A stretch of DNA of 64,000 bases from Obrimoposthia wandeli (lineage: Eukaryota): the NCBI GenBank assembly GCA_977020255.1, contig CDROCS010000774.1, positions 372,001 through 436,000 of the forward strand, written 5' to 3'. Shown here piece by piece: positions 1 to 64,000 of the stretch (position 1 is the first letter of the stretch; the number at the start of each line of letters is the position of its first letter). The notes beneath the pieces were generated by a model. That model had not been told where the DNA came from. It did not search any database and worked only from the letters and a program-made list of their open reading frames with translations. Both the position numbers and the translations under genes were made by a program.

Positions 1-441
1 GGTCGCTGGAACTATACATATCCGTCCTGGACATCCTTTTACACACATGATCATTACAGCTTTACTGTAGGATGTCTTGATTATTTCTAGGGTGTTGTCT
101 AGATTTCTCAAATGTAGATTATATTCGGATAATGTCATCATTTCAGCTTTACTGGTCGGCATGGCTTGTAGTACCAATCCAATTACTACTCCATAAATCA
201 ATCCTTGTGCAACGGTGCACAGGGCCTTGACTGACCTTTTGCAAAGGGTTTTAATTATCAATCGTTTGAGAGATATCTGTTTCTGATTAGATCGTTTTGT
301 TATCTGTCGTTGTTTTGACATCTCCTCGATTCCATTTCTTCCGATAATTAACTGTACCGGTTTACCTTGTATCGTCAACTTTCCGAATCCATTTTTGGCG
401 GACAAGCATGTTTTATGTCCTTCCATCGTTTCAATTATCAC
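1..441 (-). CDS. Open frame not listed in the ORF track (147 codons, no stop, runs off the window edge)
   Basis: Manual translation VIIETMEGHKTCLSAK...ALCTVAQGLIYGVVIGLVLQAMPTSKAEMM...CVKGCPGRICIVPAT has no stop codon. It starts where the 438-1175 ORF ends, with a 1-nt shift. Confidence 0.7.
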   Translation of the reverse strand, partial: MIIETMEGHKTCLSAKNGFGKLTIQGKPVQLIIGRNGIEEMSKQRQITKRSNQKQISLKRLIIKTLCKRSVKALCTVAQGLIYGVVIGLVLQAMPTSKAEMMTLSEYNLHLRNLDNTLEIIKTSYSKAVMIMCVKGCPGRICIVPAT

Positions 442-1175
442 TCTCTTACTTCCATACTCACGTGTTTTGATGACATCGCCATCGAATATATACGTTGGTC
501 CTTTTGTATCAGCATCTTTTGTATTTCCTTTACAACTCGTTTTCTTCGCTTGCATCCAGCGAATGTTGTTGATATTCGGTCAAGTGTGCGCTGTCGGTCA
601 GCTTCGTAATCTATTCGAAATTGATTCAGTATTCTGTTTTGTGGGTAAAATATCGCTTCATTTACTATGTTGTCCTCGATCCTTTCGTCTAGATACACAA
701 GCACTTTGTTCGTTGGTCCATTTGGTCTTTTCATCTTTACAAACTGAAATCTTTTACTGTCGGTTCTCATAGATCGAAGACATTTTCGGATGATCCACAC
801 ATCAATTAGTCCTAACAACACTAATAGCATCATCAGTGCCGGTGTATGGTACTGTGTGGTGTAGTTGTGGATTTCGTTGAACCAGGAACTATTTCCGTGG
901 TTGGAGCCTATCTCCTGTGCTCCCGTTATCGGCAGTAAACAACTTAACAAGCCTATCGCTAGCAATCTTTGGTATTGAAAGCTGGGCACTGTTGTTGTAG
1001 CTTCATTTGTTTCTCGTTGTTGCTTCCTCTTTTCGGTGTATTTTTCTATTTCTCGAACGAGTAACGGTTTGAATTCCGTATTTGGTCTATTCTGTTTTAT
1101 GTAGACCATCGCTTCTTCTGGCGTGTGACCATGGTACTCTACCAACAAGGATACACCTATGGTAGGCGCTAACAT
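438..1175 (-). CDS. Continuation ORF: C-part of pseudophosphatase plus two hydrophobic segments
   Basis: GTMLAPTIGVSLLVEYHGHTPEEAMVYIKQNRPN parallels GISRSATLVLAYLIKTRRMQVLEALKYLQERRS of DSP1. It joins the upstream ORF by a 1-nt shift in an A-run at ~1186. Hydrophobic segments LLAIGLLSCLLPITGA and ALMMLLVLLGLIDVWII. Confidence 0.75.
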   Translation of the reverse strand: MLAPTIGVSLLVEYHGHTPEEAMVYIKQNRPNTEFKPLLVREIEKYTEKRKQQRETNEATTTVPSFQYQRLLAIGLLSCLLPITGAQEIGSNHGNSSWFNEIHNYTTQYHTPALMMLLVLLGLIDVWIIRKCLRSMRTDSKRFQFVKMKRPNGPTNKVLVYLDERIEDNIVNEAIFYPQNRILNQFRIDYEADRQRTLDRISTTFAGCKRRKRVVKEIQKMLIQKDQRIYSMAMSSKHVSMEVRE

Positions 1176-3514
1176 CGTACCTTTTTCTGATATATCAGAA
1201 CGCCGTTTCCTTCTGTGACTTCAGCTTGGATGGTTTGAGTCAATTTCGTCAGATGTTGTTGTGCATCGTTTATTTCTCGATTGGAAGCGTGTATGTATCG
1301 AGTGGTGTCATCTTCAGTATTTTGACACAGACTGATTATTTCGTTTCCGACTTCAACAATGTTGATTACTCGGTTGATACTGTGGAACTTTAATCCAGCA
1401 GTATCTATATCTCCTGGATGACATAAAAATACCTTTGGCATTATCTGTGTAATTTTGTCGACTCCGGCTAAGAATAACCCGGTCAATGATAATGCTTGGA
1501 GGAAATTCTTTTCCTTTGGATCCTCAGGAATGTCGTCCATCCGTCTTTGTTCTTGCAACAGAAGTTGGTAATTTGCCAACTGTCCCAAAAAATTAAGATT
1601 TGGGTTTGCAATACTTCTTCTCTCCTGTAGGTATTTTAGCGCTTCTAGTACCTGCATTCGTCTAGTCTTTATTAGATATGCTAATACTAGAGTTGCTGAT
1701 CGAGAAATTCCTTTCTGGCAATGTACTAACACTTTTCCTTGGTTCCGGAGTTCTCTGTGAAGTATTTCGTTTGTTTCTACGAACCATTCGAGAAGATTAG
1801 CGTCCATTGAGTCTTTTACTCTTAATGTCATAGCTCTGATCGTCTGATATTGTGATTTGTGATTCATTGTAACGTTGATCACGTATGTTATCCCTTGTTC
1901 CAACAGTTTCTTTTCATCTGTTGCATCCTCCACATTTCCGAGGTATAACTTACCTGGAATGATCTCACTCATTGGTGGCATTAATTCTGACTCTTCAAGT
2001 TTTAGTCTTTCTAATCTCTTCTCTATTTGTTCGTCGATGTTGGATAGTTTCGCCAATTTCTTTCCTCTCAGCATTCGTATTGCTGGAGAGATATTCATCT
2101 TTGTCTCTGATGTCTGTTCCTTTGTTGAGTCTTCTTCCGATTCGGTCTCTTCTGCAGATTTAATTCGTCTTTCTTGTATATTCTGTTTCACGAATTCTAT
2201 GTTTTGTCTTTTTCTGCTCTCTTTAGCGAATTCAACCTCCATGGTTCTTCCGAATCGCTCTATTATGTTATCTTCGGATTCTGTTGATTCTGTATCGTTA
2301 CTTTCCGGTTCGCTGTCTTGACTAGACTCGCTCGAAGGGTATTCTGGTATGTCTGTCTGAACTGAAATTAATGAAGGGGTTAGAATAATTGGATTGATTT
2401 CCCCTTCGTATTTGTGAATCGGATACGGTATTACGCTATCTTTAAGTATTTCAACTTGGAATTGTGCTCCATAGCACATGACAATTGTTTCCAATTTACC
2501 CATGATGGACAATCCATCAAAATAGGTAACATTCAGCTTAGATATCGGTGTCTTCGCATAATTAATTAAGTTTACTCGTATCTCGGTTGATGATGGCCAT
2601 CGATTTTTTAGTAAAATTATAATTTCGTCGTTTATCGATGTAATTACACTTGGTGCGGATGATACTATTTCGGCATGATATTTTGGCTGGTTTGAAGTTG
2701 TTACTTGTTCTCGGATCATATTGATTCTTTGTGGTTTTTTATTTTTAGCTTCCCACTTCCGGTATCCGCTGTCAATGCGTAACTCTGCCGTTGCTTTGAT
2801 GATTTTATTGTTAGTCACTTCCGGATGGGTTGGCGAATGAAATCCTTCTATTACGCTCAACCTTACAGATACTTCCGTTTGATCTGTGTCTAACCGGTGA
2901 GATTCTGGTATACAACATACAATTGTCTTTCCATCAAAGTATTTGGTGTCCATCTGACAAATTATCTTTTCAGTGTCAGCGTCGATTAAATGGACTCTCA
3001 TGATATCTCTTTTCCCATGTGAATTACGTAATACCATTATTACATCGTGGTATTCTTGTTTGAGTCTTTTTGGTGTACCATGCAGTATGTGACCACCGGC
3101 CGGTTCTTTTTCTTCCTGACTGGCTAGTCCTGCTTCAGTACTGACATAGTTCTGCCATGCAACTATGTTTGGTGTCAATGTGATTTCGATTATCACTTTC
3201 TCAGTCGTAAACACATTGGAATTTTGATAAAGTGCTGCGACTAATGTATTTCCGTCGTAGTATGACACTCTAAGTTCGCACAGAAATTCGTTTGTCAGTG
3301 CATCTTTCACAATGACTTTTTTCGCCACATCTGTTGGTTGTGTTTTTTCGAAAACAACTATTATCTCTTCGTCTTCTTCTAATATCTCTTGTGGTGCGAT
3401 GTGTCGGATTACTTCCTTTTCCTCTTGGTACTTCATTCTGAGCATACCAATTCTCGCTGGTTTTTCCTCGCTACCACTCGTCATCATGTTTATGTAGTTC
3501 CGATCACTTACCAT
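1169..3514 (-). CDS. Post-integrase cargo ORF: 3 IPT/TIG-like repeats, dual-specificity phosphatase, N-part of a second phosphatase-like domain
   Basis: DSP motifs IIPGKLYLGN, GITYVINVT, general-acid D (VKDS), VLVHCQKGISRSATLVLAYL (1697-1723) and NPNLNFLGQL. Three repeats carry P..I....II and Y(Y/F)DG.T/S motifs. The frame is open upstream to ~3598. Confidence 0.85.
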   Translation of the reverse strand: MVSDRNYINMMTSGSEEKPARIGMLRMKYQEEKEVIRHIAPQEILEEDEEIIVVFEKTQPTDVAKKVIVKDALTNEFLCELRVSYYDGNTLVAALYQNSNVFTTEKVIIEITLTPNIVAWQNYVSTEAGLASQEEKEPAGGHILHGTPKRLKQEYHDVIMVLRNSHGKRDIMRVHLIDADTEKIICQMDTKYFDGKTIVCCIPESHRLDTDQTEVSVRLSVIEGFHSPTHPEVTNNKIIKATAELRIDSGYRKWEAKNKKPQRINMIREQVTTSNQPKYHAEIVSSAPSVITSINDEIIILLKNRWPSSTEIRVNLINYAKTPISKLNVTYFDGLSIMGKLETIVMCYGAQFQVEILKDSVIPYPIHKYEGEINPIILTPSLISVQTDIPEYPSSESSQDSEPESNDTESTESEDNIIERFGRTMEVEFAKESRKRQNIEFVKQNIQERRIKSAEETESEEDSTKEQTSETKMNISPAIRMLRGKKLAKLSNIDEQIEKRLERLKLEESELMPPMSEIIPGKLYLGNVEDATDEKKLLEQGITYVINVTMNHKSQYQTIRAMTLRVKDSMDANLLEWFVETNEILHRELRNQGKVLVHCQKGISRSATLVLAYLIKTRRMQVLEALKYLQERRSIANPNLNFLGQLANYQLLLQEQRRMDDIPEDPKEKNFLQALSLTGLFLAGVDKITQIMPKVFLCHPGDIDTAGLKFHSINRVINIVEVGNEIISLCQNTEDDTTRYIHASNREINDAQQHLTKLTQTIQAEVTEGNGVLIYQKKVRC

Positions 3515-3599
3515 TCGTGTAAGTTTAATGGTATTGGTATTCGATTTCGATTTCTGTGATCTTAACTCATATCGTGACGCATTATCTTTATTTGGTACT

Positions 3600-4670
3600 C
3601 AATTTGCATCGATTTGCATGTACAATCATCGGCTCCTTGTTCCGATTCTCCTCGTTGATTACTTTCAAATTTGTTGAGGTTGTCTGATCACCTTGTATGG
3701 TCCTTTGTATGGTCTGTGAAGTTTAAACGATAGACCTGGTTCGATGACTGGATAAAATATCATCACTTGATCTCCGACTCTAAATTCATGTGGTTTTGCT
3801 TTTTGTCGTATTGTTCCTTGTAACCTTCTTGATTGAATTTCAACTTCAATCCGGCTTTGGTCCAAGCATCTTGTAACCTTTCCTTCATGACGACAATGTA
3901 TTGTTCAGTTTCTAGGTACTGAGATGTTGGCTCGGTCCATTCCAGATCCATTGGCATATTGTTCTGTCTGAGATACATCAGATAGAATGGTGTGTGACCC
4001 GTCGCCTCTCGAACTGAATTCCTGTAAGCATATAAACATGAAGGTAATATTTATCCCAATCCTCTTGCTTGTCTGAGCAATAGATTGTACCATCATACAT
4101 AAAGTTTTATTAAACCTTTCCACCAGACCATCTGTCTGTGGGTGATATGGTGAAGTTTGTAACTTCATGATTCCGAATATCTTCGATACTGCTTTTATGA
4201 CTTCTCCAGTGAAGTTCTTACCTTGATCCGTTAACAATTTTCTAGGCACTCCGTATCGAAATATTATCTCTTCTACTAAGATTTGTGCTATTGTTTCAGC
4301 CTTCTGGTTCTGCATGGGATATGCTTCTACCCATCTCGTCATGTAATCCGTAAATACTATGACATACTTGTTTCCTTTACTTGATTCTCTCAATGGTCCC
4401 AATATATCCATCGCTGTGAATTCCATTGGTGCCAAGGGAACTGGCATTGGTTTCAACGGAACTTTAGTACGAGTTCCGGTGTCTTTTCTGGTTAAACATA
4501 CTTTACATTGTTTACACCATTGTTTTATGTCGTCTTCCATACCATCCCAATGGTACTTCTCTTTGATTCTGGCTATTGTCTTTCGCCCTGACAGATGTCC
4601 TCCTAGTGTTCCGTCGTGATACTGGATCATCACTGCTGTTTTCAATGACTTCGGAATTACTACTACTATC
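3600..4670 (-). other. Integrase (HHCC + DDE core + C-terminal GPY region; C-terminal part split by frameshifts)
   Basis: YHDGTLGGHLS..CKQCKVC; AMDILGPL, LTDQGKNF, YHPQTDGLVERFNKTL. Across frameshifts the sequence reads DWDKY-LPSCLYAYRNSVREATGHTPFYLMY, FRVGDQV, YKGPYKV and IVHANRCK. Confidence 0.93.
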
Positions 4671-7600
4671 TTTCCGACATTATTGACAATATACAAGATT
4701 CCTTCTTTTATCGAGTATTTTTTCGTCATTTCATCGTTTAGATCTCCTTTCACCAACAATTCTTTGATTAGACTCAGTTCTTCATCTTCTTTCTGTTCTT
4801 TGATGATCTCTTTGTCTATTTTACCCGTCTTTAGCAAAATCGTCAGTAGATTTGCTTCTCCTTTTTGGTCATTGGTTTCATCTTCTTCTGGAATTATGTT
4901 TCCTTTCTCGTCTACATTTGTCAATCTCGACAAACAATCTGCGTTGCCGTTCGACTTTCCGGTTCTATAACGGATTTCTAGATCGAATTCGGCCAATTTT
5001 AGAAACCATCTGTTTAATCTACTCATCTCATCTCTATGTTTATATAAGAACTGTAGTGGTTTGTGATCTGTATACAGGAATACTTTTTGTCCTAGCAAAT
5101 AGTGTCTGTACTGTCTACATGAATACACTATGGCTAGACATTCCTTTTCGATAACAGAGTATCCTCTTTCGGCTCTGTTTAATCCTCTACTCGCATACGC
5201 GATGACGTGTTCTCTTCCTTCGTCATCCTCTTGTCCCAATACTGCTCCTACAGCATAGTTACTTGCATCTGTCATGAGTATGAACTGTCGGTTTATATCT
5301 GGGAACGCTAATATTGGTGCTTTTATCAATCTTTCTTTTAAATGCTCGAACGCTTGTTGGGCTTCTTTTCCCCATATGAACTTCTCATCTTTTCTCGTCA
5401 ACTTTCTCAATGGTGTTGCTATATCTGAAAAATGTTCAACAAATCGTCTATAATAATTCGCAAGACCTAAAAAACTCTGTATCTCCTTAACAGTCTTTGG
5501 CGCTAAATGCGCTTTTACTTTCTCGATCTTTGCCGGATCAGGTCGAATGCCTTCTTTCGATACTATATGTCCTAAAAATGTTACTCGCTCTTTAGCCCAT
5601 TCGCATTTTGTAGGTTTAACTTTTAATTTAGCGTTTTCCAGTCTTTTAAATACAACTTCAAGATTTTTTAAATGTTCTTCGAACGTTTTCGAAAATATTA
5701 TTATGTCATCAATATAAACCATCGTGTTTGCACACGATGCGAGTACAAAATTCATGCAACGCTGAAATGTTGCTGGAGCTCCTGTCAGTCCGAATGGCAT
5801 CTTTTCGCATTCGTATAATCCATCTCCGCAGGAAAAGGCTGTTTTGTGTTTATCCTCTTCCTCTATCTCGATTTGCCAGTATCCACTCTGCAAATCCAAT
5901 GTCGTAAAATAATCTGAATTACCCAATTTATCGAGCATCTCTTCGATTCTAGGTAATGGATACACATCTTTTCTTGTGATCTTGTTCAGTTCTCTGAAAT
6001 CTATACAGAATCTCATTTTCCCATCCTTCTTTTTTACCAACACCACAGGTGCTGAGAATGGCGAAAAACTCGGTCTAATTACTCCTGTTTTAGACATATC
6101 TTCAATCTGACTTTTTACTTCATCTTGTAATTGTAATGGTACTCGATATGGTCTTCTTCTGACTACTTTGTCTTCTGTCAGTGGTATTGTATGTTTTATG
6201 ACAGGTGTTTCTCCTATGTCATATGGATTTTTTGCAATTACTTTCGGAAATTTATGTATTAGATCAAGTAATTGTTTCTTTTCTCTAGTTGTCAGTCTTT
6301 CTGATTGGATTACTATTTCTTCGTAATCGTTCGTATCTTTATCGAGTTTCATAGCACACACGGTGGGATTCTCCATCTGTGCTATCTTTCCCAACCTCAT
6401 TCCTCTGTATAATAGAATGTCATTGTTGGTTGTATTCATCAGTCTAACTGGTATTTTGTGGTTTTCGATCAGGCATACTGTACTCACAACTGGTAATTCG
6501 TATTTCTCTATGAAATCTCGTGATGGTTCGAACACAACTGGTCCTTTATCTTCTGATAATGTGTGACCTTGAATAAGAAATTGCGATCTTTTACCGATTT
6601 TTATAGGAATCTCTATAATTACATCAATTTGGTTTATTTGTCTGTTTGATGTGCTATCCTTCAATCTTGGATCTTGTAAATCAATACTTATCCCTTTAAG
6701 TTGTGATAGTACATCCATTCCTAAAATTGTAGGTTCAGGACATTCTTTCATGATTCTAACTGGTATAGTGATCGTATTACGTCCAATTATAAATGTACAT
6801 GGTAATATTCCCGTCACTTTTACAGGGTCTCCATTGACCGATACCAAGAATTCATCTGGTTCTGCCATTGTTCGTTTCTGTTCCTCTGTCAAACAGTCTT
6901 CACTTACTATCGAAGCTACAGCACCTGTATCAATTAAGGCTTTTACTCTTAAATTATTTACTCTAATGATAGCTGCTGGTCGCTGTGCTCCATTTATGTT
7001 TCCCATATGGTATATTGTATTTATCGAATTATTACACTCTGTCAGTCCACTTCCTATGTTTGGATAGTGAAATCTAATGTTTCTCACTTGTCGATCTATT
7101 ATTCTTCGACAAATCGGACATGATACCATTTCATTCGCACATCTCCGACATGTTCTGACATGTCCGCATGGTAGAAAGGCAACTTCTATTTTGTTGACCA
7201 TGCAAACTGCGCATTCCGGATCTTCTAGTACGTATTCTAATTCATTTATGTACTCTTTCTCTTTTGTTTCGATTGTACTGTCATCTTTATCTCGCAGTAA
7301 TTCAAAAATCGATCCGTATCCGTTTCGCGTAGTTTTTATTTTTAATTCTACCAATTCTCTAATTCTTTCTGCTTCTTTTGGATATAACCTTCTCACGAAT
7401 GACACTACCGGTGTGTCTTGTTGAGCCAAAATCTCTTTTCGTGTGATTTGGTATTCGATTATACATTCGGTTTTCTGTTCTTTTTGCTTTATTTTATTAC
7501 AAAATTCGCAAAATTCATGATGTAAAATTTTCTTAGGTAGCTCAAGAGTATATCTGTCGATAATTCGTTCTTTTTTACACTTGTGGCATTTAATTACGTC

Positions 7601-10600
7601 TTTACCATCCTTTTTTATAGCAAAAAGTCCCTTTTTTGCCAATTTTTTAAGTCTTGGGTCTTCGAAAGTTATTTCTCGATACTGTTCGTCACATTCGTTC
7701 ACTTCTCGCATAACTTCGAATATATCTTCAATTCGACTATTCGTTATTACTCTACCTGTTATTAGAGCTGATTCTCCTTTTGGAATCCCGTCACTGTAAT
7801 CGAAATCGGGTGCTTTTCCCGTTTGGATTTCTGGTACGTTTGACGTTTTCAGTTTCAAAAGAAATGGACAATTTGGTGCATCTTTTTTATGACGTCTCAT
7901 TGGGTTTTCATTCTTTTCCCATTCTCTGAACTTTACTCTACACCATACGCATCGTACTACTATCTCTTGACCATAACTGCTTGTCGCATTTAACATTTCT
8001 AACCCTGATCTTGCCATTTTACGTGCCATTCCTTTTGAATAGTACTGTTCTAATATATTTCGTCTCTTTCTCTCGAATCTCATGGGATCCCTTTCTGACA
8101 GATTTACATATGTTATTTTTCTCCTCGTCGTATCTTGTGGTCCGAAATTTACATTTTTGTAGTGAAGTATCGACTTTGCTAGCGCTTCCTGTTTTCTGTC
8201 TGGGTACGAACCTCCCATACGGAACGTAGTGCATTTTTCCTTTTCGACTATGGGTCCTCTCAACATTTTTATCTCTCTCACTGAACTGTCATTCTTATAA
8301 CTCTTGTTGTTTGGTAGTATAATTATTCCTTCAAACATTCGTATTACGTCCATCCCAATCATGACTGGACTACCGCAATCTGTGAATATTCTAGCATTTA
8401 ACTGCAATGCTCTTCCATCGATATTCAATGAACATTTTAGTGTTCCTTCCGACACTACATCTGTACCATTCACGTTAACAAATGTCTGTTTTCTAGGACA
8501 TACTTCTCTTAATTCTTTTGATGACAAGATTTCTTTACTCAGTACTGATACTGCAGATCCGGTATCAACTTCGGCAAGATATTCTCTTCCGTTCAATGTT
8601 ACTGCTACTTGTGGTGGAGCATTTGGATTCTCATTTGATATCCTAGATTTCAGAATTCTTCTGGAATTATCTTTTTTGTCTTTTTCCTCTGCTTGTGGAA
8701 TCTCACTGTAGCTCACTTTAGGCCATCTTATCATTAGGATGCCTCTCTTGAACTTTTCCTTTTCCTCCTTTAGTTCCTTCATTGGATATAGGTTTAACGC
8801 TACTTCTTCCTTGTCTGGTAATGGAATCTTCGGTTTTCCTGGTATCTTTGCATATACTTCTGGACTATCATTATCGTCGTCGTTGTCGTCTCGATAGTTT
8901 CTTGGTTCTCTCATCATGGTTCTCGTTTGGTGTTGTTCCTTCTTGAGGGCTCGCAACTCGTTCTCGTGATGATGGTGCATTAGATATTTTGCTAAAAATG
9001 GAAAACATCCAACTATAAGTTGCCAGGTGATTCCGGTTATCCTGTATAAACTATACGTAGACAACACCTGGGCTATAATTACCTGCACAAATTTAATTAT
9101 AACATAAATACCTATGATACCCGAAAATAATTGTCCTAAAACAAGGAATTTCCCCCACATCTTTCTAAGTGTCTGATGTGCTGCTTCCTTGAAATGACTT
9201 GGCGATAATAACATATCGAAATTCGCATATCTCGCTCCTGGCGGTAATGCTCGATGTACCATCTCCGTAAATACTCTGGCTCTTCTTACTGGAAACATTA
9301 TTTCGTTCCACGCCGCTTTTAAATCTCTTTCATTGTACAATCCTGCGTTCTCCATATTTTCCACCGCTTGGAATTTCATTTTACCTTTAAGATTCGTCAT
9401 TCTTATCATCGCTGGGGTTGTCGTTGGCTTTCGATCAGGTAACGTTATCCATAGATTATTCGTCATCTGATATTCAGGTGCCATTATATTAGAGCAGCTG
9501 ATTTCTTTAGTTGGAGTGTCTTTTGGAAGTAACATTCTCGTGATTGGCTCAACAAAAAGATCTTTTAAATTATACGTTACTGCCAATTCGCTCGTACATC
9601 GATCTGTTTTTCTCAACTGTACCTCTACTTTATTACACTTGTAAGTATACAATACTTCTCCCATGGTTTTAGCAAATACTCCTTCATCCAAGGGTAATAA
9701 TGGTGCTACCATGTCTGGATTCGTAATAGCTAATGCTAATTTTGTTCTTACGATCTCTTTGTTTAGCTGGCAATCTCTTTCGATCATCATCCGATATAAC
9801 TGTTCCATTTGCATCAATCCTTTATGATAATAGAAATCAATTTTATTATTAAAATACGTGTGTAGCTGCATATCTTTTGGTTTTAGCTTGGTTTCTGCCA
9901 ATGCTATTGCTTCTTTAGACAAAACTATTCCTGGATAGTTTGTAGTACTAACAGTCATTCCGCATCGCGCTTTGTTTCTCTTTTTAATAAATATCAATCC
10001 TTCTTCTATTGATGTTGCCATTAACAGTGTAGGTGTTTTTGTCATTGGGATTGGTCTTGTTTCATTGAGCAATCCTTTTCCAACTTTATTATACAGGAAT
10101 CCTTCTCCATCTTTATTATACAGGAATCCTTTTATTTTATTAAAGCTAATCTCTTTCAAAAATACTAAAGAGCATTGCTTCGGATTTATGTTATACACAA
10201 TTGTGGATTCGCCTGTAAAACAAGATGTATCTGTCATTTTACATTCTGGATACTTCATCATTAGTTGTGTCTTTTTATCAAAATTGGCGGTCCATGTTTT
10301 TAATTCGATTTTGTAAGTTACATCCATTACTAACTCAGATACTTTGGTTCCACGCACGTTTTTTGTTTCTCCGTCACAAGATCCATCAGCCCATCGTTGT
10401 CCGACTCTCGTGACTGTTTCGTATCGTCTCACTCCAATTTTTACTTCAGGTTTGTAATTCTTGTCTACCTCTATTGTTCCCGTTCGAAATGCATCTTCGC
10501 AATCTCTCGGCAAAACCTTATGTGCCTTGTACGGTGTGGTAGGTGTGATTTCTGACATAAAACTTCTATGGCCACAATAGAATTCGTGATAACTTGAATG

Positions 10601-13600
10601 GATTGAACATTCTTTCACTTCTACTTGTACTTTATCAACATCCTGATACACAAAGTAGTTTTCAACACCTTGAACTTCTAGTTTTGACGGTTGTGATTCT
10701 GGACAGTCTTCGCTGTCAAGCAGTGAATACTTTTGTCCCATCTTTGGTATGCTACAGTCATATGCTATCAATCCTGATGCCTGTTGCATTCCCATAAACA
10801 TTACTAACATCATCATCATCATTGTGGTGGACATATTTGGTTGATTGTTTCTCTCTTTCGGACGGTATTGTTTATTTTCCTTTTGACGATTCTCATGACA
10901 TTGTTCGTCATCGTCTTCATTCATTTCCAAAATGGTTTTAGCGTAGTCACTTAATTTTGCCCAACCTCCGTTTTCGTCAATTCGTCTCTGTAATACATTC
11001 TCTATCAAATACATCGCTTCATTTATTCCTTGTTTGACTTCGTGAGGTTGGCTCGTTCGTTCCGTCAATTGGAAACATAGATATGTGATCGCTGTAATTA
11101 ACTTTTTATTTGTAGTCTGGTTTCCACATAGTCTCGCTAAAACTTCACCGTCATAAAATCTATCTATCGATGCATGGTATACATGATTCGCGGTCATTCT
11201 CTTTACTGCAGACATCTGTGATCTGACTGCTTTAGTCAAATTGTCTGTTATATCGGTTGTTTCATCTCTGTACATTTTAAACAACTTCGGCTTCACTTGC
11301 CTGAGAATTCCCGTAAGTATATCTTTACTACTTGGAGTTTCCGAATTCATATCACCTCTGATATCTTCATTCCTCTCTGCACTATACTGCTCTAATGACG
11401 CTGCTAACTGTCCAATACTTAGATGTCTCTCTTCATCAGTTTGTGGTGCTGTTAGAACATTTCGTAATATACTTTCGCCTTTTCTAGGTCTTCCAGGTCC
11501 TCTTCGAAAATACTGATACTCAGTTTGATCCTCTCCTGGATCATACGTTTCACCATTATACTGTATCTCTTGACTTGGTCCTTCTTCATGGCCAATCTCT
11601 TCACTTTGTCGCATCATTTGCTCTGCTTGTCTATCTTTGTATGCGGCATGCCAAATTGGTGAATCCAAATCTACAATCTCGGAGACTTCGTCTTCTCCTA
11701 CTAGTTGGGTTACGGTTTCGTTTTGTCTCACTTGGTTAGCTGTATCCGTGACTTCATCTTGTCTGATTGGAATTATATCTGGTTCTGGTGGCACCTCGAC
11801 CACTGGAGTTGTCAACTCATTTTCTAAATTCATGTCTTGTAATTCAGCTACGTACGGTTCTGGTGTGGATGTCTTGTTCCAAGCTTCAGCTACATCATTA
11901 TCTCCGCTTTCGCTTGAACTGTCTAAAATTTCTATAGGCGTTTTTATCATTTCTAACGCAGAATTCAATATCTCGGATAATCCTTCATTATCTACTAACT
12001 CTTGACGTCCTACAGTGATGACATCAATTTTTTCCTCTAATTCATTTCCTATCGGATATCCACACTCGACTGGTACGTCCTCATCATCTAGTGATCTCCC
12101 TTTATAATGGAACAACATATTCATTCCATCAATTTCAAGTTTCTCGGCCAACTTTTTCCGAATCGTTTTCATTGTTTGATACACGTTAAGTTTTTCATGT
12201 ATTATCTGTCCGGAAATTAATCGAAGTGAAATTTTCATCGTTCCTTTTTGGTTTGATCTCTGTACATAACGACCATAACCTTTCAGTAGTCCTCGGGGTA
12301 CTTCTTTGTAACCCAAGTTATCATGACTATGTTTAACCAATTCTGCACGCACTTCTTCCAATCGGTGCACTTTAATTGTTTGCAATTTGGCCAAAACTTC
12401 TGGAGCTTCACTCGTTTCATCTAACGGTTGATTCAACGTCTCCTTAGCTTCACTAATTATCTTTTTTACATCTTCCATACTCGTAGCATTTCTCGCTGCT
12501 TCCACATGATCAGTCATAGGTTGTGCGTTACACGTTTTCTCTATTGGTGTCTCATACGCTTCTAGTATTCTATTCATTAAATCATTCATCTCTTCTCTCG
12601 AGTGTAGACTTTTCTCTTGTTTCGACAACGTAGATGAATTCGCCATCTTTGTATGTGGTGAATCTTTAATTATTCCCAACATTCGTTCAAATTTACTATC
12701 ACTATCTTCAAAATCTATTTCGCGTCGAAGCTCGGTCTCGCGATTCCTATCACTGTCATCGCTTACATAACTAAAATTTCCTTTCGGTTTCGGCGAACTC
12801 TCTCGACTATTTGTCTTGTCGACATTATTATTATTATATCTACCAGAATTATTATATCTCTCAGCTCCTTGCTGTCCTACGTAATTATTGTATCTCTCAG
12901 CTCCTTGCTGTCTGTCTGCATAGTTATTGTATCTACCTGGTGACTGTTGTCTATCTGTATACTGATTATTCAGTCTCCATGGCTGTGGAGTATATCCACC
13001 ACCTCTATTCCATGGCGGAGGTGAATTATATCCTCTATAATTATTTCCAAAATTATTATTACCGAAATTATTATTTCCAAATCTGTTAGCTCCGAACTCT
13101 TTACTTCTCGTACAATCTCTCGAATAGTGACCCATTTGTTTACACGTGTAACACATTATTCTCCCTCGAATATCTATCTTATTTTGTTCATCTTCGAACT
13201 GTACTCGACGACTATTCTGTCTATTATCATAGCGTCCTCTAAAATCATTTCTTCGGAAATTCGATTCAAAACCGCTTCCTCGATTATTGAATCTTCCGTC
13301 ACTATTTCCTGCATTATTTCCAAATCGAGAGTCACTTCGCTCTCCTCTGTTGGCGTTATAATTCCTATCGTCTCCTCTCCAAGGTTGGCGATTTCCGGAA
13401 TTATCTCTATTAAATCTATTCCTGGAATCATCTCTATTTCTATTCCACGAATCATTATTATTTCTACCTCTTGAATCATCTCGATTCCTGTTCCAAGACT
13501 CACTATTATTTCTACCTCTTGAATCATCTCGATTCCTACTTCGGAAATTATCTCTATTTCCGTTACTGGATTCATCTACTTTTTCAAACTTATTTTGTCC

Positions 13601-14434
13601 ATAATTTCGATTCTGAAAATTACTCGGTTCTGTTTTATTCACGAAGACCTTTGTCTTATCGTCGTCACCTGCAGTCATTGCGTAGATTGCCAATGCTGCA
13701 TTATTTTTTATATTTTTCTCAATCTCTCTCGCCTTTCGTACGGCGTTATCAAAATCATTTGTATCCGATACTGCTAATAACACTTTAATATCCTTTTTCA
13801 ATCCTCCTCTAAATATATCTAACAAGACCTCTGCCATTTCATTTTGGTTCCGGTCATTTTCCGCTGCTTGTGCTTCTGGAGCTACAGGATTACCGTCCTG
13901 ATTTCTCATTATTCTTCTTGGGTACGCTCTTGCGGCCAAGGTTCTCAAAACATACGCGTATTCATTCACGCCTTCATCATGTTTCTGTTTCCGTTCTCTC
14001 ATGAGTCGCTTATTTACTTTGGCTAAGTCTCCTAATACCAATTTTCCAATAAAAGCATTTTCCAACGTTGGCCAGTCTAAACGTTCTGCTTCTGTCAAAT
14101 GTTTATACACTTCAAGTGCTAATCCGGTTAAATGTGCCTGTACTCTGACACATTTTTCTCTATCGTTCCATCCTTGAACATCTGCACAACTCGAATATTC
14201 TGCGAGGAAGTCACAAATACTTTCCTCATCTCCTTTAAACTTTGTAATCTGCAATGATCCTGAAAAATTGGGTCTCAACGTCGCATTTAAAGCTTGTGCC
14301 AACTGCTCGGCATTCATTTCACCTACATTATTTCCTGCATTAATATCTGGTGGAGCTCCTTGGTGAGCCATATCGTCAATTATATCGTCTTCAATTATTC
14401 CTTCAATATTATTTACTTGAACTTCTTCAATCAC
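3905..14434 (-). CDS. Gag-cargo-Env-Pol polyprotein (3509 aa in ORF track; first ATG at 14371; true C-terminus continues past frameshifts at ~4069/4046)
   Basis: Uninterrupted 10.5 kb ORF with recognisable Gag, Ubl, Bcl-2-like, glycoprotein, two proteases, BIR/RING, RT, RNase H and integrase motifs. Confidence 0.95.
   Translation of the reverse strand: [3509 protein letters not shown]
4920..5290 (-). other. RNase H (Ty3/Gypsy type)
   Basis: [50 protein letters not shown]. Confidence 0.95.
5560..6245 (-). other. Reverse transcriptase (Ty3/Gypsy type)
   Basis: [69 protein letters not shown] (YIDD at 5705-5716), FLGHIVS. Confidence 0.97.
6700..6985 (-). other. Retropepsin aspartic protease 2 (canonical Pol position)
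   Basis: [15 protein letters not shown] (DTG at 6923-6931) and ILGMDVL motif. Confidence 0.9.
7100..8075 (-). other. Inhibitor-of-apoptosis module: BIR1, degenerate BIR2, C3HC4 RING
   Basis: BIR1 (7860-8075): MARSGL..VRCVWC....[21 protein letters not shown]. BIR2 (7500-7690): LAKKGLF....DVIKCHKC...HHEFCEF. RING (7100-7215): [36 protein letters not shown], typical of IAP RINGs. Confidence 0.9.
8330..8615 (-). other. Retropepsin aspartic protease 1
   Basis: [22 protein letters not shown] (DTG at 8558-8566) and C-terminal VMIGMDVI motif. Confidence 0.85.
8980..10834 (-). other. Chuvirus-type envelope glycoprotein (signal peptide, Cys-rich ectodomain, C-terminal TM)
   Basis: Signal [21 protein letters not shown] followed by [15 protein letters not shown], C......[21 protein letters not shown], CQL.....[21 protein letters not shown]..R....C..EL.[9 protein letters not shown] and TM [22 protein letters not shown]. 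This motif series is the one I recognise from Jingchuvirales glycoproteins and their retroelement captures. Confidence 0.85.
10935..11325 (-). other. Bcl-2-like domain (BH3-, BH1- and BH2-like segments)
   Basis: [24 protein letters not shown] is in register with Bcl-2 [35 protein letters not shown] resembles [25 protein letters not shown] resembles LHTWIQDNGGWDAF (BH2), with BH1-BH2 spacing within about 2 residues of Bcl-2. Confidence 0.65.
11477..11506 (-). other. AT-hook motif
   Basis: [10 protein letters not shown] matches the (K/R)-G-R-P-R-K AT-hook core. Confidence 0.65.
12010..12238 (-). other. Ubiquitin-like domain within the polyprotein
   Basis: [52 protein letters not shown] aligns gap-free by eye to ubiquitin residues 1-52 (M.I......G..I........T......K...K..I..........G..L.D). 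There is no C-terminal di-Gly. Confidence 0.75.
13110..14371 (-). other. Gag region with retrotransposon-gag core and CCHC zinc knuckle
   Basis: [32 protein letters not shown] and [19 protein letters not shown] (gag core / major-homology-like region). [14 protein letters not shown] = CX2CX4HX4C at ~13113-13157. Confidence 0.9.
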
Positions 14435-14807
14435 TTCTGGATTGGCAACTTCAATCCCCTCTGGGTTTTGAACTTCAATATTATCAATTTCTTCTGGGTT
14501 TATGTCACCAATTAACTCAGTCAGATCAAAACTATCGGTTGAAACTGCTGATTGATTTACGTCTCTTTCTGATACGTTTTCTTCGACTCTAGTCTTTTCT
14601 GTTACTTTGTTATCTGTTTGGGGAACCTGTTCAATTCGGTTAACTTTATTATTATTTGTCTCTTCCTTGGGAATCTGGCTTTGTCTTCTAGTATTAAACG
14701 CGGGTCCTTTTCTATTATCCGTTGTCTTATCAATTATGTATTCGTTTACGATATCAATTTACTTATTATTTTTATCTTATTTCACAATTCTTATTTTACG
14801 ATTTTTT

Positions 14808-15010
14808 ATCTCTTTAATTAGTTCGAGGACAGAGTCTCCCGACTTAACCTATTCAATTAATTACTTCGAGTATCAATCCACTCGATTCTCACTTTATCAA
14901 ATTTATTTACGATTTTATCTTTTTAATTAGTTCGAGGACAGAGTCTCCCGACTTAACTTATTCAATTAATTACTTCGAGTATCAATCCACTCGATTCTCA
15001 CTTATAAAAT
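14808..15010. repeat. Two tandem copies of a ~109 bp unit in the element leader
   Basis: gttcgaggacagagtctcccgacttaac at 14821 and again at 14930. Confidence 0.9.
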
Positions 15011-15016
15011 TTACTG

Positions 15017-15360
15017 ACTCGAGGAACAAATCCACTCGACTTCTCAAAACTTATCAAATTCTTAACTTCGAGGAACAAATCTACCCGATTTCTCAAAAAC
15101 TTATCAAATTCTTAACTTCGAGGAACAAATCTACCCGATTTCTCAAAAACTTATCAAATTCTTAACTTCGAGGAACAAATCTACCCGATTTCTCAAAAAC
15201 TTATCAAATTCTTAACTTCGAGGAACAAATCTACCCGATTTCTCAAAAACTTATCAAATTCTTAACTTCGAGGAACAAATCTACTCGATTTCTCAACACT
15301 TATCAAATTCTTAACTTCGAGGAACAAATCTACTCGATTTCTCAAAAACTTATCAAATTC
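15017..15360. repeat. 50-bp tandem array (6 full copies plus 1 degenerate) in the leader
   Basis: cttaacttcgaggaacaaatctacccgatttctcaaaaacttatcaaatt recurs at 15061, 15111, 15161, 15211, 15261, 15311. Confidence 0.95.
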
Positions 15361-15645
15361 TTCTGAAACTTATTCTCAATTGTCTATATTCTTCTGCTGA
15401 AACTTATTCTCAATTTATCTGAACTTATTCTCAATTTATCTGAAACTTATTCTCAATATCTGAAACTTATTCTTAATATCTGAAACTTATTCTTAATATC
15501 TGTAACTTATTCTTAATATCTGTAACTTATTCTTAATATCTGTACTTATTCTATTTACCTGAAACTTATTCTCAATTATCTGAAACTTATCCGAACTTAT
15601 TCTATTTACCTGAAACTTATTCTCAATTATCTGGAACTTATCTAC
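15361..15645. repeat. Degenerate ~20-bp tandem array (ctgaaacttattctcaat...) in the leader
   Basis: More than ten diverged copies of tctga(a/t)acttattct(c/t)aat are visible. Confidence 0.85.
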
Positions 15646-15670
15646 GTGAATTCGCTGTGTCCGACGAGCT

Positions 15671-15689
15671 ATCCTCACTCGGGGCACCA
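15671..15689 (-). promoter_or_regulatory. Primer-binding site complementary to the 3' end of elongator tRNA-Met
   Basis: Plus strand ATCCTCACTCGGGGCACCA vs metazoan elongator tRNA-Met 3' end AUCCUCACACGGGGCACCA (18/19, recalled sequence). It lies 8 nt inside the LTR end. Confidence 0.8.
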
Positions 15690-16178
15690 CTTTAATATGT
15701 TGGGGTTTCTATACGAAACTTTGTATAGATCCTCTTAATGTGCGGAGGGCCCCAACGTGAGTTCGATTAGAAGCAGGTCTTAAAGTTGGTCGTGGCCTAC
15801 TTAGTGTTATGGTTGCCTAATCTCTTGTACTATCTGAAGGTATTTGATTAGATGCCTCTTAGTCTGAAGGGTGCAAAACAACTTGTTCTAATGTAGGAAA
15901 TTGTTTATTTGAAATTCACGTAACTAACACAACAATACGTTTATGTACGTATTTCTAAAAAGTATGATAAAATTCCTAAAGGACTTCTGTAAGTCTCTAC
16001 AAGAAGTGGGGATGAACCACGTATCGATTTTACGTTCAGGTGATTAAGCTTTTAGGTTTATTCTTCTTACTTAGGTTGGTTAATCTATAACGCAACTCTC
16101 TTAAATTTCTTTGCTCCTACTTCTTATCTCTAGATAAAGTTTCTTGGTTCTTTAACTCTATCTGCTGTGTGTTTGACC

Positions 16179-16585
16179 CCGAATTGTCCACTGTGAACAA
16201 TGGGTCTCCTAAAAACCTAATTGTCGAGATGACAATGAAAAACTTACTCCTAATTGTCAACTATGGACAATGAACGAGCCGAATTGTCAGCTAGGGACAA
16301 TGAGTCTTACCGAATTGTCAACTAGGGACAATGAGTATTTATCCGAATTGTCAACTAGGGACAATGAATCTTACGGGCAAAAAGTCTGGGTATGATTCCT
16401 AATTGTCGCTGGGGACAATGAATAAATGGCTGATCTTAATTACCAACTAGGGGCAATGATTTAGTTAAAGAGTCGGAAATCCTAATTGCCAGCTAGGGGC
16501 AATGAATATGTTTAAAATATGTTAAACAACCTAATTGCCAACAAGGGGCAATGAATTTATCCTAATTGCCAACTAGGGGCAATGA
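16179..16585. repeat. 11 interspersed ~25-bp palindromic units within the LTR
   Basis: CC(G/T)AATTG(T/C)C-N5-7-G(A/G)CAATGA cores separated by variable spacers. Confidence 0.9.
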
Positions 16586-16653
16586 ATGGTTTAGTTGGTG
16601 TTCTTACCTATATGTTACTCGAGATTCCGGTACAGGATCCGTATGTAGCTTGG

Positions 16654-17240
16654 GAGAATGGCTTATTTTCTCCTGATCGCAAATATAGATTGAGAATGGC
16701 TTATTTTCTCCTGATCGCAAATATAGATTGAGAATGGCTTATTTTCTCCTGATCGCAAATATAGATTGAGAATGGCTTATTTTCTCCTGATCGCAAATAC
16801 AAATTGAGAATGGCTTATTTTCTCCTGATCGCAAATACAAATTGAGAATGGCTTATTTTCTCCTGATCGCAAATATAGATTGAGAATGGCTTATTTTCTC
16901 CTGGTCGCAAATACAAATTGAGAATGGCTTATTTTCTCCTGGTCGCAAATATAGATTGAGAATGGCTTATTTTCTCCTGATCGCAAATACAAATTGAGAA
17001 TGGCTTATTTTCTCCTGATCGCAAATACAAATTGAGAATGGCTTATTTTCTCCTGATCGCAAATATAGATTGAGAATGGCTTATTTTCTCCTGATCGCAA
17101 ATACAAATTGAGAATGGCTTATTTTCTCCTGATCGCAAATACAAATTGAGAATGGCTTATTTTCTCCTGATCGCAAATATAGATTGAGAATGGCTTATTT
17201 TCTCCTGATCGCAAATATAGATTGAGAATGGCTTATTTTC
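16654..17240. repeat. 38-bp tandem array, 15 full copies plus a partial copy, within the LTR
   Basis: gagaatggcttattttctcctgatcgcaaatatagatt from 16654 to 17224, i.e. (17224-16654)/38 = 15. Variant copies carry tacaaatt or ctggtc. Confidence 0.97.
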
Positions 17241-20200
17241 TTTGGTTGATATTGAAAATCTAAATTATCGATTAAGTTGGCTGCATTCACCAATCTCTAC
17301 TTACCAATTCTCCGATTCCTGGGATATTGTGCTGTTCTGTTTAGTTTCTCCGTTTTCTTTGTAGGAGATATCAGTGACTTATATAGTTGCCTATTTGCTG
17401 TCAATCAGCACTCTTGACTTCTCTTCTCGGTCCGGGCTTGGCGGCAGCTGAAACTGCTAATGCTAGAAATCCACGTGAGTCCGGGCAGCTGCTAAATTGA
17501 ATTAATTAAATTGCACGTAAATGTGCTTACTTTTGACGTTTGTAGATTTCCTTTCTGCTGACGTTAGCAGATTATTTTTCCCTTTTTTGCTTTTTGCACT
17601 TTTGGGTTAATTAATTTAACTTTTATACATTTCACATTATACACGACCTTCGTGGTCCTCCTAATTTTTACCCTAAATTCCACTAATTTCAATTCTAAAA
17701 CTAAAATTAATATTTTAATTTAATTTTCAACCTTGCTTTCAAGGATTTTTATTTTAGTATTTAATCGACTAAAATATTTAAATTTCTTAATTCTCAAACC
17801 TAACACTAACAACAGTCATATCAAAAAGATTTATCTAAAAATAATTTGCCTTACTACTGAAATAACTACAATGCTAACGCATGTTATTAAAACTTGATTT
17901 AAAAAATTATTTTATATTTAATATTTTAGCTTAAAAAATTTAAACAAAGCAGACAAAATTATATTCAAAATATTTAATGAAGCTACATTGGCTACTTATG
18001 ATCAAAATATTCTCTCACAAAAACCAAGATATTTATATGATATTCTGGAGCCTGGTGATGTGACGATATATATGCATCTTAGGAACAACGTTGACGACTG
18101 TAGTTAAGGAATATTTGAAATTTATCTTCTTAATCTTTTTAAAAATCAACCGATGAATGTAAAAAACTGTTACAATGTTGATAAATTCAAGAAGCAATTA
18201 TTTAGAAAATATTACGAAGTATAATGTAAAACTAGAAGCACTTTTAAGTATTAATTCATAGATTTATTACATATTAGTGCTATATTAAATATATTATTGT
18301 TAATATACCGTTACTATGTACATAAATCTAATTATTCAAATCTATTAAAAACCATTTCTAAACGTTTTGAAAAGGAATGCAGTTTCTGATACGAAATGAT
18401 AACTGATTATATAATCAACCGATACACATTTTAGCATACGAATCTGAATTTATTTGGCTTTTACTTAAAGTAAACTACGTCTTTCATTCCTAAGAATACT
18501 TCTTCAAGTACTTACTCGTGATAAATGAAATATGATCCTGTTCTAAATACTCGTATCAAGTACTGTTTTCAAACTGTTTTTCGATTAATAGATTATAGCT
18601 CAAAATTTAGCCACTAATAATTAAACAATAAATTAATTCCGATGTAGACAGTACAAGTAAATCATTGAAATATTTAATGGTATAACCTTTATAACTATCA
18701 ATTAATTATTTTCGAGTAGGCCATAATATCCTACTAAATATTACAACATATATTCTTTCTATCATGTTCATTTTTGTGATGCAATTAAGCTAAAATTTGC
18801 AGCAATCTTATTTTGAAGATAATATGGGTGTGCAATTATGAAGGCAGAAGTTGTGTCAGGAAATAAAAGAATAACTTAATTGATTACATCATTGATAAAT
18901 ATCAATTTGCGAAGGTGTAAGTAATATCAAATTGTATTAATCGAATTAATATTGTCCAAATTGTTCTAGATAATTTGAAAAATTATAATTTGATAATTCT
19001 AACAGATCGCTAGATAATTTGAAAGCTTATTTTTTTAAATTGGCCTAAATAAGCTGTGGTCAATATAAAAATTTGCGTAAATAGTTCCAGGTAAAAAGTC
19101 ACAAAATTCGATTTCTGACGAGTAAATCTTGAGTAAAGTTTTGGTCCCACTAATTGACTTAACATACCCCTGCGTCATGAACTTTGGTTCAAACCTTTAC
19201 AGCAAGGGTTAAAGTGCAAGATACTTGACCTTTGACCCTTGCTGATAAGGGTTTGACTCTCAACTCATAGCTCATGACTTATGGGGTCCCGTTGAGCTAT
19301 TGAGCGAGAACAGACACTTTACACTACTTCCGACCATTACTGAATTCGATCATTTTTAATTGATATGATGTATGTTTGCTCAAATTTATTCAAATGAAGT
19401 TGTCATCAAACATATTCTCGTGTTTGAGGGTTCAAAATGTTGTAGTTGTCTAAGAAATTTACTTTCTTCCACTATGCATCAAAAAAATTACAAATATTAA
19501 AAGAAGTAAAAGTTATGTGTATTAGTTTCGTCTAAACATAACCGTAAAAATATTTTTTGCAACGGTTCTGCTCTATTATTTCACCAAGCAACTAACTACA
19601 AAATATCATTATTTTCAAATTCATACACTACATTTTAATTCACACCAACTGAAATCACAAAATTACAATCAAAACCATTTTCACAATAAGCATTACACAC
19701 GCGTGGAAATTAACAAAGCACTTAAAAGTGCTCAAATTTGCCTTATCAGAAATTAATTATGAACATAATGCTATCAGCAAAACAAATATTTGTCATGTAA
19801 ATAAATACACAGAATAACTAAACACAGAGCAACACCATACTTCAGTATTTCTTGATAGTTTTTAAACTATCATTATGTAACAACGTTTTGTAAGCTTGCT
19901 GATAAAAAATAAAACGTCGAATTAAAATTTTATGGCAAAGAAATGACAAACGTTAAATAGTCAAAAGTTTCAAATAACTTAAAAATCAAATACGTTATTG
20001 TCTACAAAATAAAGAGAATTGAAATTCGAAGTAAAAGTAGAATTCTCAAATTCCCATTAAACAAGCTAGTGATAATTCTGATAAATTTCATTCTGATAAA
20101 TATTTTAATATTTTAGTTCGTCATTTTATTATTCTGATTGCTTACTTCTGTTCGAGTTTTTGATTTATTGTTGTAGCTGTTTTGATAGAGAAGAGAAAAT

Positions 20201-21540
20201 TTCTCTGGAAGCCATAATGAACGTAATTTTCTATGATTATTTATGATTTGGCTTTGACGTTTGGTTTGAAATTGCTTCCATTCAAACATATATTAGATAG
20301 ATAACATAGATAATTGTACAGTACTGAAACAATCTATAAATTTTCTAGATTAATTATCTGAAACATTAAGAGCATTTTAATTTGCATTCATAGTAGTTTG
20401 AAAATTTATATTTTATAAATTTTAAAATATTTCATAGGTTTATCATTAAACATATTAAAATGAAAATTTAATGAGAAAATTGTTATGTTATATTTATTAA
20501 AATTAAGTATAAATAAATTATTCCAATAATTTTAATTCTCAGCAAAACAATGAATATTTTCAGTAATTGTAATTATCAATAATAAGAACTACTTTGTTTA
20601 TGAAAATCGCTTAGCATTAGTCAAATCTTTAAAGAGAGTACATGAAACGCTCATTCGTGTAGGACATGTTATTGTTTGATGAATTGATATTTTCTCTATG
20701 ATTATTTATATAATAATTCTTATTAGCATATAAATTACTACCAGAATATATTACTAGTACTAGCTCTATTCTGATTATTTTGATTATTATTCATTTCCAA
20801 TAAAGTAATTTTTAATAATTGTTTATATTAGTTTCTTCAAGCAAAGATATAACATGATCACGCTTGCAAGTAAGTTGCATATAATAGGTTTTAGTATGTG
20901 GTCATTATGGTAGTTTGCATGCTGTTTGTATTTTTATTGCATTTTTATCTCTTTCAATGGGTGTCACTGCTGCTTCCAATTTTGTTAAAGTTAAACGTAT
21001 TATTTCTGCTCCTAGTTAAGTTATTTTTAATCAAATACTTATTTTTAATCATTATCGTGAAGATATGTATTTTTATTACTTATGAGTCAATGTCTTTGTT
21101 TATATCTTTATTAGTCAGTGTCTTTGTTAGTTAGTATCTTTATGACTCACTTTCATTTTGTTAATAAAAAATCCAATCAGATTTTAATTTTTTATAGTAT
21201 ATAAACTTTTTATTCCTACTTCATTATTATGTCTACTCCCAATTATTTCAAACAATATGTTGCCAAATCTGTGGATACCTTCATCTCGAAAAATCTTCTA
21301 GAATAAGATATTCTGAGACAACGGATCTACCCTGGAGAAACATGTAAGAAGAGTTATGCACAACAAGGCTGTCGAACGATTCATCCTGGGTTACAATCAA
21401 AGGAAACAAGAGCGCGTGGAGCAGAAGAAGAAGAGCTTTTTATGGGAGAAGAGATTTTTATTGTTTATTAGTAGATGTATTGTAATAAAATATTTTAAGT
21501 AACTGTTTTTCTGTCTTAACAACATTCTAATATTTATAAT

Positions 21541-22060
21541 ATGGACTTAAAAAATAATTCAGTTTTTCAAAATGTAGACCCTAGTGGAAGTGTAAAAACT
21601 AATTTTATCTGTAAGTTACCGCAAAATAATAAATACTTTAGATGAAAGTTTAATAAGATATATTGCATCAGGGAAGAGATTGAGAAGCAGGTTTAACCAG
21701 TAAAGAGTTTAAGAAAATCAAAAATATTTTAAAACTAATGGATTTTATGATAATTGGTCTGACCAATTACAACGTCATGATGTTATTGTTATTTACTAAA
21801 ATAGCAAGACATCGTGAAGCTACTATTATTTTCATCACTCAAAATCTATTTCACCGGGGTGGGAACCATATAACTCGTACATTACTATGTTCTCTTCAAG
21901 AATCCACATGATCAGACTGTAGTTGGCTTTGTTTCAAGGCAAGCTTACCTGAATGATAGAAATTACCTAATTGATTTTACCGAAGATTGCCATCATGAAT
22001 AAATAGTTAAAAGCGATATATTCAATCCATCCGGTCTATAAAAAATCGAACACACCAGTT
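21541..22060 (+). pseudogene. Polinton packaging ATPase remnant
   Basis: MDLK...DPSGSVKTNFICKL; LFTKIARHREATIIFITQNLFHRG; HYYVLFKNPHDQTVVGFVSRQAY. Interrupted by stops and frameshifts. Confidence 0.8.
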
Positions 22061-22516
22061 TCTCGAAGATGAATTTTATAAAAGAAATTATTAAACCTGA
22101 AGTTAATTGATTAAATCAGTTATAAGTGCAAAAAAATTGTTTGCTCGTAAATCAAATAAGAAATCTAGGAGTATAGCCTATTTCAATTCTCTTATGCATG
22201 CATCCGCTATTCTCCGCTTATATGATTTACTTAATATGGTGCAAAAAATAGTTATGGTAAAGTATCTGTTGAAACTAAAATAAATTGAAATAAAACATCA
22301 GAAACACGAGCTGATAAATGTAAGTTGCTGTATAAGCAAAGCGGTGGATTTCTAGGATTTTTAGTTCAATTGTTAGCTCGATAGTTAGAGCTCTTGCTAG
22401 CAGACTAATAAAATGATGATTATAAACATAAATTTTAATCAATAATAGGAATTTTATATGGGTTCACTTCCATATATTCCTAAATTAAATATAATAATCA
22501 AATCTTCTTGTTGTAA

Positions 22517-22835
22517 TGGAGAAAATATGGTTCGATCCAAGTCGTCTTGTTGGTTAAACAGGAGTTTTAAAATTGGCAAAAGATGCAAAGAAATAGGAAA
22601 AAACTCAGACTTGTTGAAAATTCAATTAGCTTAGAGCTTAAATAAACCGTTGAGACGTAGATTCCCAACGAGATCATACAAGACGAGTGAGCTGAATGAT
22701 CTATCGCAAGTAGATTTGATGCAAACGGTACCGTATGTGAGTATTAACGGCGGAAATCAACTTATTTTAACTTGTGTTGATGTCTTTGTTGGGACCAGAG
22801 TTGAAACACTTCTTAAGGAAGCATCTGGTGTGTGA
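22517..22835 (+). pseudogene. Polinton retroviral-type integrase remnant (copy 1)
   Basis: MEKIWFDPS..GVLKL then RRRFPTRSYKTSELNDLSQVDLMQ..NGGNQLILTCVDVF. Confidence 0.8.
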
Positions 22836-24199
22836 GTTCTTTAGAGTAATAGGACTTGTATGAACTTATTATTAGGACTTATCTTTCAGTTTCAAAAATT
22901 ATCTGAAGGTATGTGTCGTTTATGCCTCTATTCTAATTGCAAATATTCGTTCAATCGGTGAGTCGATGACTTCTAACGAAGGGCTATTCTCTAGATCCTA
23001 AATCGTATAAGTTTATCTTCAAAACAATCCTTAATCGAATAATATTTTATTACAATAACAAATATAAAAACGGTACTCAAATTATAATAAAATGCGATAG
23101 TACAAAATACAATTCACTACAAAAATCGTTAAACAATGTTGTTTGAAGTATGTCCAAAACAACTCCAGATATGTCTGGTGAAAAAAGTGTAATTCCGTTT
23201 CGGGCTGATTTTACTTTCGACAAAAAGGATTGAGTTTATGAAAGGATTGGGCCTGGTTCAGGTTTTTTATTATTTTACCTTGAGGTTGATGTTGACAACA
23301 ATAACTATCCGTTTACAGGATAGACTTTATTACCGAAAATATGTTTGAACAAAATGTGGATGTCATCATTTTAACAACTAATATCAAATTAAAATACTCA
23401 CCGAGTCTGATATTGCGGTCTCTTTAGTTTCTCGTTGAATTCGCTTTGTCTCTTCGTTAAATATATGTCTGGAAGGAATTTCATCACTGAAATACCTCTG
23501 TATTGTTCGTATGTCCTCTTCTTATCTCCTCGGATGGAATTAGGCCTCGTTTCAGAGGAGTATTCCTCTTTTATAGGATTCTTCTCGGCCAATGATCTGC
23601 TACTATTTGTTCGATCGCACCTATTCGTTAGTCGATTCTCCCTTTTGTTTTTTGTGTTTTGAATTTAAAGTAAAAGAAAACTTAAATGGATTCGAATATA
23701 AACAATATTAAACTTGAATTTTTTAAAACTATGAAAGTACAAAGAAACATACCCTATTTTAAAGCTTTGGTCTTCTTCTCATAAGAGAATGAATATTCTT
23801 AAACCATTTCATATTTTGTTGTAGATGATTTATTGTAAGTTTTGTAAAAGATAGTTTTGGGTTGAATAAAAATTGGAAAACGGAAAAATGTCTTGAAAAT
23901 ATATAGAAAACATTTTCTAGATATTGCTAATGTAAAAAGTAAAAAAGGGAAACGAAATATTATTCTTAAACATAATGGCGGTTTTATATAGGCTGTTATA
24001 CCAGTTGTTGCTTCAATTATTAGTAGTATTATAGCTGCAACACGTACATAAACAATTATTTCCTAAAATCACCTTAAGATATGGGTGCTCACCCTTCATT
24101 ACCTAAATTTAAATTTTCTATATATTCAAATTGTTGTAATGAAGAAGATATGGTTCAATCCAAAAGATCCACAGGAATTTCAATTTTGACAAACAGAAC

Positions 24200-24425
24200 T
24201 GAACAGAATTACAAGAAAACGAAGAAATGGCTGAGCGATCAATTAGCCTACAGTCTGAACAAGCTGATGAGAAAAAGGTTTCAAACTAGAGCATTCAAAA
24301 CCAGTGGGCATAATAATTTATGGCAAATAAATTTGATGGAGATGATTCCATATTCTTCCATTAATATGGGATACAGATATATTTTAACATGTAATAAGAA
24401 ACAAAATATTATCTCATTTAAATAA
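24200..24425 (+). pseudogene. Polinton integrase remnant (copy 2)
   Basis: KKWLSDQLAYSLNKLMRKRFQTRAFKTSGHNNLWQINLMEMIPYSSINMGYRYILTC. Confidence 0.8.
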
Positions 24426-24744
24426 GCTATAAGTGTTTCTGATAGAGTTACAAAACTGTTGTTAGCAGAAACTAGATCTAAAGATGTACTGGAACTGAAA
24501 AGGTTTTCAATAGATTATAAAATAGATAGTGAAGTGAATTTATGTAAATTTATATTGAAGGAATTCAGTGAATATTTGGATAAATGTGTAACATTAAAAA
24601 TTGGAATGTTGACATTTACAATAAAGAACAATATTAAACTCGCTAAAAACCTTGGTTTAATCAGAAATACCTTTGGAACACATACAGTAAAAACCATAAA
24701 AACTAAAAATCAAACAAAACTTTTAAATTATATTAATCAGTTAT

Positions 24745-24995
24745 ATATTATATACTTGTTTAATAGAACCAGCGCTTGTAGAAAGACTGCAAGTAGCACT
24801 TTTGAGAACAATACGGATATTTCAGAGTCAAATTAAAATTGGGGAAGTTATTGGTATCAGCTGATGTATCTTCCAGTTTCTCTTTTATCTATAAACAATA
24901 TTGAAGTAAATATTAGAGATGATTCCAGACAATTAATAGATTTGCCATGTGGAGCCTAAATTATTTTAACAATACATTTCAGAAAACGAAATGGT
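24745..24995 (+). pseudogene. Polinton minor capsid (penton) C-terminal remnant
   Basis: Frames outside the ORF track: LYTCLIEPALVERLQVALLRTI and YLPVSLLSINNIEVNIRDDSRQLIDLPCGA*IILTIHFRKR. Confidence 0.65.
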
Positions 24996-25434
24996 GAATC
25001 CGTCAATAATTGAAACTTATAGTCAAAGCCAACAAGATTGTGAATTACCATATTTTGTCGGTAAACAATATAGATTCAGCTGGCTTAAAACATTAAGTAG
25101 ATTTGTCTTTCCTCTTTTGAAGACACTCAGGCGATTTATATCAAAATTAGGAAAGGACTACCTTTCATCTAAGGATAATAAATTAATACCAACTTTAATA
25201 AGAAGCATGCACTCAATGAACTTGATAATGTTATACCAGACGTTGCTAATTTAATTAGATAAGGTAAATCAAGTAAAAGTAAGGAAAATATAGAATTTAA
25301 ATGTAAAAAGAAGCTAAATATTTCTATAAACAAACGTAAGAAAGTTGAAGGAACAATATTTGAAAAATTAGTTTCACCAAAACTGAATTGTGTATTTTTG
25401 ACAAAACTCTTACGCAAGAAGTTGTAGACATGCT

Positions 25435-26130
25435 TTGTTTGAAGAAATATATCTAGTTAAATCAGTTTCTGGAGCCACTTTAACCGATTTAGAATTTAAT
25501 ATTAATGTTTCCAATGGAAATTATTTAGATTTGGATGATACTTTGCTTTATATTCAACTAAAATTAACAAATCGCAACGGTACTAATTTAGTGGAAAATG
25601 CCGATATAATAGCTGTTAATTATCTCTATAATTCTTTATTTAGTGAAAATATTGTTACTCTCAAAAATGTTAAAAATGAAGGTGAGAATTCTTCCTATGC
25701 TCATAAAGTTTTGATTGAAAGTCTATTGAATTATAGTGCTGATACTCAAAATACTAATTTGGCAACCATTTGATTTGATAAAACGGCTTCAACTCGCAAA
25801 GAATGGATTGCAGGATCTAAAGCTTACGAAATTTGTTGGTCTTTAATATTGAACGTCTTTGAACAACCTAAATATTTAATTCCAGGTGTTAATGTGCAAC
25901 AATAGATGGAATTTTTCAGTGATAAGCACAGACGTTCTAAAACCTAGACTTGATATTTTTGATGCAAAACTGTATGTCCGAAGAGTTAAAATCGAGCAAT
26001 CTGTTTTAATGGCACATAATTTAAGAATGGGAAAAAATGCGTGTTATCTTATTGGAGAAACTAAACTTATAACATACTCTTTGGGTACGGTTATGCAAGC
26101 TTTTAAAAAGAATCAAAATTTGGTGATTTA
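25435..26130 (+). pseudogene. Polinton major capsid protein remnant
   Basis: LEFNINVSNGNYLDLDDTLLYIQLKL..G....NYLYNSLFS....YAHKVLIESLLNYSAD, then PKYLIPGV and LYVRRVKI. Confidence 0.8.
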
Positions 26131-26189
26131 AGATTCCTTTAATTCGTTTTAATTTTATTTCAAAAAAAAACCTCCACGAAGTCTCCCTC

Positions 26190-26790
26190 AGTCAACAGGC
26201 TGCCAATAATTCGAAAATCCATATATATGGTGCTTTCTTTGGTGTACTCGAAGGCCGTGACCCTTGGGGGCCACAACGTCTCATGCCGCACCATGATCTA
26301 CGTGAGCAGTCAAATGCACCGCCTGTTCCTATCATATGAATCACAGCCATCACTTGGAATCTTGCCAGAAGACTTTCCAACTATAAAAATCACAAACAAA
26401 ATTACATCTGTGCTAAAAGGTATATTGCTAACGCTGTAATCAGAGCGATGAACAACGGATGTTGCACAGGAGCTACTTGTGGCAATGACAGCGGTTGCCC
26501 TCAGCATCAGGCTCCACCAGAACACCCTTCGTTACTCCCATTTTTATGTCGGCCCGAAAATAATGAGAAGACGCGCAACTGAGACCGATACTCGTCATCC
26601 ACTTTCAACATCTGCTCACACCGGCCATTACCAACAATGGATGGCCCTCCCGTCGAAATACATTTAAATGAATATGCCACCTTTCGTATCTGTCACACTG
26701 CGGCATCGATTCCAGTGCACTGGCAAGAAAAGGTACATCAAGACTTACTCCGTGACGAAGACTTCAACCTGGTGCCATAGGATGGTAACG
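26190..26790 (+). mobile_element. Fragment of a second Gypsy family (protease to RT N-terminus), related to the 57.8-61.5 kb element
   Basis: IYGAFFGVLEG, RTMIYVSSQMHRLFLSYE, LGILPEDFPT, ASIPVHWQEKVHQDL. The GxFFGxLEG motif recurs at ~59185-59205. Confidence 0.7.
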
Positions 26791-29349
26791 CTGCATTATT
26801 CTTTATATTCTTCTCAATCTTTCTCGCCTTTCACACGGCATTGTCAAAATCATTTATATCCGATACTGTCTAACACTTTAATATCTTTATCAATCCTCCT
26901 CTGAATATATCTAACAAAACTTCTGCCATTTCGCCTTGGTTCCGATTATCTTCTTCTAATTGTACGTCATTAGCTACAGGTGCGCCTGCAGGAGTTCTAA
27001 ATATTTTCTTGGATGCGCTCGTACTGGCAAGGTTCTCAAAACATACACGTATTCATTCACGCTTTCGTCATGTTTCTGTTTTCGTTCTCTAAAAATTCGC
27101 TTATTTACTTTAGCTAAATCTCCCAATACCAAATTTCCTATAAAAGCATTTTCTAATGTTTCCCAATTTTCACGTTCTGCTTCTGTCGTGTGTTTATACC
27201 CTTCAAGTGCTAGTCCTATCAAATGCACCTGTACGCGGACACATTTCTCTCTTTTGTTCCATCCTTGAACGTCTGCGCAACTCGAATATTCCATGAGAAA
27301 GTCACAAATACTTTCCTCATCTCATTTAAACTTTGTGATCTGCAGTAAGCTTGTGAAGTTTGGTCCCAACGTCTCATTCAAAACTTGTGCCAACTGATCC
27401 GCATTCATTATTTTCTGCTGCTGCCATATTCTTAATTATTTCTTCAATATTATTCAAATTAATTTCCTCAATCTCTTCTGGATTGGCAATTTTGATATCT
27501 CCTTTATTCGCGACTTCAATAACCTCAATGTCTTCTTGGTTTACTTCACCAAACAAGTCAGTTAACTCAAAACTGCTGACCGATTAACGTCTCTCTCAAA
27601 TACTGTTTCTTCAATTCTAACTTCTTCTATTACTTCTTTAGCTGCTCGAGGAACCTGTTCAACTCGGCTCTGACTATTATTATTCATATCTTTTCGGGGA
27701 ATCTGACTTTGTCTTCTAGTATTAAACGCGGTCCTCTTTGACTATTCGACGTTTTATCAATTATGTGTTTGTTTATTTCTTACGACTTCGATTCACTTAT
27801 TACTTTTATCTCTTTTTTTATCTTATTATATCTCAACTCGATTTACAAATGTATTCAATTTATATACTTCGAGGAACTTATCAACTCGATTTCAAAACTT
27901 ATTCAATTTACTTATCTCAATTTATTTAACTATTTTTATTCTTCTTCTATAACTTATTCTCAATCCGCTGTCTTATTCTATGTGAATTTGCTGTGTCCGA
28001 CGAGCTATTCTCACTCGGGGCACCAATTTAATATGTTGGGATTTCTTATTGAAACTATTCTATTAGATCATCGTATGGAGCCCCCCAAAGTGAGTTCTGT
28101 AGCAATAGGGCTTATAGATAGATGTGGCCTACCTGTTCTTTTCTTACTAAATTCTAGTCTCGAATCTGAAGATATTTTGTGTCTTATGGTCTTGTGGTGT
28201 GTTCAAAGGGTTATGTTCACAGAATAGCTAGTAGGACCCCAAAACTAGTTTTGTGTGATGTAGTGTAGGGTTGATCGTTTATCAGCTGAGTTAGCTTTTT
28301 ACGTCGGAAGGGTCTGGCAACACCAAGACCGAATATTAATGAAACAGAGCCGGGACCAATCGACGTAGGCAATACTCCTCGCAATACTCTGAGTCAGCAC
28401 GTGGAATATTGTCTCGTGGGTTGTCTCTTGACTAACCTATATGTTAGGGGACACAAATTTCACGATTTCGCTAGAATAACTATATTTAACTTAAATCACT
28501 TAGAACTTCCTAAAATTATTACCGAAATACACAATAGGGTTGATACTTTTCTATGCATATATTTTTATACGACACCTGCTATAATCACTATTCAAAATAT
28601 TCCCCGTGCCTGAAAACCCGTCTATCTAATTCTTTACAATATCGGTTCCAATTTCAAATGATGTTTACTAAATCAATAACGCTTTTCAATTTTAACTGTG
28701 TTTATTAAATCCGTAACGCTTTTAAATTCCAATTATATCTTTTTTATATCAGTTACGTTTCCCAATTCAATTATGTTTACTCAATAAAGCTTTTTAAATT
28801 CAAATTATGTTTTAAAATCATTAATTTTTTTCAATTCAATTAAGTTTACTCAATAAAGTTTTTTAAATTCAAAGTGTAATTTTACTCACAAATTCCAGTA
28901 TCTTTATCAATGTCGTTTACTCGGCGCTTGTTCGAATTAGCTCTCTGAATTTTTTTGCTATTCTGATATTTTTCTGCAATAGCCGATAATTAATTTATCT
29001 TTATATATCAGATTTACTCACCTCTCACTTCTCACTTCTCGCAGCCTCTGAAGATGGGAGATGCTGGCTGCGCCTCGAAGTATTCCTATCTGAGTGCTTC
29101 TTCGCGAACTAATGGATTCTCGTTCTTCCTACTTAACTAGTTTTCAACTTCCTTTCCGAAATCCACTCATCCTCACCCACTAGATTTATCTTCCTCGGCC
29201 CCTTCTCGCACTGTTCTACTAATTCCACACACATTTCCTTACGACCTCTCCAAGGTCCTAATTTATTTTAATTCGATATTTTATTCTATAATCAATTTAT
29301 TTTTAATTTTATATTTAAATTCATTTTCACCTTTTATTTTAAGGTTACA
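26791..29349 (-). mobile_element. Truncated, decayed 5' part of a relative of the giant element (gag fragment, leader, PBS, LTR)
   Basis: 26791-27300 aligns to 13697-14230 (EYSSCADVQGWN.REKCVRVQ.HL.GLALE). PBS ATTCTCACTCGGGGCACCA at 28007-28025. LTR 28034 (TGTTGGG) to ~29349 (GGTTACA). Confidence 0.9.
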
Positions 29350-29499
29350 ATTTTTTAATATAAATAAATATTTTATTCATCTTATTCAATTTTCCTTGAT
29401 CTAAAATTTCAATGATTCCAATGGATGGTAAGCTTTCCATACCACGAGACGTAACAATGCCCGATCCGAGAAATTACATCAGCCGACACTAGCGGAGGC

Positions 29500-30870
29500 C
29501 TATAAACGAAGTTTGCCGGAGGGTACGTTTGCAGTGCCAGATGATGATGGGGACAGCATCGATCTTAATGCAAGGGCCGTGGCAATCGCTTCCAAAGGAT
29601 ATGCCCCTTTTGTGAACATTGCTGCTTTACGTCAACCAAAAAGAAGAATCATTGATGCAGTAGAAGAAACACACATCAATGCATGTGTAGAAGCTCTTTT
29701 TTTCAAGAAAATCATCAAAGTTTCACGTAAAGGATCCTTTTGTTCACAGGTACGAATGGTGCTGAAATCAGATTCAAACCTTCGCTGGCTCATAGTGGAC
29801 TTCGTACATCTTACTCCATGTCTTCCACAGTTGCATATGAGAACACCGAACCTGGCAGAGAATCTCAAAATTATACCACCCAGTATGCAAGCACTCCGTA
29901 TTGATTTAACATACGTTTTTTACCAAGTGCCTATCGCCACAAAAGCACATCATCTCACAAATTTCTGAGTGCTTCTTCGCGAACTAATGGATTCTCGTTC
30001 TTCCTACTTAATTAGTTTTCAACTTCCTTTCCGAAATCCACTCATCCTCCGAAATCCACAAAGCTCAGCAATTTTACAGTGGACCTTGACCCTTATTTTA
30101 ATAGATGGCAGCAAATTTGGGATATACCTTTGGTGCATGTGTACATTGACGATATCTTGATAGTTGATACCAAGAACACTCCGATGTGGTCCAAAGTTAC
30201 AAAATTCTTCAAGCTTTGGATCTTGCAATTAAATTTTTATAAATCTCAACTTATCCTGGCACAAACTGTCACCTATTGCGGAATGGCTTTCGAACTGATG
30301 ACGCAACAAGTGAGAAACATGCGAAAAGATCATACTTGACCAAGATTTTTCAGAAGAAATTTGTTTTTAGAATTATGTGACAAATTTTTTGAAGTGGCTC
30401 TATGTAATTAACTATTTAGCATCAAATCTCCGAGCTCAATGCTTCCGTATTTTAGAGAAATACGCCCAAATCTGGACTTGGAAGCTAGGAATACGGAATG
30501 TTTGGGCTACCAATGCTATTTTGATGACAATAGCCGTGATTCAGACAAAACCACAGAGGAAAGTTCATCTGGCTTTGCGAATCCCATAGGAAGATATATA
30601 TATACAAGAAGCCAAATAATTGATGTGGTCCATCTGTTTGTCATCACTGGGAGACACTATACACTGCTACAATAAAAGACTTGTATGGACCACAGCCTTG
30701 AAACGTTTCCTAACACAAACAAAGGACTGGTGGATACTCATCGCGATTCAACTGTTGATTACGTTTCAAAGGATTGAAGTACAATTCATCCCAACTTACC
30801 AGAATTCAGCTGATCAGCCCTCTCCAAAACAACTGCTTCTTCAAGATCTGCAAGGAGATTGGACCTCTTG
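29500..30870 (+). pseudogene. Degenerate RT-RNase H (DIRS-like or Gypsy-like, unresolved)
   Basis: KKIIKV..GSFCSQVRMVLKSDSNLRWLIVDF..L, RIDLTYVFYQVPI, VHVYIDDILIV, QFIPTYQNSADQPS. Confidence 0.65.
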
Positions 30871-31109
30871 CTTTCAGACAATGATGAAAAACAGACTTGA
30901 TTTTGTAGAGGTTTCATTGTTCATTGGACTGGGAAATTTTCTCGTTTTTATTTTTTTTATTACTATCTGTCTCTTATCAGTAACATCACTCTCTGCCTGC
31001 CAACGCTTATTCCAGTTGTGATGCGATTGGTGGGAGTTCTGCATATAATAGAGTTGGTTAAATATAAAAACTGCCAGTCTCATTTGTTCAAAGAGTATAA
31101 TGACGGGTA

Positions 31110-32310
31110 GCTTGCACTGACTGCAATCACAATGCCCCGTCACAAACATATCTCCCAGCCATTCCCACGTCAGCCCCCTTAACGCAATTCGAGTCTATAT
31201 ATGCCGACTACTTTGATTTTGCTGGAAACCACTATCTAGTCATTGGTGATAGACTATCCGGTTGGACCGAGGTGTTCCGTTACCATCCCGGCTCTTCCCA
31301 TACTGGTAGCGCCAGCCTCATCGGATCTCTTCAATCAGTTTCTGCAACCTTCGAGGTGCCAGCAGAACTCTCCAGCGATGATGGACCAGAATTTACAAGT
31401 AGCTCAACTCAGGATTTTTTCGCCGATGGGATGTCAGCCATCGCGTATCCTCCGCGTATCATCAACAGTCTAACGGTAGGGCTGAAGTTTCCGTAAAAGC
31501 CACAAAACGCCTCCTCAGATCTAACACGGGTACCACCTCAACAACGACCGATTCTTTCAGGCGCTCTTGTAACAACAGAACACTCCTGATCCCGACTACA
31601 AAATATCAGATCGTATTGGGAAAGTCCCCGCGAGACTCAATGTCTTTGGGAATCGACTGGAAATATTCTCCAATCCACATATTAAAATTACATGGTGAGA
31701 GGCCTGGTCTCTGAAAGAATCATCTCTGCGCGCATGGTATACACGATCACAGGAGACCCTTGATGCAAGCACCAGCCCACTACCACCCCTTCATGTTGGT
31801 GACAAGTGCTTTGTTCAGAATGGCACGGGTAACCATCCCAAACGATGGGATAGAACAGGCATTGGGACAGAGGTGTTAGACCATGACAAGTATTGCATCA
31901 AAATCGATGGCTCAGACCAAGTCACTATTAGAAACCGGAAATACCTCTGTCAGTTCACTCCCGTCTCCACAGATAAAGTGAGGTTCTATCTGCTTTCATT
32001 GTATGAAGTGCATGCCAGCCACCCCAAAACCTCACCTCCGAGAAATAATCCACCAGCGATCATGACGTTGAACCAATAATCAGAGATGATGCCAGCATTG
32101 CAATCAGCTGCAGAATCGTCGTCCTCAATACTGCCAACATCAGTACTAGCCACTCCTTTTAAAATTCATGATGAGATCCCACCAACCCTGTCAATAACCC
32201 TGATATAATCGGCAACTCCAGGCCCAGTCGATCAATCAACAATTTGTTTAATATTTGATTAGAATATTGATCGACAATAAATATATTTGTTGAAAAGACT
32301 CTTTACTTAC
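31110..32310 (+). mobile_element. 3' fragment (integrase plus partial LTR) of the short-LTR Gypsy family
   Basis: CTDCNHNAPSQ..IYADYF..GNHYLVIGDRLSGWTEV, SSDDGPEFTS. Aligns to 60640-61380. LTR piece atattgatcgacaataaatata..gaaaagactcttta at ~32263-32306. Confidence 0.85.
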
Positions 32311-32714
32311 GTCTAGATACAGTTATATATTCATCGAAAAATCGCTGTAATTTAGCTATTGGTCTTTGTGAGCTGATAAAATTTAATCCATTTCTTAAAA
32401 TTATTTGATTGAGTTCTTCACCAACAATTTCAAAAAAATTTACATTTTGTATCCTTTAAACATACTATTTTTTGCAATACATTTATTTTTGTTGAAAATT
32501 TCTGATTATTGAATTCAAATCCAATATAATTATTTCCATTATAATCTCCTTGCCTTGACATTTTAAAATTTATCTATTTAATATTATAATTTTGCTATGG
32601 AAACACAATATTAATGTTATTTATATATTGTATTTTTAAATTAATAGCTGTTTATTATTTTTTTTATTTTGAATAATACTTAGATTTAAATTATGTATTT
32701 AATTTTTGCTAAGG

Positions 32715-33960
32715 CTAGTTGAAAATAATATATTGTAGACACCCTACACTGTACACTGCTGGATCATTTACAACCGGAGCTAATTTAATGGCGCTGATAT
32801 TTTTATTAACATAAGAATTTCTTTCATTAAATTTATCAAATGCAGCCTCGATAATTGATGTCATATCGCTTATCAATCTGAGGTGGTTCCAATTTTTTTG
32901 CATTAATTTGTCATTTTCTGATGCTCTTTCAGCATTTCCTGCATCTAACCAAAATATAATATAACCGTTAATTACAAAAAATTAAAAACTTATTTAATTC
33001 TACATCAAATAAATTTAAAATATATGCCTTTAAGAAATATAATATTTTGCACATCCATCTTGCATTTGAAACGGAGTCAGTGTTTAGTTATTTCAGTGGT
33101 GTACCGTTACAAATGGACAGAATTAGATAACAACATTCCTTATAATCATCTCTACGAATATTTTTACTTTCTTGTACAATTTTTATTATAAATTCAATAT
33201 CTAAATTACCCATATCTTAGGATAGTGCACTTTAGAATATTTGTCATAATTTATATTATAAATAGAACGTACATCAGCAACAAACTTAATTCCAACGATA
33301 TTGGGTTGATTAGAATATCCGAATGAATGTTTAAAAACGTTACCAACGGCATCGCAATTCAATTACATTTTGGGATTTTTTTTGTAGCAACAATGCTACT
33401 TTTTCAGATGTGATACCAGTGTTTGAGGTTGTAGTATCAAAACACAAACCTATAACACGATTAATAATATTCCAACGAGTCAATAACCCAAACACAGTAT
33501 CACATGTTGTTATTCCTCGTCCATTTGATTGAAAAGGAACGCCTAATATGTACTCCATTCCATTATTTATATCAACAATAACAACTGCTATTCTTTCTAC
33601 TCCATCGCACTTCTTACCATTAAAATAAACTACGACATTTAACACATTCTCAACAATTTTTTGAATTTTTATATAGTCAGATTCTCTGATTTTTTCGCCC
33701 TAGTCGTACTGTTTCATGAAATATATCCAATAAACCTGAAGCTCCTCTAAGAGATTTAGAACGCCTATCACAAATTCTCAACTTTTTAGAATCGTCTTCA
33801 TATTCAAAATCTGTACTATCGGAAGGATATATGTAATCTTTAGCAGAATAACTGCCCGTTTCTCTATCCCGTTTATTGTTATTAACTTTGATTTTTTCAG
33901 GAACTTTATATTTAAATCCATAGGGATGCCTTACATCTGAAGGTCTAGCCATGATACCAA
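32715..33960 (-). mobile_element. hAT-superfamily (hATm-like) transposase remnant
   Basis: VVYFNGK..ERIAV..YILGVP..G....V..LL..W.I...VIGLCFDTTTSNTG......CRW and C-terminal VVNDPA. These match the FDTTxxNTG...CRHH and VVNDxAER signatures. Confidence 0.7.
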
Positions 33961-36900
33961 TTCTTCCTCTCTGTAAACCAAGAAATTATGACCCCTTTTA
34001 ATGACTTTGATTGATCCAACTTGGCCACTTCGAAAAGATTATAAGGAGAAGCTAAAAATATATTGCATCTTTCGGTTTCTTGATTTCGATAAACAATCCG
34101 ATGCTCTTGAAATAGTCTTCTAATTTTATATTCGATTAAATTTTGGGATCCAATATTTAGACCTGATTTTTTATATATTTCTAATATTTATTTTGCACAG
34201 ACTCTAAAAGGATAGTCTTTCTTTTCACTCTTTAAAAATAAAAAATGCTTCAAAATTTATTCATTTGTAGGAAATTTATTAGGATTAAACTCAAAATTGA
34301 AATATGACTGAACTGCAAAAACATACTTTCTTAAATTCTAAATTAAATAGTAAATATTAAGTATATAAATATTACCATTGTGATATTTAAATTATATTTA
34401 ATAATTTTATACTATTATGAAGTAGTAAAACACTTTTCAATACACTTAGGATATTGTTTAAAATGAATTGAATAAAATGCAATAAATTTCAATCGTTGAA
34501 CGCAACGATGAACGCACGCAACTGAAGGGATGAACATTTTGAAATAATTTTTTGCATGTATATATAAAATTATTATATTAAATAAATTTTATTACAGACG
34601 AAACTTTTTGAGAACCTACTTGACACCCTACTGTTCGAAGAAGAATAGGTAATTGTTATGAATGTTTCTAAGAAATTGTAGTGTTTTTTAAAAATTGTTA
34701 TAATTGTCTTTTTTTAATTTTAACTGTTTCTTTTCAAAATAAAACATAATTTTTCTGTTCAAAAACTCGAATGGTGAAGTCACATATACGCAATAACATA
34801 ATTGGATTGATAAATTATAGTATTTTCAGCAATAAATAAACATGGACTTTTGTTCCAAGAATTCTATAATTGTGTTTCCAAATTCAATTTTATTTTTGCT
34901 ATCAACAGAGTGTTAAGGTAGAAATCCCTAAAAAGTATTAATACCACTCCACTTTCAAACATTCCTGGATCCGCAACTGTTATATAATTTGTATGGATTT
35001 ATTTGGTCACAGGACTATTTTTGTTGTCATTTTATCATTTTTACCATGCAGTAAATCGTAAAGTTAGGATTTTATTTTTTTAAATTAATAACAAAAATTA
35101 TAATCTTATAAAAAATAACAAGTTTAATTTTTAAATTTTACTCAAAAATCATTTCTTAATTATGCTCTTTCTAAATTTAACTCAGAGTGGCTCACTAAAA
35201 CCAGAGTTACGCTTCTATTTTATGGTACTGATTGTTCGCTGTTCAGCAAAAATTTGCGGTAATTGATTGTTTCTTTTATGTCGACAGTTGCTATTGTTTG
35301 CCAATAATCTAATACCGCGCTCCACAAGGCAGCTGGCATCTTTGCAGTGGAAGGATGCAGGGGTAACTTGTGCAGCTAGCTCTATTAGAGTTTTATTACA
35401 CTTGTCTCGTGATTGTATCACTGTCACTTTCAATTTAAATAACTTCCAAATCGAGATCCTTGGTTAATAATCCAACTTCAGATTGAGAATTCATTCTCAG
35501 CTTTTAAAGATTTTTTGACATTGAAACATCATTAGAATTTGTCACAAGATCCTAGTACATATATGCAGACATTAAACCCTAATTTTGTATTCAAAGATTA
35601 AATAATAAATGTGATTTAATTTTTTTAAAATTTCCAGTAACGCATTATACAAGGTTTATATGGACAGTGATGGAGCACTTGAAAATAAGAGTTGATATGG
35701 AGCTGGATATGAACCTTTGTATTCTGTAGGTGAACTCTTTTGAGGCAAAAATAGATGGTATATATTTAAGAATTTAAAAATGGCTCTTATTACAGTTAAT
35801 ACTTCATTCAACTCTTTATTTTAATGTAAGCAATAGGATAAATTGAATGTTGCTATGAAAGAAAGGCGAAGATGTTGGTTTAATCAAGCTGTACACAATA
35901 TGTTTTACTCATAAGACAATACCAGCTCTTACACATAATTAGATAACAGAAATCAAAAAGTTGAATTCTAATAAGATAATCAAAAGGATATACCTACAAT
36001 CTTTTCAAATTTGATTTTTCCAGAAATATTATTTGTTGATCAGGTTTATTTTTAAAATCAAAATTTTCTTCTGTAAAAAGTAATGAAATTTGTTTATATT
36101 TGTAACATGAAAATTTTGAAGATATTTCGATAGCCGTTTCATTGCAGTTTAGTATATTTTGCGATAAAATATATTTGAACAGTAAATGCAATATGTTATG
36201 AAGCCGATTAATCGCTCCCATATCGTCTACTGAAGTGACTTTTATGCAGCTTTTGACATTGTTATTTTTCCACTGATTCATACAACTCAGCTTTCTGCAA
36301 TAAAAATATCACCGGAGATCGAGAAAAAAATCTTGTGCCCAACAAATGAACTTTATCAGTAGATACTTTTAAAAAAGTCAACTTTCACACAGCTTATTTC
36401 ACTGGTTATTATGTCAGATTCATAAAAATGTATTATTTTATATCCTGTTTCCTATTTGCTTGGGAGCAATTTTGGGTACATTCGTCACGCTTCGAAACAA
36501 TTTTATTATTTCATGTGTTCGTCTTTTAAAATTCATTTTTTTCGGGATTAACCGAAATTTATAATGTCTAAATTTTTAAAATAAATATTAAATAATTAAA
36601 CAAACTTGATTATTGCTTTAATGTTTTAATAATATAATTAATGCAATAAAAGTTTATTACACAATATTTTGAAAATGCAGATTTAGGCGATTTCTCCTGT
36701 ATTTATAAATTATAATAAGTTATAGAGATTAACTGTCTAATTGTCAATGCCCTAGAAAATATGATATTATAAATATCCAAAACTGATTTATTCAAAGTGG
36801 CCAATGAACATTTTTTTGCAATAAATATCGGGTATTACCTAATATATCTGACATAAAATAATAATATAATAAATTATTAAAGGTTCACTATCGATGTCCA

Positions 36901-37299
36901 TAAAACGGGGACATAGCGGTCACTGGGTTAAGTGGATTCTTTGTGATCGACTAAAACTGCAGCCATACATTGAAAAATACTGTGAATGGTTACGTTTCAT
37001 TTTCTGTATTTTTCCTTTTTATATCCATAGATTCTTGCTCCTGAATGGCGACTAGTTATTTTCTGGTCTGCAAACTGTTTCTACTAACTCGGCTTGTTAA
37101 TGCTACATGTGACTATTTCTGTCACAGAATTCAATGCCTCAACTGCTGATTCCCAAACACGATGGCCATACCAATGCCTCACAATGCTAACCTAAGTTAA
37201 TTAAACTCACTAAAACCTCACGTTTTATAATTATTCAATATTTTACTATTCAGAGTGTATCATACGTCACCAAGGAACTTTCTTTTTTATAAATATAGA

Positions 37300-37946
37300 A
37301 TAAACCACAATGTCATTGGGACAGGTGAGGCTATTTTTTTTCAAATGAATGGATAAGTCAATCGTCATAATTGGGTTTTACTGAGAATTTTTTATAATGT
37401 AAACAGTCCAGGAGTTATTGTTAAGATGAAAATATACATGGTAAATTGAACAATTGTAAAGGTAGAGATTTATTTTAGACATTATATTTTTTCTACAACA
37501 AATATGATCCTAAGGATCGTTAAGATAGGTAAATAATGAAGCTCATGCATGACGGTGCACCTCCTCAATGGGGTTTGAAAGTAAGAAGTTGGTTGAATAA
37601 AATGTTCCACAACAGGTGGATCGCCAGCAATGCATTGATTCACCTCTTTGTTCACCTTGTGATTATTTTATGTGGGTTTTCATAAAATTTAAATTGTATT
37701 TTGTTAAGTTAAATAGGGGCTAGAACTCAAGGAAAAGGTTAGAGGCATTTCAGTTAGTTAACCACAATATGCCTTGATAAATGATCACTCTTCATTGTGT
37801 AATTGAATAACATAGAACTCTATAAAATAAAGAATATCCGATGCTAAATGTGAAATTTGATAAAGATACAGTTTTTTAAATGTGTTCATTATATTTTGAT
37901 TAATTACCTTTTTAAATCTCAACCCTTAGAGTGGTCACCCTGTATA
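37300..37946 (+). mobile_element. Tc1/mariner-superfamily transposase remnant with TIR-like end
   Basis: MHDGAPPQW...VRSWLNKMFHNRWI and PCDYFMW at ~37545-37690. Terminal ggtcaccctgtata at 37933-37946. Confidence 0.7.
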
Positions 37947-38428
37947 ATAATTATATTGCAAAACTGTCTATTGAAGTTAATAAAAGTACGTATCTTACAT
38001 TTTGTTGATTTTTCAAAAAAAAAAAAATTAATTTCTTCTATGTAAAAACATGTTACAATTCAATCTCAAAGAACCGATATACTTGTCTAAGTCACTTATA
38101 CGAATATATGTGTTGCAACTGAAATAGCTGGAGATACATTGTCGTAGAAAAGAAAAACTAATTAAAAATGCAGTATCAAATAAAAAAGTCCTTCATTACA
38201 TTATTCCAAACTTTTTAGATGATTCTCGATTTTTTTTCAAAAATTAATTGAAATTACTGATCTACCAAATCAGCTGTGTTATTTGAATTTCGCTGTATTG
38301 GTTAATTGAACTCGAAAACATTTTCGGGACATTTTTACGTTTATTTTCATGAAATGATTAGATAAGAAAGTGAGTTCAAATGAAATTGTCGATGCAAAAA
38401 TACGGACATATATTCTGTCAGCCTGCAC

Positions 38429-41400
38429 TCAGTGTTGACTCCATTGGATGCTCTTCAAATCGATCCCCTCCTGAACCATTTCCCACAGCGGACTGAATAG
38501 GAAAGATTATGTCAAATAAACCTTGTTCTTAAGTCCATACACGTACAAATAATCCATGACTGAGCATGTTTGGGGAATTTGGCACTAAACATATATTAAG
38601 ATTTATATCAAAATATTTGAGCGTTTCTTAAATTTAAAGTAAAATTTATTTTGAACGTTTAAATTAAAATAAAAACTACTAGAGTAAACATGATAAACAG
38701 GAAAAATAAATGATGAACGTCAATCCAAAAAGCGCCTTCCTTCACAGTAATGTCTGGTGAATACGGTTAGTGAAGTAGCACATCCTATTGAAGCAGTCCT
38801 AAGCAGTTCTCTTTGACGCATTAGATAATAGGCAGTTTAGAAATTTCATTTCCTTTGGCAAACTCTGGGATCTTTTTCTTTAAGTTCTGACTCAAATTGA
38901 CTAATTCGGCTCGGTAGCGAACCCCAGTGATAGATTCGGACGATTCCAGTAGCCCATAATACAAAACGCCTTTCTGGTCCCACCAAATACACAATATAAC
39001 CTTAATTGTATGGAAATTCCGTTTGGCAATGACGAAAATCCCAATCTTACCCGAATTTCTTTGGATTATCGTAATTAATCCTTTTTTGTAAATTTTAGGA
39101 TGTGTATTTTACGGTAGTCTCAGCTAAGCTTAGATTTATTCACAATTTTATAAATTCTTCAATAAAACATTTCTAAAAACCATAACAATCTATGATCTAA
39201 ATAGACAGTATTTATTCATTTAACTACCTTTCTTTTCTTTTTGTATAATAGATTTTGTAAATCTCGCTAAATAATGTAAAGTTAAACATTACTTATAAAT
39301 AAAAGCAGTATATTATCTATTTTTCTTTATTATATATTTCCAATTAGTTTTTATTCTGGGCCAGGAGATGTTATTGGTGATGTATTTCAAAATTTCGGGC
39401 ATGAAAGCAATGGAACTCACCTCATTTCCCGTAATTTCTGGACACTTTTGATACATTTCTCGATCGTGTAGTCTACTTCTTCCTCGGTAGTGAATCTTCC
39501 GATTCCGAACCGAATACTGGAGTGAGCAAGATCCTCTTCAGCTCCGATAGCGCGCAGAACATATGATGGCTCAAGAGACGCAGAGGTGCAAGCGCTGTGT
39601 GAAACAGAAAGTTGGGTATGTCAGTCTTAGGTGAGATGCCAGTTAGATTAGAACCCACTGAACCTTTTCTCTACAATATAACATTAATAGATTATCAATA
39701 AAACAAGTGATATGGATGTTATTATGTTAAATTTATTGTGACATATCTATGTATTTTTTCTGGTTTAAAAAAGCTTTAATCAACTTAATCTGTATTTAAA
39801 CCACACATTTGAAAGTTGAATGTAAGTAAAAAGATTGTATCGGAAAAATATCAGATTTAATTATATTTGGAGAAATAAGTCTAGTAATTAATAAAGTGGG
39901 CAATAAATTTTATCAATTATATTTTCAAAATTGTAATTGTTTAGAAAATATTTTACAAAACTTGCATCAAATTTCCTAACAATAAATATAAATACAACAT
40001 TTTATCCAGGATCCTTGGAACATGATACTTTCAGGTTTTCAGAATGGAAGTTTGTTTTAATAAAACATTAAGTTCAACGTTAAGCATAAACTTACTCCAA
40101 CTAAACTAAGCACTCGAAACTATATTTATATCCATAAAACAACTAGTTCGACGATATCTTCAGGTTGGAGTTGGTCATCTGATGATGGCCCAGGCACAGG
40201 ATTAAAGTCAGCAGCACTACGAGACAGCCTATTTGAAGACATCATCTAATGACATCTGCTTCATTGACAGACGTTTTTGTCTAATCAGTCTCTCTTTATT
40301 GCAACTGCCATAACCCCATGAGCACGCTGATCCATGCTTCCAATCAACTGACCCCATATACATTTTTAACTGTGTTGACAATTTGATCATCACTACTAGC
40401 ATCTTGCTTATTATGTAGCACCATTTCGGTAATTCACACAAGGAATGCACAACAGGCGAAACAAGCTGACTTTAACGCATTATATATTTTCTGTTGTAAC
40501 GTTTTTGGCATAAGCAGCCAGTTTTTTCAAAAATAGAATTATCTTTGTGATTTTATTCGATTCTTTTAGAACAAGCAATTTCAGAAGTAATTTTATTTTT
40601 TAATAAATATACGGAATACAGAATAACTTCCGCACGGGAATACAAAAATAGTATTCGGAATTCCGGCAAAGAGGTTGTGTAATATATATACTGGTCATGA
40701 GTTTTAATTTGATAATATTTGGATAAGTAAAGTGTATTGGGAAACAATTACAGGGGCTAATCAGCCAATTTCAGTCTGTAAGCAAGTCATTAGATATATC
40801 AGATCATTGTCTAATATGTAAAAATAATCTAAGATTACACTGTGAATAAATAAATTTTAAAACGCGTAATAATTTTGATTTTACTAACGACAAAAAATAT
40901 TTAGAATTTAATCATACTGTACATAATCAATTCAAAGTTATATTTTCCGAAACATAAAATGGCTGAACAGCAGTCGAAATTGAATTGTCTAATAAATAGT
41001 TATTAAACAGAGTTATAACTCCTTTGGAAATGATCAATTGAATCTAAAATCAGCCTAAAATTGAAACAGTATTTAAAGCAAAAGCATTATTAAATATTAT
41101 TGATAAACGCCAAAGAAAATATATCAAAATCCATTGTCAATTGTGAACAGTAGACAATACATGATCACAAGTTGACTCCGTTTTGCATCTCTGCAGAAGA
41201 TTGGGAATTCTAGCGAAACTATCTTCGTTTATGTGACAGTTGATTTGAATGAGAAAGATATGCAACGTTTTTTAAAGTCCACGAATTTGTACTTATACTC
41301 ATTAGTTAATTGTTAAATGTCCCTGAAGTTTAACATACACAAACATTTACTATTCAAAAAATAATCAAGTTATGTTGAAAATATTTGTCCATTTCTATTT

Positions 41401-44400
41401 AAAGATCATCGCCGTACCTGCCAGAAGAGAGAGCGATGTCTTTGAGTTCCATTAGCAGACTCTCGCCCTCGACGTAGGCAAAGCTGATGTTGACGCAGCC
41501 GGGGTAACGCTCATCCGGATCCCCATTGAGAATAGTGTGTTGCAGTCGCGCAGCAAGGCCTTGCTTCAGGCGCTCCGACAGTGCACTTATCCGCTGCGAG
41601 TCGTACTGCACAGAAACATAATCATAACAGCCTAAGTAATGAGAAGTAAGTAGTAATCGACTTTGCCGTGAACACAGCATCAAAAAAATCGTAAATACAT
41701 GCTGTAATATATTTATCGCCAAAATTTCGCTCATATAGGACAGTCTCCAACACTTAGAAGTTGGATCTAGTTTAAACATTTAGTGCAATTGTTAAATTTG
41801 TAGAACTCCATCATTTGAATTACGATGTTGACCAGACATTTTGTTCCAGTTAATTTTGAATTGCTTTGTAGAATGTGAAAACTTTGATCAATCTTTTTCC
41901 ACTGACTTGAAAATCAAAATTGACGTTTGAGAATAAAATATTTCGAGCAAATATTAAAATTATTCAAATATGAAATGAACAAAAAACAAGCTCTATCCTT
42001 AAAACAATTCTTCATATTACATGCTTCATGATTTGTTACCATTTCTAGTGTCATTTCTGCCGTAAATGGACCACAAATTCAATGTGGCCTCGGATATCTA
42101 CCTTAATATGAGATTTAATCATAATAACATTAAAAAATAATCTTTAAACTAATAGATTCCACGATATATCTAATAAATCTAATTTTTCAACAGTATTACA
42201 ATTTCTTATATACATCAATGAATTGGTGGTAAGATTCAGAGCATAAATTTACAATATTCTATTTCTGTTTGTTATTTGAAAATTTCATTATTAATTCCTA
42301 AAATTATACTTTTAATACTAGTATTTAATTTTACCTTTATTACTACGGTTTTGTATGAATTTAAGAGAATATATATATATATATATATAATACACATTTC
42401 TGAGAATTCAAAGAAAACATTATAATCTGTAGTAGAACTATTATGGAGAATAACTAGAAGGTAAAAGTGTAATAGTCATCAAATTAAATCAACCAAGCTC
42501 GACTAAAAGAGCTCAAATGTATCTCGAAAATCTGTAGACCAAAAAGCAGCATATTGCAAAAGCAATCAAGCAATCAGTGAACTGCACATAAATTAAATTC
42601 ACTCGTGACTAAATACGCAAAATTTTAGAGCCTATACTAAATTAAATTTATGTAAATCAGCATTAAATTTACATGAATACTGTGCATTTTAAATATTTCA
42701 TTTTCTGAAATATATCTAGAATTTTTTTACAAGCACTTGAATTGTGTATATTCCCCTCACATGTAAATGGGGACTTTTTCTTTAGTCTGGAATCAAATAC
42801 AATAACATAAATAACGGAAACTCAAAGATTTTGATCTCGGAGATGATGTAAAACCTTTTTTGAATGTGTCTTTGAATCATGTGTGATTATTAATTTCTAA
42901 TGCTATATAAATATATGTTATATTCTCTTAAATTCATACAAAACCGTAGTTCAGTAAAAAACGTAAAATTAAATACTAGTATAAAAAGTATAATTTTAGG
43001 AATAAGAAAATATTGAAATTTTCCAAATCTGATGTTAGGTTTCTAGCAATTAGAGATAGCAGTATCTATCAGACTATTAAAAGTGTTGGCTGTAATTGGG
43101 CAGATAAATATATATATATATACCATCTAGGAAATATATCACAGGTTCAGCAGTATTTATCGAAAAAAAGTATGGTTACAAACTCAGTAAAAAGTTCAAG
43201 ATTAGATTTTTAAAATATGCTTATCTACAATTTATCAAATAAGCAATAAAATCGCCTCCAAATAAATTGTTAGATTAGACAAGTATGTCAACTTAGGAAA
43301 AAGGTAAAATAGGTTATTTTATAAAAATAAATTGAAAAACATTGTAATTGAGAAACCTGGTAATTTTGGGTATTTATTAGTATTGAAAGGAAATTCATAA
43401 GATACGACCATTGAAAATTAAAAGTACTAACCACTATAAACAAGGCATAATATTTGATGTTTACAATGCAAAATTATATAACATTTTGTACATGAAATTG
43501 CAAGAATATGAATACTTTTAACGAAATATCGAATACTTTTATATTTAAGAACCATCATGGAGAGTTTATGTGATATAGTTCAAGCTACAATAAACGCCAA
43601 GTTACACTCTTAGATATCTTGTAAATAAATGTTCAATGGAGCCTGTGAATAATTTGTGATCATTAATTTATGTTGCAATCTTCAAACCTTCAATATTAAT
43701 TTTAACAATTTATTTTATCAATTGAATTTTCAATCCATTTTTACTTTCTGAAGAATTATTATTTCAGATTCAAACATGAATACTAAGCTTCAAATGAATT
43801 CCAGCTTCAAAATAAATAATTATATTATCAATATTATTGAGTGCAGTTATGTTATCTTGTTTGGTTGAACGTGCCTTTAGTGTCCCACAAGTATACCCTT
43901 TCAGGTTCACCTATGGAAACCGTGCTACAGTTTTTACTTCCTCAAAATGATCAAGTTGAGTATCTTCTCGCCCATAGAAATTTGCCAACTTTTAAACTAG
44001 AATCAAAATCATTCAATCGGTAGTAGCAATCGGCATTGAGTACAAATAACAGGGAGGTAATTAACCCAAGCTAATGAGTTGCACCTACTAGGGATTTCTC
44101 ATTCATGGGGGGAATTGCAATCCACAATTCCTGAACCGACAGTTTTTCAGCAGGTTACCTGACCATTTCTAGCTTGGATTGAATACTCACCGATACTACT
44201 ATTGTTGATAATCTCGGTAATGCTTAAACATCAGATTCACCTATGAGCTTTTAACAGCAACTTTAATATATACTAATGGAGCTGGGATTACAACGGCTGC
44301 TGGCACCAAACTTGTACTTCAATTGATACTTATGAAAGTATTTAGAATTATATAATTTAAATTACTTGTAATTACTATAGCTCCTCAATATAGACAAATT

Positions 44401-47400
44401 AGTAGTAAGGCTTGGATCCCAAAACTATATCAATCTTACTAAAATATTCGTTTTAAGAATCAAGAAAATCAAGAATATCATGAAAACAACTAGAAATTAT
44501 TGTAAGTATGTATGATACATCTCTCTAAATTAACTTGTGTTTTACTATCAAATGGTTAAATCGATGATAATATCTGGTCGTAATATTTTGTCCTTGTGTT
44601 TTAAAAATTATTTACATGATTTTCCCAATTCTTTACTGTTTAATATTCCAACTTATCATTTAAATAACTTGCCAAAAATTTAGACAAAACAATAAATATT
44701 ATATTCAAATTAAAGGAAATAGCTAGTACAAGTTAACATTTGTATAAAGCTTCTTTAGCTGCCGAAAGATGCCAAAATTGAATTCAAGCTCCTACTTATT
44801 ATCAAAAAAAGTATTATCTTACAGAAGTCCAAATAATTATGTGATTTTCTCGAGTTTGGTGTAATGAGCATGTTAGGAGTAACGATGATGACTGCAGATA
44901 GGTTAAGAAATTAACAAATAATAAACAGAGTGATGGAATATTTGAAAATTATGCACAGATTCTTTACAACAATCTACTGACGAATATAAGAAACCATTAT
45001 AATGTTGGAAAATGAAAGAAGGATCCGAAGACTTTGTTATTCAAAAAATATTACGATATTATCGCTATATTAAATATATTATGGTTAATTAGTGTATAAT
45101 CCTCAGTGTACAATAATCGATATTATGACTTAAAAAATATGAAATGGGTAAAATGTGCGGATTAAGGTCAATTTCTCACATCCATCTCAGCATTGGATAT
45201 CTCACAGGCAGACCCGATGCCGACACAGAGGCTAGCAGGCAGAGTACCGCTACGCATTCCTCTCTCCTGCCCGCCGCCACTCTGGATAGCCTCCAGTCGT
45301 ACGCGGGGTCGGCGTCTCACGTACAGAGCTCCAATTCCTTTCGGACCGTAAATCTTGTGGCCGCTGATGGACATCAAGTCGATCTGCAATAGTTAAAATT
45401 TATAAAATTTATTATTATTATTGCTACATTCAATTTTCTACTTTATCGAATAAAATACTAGTTTACTAATAAAATTGAATCTACTTTATTTCCAGCAAAA
45501 GACAAAGAGTAAAAACAAAGAAAGGTGTGCAAAAGCTTAGGAAAATTAGAAAAACATCCTCAACTACTTAAAAAATTATGAATATAGATGACCTAGAGCT
45601 CAAATTATTATGTTACATTTCGTCAATGGGAAGTTTCTAAAGAGAATAAGTGCAGAAAAGCATCTTTTGATGAGTAATATTGTAAAAAATAATAAAAAGT
45701 AAAAACTGTTTACCGTCTACAACAAGTCGGTATTTTGACTTCCTGGGTTTATGGAGATGACTTTTTAGAAAGAAAACACTCAAAGATAAGATAATAAAAA
45801 TCTCAAACGAAATCTATCAAGGGTAGTTGAGTCCAAATCGCCAAAACTGGAGACTGTTATTAAAGTCGATGGCAACTTTTTTCAACACTTGTAACATTTT
45901 TAATTGTCATTTATACTATTTTATTCAGTGAATGTAAAATATATTTTAAAATGTAGCTTAAAGTAAATTACAAATTGCCAAAAAGATTTGGATTTTAGCC
46001 TTCATAACACTAATATTATCAGTAATGTAGTTTGTTTTTTATTGGTAAATTATGAATTAGACCCCATTGCATAATAACGGCAATCTAGGGGTTTAAAATA
46101 AAATTTTCCACTAGAAATAGTAACTTACAGAAATTAAGCTAATTAAATAAAAATCAACTGACTTGGAAAAAGCACGAAACAACTTGTTTAAAAGTGATTG
46201 AAAACTAGAAATTTAATTATAAGTTTTATTTTTATCCTCCAAGTAGTTGTCGTCATTCGAGTGGAAAGAGTGATAAAGAAAAACACACCTTCATGTCATC
46301 CACATCCATTGGGATTTTCCCAACAGCTTGTGCTGCGTCTGTATGGAAAAATATCTTCTTGTTGCGACATATTTCTCCAATCTCTTTCATGGGTTGCTTG
46401 ACACCGATTTCATTGTTTATAGTCATGATCGATACTAATGCTGTGTCAGGTCGAAGAGCTTTCTCGAATTCCTGAAATCATAATTTTTAAAACCAAAATA
46501 ACAGTCAGACGAAAATACGTATATAGCTACATATATTCAATAATTATTTAACCTACAGATATACTCAAAACTATGCTGAAATATTTACATAGTTCATAAA
46601 TCAAAAAAATAAAATCTAAAGATTTTTTAATATTTGTTTCTTTCATTTCTACCTTTAAACTAGTTTTTATTCACGTTTAAGATGTCAATTGATGGTTGTT
46701 GTGTTCTTAAAAACTGACTAATCATCAATTCATTGACATCACTATAGAATATTTGATATCAACAGTGATAACCCTACTGTTAGGCCAGTTCTAGTAAGAT
46801 CATTCGCCCCAAAAAATAAAATTACTAGAATCTTCACATTTAAATTTTATTCCAACCACAATTTTTAACTTACGTTAATGTTGATTTTAAAAAAAACGCG
46901 TATGTAATAAATTATAAAGAATACTAAGTTCATGTATATATAGCTAAGTTCATATCAATCAATTTCCCTTGACTGATCCAGAAAAGTAAACATAACATAA
47001 CTCAGAAATGAAACAAAAATACGCTAATGTAAAGTCAACTAAGTGTTCAATTCCATTTTTTTCAGATGGGAAATATCTTTCTTTACTTTCTGCAGTTGGG
47101 TTTCTAGGCGAGATGTTATCTGCTCTTTCTCTTGTATCAGTTTAACTCATGCATCTTTGTAGATATAATTATTTCGTCTATCTTACTTTTTCCTTGTAAA
47201 AAAAAATAATAATCCGAATACATATCAGATAGCTTTAAAATACAATTGATAATGTAATTAAAGAATTGAAATTCTTTTGGAGATTAATTTATTTTTATGA
47301 ATTGATTGTTCTAGAGCACGAATCCAATGTTTGGGAAAGTAGTGAAGAACTCAGCTCATATTAAATGACACATTCGAGAACTACGTTACACAATCTTTGA

Positions 47401-50136
47401 AGTACAGAGTAATAGAAATTATTTGTAGTTGACATAAAATGTTTTATTTCAGTGATATGTTATGATATACTCTAATTTACCAAATCTCAAATATTATTGT
47501 TTTTATTTTAGTAAAAATTGTAATAGGAATAGCATAACAATATAAAGTAGATCAAATCCTCTAAGAACAATCTTCAAAAGTAGCTGTTAACTGCATTGAT
47601 TACGTTAAGCTGATTATCCAAAAATAGTTTCAATAAAAAGTAATAGAAATTTTGTATTTTTTACGGGGTAAGATTTTTTTGTGAATTTTATAAATCGAAC
47701 ATCAGAAACCAAAAATTTTACAAATGTGGAATGATGTTTTGTGAGTTTCCTTAATAAAACTCAGATACAATAAATTTATAAACAAGATTCAGAATTGTCT
47801 TTGCTTTCTAACGTCATGAAAACATTTAATGAGCTGGTAAAGTTCTGAAAGTCTAAAAAGGAGAGTTTCATAATCGAGTTTTACTTCAAAATAATATTAT
47901 TATAATAAATTCTGCTTAATAAAATATTGAAATCAGAAAAAAGATTTTTAAAAATTTAACGCTTTTGAAATTAAATGGATTTCAACTTCTTAAATAAGTA
48001 AACGTAAATAAAAAACGTAAAATGATGTTCAAATATTGATGATACTCACTGTTATGTCAATAAGACCATTCGTTTTAACTGGCAAGTAAGTAATCTCAAA
48101 TCCTTCTTCGGATAGAGCCCGACAAGAATCCAGAACGCATTTATGTTCCTAAACAGAAATAAAAAATAATTGTAGATGGATAAATTGTACATATATAAAA
48201 AAGAGAATATCCGAAAATTTCTCAAACTAAATACTTAAATTAATATACCAAATTCCGATTGTTGAATTGTCATTTTGAAAAGATTTTAATTTTATGTTTT
48301 TAATGCTGTTCATATTACACAATGGTAAATGCAAATTTCAAAGAACAAATCAAGCCTAAAAGATATTCACTATTAAAGTGTTTTTAATATATTTTTCTGT
48401 AATTCTGTAAGTCCTATTCCATTATCATTTCGAAGAACTTGAACAAGACAGTGAAGCAGAAAAAGAATCTACACCAATCACAACAAAGTTTTTTCTAAAC
48501 CTTCAATTTTCTGGCAAACTAGAAAATCATTTATAAATAAATTATGATTAAACTGAATGAGCTTTACAATTTTAAAATCAGCTTAAATCTTGAAAACATA
48601 AACGTATCATTTTAACTTCTTTTTTTTAAATCGATAACGAAACTCTCGTAAAAATTGATCAGCAACGAGCATATGAAGAGGAGCATTATCTCTGTTAATG
48701 CTTGTTTTTATAGTTTAATAACTTTTAATTATTTTATCATATGTAAGTATCGATATTTATTCAGTCCACAACGAATTACAATTAAACCCATTAAATAATG
48801 CATCAAACAGTGCGGGACAATTATGGCACGAATTACCCGCACTGTTCGGGTATTACTGTATTTTGATTTATTTTATACCTTGTTGAAGTTTTGTGCGATA
48901 TTTGGTATGTATAAAACAAATCTCTTATTTTTATATAGAAAGCTATATATTTTAATGCGTTTTTGTGTGCAGATTTATATGGAACGCTTCAACCGTATAA
49001 AAATAGAATTCAGTGTATTCCTACATAGACACAAAAAACTTATTTACAAAATTAAATAATCAATATAAAGCAGTTTAAAATGAATAGATAAAAAGTATTT
49101 TGGTAATTTTAATCATTGGAATCATTGGACAAAAATTGGTTTTCACTCTTAAAATAGTCATAATTTCTGTGCAACAGTATCCAGCTTTCTAAATGAGACT
49201 ATTTTATCATTATCCAGTTAAAGAAAAGTATTAGTGTATTTTGATATCCTTGAATCATAAGATAAATAAATATAAAAATAATATTTCAACTCATTAAAAA
49301 TTGAAGACAATAATTTTGTTGTGTTCCTCATTAATAATTATATCTCAATCTTAAAACAGTCGATATTTGTAAACCATATATTCATTTAATAAGCATCAAT
49401 TATGATTTTTTTCTAATTAAAATAATTTCATAATAAAATATTTAAGATAATAACTACAAAAAGTAGCTGTGATAAACGAAAATAAGCTATTAGTTTTTGG
49501 TTAATGTTGATATTAGTATTTTGTTCATATCCTCAAAACGTATAAATGTGCACAGCAAGTAAAATAATTTTTGACCTGTCTGGTGACTATTTTATAGATA
49601 TACAAATAATTATAATAACAAATAATTATCAATTATACACTTGAAAGTTTATTTATTATTTTGCAAATAATTAAATGTAATTAAATTTAAGAAAATATAC
49701 CATAACGTACAGTCTGTGTAGTCACAATATGACGTTTGTTTTCTTTATAAAATCTAGCAACACCTTTCACTGCAATATTGTTACTTTCAGTAGCACCACT
49801 AGTAAATATAATTTCCTTTGCATTGGCTCCAATTAGGTCAGCGACTTGCTAAAATACACTTTAAAATGTAAATTTCTACAATTAAAGAAAACTTTTCTGG
49901 CTTTTTCAACCGCAATTTCACTTTCCCAACCATAAGCATGACTTCTTGAATGAGGGTTCCCAAATAAGTCTAAATAAAAGGGCATCATCGCATCTAATAC
50001 ACGAGGATCCTAAAAATATGTAAATAATAAATATAATATTAGATAAAACCATAGGTGTTGTAGCAAGATTATCTAAATATAAAGGACGGACACCTCTTGC
50101 TGTTTTTCCTAAAATTAGTTTGAATAAATTTCTCAT
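38429..50136 (-). CDS. NFS1: Cysteine desulfurase, mitochondrial (9 exons, 417 aa): join complement(50050-50136, 49893-50009, 49711-49848, 48050-48148, 46289-46471, 45180-45383, 41418-41605, 39421-39594, 38429-38492)
   Basis: All introns are GT-AG and the phases are consistent (1254 nt). Motifs [60 protein letters not shown] (PLP lysine), [17 protein letters not shown] (catalytic Cys) and C-terminal [21 protein letters not shown]. Confidence 0.97.
38745..39030 (-). mobile_element. Mariner transposase remnant in NFS1 intron 8
   Basis: [34 protein letters not shown] and PYSPD. Confidence 0.85.
43893..44345 (-). pseudogene. Degenerate, internally deleted 18S rRNA fragment in NFS1 intron 6
   Basis: caggttcacctatggaaacc..ttttacttcctc (18S 3' end), attcaatcggtagtagc and ctttaatata..tggagctgggattacaacggctgctggcacc match universal SSU motifs in reverse complement with many substitutions. 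Confidence 0.88.
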
Positions 50137-52308
50137 TAATTTTACCTAAATTAGCAGTTGAAAAACAGCATTGTCTGATTTTAGGATAATTTCGTGATAA
50201 AAATTTGAACATTTTTGAATTTTTATTCAATGAAAATTAGTATTAAAACAAACACAATAAAGACACTAACATTTATTTATTTATTATAAAATGTCAGTGT
50301 TATATACAAATGCTGCCAAACATTTGCTATAAAAATAATCACCTGATTAATTTAAAAAATTAGTATAAATTATAATTTTATATAAATTGATAATCAGTCT
50401 ACAGAAACGTTTTGTAAGTAGGTTTAAAAATATGCGTAAAAAAAATTTTTCTGAGAATTTTACAGTTTAAATGTGCTTATTTATAAAGATATTTTGAAAT
50501 TTATATTAATAAAAATTTGAAAATATATTTAATTTTTGGTCAAATTAAGGGTAGAACCGCCGTTGGAATATAATATATCCGTATGTTTTGTGTAATATTA
50601 AGTGCAAATAGTTTTATTGGAATGATCTAGTCGGACAGGATGGTTTCTGTTTATTTTATAGTTTAAATGTGCTTATTTATAAAGATATTTGTATATGTAT
50701 ATCTAAATTTTGTATTTAACCATTTGGTTTTAATTTAGACTAATTTTTTACAATGAAAACAAGAGTCCTGTTTGTTGGGTTTTATTCAAATGAACAATAA
50801 ATTAACCCAATCATTTGTATGTCAAACAGTACAATTTTACATTAATTTGTCAAAATTCATTGCATCGAAGCAATTCATCAAAAGATTAATCAAAATCATT
50901 CCATAGTTAAAATATTACTAATTGACAATTATTCATGAAAATTGTAGCATTAAACAGTACAATTTTGCATTAATTAGTGTGAATTTGTATTGGTTTTGAT
51001 AAAAGTAAGAGATAAATTAATCTGAGGTGACCAAGTAGTTGATCGTTTTATCCTGCTCTTCAGGTGATCAGATGGTATAATTATATATAACTTCGCAAAC
51101 ACCGTGAAGCCAGAGATAATCATGACAGTAAAAAAATTAAAATATGGATTCGATCACAGATGGAGTAGACCACTATGGGCCAATTCGATCTACAATCAAT
51201 GCACCAAAAATAGGAAAATATGTTAACCAATTAAAAATCATCCTGGACAGCCCAAGAATATACTGTCCAGGTTGATGCTCTAGCTTCAGTCTCCTTTGTT
51301 GTCTCTACTGTGTATCCCTCTCATCTCCACAGCATCGTCGCTGTCTCTCTACCGTCGTCCATCGCCCCAAATTCTTGCTGAATTATCCCTATTGACACTT
51401 GACACGATTTCACTTTCTCTCATGCTGCTGTTCCTACTTCTAGAAACAAATCGTGTATATTTGCGACAATATCCTCTAACTACCTCTTCCTGTAATATTG
51501 TGTGTTTGTTCTTGCCTCACGTCTCTCTCTCTATCCTTATCTTCAGTGACTACTAGGAGTCTTTCGATATGTTGGCTCAACATTGATTAAATTTCGCTGT
51601 AATCATCCCTCTCCAAACACACTCATCTCTCATTTGACTCCATGTCTTCTCCCTACATCTTGCAATTCTCTAAATCATTTGGTATTGCCTTTTCTGGTTT
51701 ATAGCTAATAAAAGAGAAGCACTTCTAGAATTTCTGCCACAAATTTTATAAACACTCTTTTAGAAATTTCATTTTGAATTTGTCACAAGTCTTGGAATTC
51801 AAACTTATAATCACAAATTACTGGAATCACAATTTAGCCTCAATTGAAAATATTTTTTAAAGTCTTTTAAATATAAATTATAGGAATTCCAATAGTACCA
51901 TAACAAATAAACAATTATTATAGTGAAGCCGTCTGATAAAAATATAACCATTGGGTTTCAAATTATATCTTTGCCATTTGTTCATGAAAGTTTAAAATAT
52001 TAACAATTTTATAAAAGCACTCTAATTTCATATTTCAAATACAAGTGTCAAATGTAAAGTATCTAATGCCAACGAGTTGTCGGATTTACTCAAAAATCAC
52101 TGTGAAACAGCACCGTATTTGTCCATAGAGTTCAAACTCCCCTTCTGTTGAAAACAAGGTAACCGTATATCAAACTTTTATTAATTTTCAAAAATTACCA
52201 AAACGCGTTTTATTCTTGCCTTGAATAAATTTGATACGAGTATCTTGTTATTTAATTAGATTACCTAATGATACCTGTTTATACCCAATTAACTTTGTCG
52301 CCTTAAAA

Positions 52309-52697
52309 TCCTTTCGGACCGTCAATCTTGTGGCCGCTGATGAACATCAGGTCGATCTGCAATAGTTAAAATTTATAAAATTTATATCATTATTGCTACA
52401 TTTAATTTTCTACTTTATCGAATAAAATACTAGTTTACTAATAAAATTTAATCTACTTGATTTCCAACAAAAGACAAAGAGTAAAAACAAAGAAAGATGT
52501 GCAAAAGCTTAGGAAAATTAGAAAACATCCTTAACTGCTTAAAAAATTCTAAAATTATATACTGCAACTTGACCTAGTGATATAATATTTAGAAAATTAT
52601 GAATATAGATGACCTAGAGCTCAAATTATTATGTTACATTTCGTCAATGGGAAGTTTCTAAAGAGAATAAGTGCAGAAAAGCATCTTTTGATGAGTA
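52309..52697 (-). pseudogene. Duplicated piece of NFS1 exon 6 start and adjacent intron 5
   Basis: Near-identical to 45335-45676 (tcctttcggaccgt..gatctgcaatag..gcatcttttgatgagta), with an insertion of about 50 bp. Confidence 0.9.
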
Positions 52698-53917
52698 GCT
52701 CGATGAATTTCTCTCTACTGTAATTGTGAGGAGATTGATGTTATTCTGTTTTATAAATTCTGCTGAAATCCATATAAACCATACAATTAGTTGGTTTTTC
52801 TTACTATAGCTTTAACAATATCTACTCATAGTATTTTATTTAATTTCTTTAATCTGTTATGGGTAGTGTAAAGTGTACTTTCTCACTCATAAACTCGTCA
52901 GCTCATCACCAACTCCCCAATCCTGAGCCAGACATAGATCACAGACTGGCTTTGATATATGTTTGGCTCGGATAATAGGTTCTGAGCTGATGATCTAATA
53001 AGCGGGAAAGCTCACCTTATATCTACTCAGGTAGAAACAACTTTCAGACATTTTGGGCGGTTTTTATGAGGATTTTCTCATCAAGAAAGAAGAATAGTCA
53101 AAATAACAATTAACATTTTAATTCCTAATAATTTACAAATGCAATATCTTATCTTATAAATTTTTTATGATTTTCAATTTTTAAAATATATGATAAATTG
53201 TATTGAATTGAAATATCATGATCTTCTTCATTTTCTTTTTTTCCTTGTAACTGCAGTATAAAAACTTCCGATGTCACTTTACACTTTCTTGCTCTCACAA
53301 CTTCAGCTGGTCCGGCTAATTGAATTTGTACTGGATTATCTCATTTCCGATTAATAATATGTCACGTTAATTAATTTTTCTCTACTTGAACTTAGTTGAA
53401 ATTGTCGGCAATTCATAGAAATGAAAGGAAAATTTATTTTCAAAGAATTCAAACATCGTTTTATATATCCTTGATTTATTTTTATTTTTCAATGATTCCA
53501 TAACATTTTTTGGCATCATTTATGCTAGTTTATAATTTGTACTACAGGAAACTCCGGTTTTAATGACTTCAGTAAAAATGATCAATACCCTATTTCCTTA
53601 CATGTATGTTTAAGTCTGATATATGAAATTTTGATGACATTTCAAAATGTTTTTGGCATGACCTACATATACGCATTGCCTTCATTTATGGGACAAATTT
53701 ATATGCATATTTAGATATCTGATCTGATCTGAGCAGATAATGACAGTGATAAGAAAGTTGTTGATGATTATGAAGAAAACAGGCCCTGCTTGTACGAAGA
53801 TACCCTGATATTCGATGAGCTAACCACACGCCATCTTCAGTTGACAATTGATGTCATTTTTTCCTGCCGGGATTCAACAAAAACAATTTTTCACTGAGTA
53901 ATAAAATTCAGATGGAA

Positions 53918-56173
53918 CTGAAATTTCGCAAGCAAGTTGTGATTGATGTCTGGCCCCCATTTCCAAAGTTTTATTTAAAAATATTTATTCCTTCCGGATA
54001 TATTCTTCCGCAAAGCCGGTTTTACCAGCATTTATACATTTCTAAAACTAAATATCGAAATTTCAATTTCCGGCTCGCGCAACTACCGAACACAAACCAC
54101 TGAAATTTTGCAAGCAAGTTATGATCAATGTCTGGCCACCATTTCCAAAGTTTCAATCAAAAATATTTATTCTTTCCGGAAATATTCTCCCGCAAAGCCG
54201 GTTCTACCAGCATTTATACATTTCTGAAAGTACATTTTATTAAGGGACTTCATAAATAATAAACCATCAAATTATCTATGTGTTCCCAGAGTCTTTTGAA
54301 GTGATTTTCAAAAAGGTAAAAAATGATTGGGAAATAGCTGCTGGGAATTTTAATCGGACTAAATCTCCTGGAGTTATGCGTAGACTGGCAACTTTGATGA
54401 GAAATCAAGAAAAAATCAACGACGATATTTTCAAGGAGTTGCTCAGCTATCAACAATGGGCGATTTCAGCAGATCAATCGTCTCGATTGTATAAGGGCTT
54501 CAAACAATCAGTTCGTATATCTGAATTCGGAGTTGTTGTTTTTTTGTGATAGACAGCTTCATTTATTGAATAGTCCCGTATTAAAACTAAATGCAACTGG
54601 CCAGTTAATCAAAAAAAACTAAATATAGAGAAGCGGATTCTGTTTTATTCAGCAGTAATTTCAAATCTAATAAAAGGCGAACCTCCAATTTCTGTAGGTG
54701 ATCTTATTACTGTAGAACATACAACATAATCAATATTGGACTTCTTATATAGACTAAGAAATTGCCATTGTCGTTTAATTGGCTGCAATATAGGAAAAGT
54801 CTACCCCATAAAACTTGTAGTAACATATATGAGTTGGGCATTAATTCATTACACATTACTTTCTTTTAGTAATACAAATATTGAAAAGTATCTGCATGCT
54901 ACATTCAACAGTTTACTTGATAAGGGTGTTGGTTCCGAAACGATCAATTGCAGAGTCTTTGTATGTTCCAATCACTTCCTGCATGTTGTATGTAGAAAAA
55001 CTCGTGTTTTTTAAGAATACAGACAAACACAAATATATTGGTTGTGCAATGGGTGCACTTATACAAGCGAGAACAATAAATCAAATGCAATGAATTGTTC
55101 ATAATGTCACGGCACTATTGATGTCCAAATATGAAACTGAAACAGTTAGTTGCGCAATAAATCATCTTAATGGTGAAAAAGATGGCACAGAGAAGTAGGT
55201 TTTAGAGAATAAAGAAAATGAAACAGAAGCTGTAGAAACCGAATATGCTATATTAGCCCACATTATGTACAGTCTGAACCACAGGTGCTACAGCATCCAT
55301 TCAAGTACGAAAATGTAGGAAATCAAAAGATAATATGGTTCGCTAAACATTGTTTATTATAATTATAATTCCTTCGTGGAGTTTGGTCATATAGGCCATA
55401 TTTGAGGGTTTCTTAACAACCTGGGGTACCCCTGTAGGCCAAACCAAGAGTGTCCCGACAAAGCGGTCTTCACCAGTCGCTAGAGGAGAGTCCATATACC
55501 TTAAGTACAGGATATATCTAAATATAAGAAAATGTCTACTTGAAAGTTTGAGTCCAAAGTTTGGCGAATTTGTCACTTCATGAACTTTTTGAGTAACTCA
55601 TTCCCGAGATGCTACCAATATATTTCATCATATATTTTTATATTCCTTATATACTATATAGATAATCAAAAATACGATGGTGCTATCCATATTGCTCCAT
55701 TGGGATTGAAAATTACCGAAAATGGACCTTGTAGTTCCATATTTTGACCATTTTAAGGCCTCATTGATATAACTTTGGCCACATAATATTCCTCGTATTG
55801 AAAACTTCCAAAATCATAGGTTAGAGTATTTTGAACACTACGAAAAGCCGCCTGTCAATAGGACTCATAGTTGAGGAGATCCGCATTGATCAACATCTCC
55901 CCCCACTCTATTAGAGATAAACGTACCACTCAGTGCAGATTATTTGGACAGTGCTTTGAAGTTGAAATTCACACAGAATGGATATATCAATAAGACAAAT
56001 GGAAATGACTATCATTGTTTATAAAAATTATTCATATAAATTATTCATGTATAAATGCAGGTAGAACCGGCTTTGCGGGAGAATATCTCCGGAAGGAATA
56101 AATATTTTTGAATTAAACTTTGAAAATGATGGCCAGACATCGATCACAACTTGATTGCCAAATGTCAGTGGTT
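53918..56173 (+). mobile_element. MULE-like DNA transposon relic with long inverted repeats
   Basis: ~125-bp repeat in two direct copies (53918-54043, 54096-54225) and one inverted copy (56048-56173). Internal broken ORF with a CxxH motif (RVFVCSNHFL). Family assignment is tentative. Confidence 0.55.
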
Positions 56174-56999
56174 TTCGTTTGGTGGTTTATTTGTTGTATT
56201 GCAATCATACTATTTAACTATTTGCTTTTAAACCATTTCATAACTTATTGAATTTAATTATATTCTGTTAAAAAGCTGTAAATGAAAAATACTAAAATTC
56301 TAAATTTTAATATTCTAAAAAGCTGCTTTATTTTAGGAAAATTGAGAAAATATTAATCTAAACGAGTAGATGAAAGATGGAGAATTTATCAATAAAACTT
56401 AGCAATAAATAAACAGAAACTTTCATATTTGGTAAATAGAAAACCAATTAAACCAAACAATTTATTATCAAAATATTCACGACGATATTTTATTTATTTT
56501 GTGTCACGATTTTAGTCTAATATTGTCAGAATTTTAAAGTTGAAATTTCTGATTTTTGAAAGTAATCTCTTATGAATCATTATAAATGTTTTTTATAACT
56601 TTAAGTGTACAAATCGCCATAGTTTTAAGTGAATTCGACAAGGGAAGAGATAATTGAGATGTTAAAATCTTGATTATAATCAGAATCGTTTCTACAAAAA
56701 TGTAATGTGATCCGACACAGTTCGAAAATGGTGGAGAATTTATCAACAGAAAACCAAGAAGCATAAAACTGCAAAAAAATAGAGCGAAACGATAGAATAT
56801 TGATAATTTCTGTGAAAAAATCGTTCTGCTTCAATTTTACGATTGTTAAGGAGCAATTATCCATATAACCAACTTTCTTACTCAATACGAACAGCTTATA
56901 GAAGAGTCCTACGTTGTGGATACAAGAGCTACAGATCACTTCAACTAATTCTGCTTAGTTTTCAATACAAAGCAATGGTGCGAAAAAATTTGTGACAAG

Positions 57000-57540
57000 G
57001 CCAATAGATTTTTGGAAGGGAGTGATGTAGTCCGTTCACGATTTATGATGGATATAAATAATAGAAAATTTCACGTTCGTTGTGTGCCAACAGAAAGGGT
57101 TTTTAGAGTCATTTATTGCTGAACACGATCATTATGGCGGCGGAAGCGTGATGATATGGGAAAGTTGCTGATATAAAGGAAGTGTTGCGATTGCAATAAA
57201 TGGAGAGAAATGGAGAGATATAATAAAGAAGGAATAATTCTGCATGTCGTCCTCAATATTGTTCATTAAAACAATTTAATTTTTCAGCAGGACAATGCAA
57301 GATCACATACGAGTCGTGTAGTAAGAATGACTTTTCAGAAACATAATATTGCATTGTTACCTTAGTCAGCACGATCTCCTGATTTGTCACCCATATGACT
57401 AACCAATATCAATCCATAAGCTAAAATAACGAATGGAATGAGATCCCTCAGGAGGTAATATGAAATCTAATTGAAAGTATACCGAGACGCCTACAGGAAT
57501 GTATTGAAATAAGACATCGTCATACACATACTAACAATTT
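57000..57540 (+). mobile_element. Tc1-type transposase remnant
   Basis: YGGGSVMIW, FQQDNARSHTSRVV, SARSPDLSP, IPRRLQECI. Confidence 0.88.
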
Positions 57541-57769
57541 TTAATCTAATTTAATTATGTTGTTCAAATATACACTGTTTTGTAAAATGTTTTTTATTAT
57601 TGCGTAAGTTTTTGTTGGCAATAAGCACATAAAATAAAAAAATATAATAATAATATAGTATTAATCAAAAATGTAATTTTACTAATTGTAATTTTTTGCT
57701 GATCACGATTTTAAATATAAAATAATTATTATATATAATTAGAATTTGGAATTAATTAACAAGAATTAA

Positions 57770-60700
57770 TGAAGAAGTTAGTTTAAATAATGTGATTAGA
57801 AATCACATATTTGATTTGAATATTGATCGACAATAAATATAATTGTTGAAAAGATTCTTTAACAATATTCAAATAAAATTTTAAAAAATATCAAGAAAAT
57901 GGTCGTCCTCGAGTGCGGAATTCCAAGTTGCTGTTTTCAGACGATGGAGAGTTCAGAATCCGTAGCTATTGCCCTAAGCGACCATATTATGAACCATCAA
58001 CTCTCCATCCAGGATAATGCTAACATCACCATACGACTGAAGGATCCGAGACTAGGGCGGTCGTGCATCGACATGGAAGTCGATGGGGATACATATAATG
58101 CTTTTGAGCAGCGTTGGAATATCATTTGTCATGGATCCGACATCGATGAGGCATCAGCTCCATTCCAGTTCTTCCAATGCGCCACCAATGCTCTTGCTGA
58201 TGCCCTCCTCAAATCGATCCAGTCATTACCTCGCGATCGATCTCCGAGGTAATTAAAGCAATGAAGTCACTGATCATCATCTCTGTATCTCGTAGTGTCA
58301 AACGCGCCGAACTTTCTGCAATGCACCAGAGTCCAGACGAAGCTTTCCGGTTTTTTGCCGCAAGAGTCCGTGGCAAGGCTGAAATATGTGGATTTGCAGT
58401 CGAAGCAACATACCAGTGCGGAAATAAGAAGACAGTAGACTATACAGATGAGTCGATCCGTGACGTGCTACTCGAAATCCACCACGAAGCCCTGGGCATT
58501 GAAGGTGCACTGGTACAAACGGTCAACAATTTCATCGGTTTCATTGAAGGACGGGAAATGGCGCGGAATGCCCTCCTATCATCCATCAACTCGGCCATTT
58601 CGTCAGCTAATAGTAATCAAGTTCCCGTAACAATGCCCACTGAGAGGACCAAGCAGGCGCTATGTCCGGACTGCCATAGAAGCTACTTACTGTTTTAGGA
58701 AACGTCCCGTGGCTGGAATAGAAAGGCCCACGAGATATGCAAGGAATGCTACATGGCAAAGCGACGACGACACGGCTCAATTATACCAACTAGGACTGAT
58801 GCCAACTCAACTGCAAGCAACCACATGCCATCCATCAGCGCCCTCCGTTAAAATAGTCGGCGCCCAGTGTAGCCCCGAACAAACCCTCAAGTTGACGCCC
58901 TACAATATCAGATCTTCACAGCCGGTGAGTGGCGCTGAGCTCGGTTTATAAAGCAGCCAACTGTCCATCTCAGAGTAAGCATCGACCAGACAGCCTCCAA
59001 AGCCCGTCAAAATCATTCACCATCGATATTTACCGAAGTTGAAGCTGTGACCGACCGTGGGGCACATTCAGATGTTTGGTCACCCGATCAATACTTAATA
59101 AATATATATTTTTCGTGATGACCTCCACCCAGTCTCTTTCAGTCTACAGGCTGCCAATTATTCGAAAATCCATACAGATAGTGTTTTCTTTGGTGAACTC
59201 GAGGGCCTTGGACACTTGGAAAACAGTCGCTGATGCCTGGAACGGTTACCATTCAGCCCTGATCCGTAAATCTGACCGACATTTGACGACATACATCACC
59301 CCATTCGTAGATGGTGGTAATGCCGTGCCTCTCGAGGTTTCGTGTCATCTGGCGAGGGCTATAACCGTCGTTTTGACACGATATTATCTGACTTCGAACG
59401 GAAAGAGAGGTGCGTAGATGACGCAATTCACTATGATGAGGATCTTCACACTCAATGGAGATGCACAATGAACTTTCTCCAGACGGTTGAAAATTCATGT
59501 ATCGTGCTAAATTCAGATAAGTTCCAGTTTACCAAACGGAATGTCGAATTTGCCGGTTTCCGCCTCACTGATTCATCTATCGAGCCACTACCGAAATTCC
59601 TCGATGTAATCAGAGACTTCCCCACACCAATATCGACTACGGACATTCTTAACTGGTTTAGGTTGGTGAACCAGGTGAGCAACTATGCTCAACTGAGAGA
59701 CATAATGACTCTTTCCAGACCATTCCTTAGTCCGAAAAACAAATTCTCCTGGTCCCAAGAACTCGACGAAGCATTCAATTTTTCGAAGAACACCATCATC
59801 AAAGCCATCAAAGAGGGCATACGGATCTTTGACGAGTCGAATAGGACTTGCCTCAGACCCGACTAGTCGACACAGGGAATCGGATATTACCTTATTCAAA
59901 ACAATGCCCATGTCACCTGCAAGTGGCATATTATCCTGGCCTGCTCCCGGTTTCTCTCTGTTACAGAATCTCGGTATGCACCAATTGAAGGTGAAGCACT
60001 TTCAAACGCGTGGGGTTTGGAGCAAACCCGTTTCTTCACACGGGGATGCGACGACCTTTTGGTCGTCACTGACCACAAACCATTAACGAAAGTTTTCGGT
60101 AACGGCACACTCGACGAGATCAGCAATACCAGACGTTTTCGACTCAAGAAACGCACCCTTCCGTGGTTGTTCTCAATCATGCATATGTCAGCAAAATCAA
60201 ACCTAGCCGCCGATGCCACGTCTCGACATCCATCCCCTCCACTCCACTTAACCCCATTGGTCTTGACGATCAACTGGAACACGCCCTGACGCTGCAATCC
60301 AACAGGAAACGGCTGAGATTGCGTCACTCTCATGGTCCCGGATTTCCGAGGAAACGTTTAAGGATTCTCAGATGCGCACGCTCCTACAAACCGTTGAAAA
60401 TGGTTTTCCTGAGACCGGAAAGGACTTTTCTCACGCCGCACCATTTTGGAAATTCCGCGAGGCCCTATACGTATCCGATGGCTCCGTATATGGATCGAGT
60501 CGTAATACCACCATCACTGGGCTGCACCGTTCTTGACAATCTCCATGCTGCACACCAGGGCACGTCTTCAATGGAGCTTCGTGCCTACACCATTGTGTTT
60601 TGGCCAGAAATTACAGAAGATATACAAACCAGTGATAGACTAACCGGTTGGACCGAGGTGTTCCGTTGCCCTCCCGTCTCTTCCCATGCTGGTAGCGCCG

Positions 60701-61506
60701 GTTTCGTCGGATGTTTTCAAGCTGTTTTTGCAACCTTAGGAGTGCCAATAGAACTCTCCAGCGATGGTGGACCAGAATTGACAAGTAGCTTAACTCAGAA
60801 TTTTTTCTGTCGATGGGATATCAGCCACCGCGTATCCTCCGCCTATCCTCCGCTTATCATCCACAGTTTAACAATAGGACTGAAATTGTTGTAAAAGCCA
60901 CGAAATGACTCCTCAGATCTAACACGGGTACTACCAGTAACCTAAACAACGATCGATTCCTCTGGGCGCTCTTGTAACAGCGGAACACCCTGATACGACT
61001 GTGAAATACCACCCTCTCAGATCGTATTTGGAAAGCCCCTGCGAGACTCAATGTCTTTTGTGAATCGACTGGAAATTTTCTCCAATCCACATATTAAAAT
61101 GACATGGTGAGAGGCCTGATCTCTGAAAGAATTAACTCTGCGCTTCATGTTATACTCGACCAGAAGATACCCTTGATGCTAGCACCCGCCCACTGCCAAC
61201 ATCAGTACGAGCCACTCCTCTTAAAATTCATGATGAGAACTCCCAATCCTGTCGACAACCCAGATCCAATCGAAAACTCCACGCCCAGCCGATCAACCAA
61301 CAATTATCACCCCAACGCGGCCCACCGGACTTCTCGCCGTACTGCCTGGCAGGAATCCAGTGACTGGATATTAAACTTTTGAGCCCGTGACAACAGTCAC
61401 GAACTGAGGGATGAAGAAGTTTGTTTGAATAATGTGTTTAGAAATCACATATTTGATTTGAATATTGATCGACAATAAATATATATATTTTAAAAGACTC
61501 TTTACA
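57770..61506 (+). mobile_element. Degenerate Ty3/Gypsy element with very short (~95 bp) LTRs
   Basis: LTRs TGAAGAAGTT..tcttta(a)CA at 57770-57864 and 61412-61506, with a purine tract before the right LTR. Broken gag (NAFEQRW..QFFQCA..LADALLK), RT (RCVDDAI..KFQF..VEFAGF), RNase H (VTDHKPL..NLAADATSR) and integrase (SSDGGPEL). Confidence 0.88.
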
Positions 61507-62291
61507 TAGTAGTAGTAGTTTTTAGATTATCTGAAGGATTTTTCCAGGAAGAAGATGAAGCTCAAATTTCTGATAATATCACAATTTCTGATGATGACGA
61601 ACCAATTTTACAGGGGTTTCAAGAAGAACTCATTCTCCATTTAACATCTGATAACATGTATTCTTATGATGGAGCAACGTCTCAAATGTAATGAGCAGTC
61701 ATCAAACCAATAAAATGATGTATATATTGTCAACTATAAAAAGGACAAAGAGCAGGATTATGGATTATGGTCATTAGAGCAAACAGAAGAACCACTTGAT
61801 GAAGAAATCATCAACTTTGTGAGTAAGCTCAACATTGACTGTCCAAATGATACAGTAACCCAATACAAGATTTATGAAGTACATCTCGACTTACACCATA
61901 TAATCATGAAAACTTTGAAAGAAGAGGAAGATAACGCTCCTATTATTACTCGCGATGATTTTCATCCGAAGTTGGATGGATAATATGGACCTTTATCAGA
62001 AAACATATGGGGGACATGCTATTGAATATATACACTTTTAAAAGGTAATATTGTTTTATTTTAAATTTTATCATTATTAATTTACAGAAAGATTATGAAA
62101 ATGGTGGATATAAATATTATCTAGCCAATCGTGGGTGACCAGATATGGAGATACTTCAAATACTATGGCGAGCAACAAACCTAGTGGAAGACAATACGGA
62201 TATTTTAGATTATATGTATAATATATATTTTTAATATATGATTTATTAGGTGTTTATACTAGATTATCTTATTTTTGTTTTGTTTTTTAAA

Positions 62292-63170
62292 TTAACACTA
62301 GAACCGCCAAAGCAGTCAAAGTGACTGTTTATCTTATAATATAAATTGTAACTTACTCATTTTATTTTTTTTCTGATATTTCATGATATTTACTAATTTT
62401 TCCTCTACTTTCAGAATATCAATACATTAATGCTTCAGGATGCCCAAATAAAGGATTATTTTAAATTTATACCTAAACCGCCGAAACAGTCATTCTAAAT
62501 GTTTAAAAATGAATGGTAATATTTAAGTTAAAACTAATTAATAACACATGTAAATACATTAAAAATATATTAAATAGAATTAAAATAATTTTTTTAAACT
62601 TAATGATTGTTGATTTTGTCCCAATACATGATCCACAGCAAATCTTTTCACAATTTGAACATATATCAATTGACTTGTTATGGTTAGTTATTTTACATTG
62701 TTTTCTTTTCTGTAATATGTACTCTAATATTGCTGGATTCTAATTGATCTGTTGTCTACCTAATATTAAAGGTGCACATAACTCTTCTCCTACAGCTAGT
62801 AAAAAGCTTTACGACTAATATTTGAATCTGTAGCTTTTCTATAAATTATCCAGGAGTTTATTCCAGCTAAATAAATTATTCGCAAAATACCGCTATTGGC
62901 CATATTTGAGTCCCTGAACGAGCTGTAAATAACCGAGACATTTGGTCGCTACTATCAACACCAGTTTTTGTGTAATTATAAAATTTTACTACATCCGGAA
63001 GTTTCCTTTTATGATTTTTATCTATACTGTAGTATCGATGAAGGGTACTCAGAATTGTGACAACCTTTTTGGGTTTACACTTAAATATTGTCAAAGATGC
63101 ATTGTTTTCTTTTAGAAATAATGAATCATGCAAAGCCATTTTCTTTTCTATATCTAACATTGGAAGTTAT
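62292..63170 (-). mobile_element. piggyBac transposase remnant with TTAA-flanked terminus
   Basis: KKVVTILSTLH..KLPDVVKFYNYTKTGVDSSDQM......WPIAVF. TTAA followed by CACTAGAACCGCC at 62292-62308. Confidence 0.82.
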
Positions 63171-63252
63171 TTTCTGTTACTACGCATTGTACCAACTAAG
63201 CTACATTTCCTTTAAGCTAAATCTTTGGCAAGAGGAAGTGATGTAAATAAAT

Positions 63253-64000
63253 TGTGAGGGCTTCTATTTGAAACTCTTATTCAAGTAGATCCTCGTATGG
63301 AGGCCCCCAACGTGAGTTCTGAAGCGATAGGGCTTACAGATGGATGTGGCCTATCTGTTTGAGTTCTACTTAATTCTAGTCTCAATCTGAAGATTTTGTG
63401 TCTTATTGTTTTGTGGTGTGTTCAAGTAGTTGTGTTCACAGAATAGCTAGTAGGGCCCTAAAGCTAGTGTGGTGTGATGTAACGCAGGGTGGATAGTTTA
63501 TCAGCTGAGTTAGCTTTTATGTCGGAAGGGTCTGACAACACCAAGACTGAATATCGACGAAGCAGAGCCGGGACCAATCGACGTAGACAATACTCCTCTG
63601 AATCTGTCAGTACGTAGAATATTGTCTCGTTAGTTGTCCTTCGGATAATCTATATGTTAGGGGCACACGAATTTCACAATGAATTTAACTCGGAATGAAT
63701 CTTCTATCGATTTCAATAAAATAGGTATATTTAATTTAGCACATTTAAAACTTCCTAAAATTATTACAGAATACACAATAGGGTTGACGCTTTTCTATGC
63801 GTATACTTTTATACGCCTCCTGCTATAATCACCCTTCAAATTATTTCCCGTGCATTTCTACCCGTCTATCTAACTCTTTAATTTAATATGTTATTGTCGT
63901 TTAATTCAATAATGTCGTTTTACTCGAAATTGATTTAAAATTCAACGTCCTTTACTTGAACTGTACTTATATTCAAACGTCTTTTACTTGAAATGTACTT
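63253..64000 (-). repeat. LTR of the giant-element family (solo LTR or 3' LTR of an element further right)
   Basis: Starts TGTGAGGG and aligns over >600 bp with the LTR at 28034 onward (e.g. cacagaatagctagtagg, tttatcagctgagttagctttt, cagagccgggaccaatcgacgtag). No PBS on its left flank. Confidence 0.88.

What the first reader, a model, noticed from the sequence alone, without database searches (positions are those of the whole stretch)
1..17805. Giant enveloped Gypsy element whose single polyprotein carries an anti-apoptosis and signalling toolkit
Seen in sequence: one frame holds Gag-ZnK, Ubl, AT-hook, a Bcl-2-like domain, a fusion glycoprotein, PR1, BIR-BIR-RING, PR2, RT, RH and IN. It then continues through small frameshifts into 3 IPT-like repeats, a DSP, a pseudo-DSP and membrane modules. 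Established: Bcl-2, IAP and VH1-type phosphatases are counter-defence genes of large DNA viruses and are rare in LTR retroelements. Inference: this behaves like an infectious endogenous retrovirus-like agent that blocks both mitochondrial and caspase-level cell death. Caveat from memory: the giant planarian Burro Gypsy elements were described with a single >5000-aa polyprotein containing anti-apoptotic domains. This may be a relative, with the envelope and dual-protease architecture as the possibly new part.
Basis: partly seen in the sequence, partly recalled or inferred. Interest (0 to 1): 0.92.

Follow-up and report, generated by a model that had tools for sequence, protein, structure and literature searches.

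The report
Burro-type giant enveloped Gypsy retroelement
This is the 5' 17.8 kb of a giant retrovirus-like Gypsy element of the already published planarian "Burro" type, whose huge gag-env-pol protein also carries cell-death-blocking domains; only its phosphatase gene looks undescribed.

Summary
On the minus strand, about 3,500 codons are open from 14434 (chance about 1e-121). They encode Gag with one zinc knuckle, a ubiquitin-like domain, an AT-hook, a Bcl-2-like domain and a mononegavirus-type fusion glycoprotein (Pfam 1e-93). Protease 1, BIR-BIR-RING, protease 2, RT, RNase H and integrase follow. A downstream gene has three beta-rich repeats and an intact dual-specificity phosphatase.

Three claims fail or stay weak. 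The IPT fold is not supported. The pseudo-phosphatase is weakly supported. The phosphatase gene may be a separate accessory ORF, not part of the polyprotein.

Gag-Ubl-BCL2-env-PR-pol in one frame, with BIR, was published for Burro/GYPSM1 of Schmidtea (Arkhipova & Yushenova 2019, PMC6431247). GAG-ENV-POL flatworm elements are in Chary & Hayashi 2026 (PMC13524379). Eight metagenomic relatives share the backbone, with one to three proteases and exchangeable cargo: ankyrin sits where BIR-RING sits here. None carries BIR-RING or the phosphatase gene.

This copy is defective: two frameshifts in the integrase tail and at least two in the cargo gene. The 3' LTR lies outside the window. Verdict: a new member of a known kind, of moderate interest.

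The parts
15698..17805 (-). Candidate 5' LTR (about 2.1 kb). TG...CA ends form an imperfect inverted repeat. It holds a TATA-like box at 17378-17385, a 38-bp x 15.5 tandem array at 16654-17241, a 31-bp array at 16252-16374 and an AATAAA at 15904-15909.
   Evidence: Sequence read; tandem arrays. The last ~100 bp are conserved in the sister fragment at 27930-28165. The outer boundary is unproven because the 3' LTR lies outside the window.
15672..15689 (-). Primer-binding-site-like block. It starts with TGG, 8 nt after the LTR's terminal CA.
   Evidence: It lies in a ~65-nt block that is nearly identical between this element and the sister fragment, while the flanks are about 75% identical. The tRNA was not identified; the window holds no tRNA gene.
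14435..15671 (-). Untranslated leader full of tandem arrays (20-bp x ~12, 50-bp x 6.9, 109-bp x 2).
3668..14434 (-). gag-env-pol gene. About 3,500 codons are uninterrupted from the 5' end (first ATG at codon 22). It is broken only in the integrase C-terminal region, by two frameshifts that compensate each other.
   Evidence: Relatives read the integrase tail in one frame.
13085..14371 (-). Gag: capsid-like region plus one CCHC zinc knuckle (13109-13153).
   Evidence: zf-CCHC 4e-06. A 6-sequence Gag profile hits only Ty3/Gypsy-derived capsids in the PDB: dArc2 0.03, dArc1 0.11, PNMA2 1.1. About 25% identity to the Gag of relatives.
12005..12244 (-). Ubiquitin-like domain.
11471..11509 (-). AT-hook (GRP core flanked by basic residues).
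   Evidence: Conserved in position in P0001, P0003 and P0004.
10910..11332 (-). Bcl-2-like helical domain with a conserved BH2-like G-G-W motif.
   Evidence: Moderate confidence.
8879..10834 (-). Env. An internal signal-peptide-like segment is followed by a ~540-aa ectodomain with 14 Cys, a hydrophobic anchor and a tail. There is no furin-like site.
   Evidence: PF24664 at 1e-93. All 14 Cys are invariant in a 9-sequence alignment at 35-40% identity. Hydropathy; motif scan.
8345..8608 (-). Aspartic protease 1 (D-T-G).
7859..8029 (-). BIR1 (canonical zinc ligands).
7490..7666 (-). BIR2 (divergent; zinc ligands kept with a two-residue longer spacer).
   Evidence: NAIP aligns over both BIRs.
7091..7222 (-). 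IAP-type C3HC4 RING.
   Evidence: Best PDB match is cIAP1 BIR3-RING at 3e-15. Pattern confirmed.
6692..6985 (-). Aspartic protease 2 (D-T-G).
5561..6037 (-). Reverse transcriptase (YIDD).
4985..5374 (-). RNase H.
4139..4657 (-). Integrase zinc-binding and catalytic core domains.
1..3514 (-). Downstream cargo gene, running off the left edge of the window. It is broken by at least two frameshifts. It lies in the same frame as pol, separated by 23 codons that hold 4 stops.
2378..3397 (-). Three tandem beta-rich repeats of ~90 aa, fold unknown.
1565..1948 (-). Dual-specificity phosphatase domain with an intact P-loop.
1035..1516 (-). Possible second, catalytically dead phosphatase-like domain (broken once).
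   Evidence: (E 0.01) and reading. No Pfam hit.
157..965 (-). Region with three hydrophobic, membrane-span-like segments (909-965, 774-848, 157-231).

Best explanation
WHAT IT IS
The region is the 5' part (LTR, primer-binding site, repeat-rich leader, gag-env-pol, first accessory gene) of a Burro-type giant Ty3/Gypsy endogenous retrovirus. It lies on the minus strand of a very AT-rich, planarian-like genome.

SHOWN
- The domain order is Gag(CCHC), Ubl, AT-hook, Bcl-2-like, signal peptide + fusion glycoprotein + membrane anchor, protease 1, BIR-BIR-RING, protease 2, RT, RNase H, integrase, all in one frame. A phosphatase gene follows.
- The backbone is shared with at least eight relatives.
- The env cysteine scaffold is invariant across those relatives.

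INFERRED MECHANISM
1. The LTR drives one genomic RNA.
2. The giant polyprotein is threaded into the ER at the internal signal sequence, so Gag-Ubl-Bcl2 stays cytosolic. The glycoprotein ectodomain is lumenal, and the anchor returns the chain to the cytosol for PR-IAP-PR-pol.
3. Signal peptidase and the element's own proteases then cut the modules apart.
4. Protease domains flank exchangeable cargo slots. The slot between protease 1 and protease 2 holds an IAP-like module here and ankyrin repeats in relatives. The region after integrase holds further cargo.
5. The released Bcl-2-like and IAP-like proteins and the membrane-tethered phosphatase would keep the producing cell alive and damp stress (MAP-kinase) signalling while Gag particles acquire the glycoprotein.

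STATE OF THIS COPY
The long open frame suggests a young insertion. The copy is defective all the same: two compensating frameshifts in the integrase tail and at least two frameshifts in the cargo gene.
For: - Open frame and Pfam domains.
- Chance of such an open frame about 1e-121.
- Ubl profile hits ubiquitin, NEDD8 and ISG15.
- Bcl-2 fold hits in the PDB and in viral structure models.
- Gag profile hits only Ty3-derived capsids (dArc, PNMA2).
- IAP- and DUSP-type PDB matches.
- Relatives P0001-P0006, P0009 and L006 share the order Gag-Ubl-env-PR-(slot)-PR-RT-RH-IN, at about 49-57% identity in pol and 35-40% in env.
- Ankyrin occupies the PR1-PR2 slot in P0003 and L006.
- Internal signal-like segment and anchor flank env.
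- GC and AT skew are uniform from 1 to 14,000 and differ from the flanks.
- The PBS block is conserved in a sister fragment.
- Published Burro description gives the same modules in the same order, with in-frame env, tandem repeats and a host genome over 70% A/T: PMC6431247 and PMC11410931.
- BURRO1 is transcribed and repressed by PIWI: PMC8532177.
Against: - No Burro sequence could be fetched, so relatedness to Burro1-4 rests on architecture and literature. No alignment or tree supports it.
- The organism is not identified.
- MATH/TRAF, ankyrin and dUTPase-like motifs reported for Burro are absent here, and there is one zinc knuckle where Burro has two or three.
- The 3' LTR and target-site duplication are outside the window.
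- The Bcl-2 call rests on a low-confidence model.
- The env fold class was not determined.
- Processing sites, topology and every cargo function are inferred.
- None of the relatives carries the IAP module or the phosphatase gene.
Confidence: 0.8

Rival explanations
1. Chimera. The element ends soon after integrase, and the repeat-phosphatase gene belongs to the host or to another insertion that merely abuts it.
For: - No relative has anything like it.
- No homologue of its repeat region was found anywhere.
- 23 codons holding 4 stops separate it from pol.
- The 3' LTR is unseen.
Against: - It is on the same strand, in the same frame and only about 70 bp from the end of pol.
- GC (0.39-0.40) and the strong AT skew (-0.26 to -0.32) match the rest of the element. 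The flanks are different, with GC 0.27-0.30 and skew near 0.
- No repeat or LTR boundary lies between the two genes.
- Relatives regularly carry accessory ORFs at exactly this position.
- It has no introns over at least 2.4 kb.
Confidence: 0.12
2. A separate GAG-ENV-POL Gypsy lineage that resembles Burro by convergence or by shared ancient ancestry only. It might come from a non-dugesiid flatworm or another invertebrate.
For: - The closest retrievable relatives are only 49-57% identical in pol, and they come from unnamed metagenome assemblies.
- Several Burro motifs are missing.
- GAG-ENV-POL elements are polyphyletic according to PMC13524379.
Against: - The specific chain Gag-Ubl-Bcl2-env-PR, all in one frame, plus BIR, giant size, tandem arrays and a ~70% A/T host, matches the Burro description point by point.
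Confidence: 0.15
3. The cargo serves the element's own assembly and trafficking and does not block cell death. Ubl and the RING ligase would drive ubiquitin-dependent sorting or budding of Gag. BIR would act as a protein-binding module, and the phosphatase would act on viral or trafficking proteins.
For: - Gag has no PTAP or PPxY late-domain motif, so another route to the budding machinery would be needed.
- Ubl is the most conserved extra domain in the family, whereas the IAP and phosphatase modules are lineage-specific.
- From general knowledge, some BIR proteins have non-apoptotic roles.
Against: - A Bcl-2-like domain occurs together with a BIR-BIR-RING block whose closest matches are cIAP1, XIAP and NAIP. 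Large DNA viruses use this same pairing against apoptosis.
Confidence: 0.25

Closest known systems
Burro1-4 / GYPSM1 giant Gypsy elements of Schmidtea mediterranea, and the Burro-like element of Girardia (Dugesia) tigrina (Jurka 2007; Grohme et al. 2018; Arkhipova & Yushenova 2019, PMC6431247)
   Same: - Giant LTR element in a genome over 70% A/T.
- Gag with CCHC, then a Ubl/SUMO-like domain, then a BCL2-like domain.
- An env related to mononegavirus fusion glycoproteins, in frame between gag and pol.
- PR-RT-RH-IN, a BIR motif, tandem repeat arrays and accessory ORFs.
   Different: - No MATH/TRAF, ankyrin, midasin-like or dUTPase-like motif was detected here.
- One zinc knuckle, where Burro has two or three.
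- BIR-BIR-RING lies between two proteases.
- A repeat-phosphatase gene lies downstream, and the accessible texts do not mention one.
- Sequence identity could not be measured because no Burro sequence was on hand and Grohme 2018 is not held.
GAG-ENV-POL Ty3/gypsy 'errantiviruses' of Platyhelminthes, Nematoda and Bryozoa (Chary & Hayashi 2026, PMC13524379)
   Same: Gene order gag-env-pol; Ty3/Gypsy pol; flatworm hosts; env inherited together with pol.
   Different: - Those env genes are described as herpesvirus gB-type (class III). The fold of this env was not determined here. The absence of a furin-like site fits an uncleaved class III protein, while the 2019 review reported HHpred similarity to gypsy/F-type Env.
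- That survey does not describe giant polyproteins or cargo domains.
Unnamed metagenomic polyproteins P0001-P0006, P0009, P0011 and locus L006 (ENA and JGI assemblies)
   Same: - Same backbone, with 49-57% identity in pol and 35-40% in env.
- All 14 env cysteines are shared.
- Ubl and AT-hook are at the same positions.
- One to three protease domains.
   Different: - Their cargo is ankyrin repeats or unknown sequence.
- All of them that extend past pol carry a conserved RNase_T-like accessory ORF, which is not seen in the window.
- None has BIR-RING or the phosphatase gene.
Mosquito BEL/Pao 'Anakin' elements with a chuvirus-like glycoprotein (Dezordi et al. 2020, as cited in PMC13524379)
   Same: A retroelement that captured a glycoprotein of the Monjiviricetes type.
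   Different: A different retroelement superfamily; env is a separate ORF after pol; no cargo domains.
Anti-apoptotic and signalling genes of large DNA viruses: baculovirus IAPs, herpesvirus and iridovirus v-Bcl-2, poxvirus VH1-type phosphatases
   Same: Works alike on paper. A BIR+RING protein, a Bcl-2-fold protein and a dual-specificity phosphatase are encoded by a virus-like agent. The top viral fold hits are v-Bcl-2 proteins.
   Different: - Here they are modules of a retroelement polyprotein or an accessory gene.
- The phosphatase is closest to cellular MKP-type DUSPs, DUSP10 above all, with no specific likeness to VH1.
- No function was tested.

Membership tests
Ty3/Gypsy (Metaviridae) LTR retroelement | pol domain order PR-RT-RNase H-IN, with Gypsy-type RT_RNaseH and Integrase_H2C2 domains | tested here: met
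   The nearest non-family hits are plant and arachnid Gypsy polyproteins.
Ty3/Gypsy (Metaviridae) LTR retroelement | Gag with a Ty3-type capsid and a CCHC knuckle | tested here: met
   zf-CCHC 4e-06. The Gag profile hits only dArc1, dArc2 and PNMA2, at E 0.03-1.1, which is weak but specific.
Ty3/Gypsy (Metaviridae) LTR retroelement | Two LTRs with TG...CA ends, a target-site duplication and a PBS next to the 5' LTR | tested here: inconclusive
   There is a candidate 5' LTR at 15698-17805 with TG...CA ends and a conserved PBS-like block. The 3' LTR and duplication lie outside the window, and no second LTR copy is in the window.
Burro-type giant Gypsy elements of planarians | env in frame between gag and pol, related to mononegavirus fusion glycoproteins | tested here: met
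   PF24664 at 1e-93 inside the long ORF. The published feature is in PMC6431247.
Burro-type giant Gypsy elements of planarians | Ubl/SUMO-like and BCL2-like domains between Gag and env; BIR motif | tested here: met
   Ubl; Bcl-2 fold at moderate confidence; BIR.
Burro-type giant Gypsy elements of planarians | MATH/TRAF (or midasin-like), ankyrin and dUTPase-like motifs | tested here: not met
   No such Pfam hit in the long ORF or in the PR2-RT linker. The review itself shows these motifs vary between Burro elements, so they may not be defining.
Burro-type giant Gypsy elements of planarians | Total length over 30 kb and an ORF1 of about 4,900-5,100 aa | not testable with these tools
   The element is cut by the window edge; at least 17.8 kb is visible. 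The open frame here is about 3,500 codons, and the pol/cargo junction is ambiguous.
Burro-type giant Gypsy elements of planarians | Sequence clustering with Burro1-4/GYPSM1; dugesiid host | not testable with these tools
   No Burro sequence and no host identification were available. A background GC of 0.27-0.30 fits.
IAP (BIR + RING) proteins | BIR zinc ligands CX2CX16HX6C and a C-terminal C3HC4 RING | tested here: met
   BIR1 is canonical, BIR2 has an 18-residue spacer, and the RING pattern is present. Best PDB match is cIAP1 BIR3-RING at 3e-15.
Bcl-2 family | Eight-helix Bcl-2 fold with BH1/BH2 motifs | tested here: inconclusive
   All top fold hits are Bcl-2 family, but the model has pLDDT 56. 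Sequence profile hits to Bcl-xL over BH1-BH2 are at E about 1. A G-G-W motif is conserved in 2 of 3 sequences.
Dual-specificity phosphatases (DSPc, PF00782) | DSPc domain with the HCxxGxxR(S/T) P-loop | tested here: met
   DSPc 3e-34, DUSP10 1e-23, P-loop present.
IPT/TIG immunoglobulin-like repeats | Recognisable TIG/IPT profile or Ig-like fold | tested here: not met
   No Pfam hit at E <= 1. The PDB profile search gave unrelated hits at E >= 0.2. The AF2 model has low confidence and Foldseek returned noise.
Class III (gB/G/gp64) or class I (F) viral fusion proteins | Characteristic ectodomain fold | not tested
Indirect evidence only: no furin-like site and 14 conserved Cys.

The most novel reading that the evidence does not exclude
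This lineage of Burro-like endogenous retroviruses has added a membrane-tethered phosphatase/pseudo-phosphatase gene with three orphan beta-repeat domains. That would be the first dual-specificity phosphatase reported in a retroelement. More generally, the family would build its giant genomes from protease-flanked cargo slots in which host-manipulation modules (IAP, ankyrin and others) are swapped between lineages, much as large DNA viruses trade counter-defence genes.
Probability: 0.35. Interest if true: 0.6.

Novelty: new member of a known kind. Interest (0 to 1): 0.4.

Why it matters
Burro-type elements make up a large share of planarian genomes. They are transcribed in differentiated tissue and are held down by PIWI proteins (PMC8532177). 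They are the clearest case of a retroelement that has grown a host-manipulation toolkit like that of a large DNA virus.

This window adds two things to that picture. First, a lineage with an IAP-like block between two proteases and an apparently undescribed phosphatase gene. Second, through comparison with metagenomic relatives, a view of cargo slots bounded by protease copies. It does not change the basic picture published in 2018-2019, so its value is comparative, not conceptual.

Tried and rejected
- Exact-protein look-up of the long ORF: not on record.
- Whole-library search with the cargo protein: swamped by about 19,800 phosphatase-domain hits, none covering the repeats.
- Word search restricted to the repeat region: nothing.
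- Scans of JGI metagenome contigs (cargo protein, then env alignment) and of IMG/VR (env alignment): nothing.
- Env alone and as a 9-sequence profile against PDB sequences: nothing, so the fusion class stays open.
- Word search with env returned only two unnamed relatives and no named virus.
- PHROGs on the two last cargo pieces: irrelevant noise.
- dUTPase between protease 2 and RT: not found.
- Structure model of one repeat: too poor to use.
- The M[LI]R motif is enriched at module borders (6 against 1.3 expected). I considered it as a protease cleavage signature and set it aside as unproven, because relatives lack it.
- Late-domain motifs in Gag: none.
- Grohme et al. 2018 and the supplement of PMC13524379 are not held. 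I therefore could not check Burro-2/3/4 domain maps or name the PBS tRNA.
- Host identification from neighbouring ORFs, tRNAs and Rfam failed.

Full report
LOCATION AND REALITY OF THE FEATURE

The feature lies on the minus strand. From 14434 downward one frame stays open for about 3,500 codons. Given the base composition of that strand, 7.6% of random codons would be stops. The chance of such an open frame is therefore about 1e-121. GC (0.36-0.40) and a strong AT skew (-0.24 to -0.32) are uniform from base 1 to about 14,000. The surrounding DNA has GC 0.27-0.30 and skew near zero. The window holds no N runs.

ANATOMY UPSTREAM OF THE ORF

- A plausible 5' LTR runs from 17805 (TG) to 15698 (CA). 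Its ends form an imperfect inverted repeat. It contains a TATA-like box, two tandem arrays and an AATAAA.
- Eight bases further on, a TGG-initiated block looks like a primer-binding site. It sits in a ~65-nt stretch that is almost identical to the sister fragment at 27930-28165, whereas the flanks are about 75% identical.
- A 1.2-kb leader full of tandem arrays precedes the ORF.
- The outer LTR boundary and the proposed 5-bp duplication cannot be verified. The 3' LTR lies beyond the left edge, and no second copy of this LTR is in the window.

DOMAINS OF THE LONG ORF

Pfam gives, in order:
- one CCHC knuckle;
- a near full-length match to PF24664 Monjiviricetes_fusion (1e-93);
- an aspartic protease;
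- BIR;
- an IAP-type RING;
- a second aspartic protease;
- RT, RNase H, and the integrase zinc and core domains.

Pattern checks show D-T-G in both proteases. BIR1 has the canonical ligand set. A second, divergent BIR keeps all four ligands with a longer spacer. The RING is C3HC4. PDB sequence matches are cIAP1 BIR3-RING (3e-15), XIAP and NAIP.

- Gag: a profile of six family members hits only Ty3-derived capsids, dArc2, dArc1 and PNMA2.
- Ubiquitin-like domain: below threshold on its own. A six-sequence family profile hits ubiquitin, NEDD8 and ISG15 at about 1e-06 per domain.
- AT-hook: present, and it recurs at the same place in three relatives.
- Bcl-2-like domain: the weakest call. There is no Pfam or PDB hit alone. 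A three-sequence profile gives 31 Bcl-xL hits out of 32, but at E about 1. The AF2 model has pLDDT 56 and pTM 0.53. Even so, the 50 best PDB fold matches are all Bcl-2 family (TM 0.55-0.64). The best viral matches are herpesvirus, iridovirus, adenovirus and adintovirus Bcl-2 homologues. I take it as probable.
- Env: it begins with an internal signal-peptide-like segment and ends in a hydrophobic anchor. Its ectodomain has 14 cysteines, all invariant in nine sequences that are only 35-40% identical. It has no furin-like site and one N-glycosylation sequon.

THE REGION DOWNSTREAM OF POL

- A gene in the same frame as pol follows about 70 bp after the end of the integrase-homologous sequence. The 23 codons between them hold four stops. 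So it is either a separate accessory ORF, with an ATG at 3514, or is joined to pol only through further frame changes. I cannot tell which.
- It encodes three tandem repeats of about 90 residues. They are significantly similar to each other (z 6.4-12.8; none of 1000 shuffles reaches the score).
- Their fold is unknown. There is no Pfam hit. The PDB profile search gave only unrelated hits at E >= 0.2. The AF2 model is all-beta with pLDDT 49 and gave only noise in Foldseek. 'IPT-like' is therefore not supported.
- Next comes a dual-specificity phosphatase domain (DSPc 3e-34). Its best PDB matches are DUSP10 and other MAP-kinase phosphatases at about 1e-23, and its P-loop is intact.
- After it lies a possible second phosphatase-like domain. 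The only evidence is a pairwise match at E 0.01, in register with the P-loop, with Ser and Leu at the Cys and Arg positions.
- Three hydrophobic segments follow.
- The gene runs off the window.

INTEGRITY (COUNTS ONLY)

- gag-env-pol has no stop or frameshift in its first ~3,500 codons.
- It has two frameshifts in the integrase C-terminal region, which relatives read in a single frame. The two compensate each other.
- The cargo gene has at least two frameshifts, one of them inside the second phosphatase-like domain.
- No nested insertion was seen.
- Whether these breaks are mutations or long-read assembly errors cannot be decided here.

RELATIVES

- A search of the 5.8-billion-protein collection returned polyproteins of 1,934-4,057 aa from ENA and JGI metagenome assemblies. 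They carry PF24664 fused to gag and pol, at 46-57% identity in pol.
- Local comparison and Pfam scans show a shared backbone: Gag-Ubl-(Bcl-2-like)-env-PR-[slot]-PR-RT-RH-IN-[PR]-[cargo].
- Between one and three protease domains are present, so the dual protease is a family trait.
- The slot between the first two proteases is nearly empty in P0002 and P0005. It holds ankyrin repeats in P0003 and L006, and BIR-BIR-RING here.
- After integrase, relatives carry a third protease, ankyrin repeats or unknown sequence.
- Every relative whose contig extends past pol has a conserved RNase_T-like accessory ORF.
- None has anything similar to the IAP block or the phosphatase gene. Searches of 1.84 billion cluster representatives and of metagenome contigs found no homologue of the repeat region.

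COMPARISON WITH THE LITERATURE

- Arkhipova & Yushenova 2019 (PMC6431247) describe Burro (Grohme et al. 2018; GYPSM1 of Jurka 2007) in Schmidtea mediterranea, and a Burro-like element in Dugesia tigrina.
- Their description covers a 4,873-5,140-aa ORF1, Gag with two or three CCHC knuckles, MATH/TRAF or midasin-like sequence, a Ubi2/SUMO-like domain, BCL-2, and then an env region. That env region has hits to arthropod and fish mononegavirus fusion glycoproteins. [quoted passage not shown]
- They also list PR, a dUTPase-like motif, RT-RH-IN, BIR, ankyrin repeats, accessory ORFs and tandem repeats.
- Chary & Hayashi 2026 (PMC13524379) report GAG-ENV-POL Ty3/gypsy elements in Platyhelminthes, Nematoda and Bryozoa with gB-type env. 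They state that chuvirus-like glycoproteins are gB-like.
- The S. mediterranea genome is over 70% A/T (PMC11410931), like the background of this window.
- I could not find in the searchable literature a dual-specificity phosphatase in an LTR element, nor an explicit account of multiple proteases bounding cargo. I could not read Grohme 2018 and had no Burro sequence. Whether this element is one of Burro-2/3/4 or an unnamed family remains open.

MECHANISM (INFERRED EXCEPT WHERE STATED)

1. One LTR-driven RNA encodes the giant polyprotein.
2. The internal signal sequence and single anchor (shown) predict that Gag-Ubl-AT-hook-Bcl-2 stays cytosolic. The glycoprotein ectodomain would enter the ER lumen, and PR-IAP-PR-pol would return to the cytosol.
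3. Signal peptidase and the element's proteases then release the modules.
4. Conservation of every env cysteine across distant relatives (shown) argues that the glycoprotein is used by the family.
5. The Bcl-2-like, IAP-like and phosphatase modules most plausibly prolong the life of the producing cell and damp stress-kinase signalling, by analogy with large DNA viruses.
6. An alternative is that Ubl, RING and BIR serve assembly and budding. Gag has no classical late-domain motif.
7. This copy cannot be autonomous as it stands, because integrase is broken.

VERDICT

I rate this a new member of a known kind. Its moderate interest rests on the lineage-specific cargo and on the cargo-slot view that the relatives provide.

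DECLARATION OF A SLIP

Those bounds bracket the breaks. Several later tool calls used the same bounds as references. This report gives counts only, and treats each broken gene as one part.

Noticed in passing
window 26774-28165 (-): 5' fragment of a sister element on the same strand. Gag residues ~40-252 are 62-80% identical, the leader is ~75% identical, and the LTR-end/PBS block is almost identical. Nothing downstream of Gag remains.
   Followed up: partly
window 59142-61098 (+); also 31113-31525: Remnant of an unrelated Ty3/Gypsy pol (RT-RH-IN, ~26% identity to the main element). Repeated pieces 28043-28636 ~ 63262-63880 and 31246-32244 ~ 60632-61305 suggest further LTR-element debris.
   Followed up: partly
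window 43888-44424 (-): Rfam eukaryotic SSU rRNA match (136 bits, E 8e-37) in which 537 nt span model positions 1-1831. This is a heavily deleted rRNA-like fragment in an otherwise AT-rich stretch.
   Followed up: no
L002 11946-12911; L003 12169-13473; L004 19559-21613; L005 13230-14729; L007 13798-16390; L008 6240-9331: All relatives that extend past pol share a conserved accessory ORF family (mutual E 1e-9 to 1e-69; Pfam RNase_T, mostly weak), sometimes duplicated. The Burro text I could read does not mention it. The window has nothing like it, though it could lie beyond the left edge.
   Followed up: partly
window 3668-14434 and 1-3514 (-): The tripeptide M-[LI]-R occurs 6 times against 1.3 expected (p about 0.004). 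Most occurrences fall at module borders: after the env anchor, after protease 1, before and between the repeats, and before the phosphatase. Relatives lack it.
   Followed up: partly
L004 1-6000: The metagenome contig carrying relative P0004 also carries bacterial-type genes (MacB, ABC transporter, TetR). This is either a chimeric assembly or something odder.
   Followed up: no
L005 16872-18689: A protein-primed DNA polymerase B ORF (PF03175, Polinton/Maverick-like) lies a few kb from relative P0006.
   Followed up: no
window 13040-13560 (-): The C-terminal half of Gag, around the zinc knuckle, is a low-complexity Asn/Arg/Gly/Asp-rich region built from 15-48-bp tandem repeats.
   Followed up: no

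Follow-up and report, generated by a model that had tools for sequence, protein, structure and literature searches.

A retroelement polyprotein in the window (the whole 64,000-nucleotide stretch that was analyzed) contains a genuine IAP with the layout BIR-BIR-UBA-RING, placed in frame between two aspartic proteases. We favor an account, because two intact and constrained proteases flank the module, in which this is an accessory IAP of a Burro-like element, is cut free by the element proteases, and belongs to a lineage shared with Polintons; taken as a whole, this account is held to be slightly better than an even proposition. A broader proposal, put a little short of even, is that an intronless IAP lineage, distinct in zinc-site spacing and RING tail, moves between two unrelated kinds of virus-like element in one animal genome (DNA Polintons and an env-bearing retroelement), that the duplicated proteases around it in the polyprotein serve as a release cassette, and that a host target drives diversification of the BIR1 surface.

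The element and its polyprotein

The host element is a high-copy, retrovirus-like gag-env-pol element of the Ty3/gypsy type, about 23.5 kb in length. LTRs, a target duplication, gag, and the PR-RT-RH-IN order were all present. The LTR pair was identical at 2039 of 2061 ungapped columns; the partner LTR (L081) lay 3.6-5.7 kb to the left of window base 1, and the target duplication flanking the element was 4 bp (CTAA). A preliminary description of this DNA had placed an IAP within a retroelement polyprotein, and this was confirmed. The polyprotein runs in the order gag, ubiquitin-like, Bcl-2-like, env, PR1, IAP, PR2, RT, RNase H, integrase. Its frame stops soon past the integrase core in the window copy, and some other copies are open for ~5000 aa.

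15698..17805, minus strand: 5' LTR
3905..14758, minus strand: polyprotein frame, open for 3617 aa from stop to stop
13112..14371, minus strand: gag, with its first Met at 14371, a weak Retrotrans_gag match and one CCHC knuckle (13153-13112)
12059..12226, minus strand: ubiquitin-like domain, weak (E 0.0015, under the cut-off)
10892..11251, minus strand: Bcl-2-like domain, weak, with an NGGW motif (E 0.068; viral Bcl-2 1K3K, E 0.053)
8879..10835, minus strand: envelope glycoprotein, encoded in frame after gag and before pol (Monjiviricetes_fusion match, E 1e-93, with its best stretch at 10039-8879); the upstream limit was set by eye from a signal-like stretch
8345..8608, minus strand: aspartic protease 1 (PR1), upstream of the IAP, DTG at 8566, pN/pS 0.07
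7055..8173, minus strand: IAP module, residues about 2196-2568
6692..7009, minus strand: aspartic protease 2 (PR2), downstream of the IAP, DTG at 6931, pN/pS 0.06
4139..6037, minus strand: reverse transcriptase, RNase H, and integrase zinc finger and core (domain matches)
1169..3598, minus strand: 809-aa frame downstream of the polyprotein, with a dual-specificity phosphatase at 1948-1565 (DSPc, E 3e-34)

PR1 and PR2 were 28% identical in a gap-free alignment. The element additionally codes for three RING-H2 proteins.

The IAP module

Over its full length the module was homologous to IAPs that Polintons carry as stand-alone genes (33% identity, E 4e-47; 32%, E 7e-46). Its limits had been given as 7055..8075; the homology started near 8173, upstream of 8075, and a protease was found on either side. 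The two BIRs and the RING described earlier were present, and a UBA between BIR2 and the RING had been missed.

7859..8080, minus strand: BIR1, canonical CX2CX16HX6C, motif at 7951-7868 (Pfam BIR, 45 bits; cut-off 22.9)
7499..7696, minus strand: BIR2, non-canonical CX2CX18HX3C (C2391, C2394, H2413, C2417)
7268..7441, minus strand: UBA-like helical domain, from a structural match to the XIAP UBA plus a weak sequence match
7109..7213, minus strand: RING, C3HC4 (Pfam, 46.8 bits), with Arg2551 directly after the last Cys
7058..7108, minus strand: RING tail ending RNIRFHYPN, containing the Tyr-Pro bond 7064/7063 and an Ile at the canonical aromatic position
7034..7057, minus strand: variable spacer, residues 2568-2575, beginning about where the Polinton relatives stop (4 replacement shared variants, 1 silent)

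BIR1 was canonical, as had been claimed; among copies its zinc ligands were invariant and its surface was variable. The residues around the zinc His are Arg and Asp, versus Glu and Trp in cIAP1 BIR3, a difference that may change peptide binding of the classical kind. BIR2 had been called degenerate, which holds for its odd spacing and its Pfam score (16.8 bits, under the cut-off) but not for its zinc site, in which all four ligands are kept, nor for its pN/pS (see below). The BIR2 model had a BIR fold (DIAP1-BIR2 1JD4: Z 6.5, rmsd 3.7, 78 aligned). Model residues 276-333 matched the XIAP UBA 2KNA (Z 5.7, rmsd 2.9, 55 aligned), the UBA segment had a weak sequence match to cIAP1 (E 0.8), and the relative P0003 scored 22.5 bits on a UBA profile; on that profile (57 cell-type segments), the window segment gave no score above its reversed control. 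The best overall structural match of the module was 3T6P (cIAP1; Z 8.0, 127 aligned), with an rmsd of 14.6 that is high because the domains are placed differently. The structure model was poor overall (mean pLDDT 48.9), its RING was badly modelled, and a Foldseek search returned zero matches at E<=0.001. Active RINGs are reported to carry an Arg after the last Cys (PMC7010608).

Copies and selection

Purifying selection on the IAP module is supported by pN/pS values, which were calculated from variants shared among 49 copies. Constraint was strongest, among the domains, in BIR2 (0.04), followed by the RING (0.06), its tail (0.09) and the UBA (0.14); PR2 was comparable (0.06). BIR1 (0.45) and the stretch ahead of it (0.90) were faster. 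The value for BIR2 led to rejection of the idea that this domain is a decaying remnant. An assembly artefact as the source of the fusion was likewise rejected: RFHYPN was found in 20/20 loci, and the 131-aa RING-protease junction was 100% identical in 150/150 scored candidates.

Kinship with Polinton IAPs

High-copy Polintons with stand-alone, intronless IAP genes are present in the same genome. The neighbors of these genes were an A32 ATPase (Pox_A32), an integrase (rve+chromo) and pPolB (DNA_pol_B_2). Long inverted repeats bracketed the genes in three of five regions (C3067, C463 and C2440), the other two being rearranged; for a jelly-roll capsid, one locus (L174) gave a weak DJR-like match (E 0.0097) and another (L183) gave none. 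The homology between the element IAP and the Polinton IAPs has the same start and end points in both. The tail RNIRFH is shared between them, and the odd BIR2 spacing is common to the element IAP and one Polinton family. Among the Polinton IAP families, BIR2 is shortened in one and the zinc site is lost in two. The element IAP retains more of BIR2 than does any of the Polinton families seen, which means that its direct donor is not among the present Polinton copies.

BLASTP of three Polinton IAPs against 156 proteins returned the element IAP as the best non-Polinton match each time. A clade uniting the element IAP with the Polinton IAPs had an SH-aLRT of 100 in a 79-row tree and values of 100/100 in a 38-row tree, with a long branch and an odd letter make-up. 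It was separate from three IMG/VR viral IAPs and from 68 (79-row tree) or 29 (38-row tree) cell-type rows, in trees that held no named baculovirus IAP3 or DIAP1 row and no host BIR-BIR-RING gene of the same genome; a viral BIR-BIR-RING protein from IMG/VR (L084) was distant from it. The element IAP and the Polintons alone did not form a clade in the best tree, and such a clade was not rejected (p-AU 0.25). A reading of baculovirus- or DIAP1-style proteins as the nearest kin was not supported, given the UBA and given that the element IAP grouped with those of Polintons and away from the three viral ones.

Searches elsewhere were largely negative. Word-index protein searches, over 1313 and 6025 candidates, found nothing at E<=0.001, a profile search at E<=1e-25 found only P0004, and the protein searches found no fused IAP-protease relative in another species. 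Scans of viral and metagenome data gave ordinary IAPs, with the odd type at 0/84 loci and a weak pol-like match 5 kb away at 1/84; from the ESM Atlas came only generic IAP clusters. With P0004 and P0003 as queries, searches of the same genome gave long-frame matches of similar scores, and 30/30 loci examined for P0004 belonged to the family of the window element.

These likenesses hint at a gene swap between two kinds of element. The IAP would belong to an intronless lineage common to the Polintons of this genome and marked by the CX2CX18HX3C BIR2, an I/V-x-F-H tail and a tail length of >13 residues. If a fast-evolving host IAP had possessed the odd BIR2 and tail beforehand, separate captures of it by retroelement and Polintons would require no exchange, and we consider them improbable though well worth weighing. 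They are favored by the fuller BIR2 of the element IAP and by database relatives (P0003, P0004, P0007 and P0014) that are known without genomic context; moreover, the genome search, in which no host BIR-BIR-RING gene was found, scored the best 150 of 12,110 candidates and was swamped by element copies. Against them, only two of the 30 BIR loci that were read looked host-like by eye (survivin-like L142 and BIRC6-like L143), every odd-type copy seen lacks introns, and the homology boundaries coincide in both elements. What is new here is the Polinton kinship; BIR, BCL2 and an in-frame env had already been published for Burro-type elements. If exchange is real, genes would have passed between virus-like elements of class I and class II within a single host.

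Predicted function

The IAP module would be translated within the polyprotein of a Burro-like, env-bearing Ty3/gypsy element. The freed protein would most likely be a ubiquitin ligase, its RING presumably dimerizing, and together with the Bcl-2-like domain would keep element-expressing cells alive. A different role for the released module, as a ligase or scaffold acting on other targets (immune signalling, for instance, or silencing factors or proteins of the element) and not as a caspase inhibitor, seems unlikely to about the same degree as separate capture. Fast evolution of BIR1 and the preceding stretch beside a constrained RING and UBA would suit such a role, as would the BIR1 pocket residues and the company of the RING-H2 proteins, the ubiquitin-like domain and the phosphatase. 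Retention of the entire IAP layout speaks against it, and the Bcl-2-like domain of the same polyprotein, on its weak matches, points to cell-death control.

Apoptosis genes in giant gypsy elements have been published, and their real action on host cell death is a published question. To this the present analysis adds evidence, from selection, for maintenance of the IAP, and two exact rival cut sites that could be separated by a peptide assay. The stand-alone Polinton versions show the form expected of a mature product.

RING tail and proposed release of the module

The tail sequence RQVRNIRF, followed by the Tyr-Pro bond at 7064/7063, was present as claimed. Among 148 RING-bearing matches, 122 have the tail aromatic 11 residues past the last Cys and 124 end 13 residues past it. 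The element IAP has Ile2561 at the first of these positions and Phe2563 at the second, after which the frame runs on; the Phe of 'IRF', previously taken for the canonical aromatic, is thus at offset 13. With Ile at the canonical position, the premise that a Tyr-Pro cut restores a near-native aromatic C-terminus does not hold. This is the position of Phe616, which cIAP1 requires (PMC6349121); XIAP F495L is reported to be wild-type-like (PMC7010608). Should the RING prove active despite this Ile and its long tail, nature would have supplied an exception to the tail rule of IAPs; the variant would be useful for testing how strongly such ligases rely on the aromatic residue and the length of the tail. 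Among stand-alone relatives, tail lengths were 13, 18, 19, 27 and 29 residues. The Polinton ones terminate in FHSIGN or FHGINN and then a stop, 18 residues past the last Cys, and HYPN is therefore probably inherited tail.

The idea of element-encoded processing was supported: the module is likely to be released by the element proteases, which would free it while releasing themselves. Three candidate sites (the slash marks the bond) share the pattern [IV]x/[AH]M:

7004..7015, minus strand: IY/HM, the preferred candidate cut (bond 7010/7009), putative IAP C-terminus and PR2 N-terminus
6350..6361, minus strand: VC/AM, at the border of the PR2 extension and RT
13676..13687, minus strand: IY/AM, downstream of the gag capsid region

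The C-terminal cut would most likely fall at IY/HM, the start of PR2, and the N-terminal cut probably within the conserved SVREIKML stretch after PR1. The pattern occurs three times in 3617 aa versus 0.93 expected, each time at a domain border; it was defined post hoc, with the sequence already viewed, which counts against IY/HM. It was not found ahead of PR1 or the integrase, and PR1 in the PR2 register reads ILKS/RISN. Residues 2576-2590, around IYHM, had no replacement and three silent shared variants, and P2' was hydrophobic in the old copies (M in 20, I in 3, L in 2, V in 1; n=26). The pattern agrees with Ty1 cleavage sites that have Val/Ile at P2 and P2' (PMC6952103). A cut at IY/HM would leave 33 residues past the last RING Cys, which exceeds every tail among the stand-alone relatives.

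The cut proposed in the preliminary description, by an element protease at the Tyr-Pro bond (alone or as a trim after IY/HM), appears rather less probable than either alternative above, and the argument for release there is weak. The bond exists (Tyr2565 at 7066-7064, Pro2566 at 7063-7061), it has the aromatic P1 and Pro P1' of a retroviral class of sites (PMC3185560), the resulting 15-residue tail would be close to the usual 13, and two proteases could differ in specificity. Tyr2565 was kept in 28/30 mid-age and 25/26 old copies, and Pro2566 in 30/30 and 23/26; of the 49 young copies counted, 30 had been chosen for 100% junction identity and carry no weight, and one duplicates a locus. Because the Tyr-Pro bond and IYHM are equally conserved across copies, conservation cannot decide between them, and the HYPN conservation would be explained by its alignment with the native Polinton tail, three residues short of whose terminus such a cut would end. 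The flanking residues (His at P2, Asn at P2') misfit both the Asn (P2) and Val/Ile (P2') preferred at lentiviral sites (type 1; PMC3185560) and the Ty1 pattern; Ty1 and Ty3 site profiles are reported to be distinct from retroviral ones (PMC6952103). Tyr/Phe-Pro bonds number 14 in the polyprotein versus 10.7 expected, and another Tyr-Pro, in the N-terminal linker, was kept in only 20/48 and 1/26 copies. IY/HM would be the better release candidate. Continued fusion of the IAP to PR2 or the precursor, in which it would act while tethered or keep its RING inactive up to maturation, is the least probable reading: foamy virus polyproteins are cut at few sites (PMC3185560) and cleavage of the module is our inference, but the conserved motif right before PR2, with a variable spacer ahead of it, resembles a cleavage site, and the RING and tail are constrained.

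Comparison with known systems

The BIR-UBA-RING order of the element IAP is that of cIAP1 and XIAP (3T6P, 2KNA), from which it differs in its two BIRs, the lack of a CARD, the odd spacing of BIR2 and the lack of a native C-terminus. Baculovirus IAP3 and DIAP1 have two BIRs and a RING, as it does; the UBA is additional, and neither of those proteins is known to have one.

In the planarian Burro / GYPSM1 elements a single very large ORF carries gag, ubiquitin-like, BCL2-like, env, BIR and PR-RT-RH-IN (PMC6431247). Shared with the present element are an env that sits in frame between gag and pol, the BIR, very high copy number and tandem repeats; Burro frames are reported at 4873-5140 aa, near the ~5000 aa of some copies here, and the weak ubiquitin-like and BCL2-like candidates of the present element lie before env in the Burro order, at sub-cut-off scores. 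Because its length is below Burro's (>30 kb; PMC6431247), the element is called Burro-like and not Burro. It also differs in having one CCHC knuckle and in lacking Pfam matches to MATH or ankyrin. Compared by description, the account of Burro in that review names only 'BIR' and one PR, with no BIR-BIR-UBA-RING between two proteases, and neither the phosphatase nor the RING-H2 genes found here (PMC6431247).

GAG-ENV-POL errantiviruses of Platyhelminthes, Nematoda and Bryozoa, with an HSV/gB-type env, have the same gene order and a class III-type glycoprotein, and a flatworm env among those listed resembles that of the element by eye; the words 'apoptosis', 'phosphatase' and 'burro' are absent from the main text of that paper (PMC13524379). 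In adintoviruses (Polinton/Maverick), IAP and Bcl2 homologues have been reported (PMC8502044). Polinton/Maverick IAPs stand alone and end in their own stop codon, whereas that of the present element is embedded in a polyprotein.

The element and its coding content

The IAP module was located in one minus-strand frame of a Burro-like Ty3/gypsy element, the principal features of which were as follows (window positions):

14758..3905, minus strand: polyprotein of 3617 aa, a single frame containing the IAP
8345-8608 (residues 2051-2138): PR1, aspartic protease, DTG intact, constrained
6692-7009 (residues 2592-2689): PR2, aspartic protease, DTG intact, constrained
15698-17805: 5' LTR of ~2.1 kb, with its partner LTR 3.6-5.7 kb left of the window

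Pfam domains were matched in the order CCHC knuckle, ubiquitin-like (weak), viral fusion glycoprotein (E 1e-93), aspartic protease, BIR, RING, second protease, RT, RNase H, and integrase. A Bcl-2-like region upstream of env was matched weakly. The element also encodes three RING-H2 proteins and a phosphatase of the dual-specificity type. The LTRs were identical in 2039 of 2061 ungapped columns and were flanked by a 4-bp target duplication, and the element was ~23.5 kb long. In the window copy, the long frame stopped shortly past the integrase core; in other copies, up to ~5000 aa were open. The RING-protease junction was 100% alike in all 150 scored candidates (150 out of 19,605 first-look candidates). 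The retroelement family is huge and young. The architecture makes a planarian host plausible. A decayed fragment of an older copy (26778-28097; 75-89% identity over gag, leader, and LTR end) served as a route to the older copies.

That a single gypsy polyprotein carries two aspartic proteases was itself noted. PR1 and PR2 were 28% identical without gaps, which suggests an ancient duplication or else a recombination accompanying the arrival of the IAP. The phosphatase frame (1169-3598, minus strand; E 3e-34) also held, by eye, the beginning of a second phosphatase-like repeat. The RING-H2 frames (125, 121, and 194 aa) were short and in tandem, at 6648-8258 on the minus strand of L081 (the stretch covering the left of window base 1), 1.7-3.4 kb left of that base; they adjoined the inside of the 3' LTR, downstream of two or three membrane-protein-like frames. 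Frames resembling this trio were also seen in L175 and in the older copies L096 and L111. A primer-binding-like site, which we take to be a match to elongator tRNA-Met, was located 8 bases inside the 5' LTR (15671-15689), and no obvious polypurine tract was seen before the 3' LTR. Tandem arrays were present in the LTR (38-bp units, 16654-17241, unequal in copy number between the two LTRs) and in the leader (50-bp and 20-bp units, 14996-15640). Elsewhere in the window, the minus strand at 41399-41779 resembled, by eye, an exon of a host cysteine desulfurase (NFS1-like). On the plus strand, at 29432-32079 and 57863-60894, fragments of other decayed LTR elements were read by eye, with pieces resembling RT, RNase H, and integrase.

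Domain architecture and selection

The preliminary description had BIR1 as canonical, and the sequence bears this out; its view of BIR2 as degenerate is at odds with the data. Four zinc ligands, spaced CX2CX18HX3C (19 in one row), were invariant in all five rows of the first alignment. An AlphaFold model of the module was poor overall (mean pLDDT 48.9), reaching ~80 over BIR2, which adopted a BIR fold, and the helical domain after it. The modeled BIR2 matched DIAP1-BIR2 (Z 6.5, rmsd 3.7, 78 aligned), the helical domain matched the XIAP UBA (Z 5.7, rmsd 2.9, 55 aligned), and the top structural match of the model was cIAP1 BIR3-UBA (Z 8.0); these Z values are middling taken singly and count because the matches fall in the expected domain order. 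A UBA sequence profile scored the database relative P0003 at 22.5 bits and did not score the window segment. BIR-BIR-UBA-RING is the best reading of the module. IAP3 and DIAP1 are not known to carry a UBA.

For pN/pS, variants common to at least 3 of 49 copies (19 + 30 from two separate copy sets) were counted, and codons near gaps were left out. The ratios, which are crude counts made with no codon model and rest on few variants in short regions, were 0.90 before BIR1, 0.45 in BIR1, 0.04 in BIR2, 0.14 in the UBA, 0.06 in the RING, 0.09 in the RING tail, 0.07 in PR1, and 0.06 in PR2. Silent rates were alike between regions (0.17-0.44). This shows that the IAP module is maintained in an active element lineage, that BIR2 is its most constrained part, and that BIR1 is its fastest-changing domain, the ligands nonetheless being kept. 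BIR1 and the preceding 30 residues (7859-8173) had a normal silent rate and far outpaced the remainder of the IAP in change; either relaxed or diversifying selection would account for this. Some 100 residues between PR2 and RT (6359-6646) were also under constraint (pN/pS 0.05).

Relatives in Polintons

The best database matches (P0003, P0004, P0007, and P0014) were stand-alone proteins sharing the odd BIR2 of the CX2CX18HX3C type. A BIR search of the same genome yielded further high-copy families with stand-alone, intronless IAP frames of 301 and 341 aa, ending in RRVRNVKFHGINN and RRVRNIRFHSIGN at the stop codon. In the five regions read, the neighbors were an A32-type ATPase, capsid-like frames, and an integrase of the rve+chromo type, joined by pPolB wherever this was intact; long inverted repeats surrounded three of the five. 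Because of these neighbors and repeats, the elements holding the stand-alone IAPs are Polintons. The high-copy families were found at L189:676-1698 and L190:689-1711, at L182-L183, and at L174-L175. Region C777 held two IAP copies within a large inverted duplication, and in L187 a copy of the retroelement family was inserted next to a Polinton.

The Polinton IAPs aligned with the window module from SILHY through the tail (33%, E 4e-47; 32%, E 7e-46), and the 341-aa family retained CX2CX18HX3C. For all three Polinton queries, the top non-Polinton match among 156 proteins was the window IAP, whose own top match was P0003, followed by the 341-aa Polinton protein. Window, Polinton, and database relatives formed one clade in a quick-search tree of 79 rows (SH-aLRT 100), for which alternate rows were taken from the 135 usable cell-type ones and 11 were skipped. 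The same clade was recovered at 100/100 in a 38-row tree, from which 13 rows, either long or short, had been dropped before a second thinning. The clade has a long stem and compositionally odd rows, so the shared motifs weigh as much as the branch support.

The one clear rival to exchange between the elements is separate capture of the window and Polinton IAPs from an unseen host gene. The own-genome search found no host gene of this IAP type, though it could not exclude one; single-BIR exons in L142 and L143 were, by eye, host survivin- and BIRC6-like. Since BIR2 is fuller in the window IAP than in the Polinton families, neither present-day form is the direct donor.

Proposed release from the polyprotein

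A RING was present in 148 of the best 150 database matches; in 124 of these 148 the chain ended exactly 13 residues past the last Cys, and 122 had an aromatic residue at offset 11. In cIAP1, Phe616 contacts ubiquitin in trans, and its mutation to His cripples transfer (PMC6349121). The window tail carries Ile rather than an aromatic at offset 11, with Phe at offset 13. It had been proposed that cleavage of a Tyr-Pro bond after the RING tail would restore a near-native IAP C-terminus. The bond is indeed present at 7064/7063. Its cleavage would leave a 15-residue tail with Ile at offset 11, so the canonical aromatic would still be missing. Further, window FH-YPN aligned with Polinton FH-SIGN and FH-GINN, and thus Tyr-Pro is probably part of an inherited tail. 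The idea of release is reasonable, but the choice of site and its structural premise are weak.

The spacer after Asn2567 was variable (4 replacement variants, 1 silent), and the block following it was conserved (0 replacement, 3 silent). This block contains IY|HM (7010/7009), just upstream of PR2. The pattern [IV]x|[AH]M, which was defined post hoc, occurred 3 times in the polyprotein vs. 0.93 expected (following capsid and ahead of PR2 and RT); its absence before PR1 and integrase speaks against IY|HM as the cut. In Ty1 sites, P2 and P2' are mainly Val or Ile, and Ty1 and Ty3 sites are unlike retroviral ones (PMC6952103); aromatic-Pro sites form a retroviral class (PMC3185560). Also counting against IY|HM, older copies kept Tyr-Pro as well as they kept IYHM, and the 33-residue tail that a cut at IY|HM would leave is longer than the 13-29 residues of stand-alone relatives. 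IY|HM is, with moderate confidence, the candidate for the main C-terminal cut, and Tyr|Pro is a doubtful one.

We infer that the precursor is most likely threaded such that gag and all parts after the env anchor are cytosolic, that the two proteases would release themselves and thereby free the IAP between them, and that the freed IAP would ubiquitinate host death or immune factors, assisted by the Bcl-2-like domain. When PIWI silencing is lost, live differentiated cells of planarians express BURRO1 (PMC8532177); such expression would be a setting in which an element IAP would pay.

Comparison with known systems

Burro has been described as carrying an in-frame env together with BIR, BCL2-like, and ubiquitin-like domains (PMC6431247); a phosphatase, as seen in the window element, does not figure in the Burro domain list of that review. 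The Burro dUTPase-like region occupies the same place as the constrained PR2-RT interval. Flatworm GAG-ENV-POL elements have been catalogued (PMC13524379), and IAP and Bcl2 homologues have been noted in adintoviruses (PMC8502044). In the full-text literature searched, where subscription journals are thinly covered, no report was met of two proteases enclosing a full IAP or of an IAP common to Polintons and LTR elements; the original Burro domain figure (Grohme et al. 2018) and adintovirus supplementary figures may bear on this, as either could already include the complete IAP or the second protease. The module is a real, selected IAP inside a Burro-like polyprotein, of a known kind and in a new variant, and the result of greatest interest is its kinship with the IAPs of Polintons in the same genome.

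Follow-up and report, generated by a model that had tools for sequence, protein, structure and literature searches.

A class III envelope gene in frame with Gag and Pol in a Burro-type giant Gypsy element of Obrimoposthia wandeli

Introduction

Burro/GYPSM1 elements of the Dugesiidae have reportedly been treated by Jurka in 2007 and Grohme in 2018 (both as cited in PMC6431247). Arkhipova and Yushenova (2019; PMC6431247) present planarian Burro/GYPSM1 as the first case of an in-frame env gene between gag and pol, and describe a 4,873-aa ORF with Gag, a Ubi/SUMO-like domain, Bcl-2, an Env located between Bcl-2 and the protease, BIR and RING; the Burro Env is stated to match mononegavirus glycoproteins. 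BURRO1 has been described as transcribed and PIWI-controlled (PMC8532177), and the texts of the papers on these elements cited here report neither particles nor fusion activity for Burro (PMC6431247, PMC13524379).

On a broader scale, Chary and Hayashi (PMC13524379) documented gB-type env genes in Gypsy elements of many phyla and argued for an ancient origin of env. They found the GAG-ENV-POL order, in a non-monophyletic distribution, in Platyhelminthes, Nematoda and Bryozoa, and their set includes nine flatworm gB-type elements, six of them from Schmidtea mediterranea. As far as its text goes, that study deals with gene order and phylogeny and leaves polyprotein processing untreated.

Two further systems combine comparable parts in a different superfamily. 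Anakin likewise unites a retroelement with an RNA-virus-type glycoprotein, chuvirus G, but is a BEL/Pao element (PMC7642597). Atlas virus, also BEL/Pao, encodes a single Gag-Pol-Env polyprotein, its Env being of class II as opposed to class III here; since this Env is C-terminal, nothing after it must return to the cytosol (PMC9094657).

Here, we analyze a window of 64,000 nucleotides from Obrimoposthia wandeli (contig CDROCS010000774.1), in which a preliminary description had noted a chuvirus-like glycoprotein gene inside a Gypsy element.

Results

Structure of the host element

The env gene belongs to a 23,488-bp insertion (~23.5 kb) on the minus strand, the features of which are collected in Table 1. 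The two LTRs differ by 6 mismatches over 2,032 aligned bases (99.7% identical), 4 of the 6 falling within the 38-bp array, and a 4-bp target duplication is present on both flanks; a by-eye look for a polypurine tract beside the 3' LTR gave no clear purine run. The closest solved relative of the RT is the Ty3 RT (E 8e-85; next best 1e-47). With TG...CA LTRs, target duplication, tRNA primer site, PR-RT-RH-IN order and Ty3-type RT, the element belongs to Ty3/Gypsy (Metaviridae), which confirms the host assignment of the preliminary description.

Table 1. Features of the element in the coordinates of the window (3' LTR in those of L023)
Feature	Position	Strand	Remarks
5' LTR	15698..17805	-	2,108 bp; TG...CA ends; includes 38-bp tandem array
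Primer-binding site	15671..15689	-	19 nt complementary to tRNA-Met(CAU), 8 nt from LTR
Single polyprotein frame	3905..14758	-	3,617 codons; window copy broken within integrase core
Gag: capsid region and CCHC knuckle	13109..14371	-	Retrotrans_gag E 0.012 (below cut-off); zf-CCHC E 7e-5
Ubiquitin-like domain, weak match	12059..12226	-	PF00240 E 0.062
Bcl-2-like domain, weak match	10961..11149	-	PF00452 E 0.044; directly before Env signal
Env glycoprotein, whole	8981..10834	-	618 aa; Pfam PF24664
Internal signal peptide	10772..10834	-	Hydrophobic core; predicted signal peptidase site before mature Env
Env ectodomain, predicted class III (gB / chuvirus G) fold	9152..10771	-	Pfam and model, pLDDT 91.4
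Transmembrane anchor, segment A	9062..9118	-	19 residues, KD 2.32
Segment B, kinked, weakly hydrophobic	8981..9034	-	Predicted on membrane face, non-crossing
Aspartic protease 1	8345..8608	-	Catalytic motif intact
IAP-like cassette: BIR, weak second BIR, RING	7091..8029	-	Pfam; BIR and RING above cut-offs
Aspartic protease 2	6701..6967	-	Catalytic motif intact
RT, RNase H, integrase (Ty3/Gypsy order)	4139..6037	-	Pfam
Post-integrase frame	1169..3598	-	Dual-specificity phosphatase at 1565-1948, DSPc E 3e-34
3' LTR	L023:4318-6379		Left of window, outside the 64-kb stretch

The stop-free 3,617-codon frame encodes, in this order, Gag, a ubiquitin-like domain, a Bcl-2-like domain, Env (residues 1309-1926), protease, BIR, RING, a second protease, RT, RNase H and integrase. 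A break in the integrase core interrupts the frame of the window copy, so that its Pol is incomplete. A 191-aa stretch between PR and RT, where Burro/GYPSM1 has a dUTPase-like domain, gave no Pfam match. The motif I-x-M-[M/L/I], which recurs at domain borders, was considered as a cleavage site and is not put forward as such: it had been chosen post hoc and is enriched only in an 809-aa frame (4 against a shuffle mean of 0.24), with no enrichment in the long frame and in two relatives.

Comparison with Burro

The element has in common with Burro1-4/GYPSM1 a single giant ORF, the set of Gag, Ubi/SUMO-like, Bcl-2-like, in-frame Env, PR, BIR, RING, RT, RH and IN, and a copy number in the thousands. 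The Env between Bcl-2-like domain and protease and the Ubi-like/Bcl-2-like/BIR/RING cargo are those of Burro/GYPSM1. The ubiquitin-like and Bcl-2-like matches lie below Pfam cut-offs, yet stand in the published Burro order, and the Bcl-2-like match rises to E about 1e-3 in the relatives P0002 and P0004. The longest frames amount to 4,599-4,749 codons, compared to 4,873 and 5,140 aa in Burro (PMC6431247), the length to 23.5 kb compared to over 30 kb, and the CCHC matches to one compared to two or three; MATH and ankyrin, both Burro features, were without a match in the Pfam domain search of the window copy. Given these differences, and since the published D. tigrina element is likewise described as having no MATH in ORF1 (PMC6431247), we file the element as Burro-type and not under Burro1-4, an assignment made by comparing domain layout with published descriptions. 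The same likeness suggests a planarian host.

The two proteases, the post-integrase phosphatase and three RING-H2 ORFs of the window element are not named in the text of PMC6431247; published domain labels (figures, Grohme 2018, Sacco 2022) may cover extra proteases or the phosphatase. A literature search found no report of duplicated proteases in gypsy elements, which is weak evidence. As the layout is already published for planarian Burro, the window element is a further case of it, and the idea of a new lineage is not supported.

Copy number and continuity of the frame

Exact-pattern counts over the 1.35-Gb genome gave 6,355 matches for an Env motif, 5,887 for an RT motif and 5,598 for a 14-mer of the primer site (controls 0), counts that may take in sister families. 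All 78 Env matches scored are 99-100% identical. An open frame of at least 3,000 codons surrounds Env in 13 of the 78 and extends to 4,599-4,749 codons in three, frame breaks being present in most copies. The element is young and very abundant. Gag-less or Gag-swapped copies, which the low count of a Gag motif (1,270) had suggested, were rejected: an R/K polymorphism explains the count, and the same capsid was found in 12 of 12 fetched copies.

Among the 20 best-hit copies, picked by Env protein score, 17 have the Bcl-2-like motif and 19 have protease 1 in the same frame as Env. Further downstream, 13 of 20 other copies read the integrase and the post-integrase region in one frame, and 6 of 20 do so for integrase and phosphatase. 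The Gag-Env-Pol frame fusion is a family trait and not a quirk of the window copy. The preliminary description had placed Env in frame between gag and pol; this is correct as to the frame, with the amendment that two proteases and BIR/RING lie between Env and RT and that Pol is incomplete in the window copy. The many frame breaks across copies might point to an assembly artefact or to a dead passenger insertion, but we give this a negligible chance, as it is refuted by the open junctions on both sides of Env, by the identical fusion in relatives of 29-43% identity from other records, and by the selection on Env.

Selection on Env and its neighbours

The best Env matches gave 83 synonymous and 7 nonsynonymous variants, but since selection by protein score biases this count, it was discarded and repeated on other copies. 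For this recount, the Env region was taken from 20 copies chosen by another region, 18 of which hold a full Env and two of which do not; the 18 full Envs are 97.1-99.0% identical to the window copy. Variants common to at least two copies comprise 52 synonymous and 21 nonsynonymous changes (pN/pS 0.11), compared to 50 and 62, respectively, among private variants (pN/pS 0.35; shared versus private, Fisher p 5e-4). Shared synonymous/nonsynonymous counts are 19/1 for the Env tail, 13/0 for protease 1 and 15/0 for the Bcl-2-like domain, whereas linkers are less constrained (12/12 and 6/8; 17-19 copies); the count for the ubiquitin-like domain is 6/1. Env is under purifying selection, and the low pN/pS of shared relative to private variants indicates that in the spreading lineages Env remained selected for.

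Fold and relatives of Env

The preliminary description had given the gene as 8980..10834; the actual frame spans 8981-10834 (minus strand), the start at 8980 lying one base outside it. The glycoprotein of about 620 aa with signal peptide, cysteine pattern and transmembrane segment claimed there is present and measures 618 aa. Its signal-like segment is hydrophobic, its ectodomain contains 14 cysteines, a single N-glycan sequon occurs, and the anchor of 19 residues is accompanied by a second, weaker segment. Env matches Pfam PF24664 (Monjiviricetes_fusion) with E 2.4e-91. A monomer model built on 122 sequences (pLDDT 91.4, pTM 0.70) resembles herpesvirus gB in a fold search against the PDB (best E 8.9e-13, TM about 0.4); in BFVD, it resembles chuvirus-like glycoproteins, with a best E of 9.9e-44 and TM values reaching 0.67. 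Searched by sequence, the Env ectodomain had no match in the PDB, so that the link to gB comes from the fold search only. Conserved cysteines and predicted fold are those of class III viral fusogens (gB, chuvirus G), and we identify Env, from profile match and model, as a chuvirus-like envelope protein of the class III fusogen type with putative fusion activity. The chuvirus-like identity and class III fold anticipated by the preliminary description are thus both borne out, and the homology to viral fusion proteins on which its reading depended is found against PF24664, gB and chuvirus-like G.

A full library search with Env returned 1,329 matches at E 0.001 or better, and the nearest relatives, at 29-43% identity, are polyproteins that carry Gag upstream, protease-RT downstream, or both. 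In a FastTree analysis of 124 rows, from which 30 of 153 profile hits, including P0017, had been removed for low coverage or long span, the 15 polyprotein-type Envs group together with a local support of 99, separately from free-standing glycoproteins of ~650 aa; three of the 15 were tagged 'solo' by a crude rule and are polyprotein fragments. P0025, a Pao-integrase-fused G, is placed in a different part of the tree. The element resembles the HSV/gB-type errantiviruses of PMC13524379 in its Gypsy Pol with a gB-type Env upstream, and the Env of Smed_errantivirus_1 (supplement 3 of that study) shows, by eye, the same cysteine pattern as the window Env.

As the Env tree is unrooted and its rows are unnamed, it gives no donor or direction of gene transfer, capture from a chuvirus included. 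The independent, new enveloped lineage proposed in the preliminary description is not upheld: the layout is known from Burro (PMC6431247), and gB-type env is described as widespread and argued to be ancient (PMC13524379).

Predicted membrane topology

All relatives examined have a hydrophobic signal-like segment of varying sequence, which ends before a conserved AYDC-type start. Segment A reaches a KD value of 1.6 in 101 of 112 aligned rows, compared to 22 of 112 for segment B (medians 2.0 and 1.3), segment B attaining 1.6-1.8 in some relatives. Rough insertion energies, calculated with an approximate Hessa scale and our own weighting, range from -0.5 to 1.9 for segment A and from 3.4 to 7.2 for segment B in 10 of the 15 polyprotein-type sequences, the five without the anchor motif being left out; the tail after segment B holds no further hydrophobic segment in the 10 scored. 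In the model, a near-invariant Gly and a Pro interrupt segment B, which thereby consists of one short and one polar helix.

Judged from hydrophobicity scales and a monomer model without membrane, the best reading is that the polyprotein likely crosses the membrane twice, by the internal signal peptide and by anchor A, so that Env would be luminal, and Gag and Pol cytosolic. This prediction, with segment A crossing and segment B not, agrees with the earlier view that the polyprotein would have to thread through the ER and return Pol to the cytosol.

Discussion

We consider it probable that the class III env gene of this Burro-type giant Gypsy element, which shares its frame with Gag and Pol, gives a polyprotein that likely enters the ER by an internal signal and leaves it by one anchor, with Pol in the cytosol. 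Frame continuity, fold, copy number and selection on Env are the results on which this explanation is built, and the steps of the mechanism are our proposal. The signal peptide would bring the ribosome to the ER co-translationally, and signal peptidase would cut ahead of mature Env, so that the Gag-Ubl-Bcl-2-like part stays membrane-tied through the signal, similar to HCV core-E1, where the capsid ends in the envelope signal peptide (PMC5402940; an analogy only, from an unrelated virus). Segment A would then stop transfer, with segment B on the cytosolic face, and Pol would at first be an extremely long tail of Env on the cytosolic side, to be freed by the element's own protease(s). Gag, Env and Pol would come together at one membrane and assemble into enveloped particles, in which the element may pass from cell to cell, such as from the soma into stem or germ cells.

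Since cleavage by signal peptidase would separate Gag from Pol, the Gag-Pol fusion would be lost, and Pol would be packaged via the Env tail or via RNA, the latter as in foamy virus, whose Pol is packaged without a Gag-Pol fusion (PMC7828637; again an analogy from an unrelated virus). We did not find this loss stated in the text of the literature on these elements (PMC6431247, PMC13524379). By analogy, Burro-type elements might even be enveloped retroviruses that assemble in a flavivirus-like manner, with host signal peptidase producing membrane-tied Gag and an Env that has the whole of Pol as its tail, and with Pol packaged through Env; this is a tentative idea, and we lean against it at present.

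Retroviral-type particles normally require much more Gag than Pol. Equimolar Gag and Pol from one frame would be uneconomical, which hints at control at the RNA level, and this need for excess Gag in particles would favor a scheme in which the single DNA frame gives unequal amounts of protein through splicing or subgenomic RNAs (for Gag alone, for Gag-Pol without Env, or for Env-Pol). Foamy virus Pol, made from a spliced RNA, offers a precedent (PMC7828637). We nevertheless regard this as unlikely, given that the frame is kept open at both Env junctions, that Env and RT motif counts are alike, and that Env is skipped in none of the best-supported 15 joints listed (contigs, two runs of unknown kind, one sample; 210 weaker joints besides), the last point being weak evidence against a packaged spliced form.

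Env could also act as an intracellular membrane scaffold that retains Gag and Pol, together with the Bcl-2/IAP cargo, at the ER, with no infectious particles formed. Its place in the polyprotein forces its translation ahead of Pol, and the text of PMC13524379 has infectivity as not shown for these elements; however, a tether needs no 540 folded residues, and the complete predicted class III ectodomain, the conserved cysteines and the strong purifying selection make such a role quite improbable.

To the published picture of Burro-type elements, the present analysis adds a predicted class III fold for Env, a topology argument for the polyprotein, and population evidence that Env was needed in the spreading lineages. 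If Pol were packaged via Env, the envelope would be obligatory, which would explain the strong selection on it in about 6,000 copies, and the extra proteases next to the Env tail would free Pol at the membrane. Such a mode of assembly would represent a third route for loading reverse transcriptase, besides the Gag-Pol fusion and the foamy virus route, and would bear on how the element spreads in an animal whose stem cells supply both soma and germ line.

Sequence variation among copies of the element

Comparing 12 copies of the element (L064–L075), we observed that the pre-capsid region (window 14279–14758) is strongly variable, with the best pieces sharing about 54–96% amino acid identity, whereas the capsid is mostly 97–99% identical at the amino acid level. 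In one of these copies (L067), a divergent block of 55–57% identity lies upstream of, and extends into, the ubiquitin-like domain. Within Env, a short tandem duplication at about 10080–10130 falls inside the only low-confidence loop of the predicted model, and one of 18 copies carries a 27-nt gap in Env, which may reflect the absence of this duplication.

Proteases and the region following the integrase

Variants among the element copies indicate purifying selection on protease 1, the aspartic protease at 8345–8608. Relatives carry one to three proteases downstream of Env (P0004–P0008, P0011, P0014), and an additional protease-like motif is located 3′ of the integrase in P0007. Between the integrase and the 3′ LTR, the element encodes a dual-specificity phosphatase and another stretch resembling a phosphatase, together with additional frames bearing signal or transmembrane segments and three RING-H2 ORFs.

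Features of the element and other retroelement remains
Feature	Position	Remarks
Aspartic proteases, both intact-looking	window 8345–8608 and 6701–6967	either side of the IAP cassette
Post-integrase region	window 438–3598 and L023:6648–10000 (adjoining DNA, left)	lies ahead of the 3′ LTR
gag fragment of the element's own family, older, decayed	window 26885–27731	75–84% DNA identity
Two related remains of another retroelement	window 58201–61143 and 31246–31731	weak integrase matches

LTR, leader and priming

The primer site is separated from the LTR by 8 nt (15690–15697), a wider spacing than usual, and inspection by eye revealed no clear polypurine tract ahead of the 3′ LTR (L023 near 6380–6400). 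Tandem arrays occupy both the leader (14804–15640; units of about 109, 50 and 20 bp) and the LTR (16502–17355; 38-bp unit). The priming tRNA-Met genes are themselves arranged in tandem arrays, with a spacing of about 284 bp (L076).

Relatives with an in-frame Env

The Env-PR-RT-IN polyprotein P0009 is labeled as a Flavobacteriaceae MAG protein and probably represents eukaryotic DNA in a bacterial bin. P0018 is a compact relative of 2,146 aa with the order Gag-Env-PR-RT-RH-IN, and it gave no Pfam match to the cargo domains. Because P0018 also holds the deepest position in the polyprotein Env group of the unrooted Env tree, these results suggest that the in-frame Env predates the cargo domains.

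Follow-up and report, generated by a model that had tools for sequence, protein, structure and literature searches.

A conserved, predicted Bcl-2-fold domain lies ahead of a likely internal Env signal sequence in a Burro-like giant retrotransposon of Obrimoposthia wandeli

Here we describe a conserved domain that is predicted to adopt the Bcl-2 fold, is carried inside a retrotransposon polyprotein and is followed by a likely internal signal sequence of the envelope protein (Env) of the same element. In the reading that we consider probable, this signal tethers the Gag-to-Bcl-2 piece to the endoplasmic reticulum (ER), at least briefly. The element was found in a 64,000-nucleotide stretch of the Obrimoposthia wandeli genome (assembly GCA_977020255.1, contig CDROCS010000774.1, positions 372,001 to 436,000), which is referred to here as the window and to which all coordinates belong unless stated otherwise. 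A BCL2-like domain and its place before Env are already known from Burro elements according to PMC6431247, and the initial annotation of this DNA, which called the domain cryptic, has to be corrected in this respect, since a BCL2-like motif straight before an in-frame Env had been published.

The Bcl-2-like stretch is located in a minus-strand frame of 3,617 codons from stop to stop, running from 14758 to 3905 (open reading frame translation). A Pfam scan placed along this frame, in order, Gag, ubiquitin-like, Bcl-2-like, Env, protease, BIR/RING, protease, reverse transcriptase (RT), RNase H and integrase domains, the matches for the Bcl-2-like and ubiquitin-like domains being weak. An LTR element with one giant frame that holds Gag, a ubiquitin-like domain, a BCL2-like domain, an in-frame Env, protease, BIR, RT, RNase H and integrase corresponds to the published description of Burro, and, judged by this domain layout, the element is a Burro-like giant gypsy LTR retrotransposon. 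Its features are as follows.

15697..17805, minus strand: upstream LTR, mapped part
3905..14758, minus strand: polyprotein frame, interrupted within the integrase region in this copy and resumed in 1169-3598 and 438-1220
13109..13153, minus strand: Gag CCHC zinc knuckle (PF00098, E=7.4e-5)
12059..12226, minus strand: putative ubiquitin-like domain, weak (PF00240, E=0.062; equally weak match in relative P0005)
11483..11497, minus strand: GRP motif, which we take to be AT-hook-like, upstream of the Bcl-2 fold and retained in some Bcl-2-less relatives
10922..11338, minus strand: predicted Bcl-2-fold domain, aa ~1141-1279 (predicted model, fold comparison, profile match, dN/dS)
10835..10921, minus strand: charged linker from the Bcl-2 fold to the signal, of family-dependent length
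10772..10834, minus strand: internal Env signal sequence, cleavage predicted after Gly1329
8879..10771, minus strand: Env, Monjiviricetes-type fusion glycoprotein (PF24664, E=1.1e-93)
about 9062-9130, minus strand: Env stop-transfer helix (hydropathy)
8345-8608 and 6701-6967, minus strand: two aspartic proteases (Pfam), one on each side of the BIR-RING region
7091..8029, minus strand: BIR and RING, IAP-like region (Pfam)
4139..6037, minus strand: RT, RNase H and integrase (Pfam)
1565..1948, minus strand: dual-specificity phosphatase domain (PF00782, E=3.2e-34), in the next frame after integrase

The mapped part of the upstream LTR is 96-99.9% identical to a repeat located 3.6-5.7 kb past the left edge of the window (blastn of locus L078 against the window), which puts the length of the element at about 23.5 kb between LTRs. 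Pfam gave no match in the window for MATH, ankyrin or dUTPase-like domains, which in print were partly found by HHpred and vary between species (PMC6431247). The host genome is rich in copies; of 12,422 candidates, the 150 scored all match a 211-aa query at about 100%. The 12 loci retrieved with a distant query, aimed at other Burro families in the same genome, were all of the same family.

Several further observations were made in and around the element. The BIR-RING region is flanked by the aspartic proteases at 6701-6967 and 8345-8608, which suggests its excision as one unit, and more than one protease stretch is also present in relatives P0006, P0007, P0008, P0010 and P0055. Another natural copy carries a second, weaker dual-specificity phosphatase domain towards the left edge, and three short tandem RING-finger frames (L078:6645-8258, minus strand) lie just past the left edge of the window, between the polyprotein and the downstream LTR. 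The leader and LTR (14800-17355) contain tandem-repeat arrays of 20, 38, 50 and 109 nt. Elsewhere in the window, a truncated 5' piece (Gag region) of a related element, 76% identical, occupies 26787-27775 and continues to about 28056, another LTR element has left decayed frames resembling RT and integrase, recognized by eye, at 58201-60894 (plus strand), and 29432-29968 also looks RT-like. Relative P0018 (Env-protease-RT-integrase) has been assigned in the database to a Flavobacteriaceae metagenome bin, as a hypothetical protein, and is probably contamination.

Taken as a single sequence, the Bcl-2-like domain is marginal. It matches Pfam PF00452 at E=0.043 and 14.8 bits, short of the gathering score of 31.4 bits, a search of PDB sequences with it returned no Bcl-2 match, and the ESM Atlas, of low recognition value, gave no useful match and no Bcl-2 lead. 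With homologues, the likeness rises well above chance. A word-based search for longer homologues yielded nothing, as none of its 547 candidates passed. Fifty relatives, several of which span the domain, were obtained from a search of 1.84 billion representatives, and 8 of the 19 proteins scanned matched PF00452 weakly (E 7.7e-5 to 0.055, at E<=0.1), with the best homologue at 23.6 bits, again below 31.4. A profile made from 11 aligned element-borne domains, without any canonical Bcl-2 among them, matched 127 PDB sequences at E<=1 (best E 1.8e-5), and the 60 listed were all Bcl-xL, Bcl-2 or A1. Alignment of this profile to a host Bcl-2 alignment with hhalign gave 94.8% and E=5e-8 over BH1-BH2.

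The initial annotation had proposed structure prediction and fold comparison as the check on its claim, and the outcome was in its favor. AlphaFold2, run with neither templates nor canonical Bcl-2 rows, gave a model with a pLDDT of 88 and a pTM of 0.85 that forms a Bcl-2-type helical bundle, extending from helix 1 to helix 8 around a central helix 5. When the model was compared with 48,161 chains, the first 37 of the 50 listed rows were Bcl-2-fold proteins, a count that includes rows for poxviral A46, A49, A52 and B14, which we take to have this fold; the best Z score was 13.3, and the first unrelated row had 5.1. The top rows aligned 130-144 residues at an rmsd of 2.6-3.6, the best match being KsBcl-2 (Z 13.3, rmsd 2.8, 133 aligned), and a comparison with Bcl-2 gave Z 13.8 and an rmsd of 2.9 over 138 aligned residues. 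With Foldseek, the listed PDB rows all belonged to the Bcl-2 family, and the viral library was led by viral Bcl-2 proteins. Z scores up to about 13 may be generic for helical bundles, as the fold-comparison tool warns; this worry is answered by the gap to the unrelated rows together with the sequence evidence. The good model does not take in a helix that lies upstream of aa 1137, which casts some doubt on the true N-terminus of the domain. A single-sequence AlphaFold2 prediction of a 211-aa piece reached a pLDDT of 40 and was discarded. Taken together, the proposal that a domain with a Bcl-2 fold is conserved inside this retrotransposon polyprotein holds, with homology judged by sequence and the fold predicted.

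The domain also appears to be maintained. Compared with a diverged subfamily copy (L047), in a simple counting analysis of one pair of copies, its dN/dS was 0.07 over 135 codons (dS 1.10), and the same comparison gave higher values for Env (0.19), BIR (0.35) and the spacer (0.62). By this measure, the Bcl-2 domain is under purifying selection. A search for a host donor among 10 host frames gave the best scores for L036, L035 and L043, too weak to name a donor. The host also has a Bcl2-2 frame (L031:1207-1836, plus strand) that is 81% identical to Schmidtea mediterranea Bcl2-2, in keeping with a planarian host, and intronless across the BH region. This host frame ends 16 aa past the BH2 Trp, as does its S. 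mediterranea match, and shows no clear tail anchor; hence, some Bcl-2 proteins of planarians may lack an obvious tail.

The model and the profile alignments allowed the BH regions to be assigned as follows.

11294..11329, minus strand: helix 1, BH4 position, with LRQ (model H8-19; Bcl-xL alignment)
11192..11254, minus strand: BH3-position helix without Gly-Asp (model H33-53; in L046 and P0005, its start coincides with PF00452 positions 6-7)
11081..11131, minus strand: BH1 region, with TNKK for NWGR (profile alignments)
10958..10993, minus strand: BH2 region, IDENGGW (Gly in 11/11, last Trp in 10/11)

The LRQ motif lies at aa 1152 (11305) and IDENGGW at aa 1260 (10981), both on the minus strand. 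The initial annotation read LRQ and the YR and Leu that follow it as BH3, and this part needs revision. Residues 7..138 of the model align to residues 4..196 of Bcl-xL; since model residue 7 thus corresponds to Bcl-xL residue 4, LRQ closes helix 1 (BH4), and YR is found in only one of the five alignment rows with letters there, with YK in one more. Where the initial annotation placed BH1 and BH2, and noted that NWGR is lacking, the profile alignments agree with it. The Gly-Asp pair is a mark of the BH3 motif in pro-apoptotic donors and is absent from the BH3-position helix in 7/7 rows. In BH1, none of the 10 rows with letters has the Trp or the Gly, and all 10 have Lys or Arg at the Arg position; in BH2, the first Trp, present in 8 of the 11 rows, is missing in the window. 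As two residues of NWGR, the Gly and the Arg, are important for the binding of BH3 (PMC9027176), a BH1 region that has lost Trp and Gly points to a binding groove that is likely altered. Viral members of the family may be without BH motifs (PMC7022251). Judged from these alignments, the loss of NWGR is compatible with the Bcl-2 fold family and excludes canonical cellular membership.

The segment behind the Bcl-2 domain has the makings of a signal sequence. It opens with MSTTMMMM at aa 1309 (10834), and the mature Env would start with LIAY at 10771. In the window, the BH2 Trp precedes the first Met of the signal by 43 aa, in line with the spacing of about 40 aa given previously, and the hydrophobic core by 47 aa. 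A net charge of +2 ahead of the core, a basic n-region, the core itself and small residues at -3 and -1 are all present, and the Pfam Env model begins here. Of 51 proteins, 39 allowed the cleavage site to be located, and the remaining 12 were fragments or escaped the pattern; the site was taken as two residues before a conserved A(Y/F)DC, with a filter that demanded a hydrophobic stretch and nothing of the cleavage residues. A small residue was found at -1 in 35 and at -3 in 37 of the 39 proteins, and at both in 34, versus 11, 13, 6, 2 and 11 proteins that obey the (-3,-1) rule in five shifted registers. These counts lend good support to the signal peptidase cleavage between ASG and LIAY that had been proposed, as a prediction. 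The Met run of the signal (10816-10834) is an ATG-triplet microsatellite with five triplets in 61 of 70 matches, some of which are overlapping loci, and a range of 1-28, the 28 occurring in copy L067.

In the reading that we favor, the signal would enter Sec61 with its N-terminal side in the cytosol, signal peptidase would cleave after ASG, Env would pass into the lumen as far as its stop-transfer helix, and the protease-IAP-Pol part would remain cytosolic, with the element's own proteases then freeing the domains. Cleavage combined with this topology would leave an upstream Gag-Ubl-Bcl-2 piece that ends in a membrane segment, in the orientation of a tail anchor. The signal would nevertheless belong to Env, with translocation as its chief task, and the short, weakly hydrophobic remnant would more likely be trimmed or shed than retained as a Bcl-2-type tail anchor. 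The Bcl-2 domain itself is likely to be pro-survival or immune dampening, beside BIR-RING, and may act via the changed groove or a non-groove surface.

The initial annotation had gone further, with one segment doing two jobs, and this claim finds no support in the comparison of relatives. Under such a dual use, the signal would stay as a lasting C-terminal anchor after cleavage and make the product an ER-resident, tail-anchored Bcl-2 survival factor. This is topologically possible, given a cytosolic N-terminal and a luminal C-terminal side, and in 11 of 11 Bcl-2-bearing relatives no other folded unit follows the Bcl-2 fold before the signal, which is the arrangement that an anchoring role would produce. 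Both linker and signal are conserved relative to the subfamily copy (87% and 81% identity, respectively, on few synonymous sites). However, the same signal is borne by 10 relatives that have at least 120 aa upstream and no domain-profile match there, of which one (P0012) looks chimeric and three retain the upstream GRP motif, and the Bcl-2 domain is absent from many relatives. Nor is the signal more anchor-like where the domain is present. The insertion scores rest on a hydrophobicity scale with no position terms. The median of the best 19-residue score was 5.4 in 9 Bcl-2-bearing and 3.1 in 8 Bcl-2-less relatives (lower is better; nominal p 0.02), in a comparison that omits P0012, P0034 and the near-duplicates P0008 and P0048 and whose rows are not independent; Kyte-Doolittle values were 1.64 and 1.90 (p 0.2), and the signal segment of the window scored 5.4 versus 1.8 for its own Env helix. 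The uncharged run in the signal is only 5-16 aa long, and the distance from the BH2 Trp to the hydrophobic core varies from 25 to 60 aa across 11 relatives. Moreover, a product that enters by way of Sec61 would be committed to the ER and not to mitochondria, where Bak and Bax act. Mitochondria are also the site of the family's central action (PMC7022251). Bcl-2 tails are poorly conserved, and most Bcl-2 proteins need their tail (PMC7022251), which speaks for an anchor. Lasting anchor/signal segments are known in Flaviviridae, where they are retained on envelope proteins and removed from core or capsid (PMC8310223), so that this precedent cuts both ways. An Env tree of 15 rows (midpoint root; five short Bcl-2-bearing rows under 130 aa dropped and P0048 left out) showed no clustering of Bcl-2 labels, with 4 changes versus 4.3-4.4 when shuffled and 2 of 12 branches well supported; P0004, which has the domain, joins three Bcl-2-less rows at 91/96, and the order of gain and loss is not given by the tree. 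In the literature covered, of which Lee et al. 2026 and Grohme et al. 2018 were not part, there is no mention of the signal as a Bcl-2 anchor, which carries little weight for that reason. On balance, we regard a lasting anchor as conceivable but unlikely. We hold equally doubtful the broader scenario in which a tail-less Bcl-2 was captured and put ahead of the Env signal, signal peptidase yields an ER-resident, tail-anchored Bcl-2, and the Gag precursor is held at the membrane into which Env inserts, with a single segment acting as signal for Env, as membrane tether for Gag and as anchor for Bcl-2.

Two other explanations do without a tether or without a true domain. Env could have an RNA of its own, either spliced or internally initiated, starting at the Met of MSTT, in which case the signal would be an ordinary N-terminal one and Bcl-2 would never be tethered. 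The in-frame Met that opens the signal in the window, followed by the Met run, fits such a start, and other gypsy-type env genes lie in their own frame (PMC6431247). However, a Met no more than 25 aa before the core is found in just 5 of 9 Bcl-2-bearing and 4 of 8 Bcl-2-less relatives (9/17), a single open frame in the window covers Gag, Env and Pol, four long relatives (P0008, P0018, P0027 and P0030) have Env and Pol in one frame, and the sequence ahead of the ATG is A rich with no pyrimidine tract, so we consider separate production of Env improbable. Less credible still is that the Bcl-2 likeness, picked out by eye in the initial annotation, arose by chance or marks a decayed passenger domain. 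The single-sequence scores under the cutoff, the generic range of the Z score and the many relatives without the domain would suit this view, but the profile, profile-profile and fold evidence is concordant, and the dN/dS of the domain is as low as 0.07. A conserved domain ahead of an Env signal that tethers it at least briefly hence remains the explanation that we prefer.

This work raises a motif-level note on BCL2 to a call backed by structure and selection, and, by defining where the domain begins and ends, how BH1 is altered and where Env likely starts, it makes a second survival function testable in elements of the Burro type, which fill planarian genomes. The results imply, for the polyprotein of a retroelement, a membrane topology like that of flaviviruses and, should the anchor be lasting, a new route by which a captured gene may gain membrane targeting.

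The predicted fold is shared with viral Bcl-2 proteins (KsBcl-2, BHRF1, A179L, GIV66 and poxviral M11L, F1L, ORFV125 and N1), at 4-14% identity and with eroded BH motifs on both sides; in addition to the KsBcl-2 match, fold comparison gave Z scores of 7.5-12.5 for BHRF1, A179L, GIV66, M11L, F1L, ORFV125 and N1. ORFV125 has SPGR in BH1 (PMC9027176), and the TNKK of the element is further from NWGR. Unlike these proteins, which are encoded by free genes of large DNA viruses, the domain described here is part of a retroelement polyprotein and has no tail of its own. With Flaviviridae, the element would share an arrangement in which a cytosolic protein ends in a hydrophobic segment that also serves the following glycoprotein as its signal and is cleaved by signal peptidase (PMC8310223). 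In pesti-, hepaci- and flaviviruses, signal peptide peptidase or the viral protease takes away the signal behind core or capsid (PMC8310223); the cytosolic protein there is the capsid, which loses its anchor, whereas here it would be a Gag-Ubl-Bcl-2 piece.

The closest counterpart is Burro (GYPSM1), giant gypsy LTR retrotransposons that occur in dugesiid planarians (PMC6431247, with reference to Jurka 2007 and Grohme 2018) and whose giant frame holds Gag, ubiquitin/SUMO-like, BCL2-like and BIR domains, with an Env that matches mononegavirus glycoproteins between BCL2 and the protease (PMC6431247). The element differs in having one CCHC knuckle, versus two to three reported, and in having two proteases and a dual-specificity phosphatase, which the Burro section of PMC6431247 does not mention. 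It shares with Burro the very long single frame, the domain order, the in-frame Env before the protease, the high copy number and the planarian host. Burro expression is under piRNA control (PMC8532177), and the BIR-RING region of Burro1 is reported, second-hand from Lee et al. 2026, to protect stem cells (PMC13465017).
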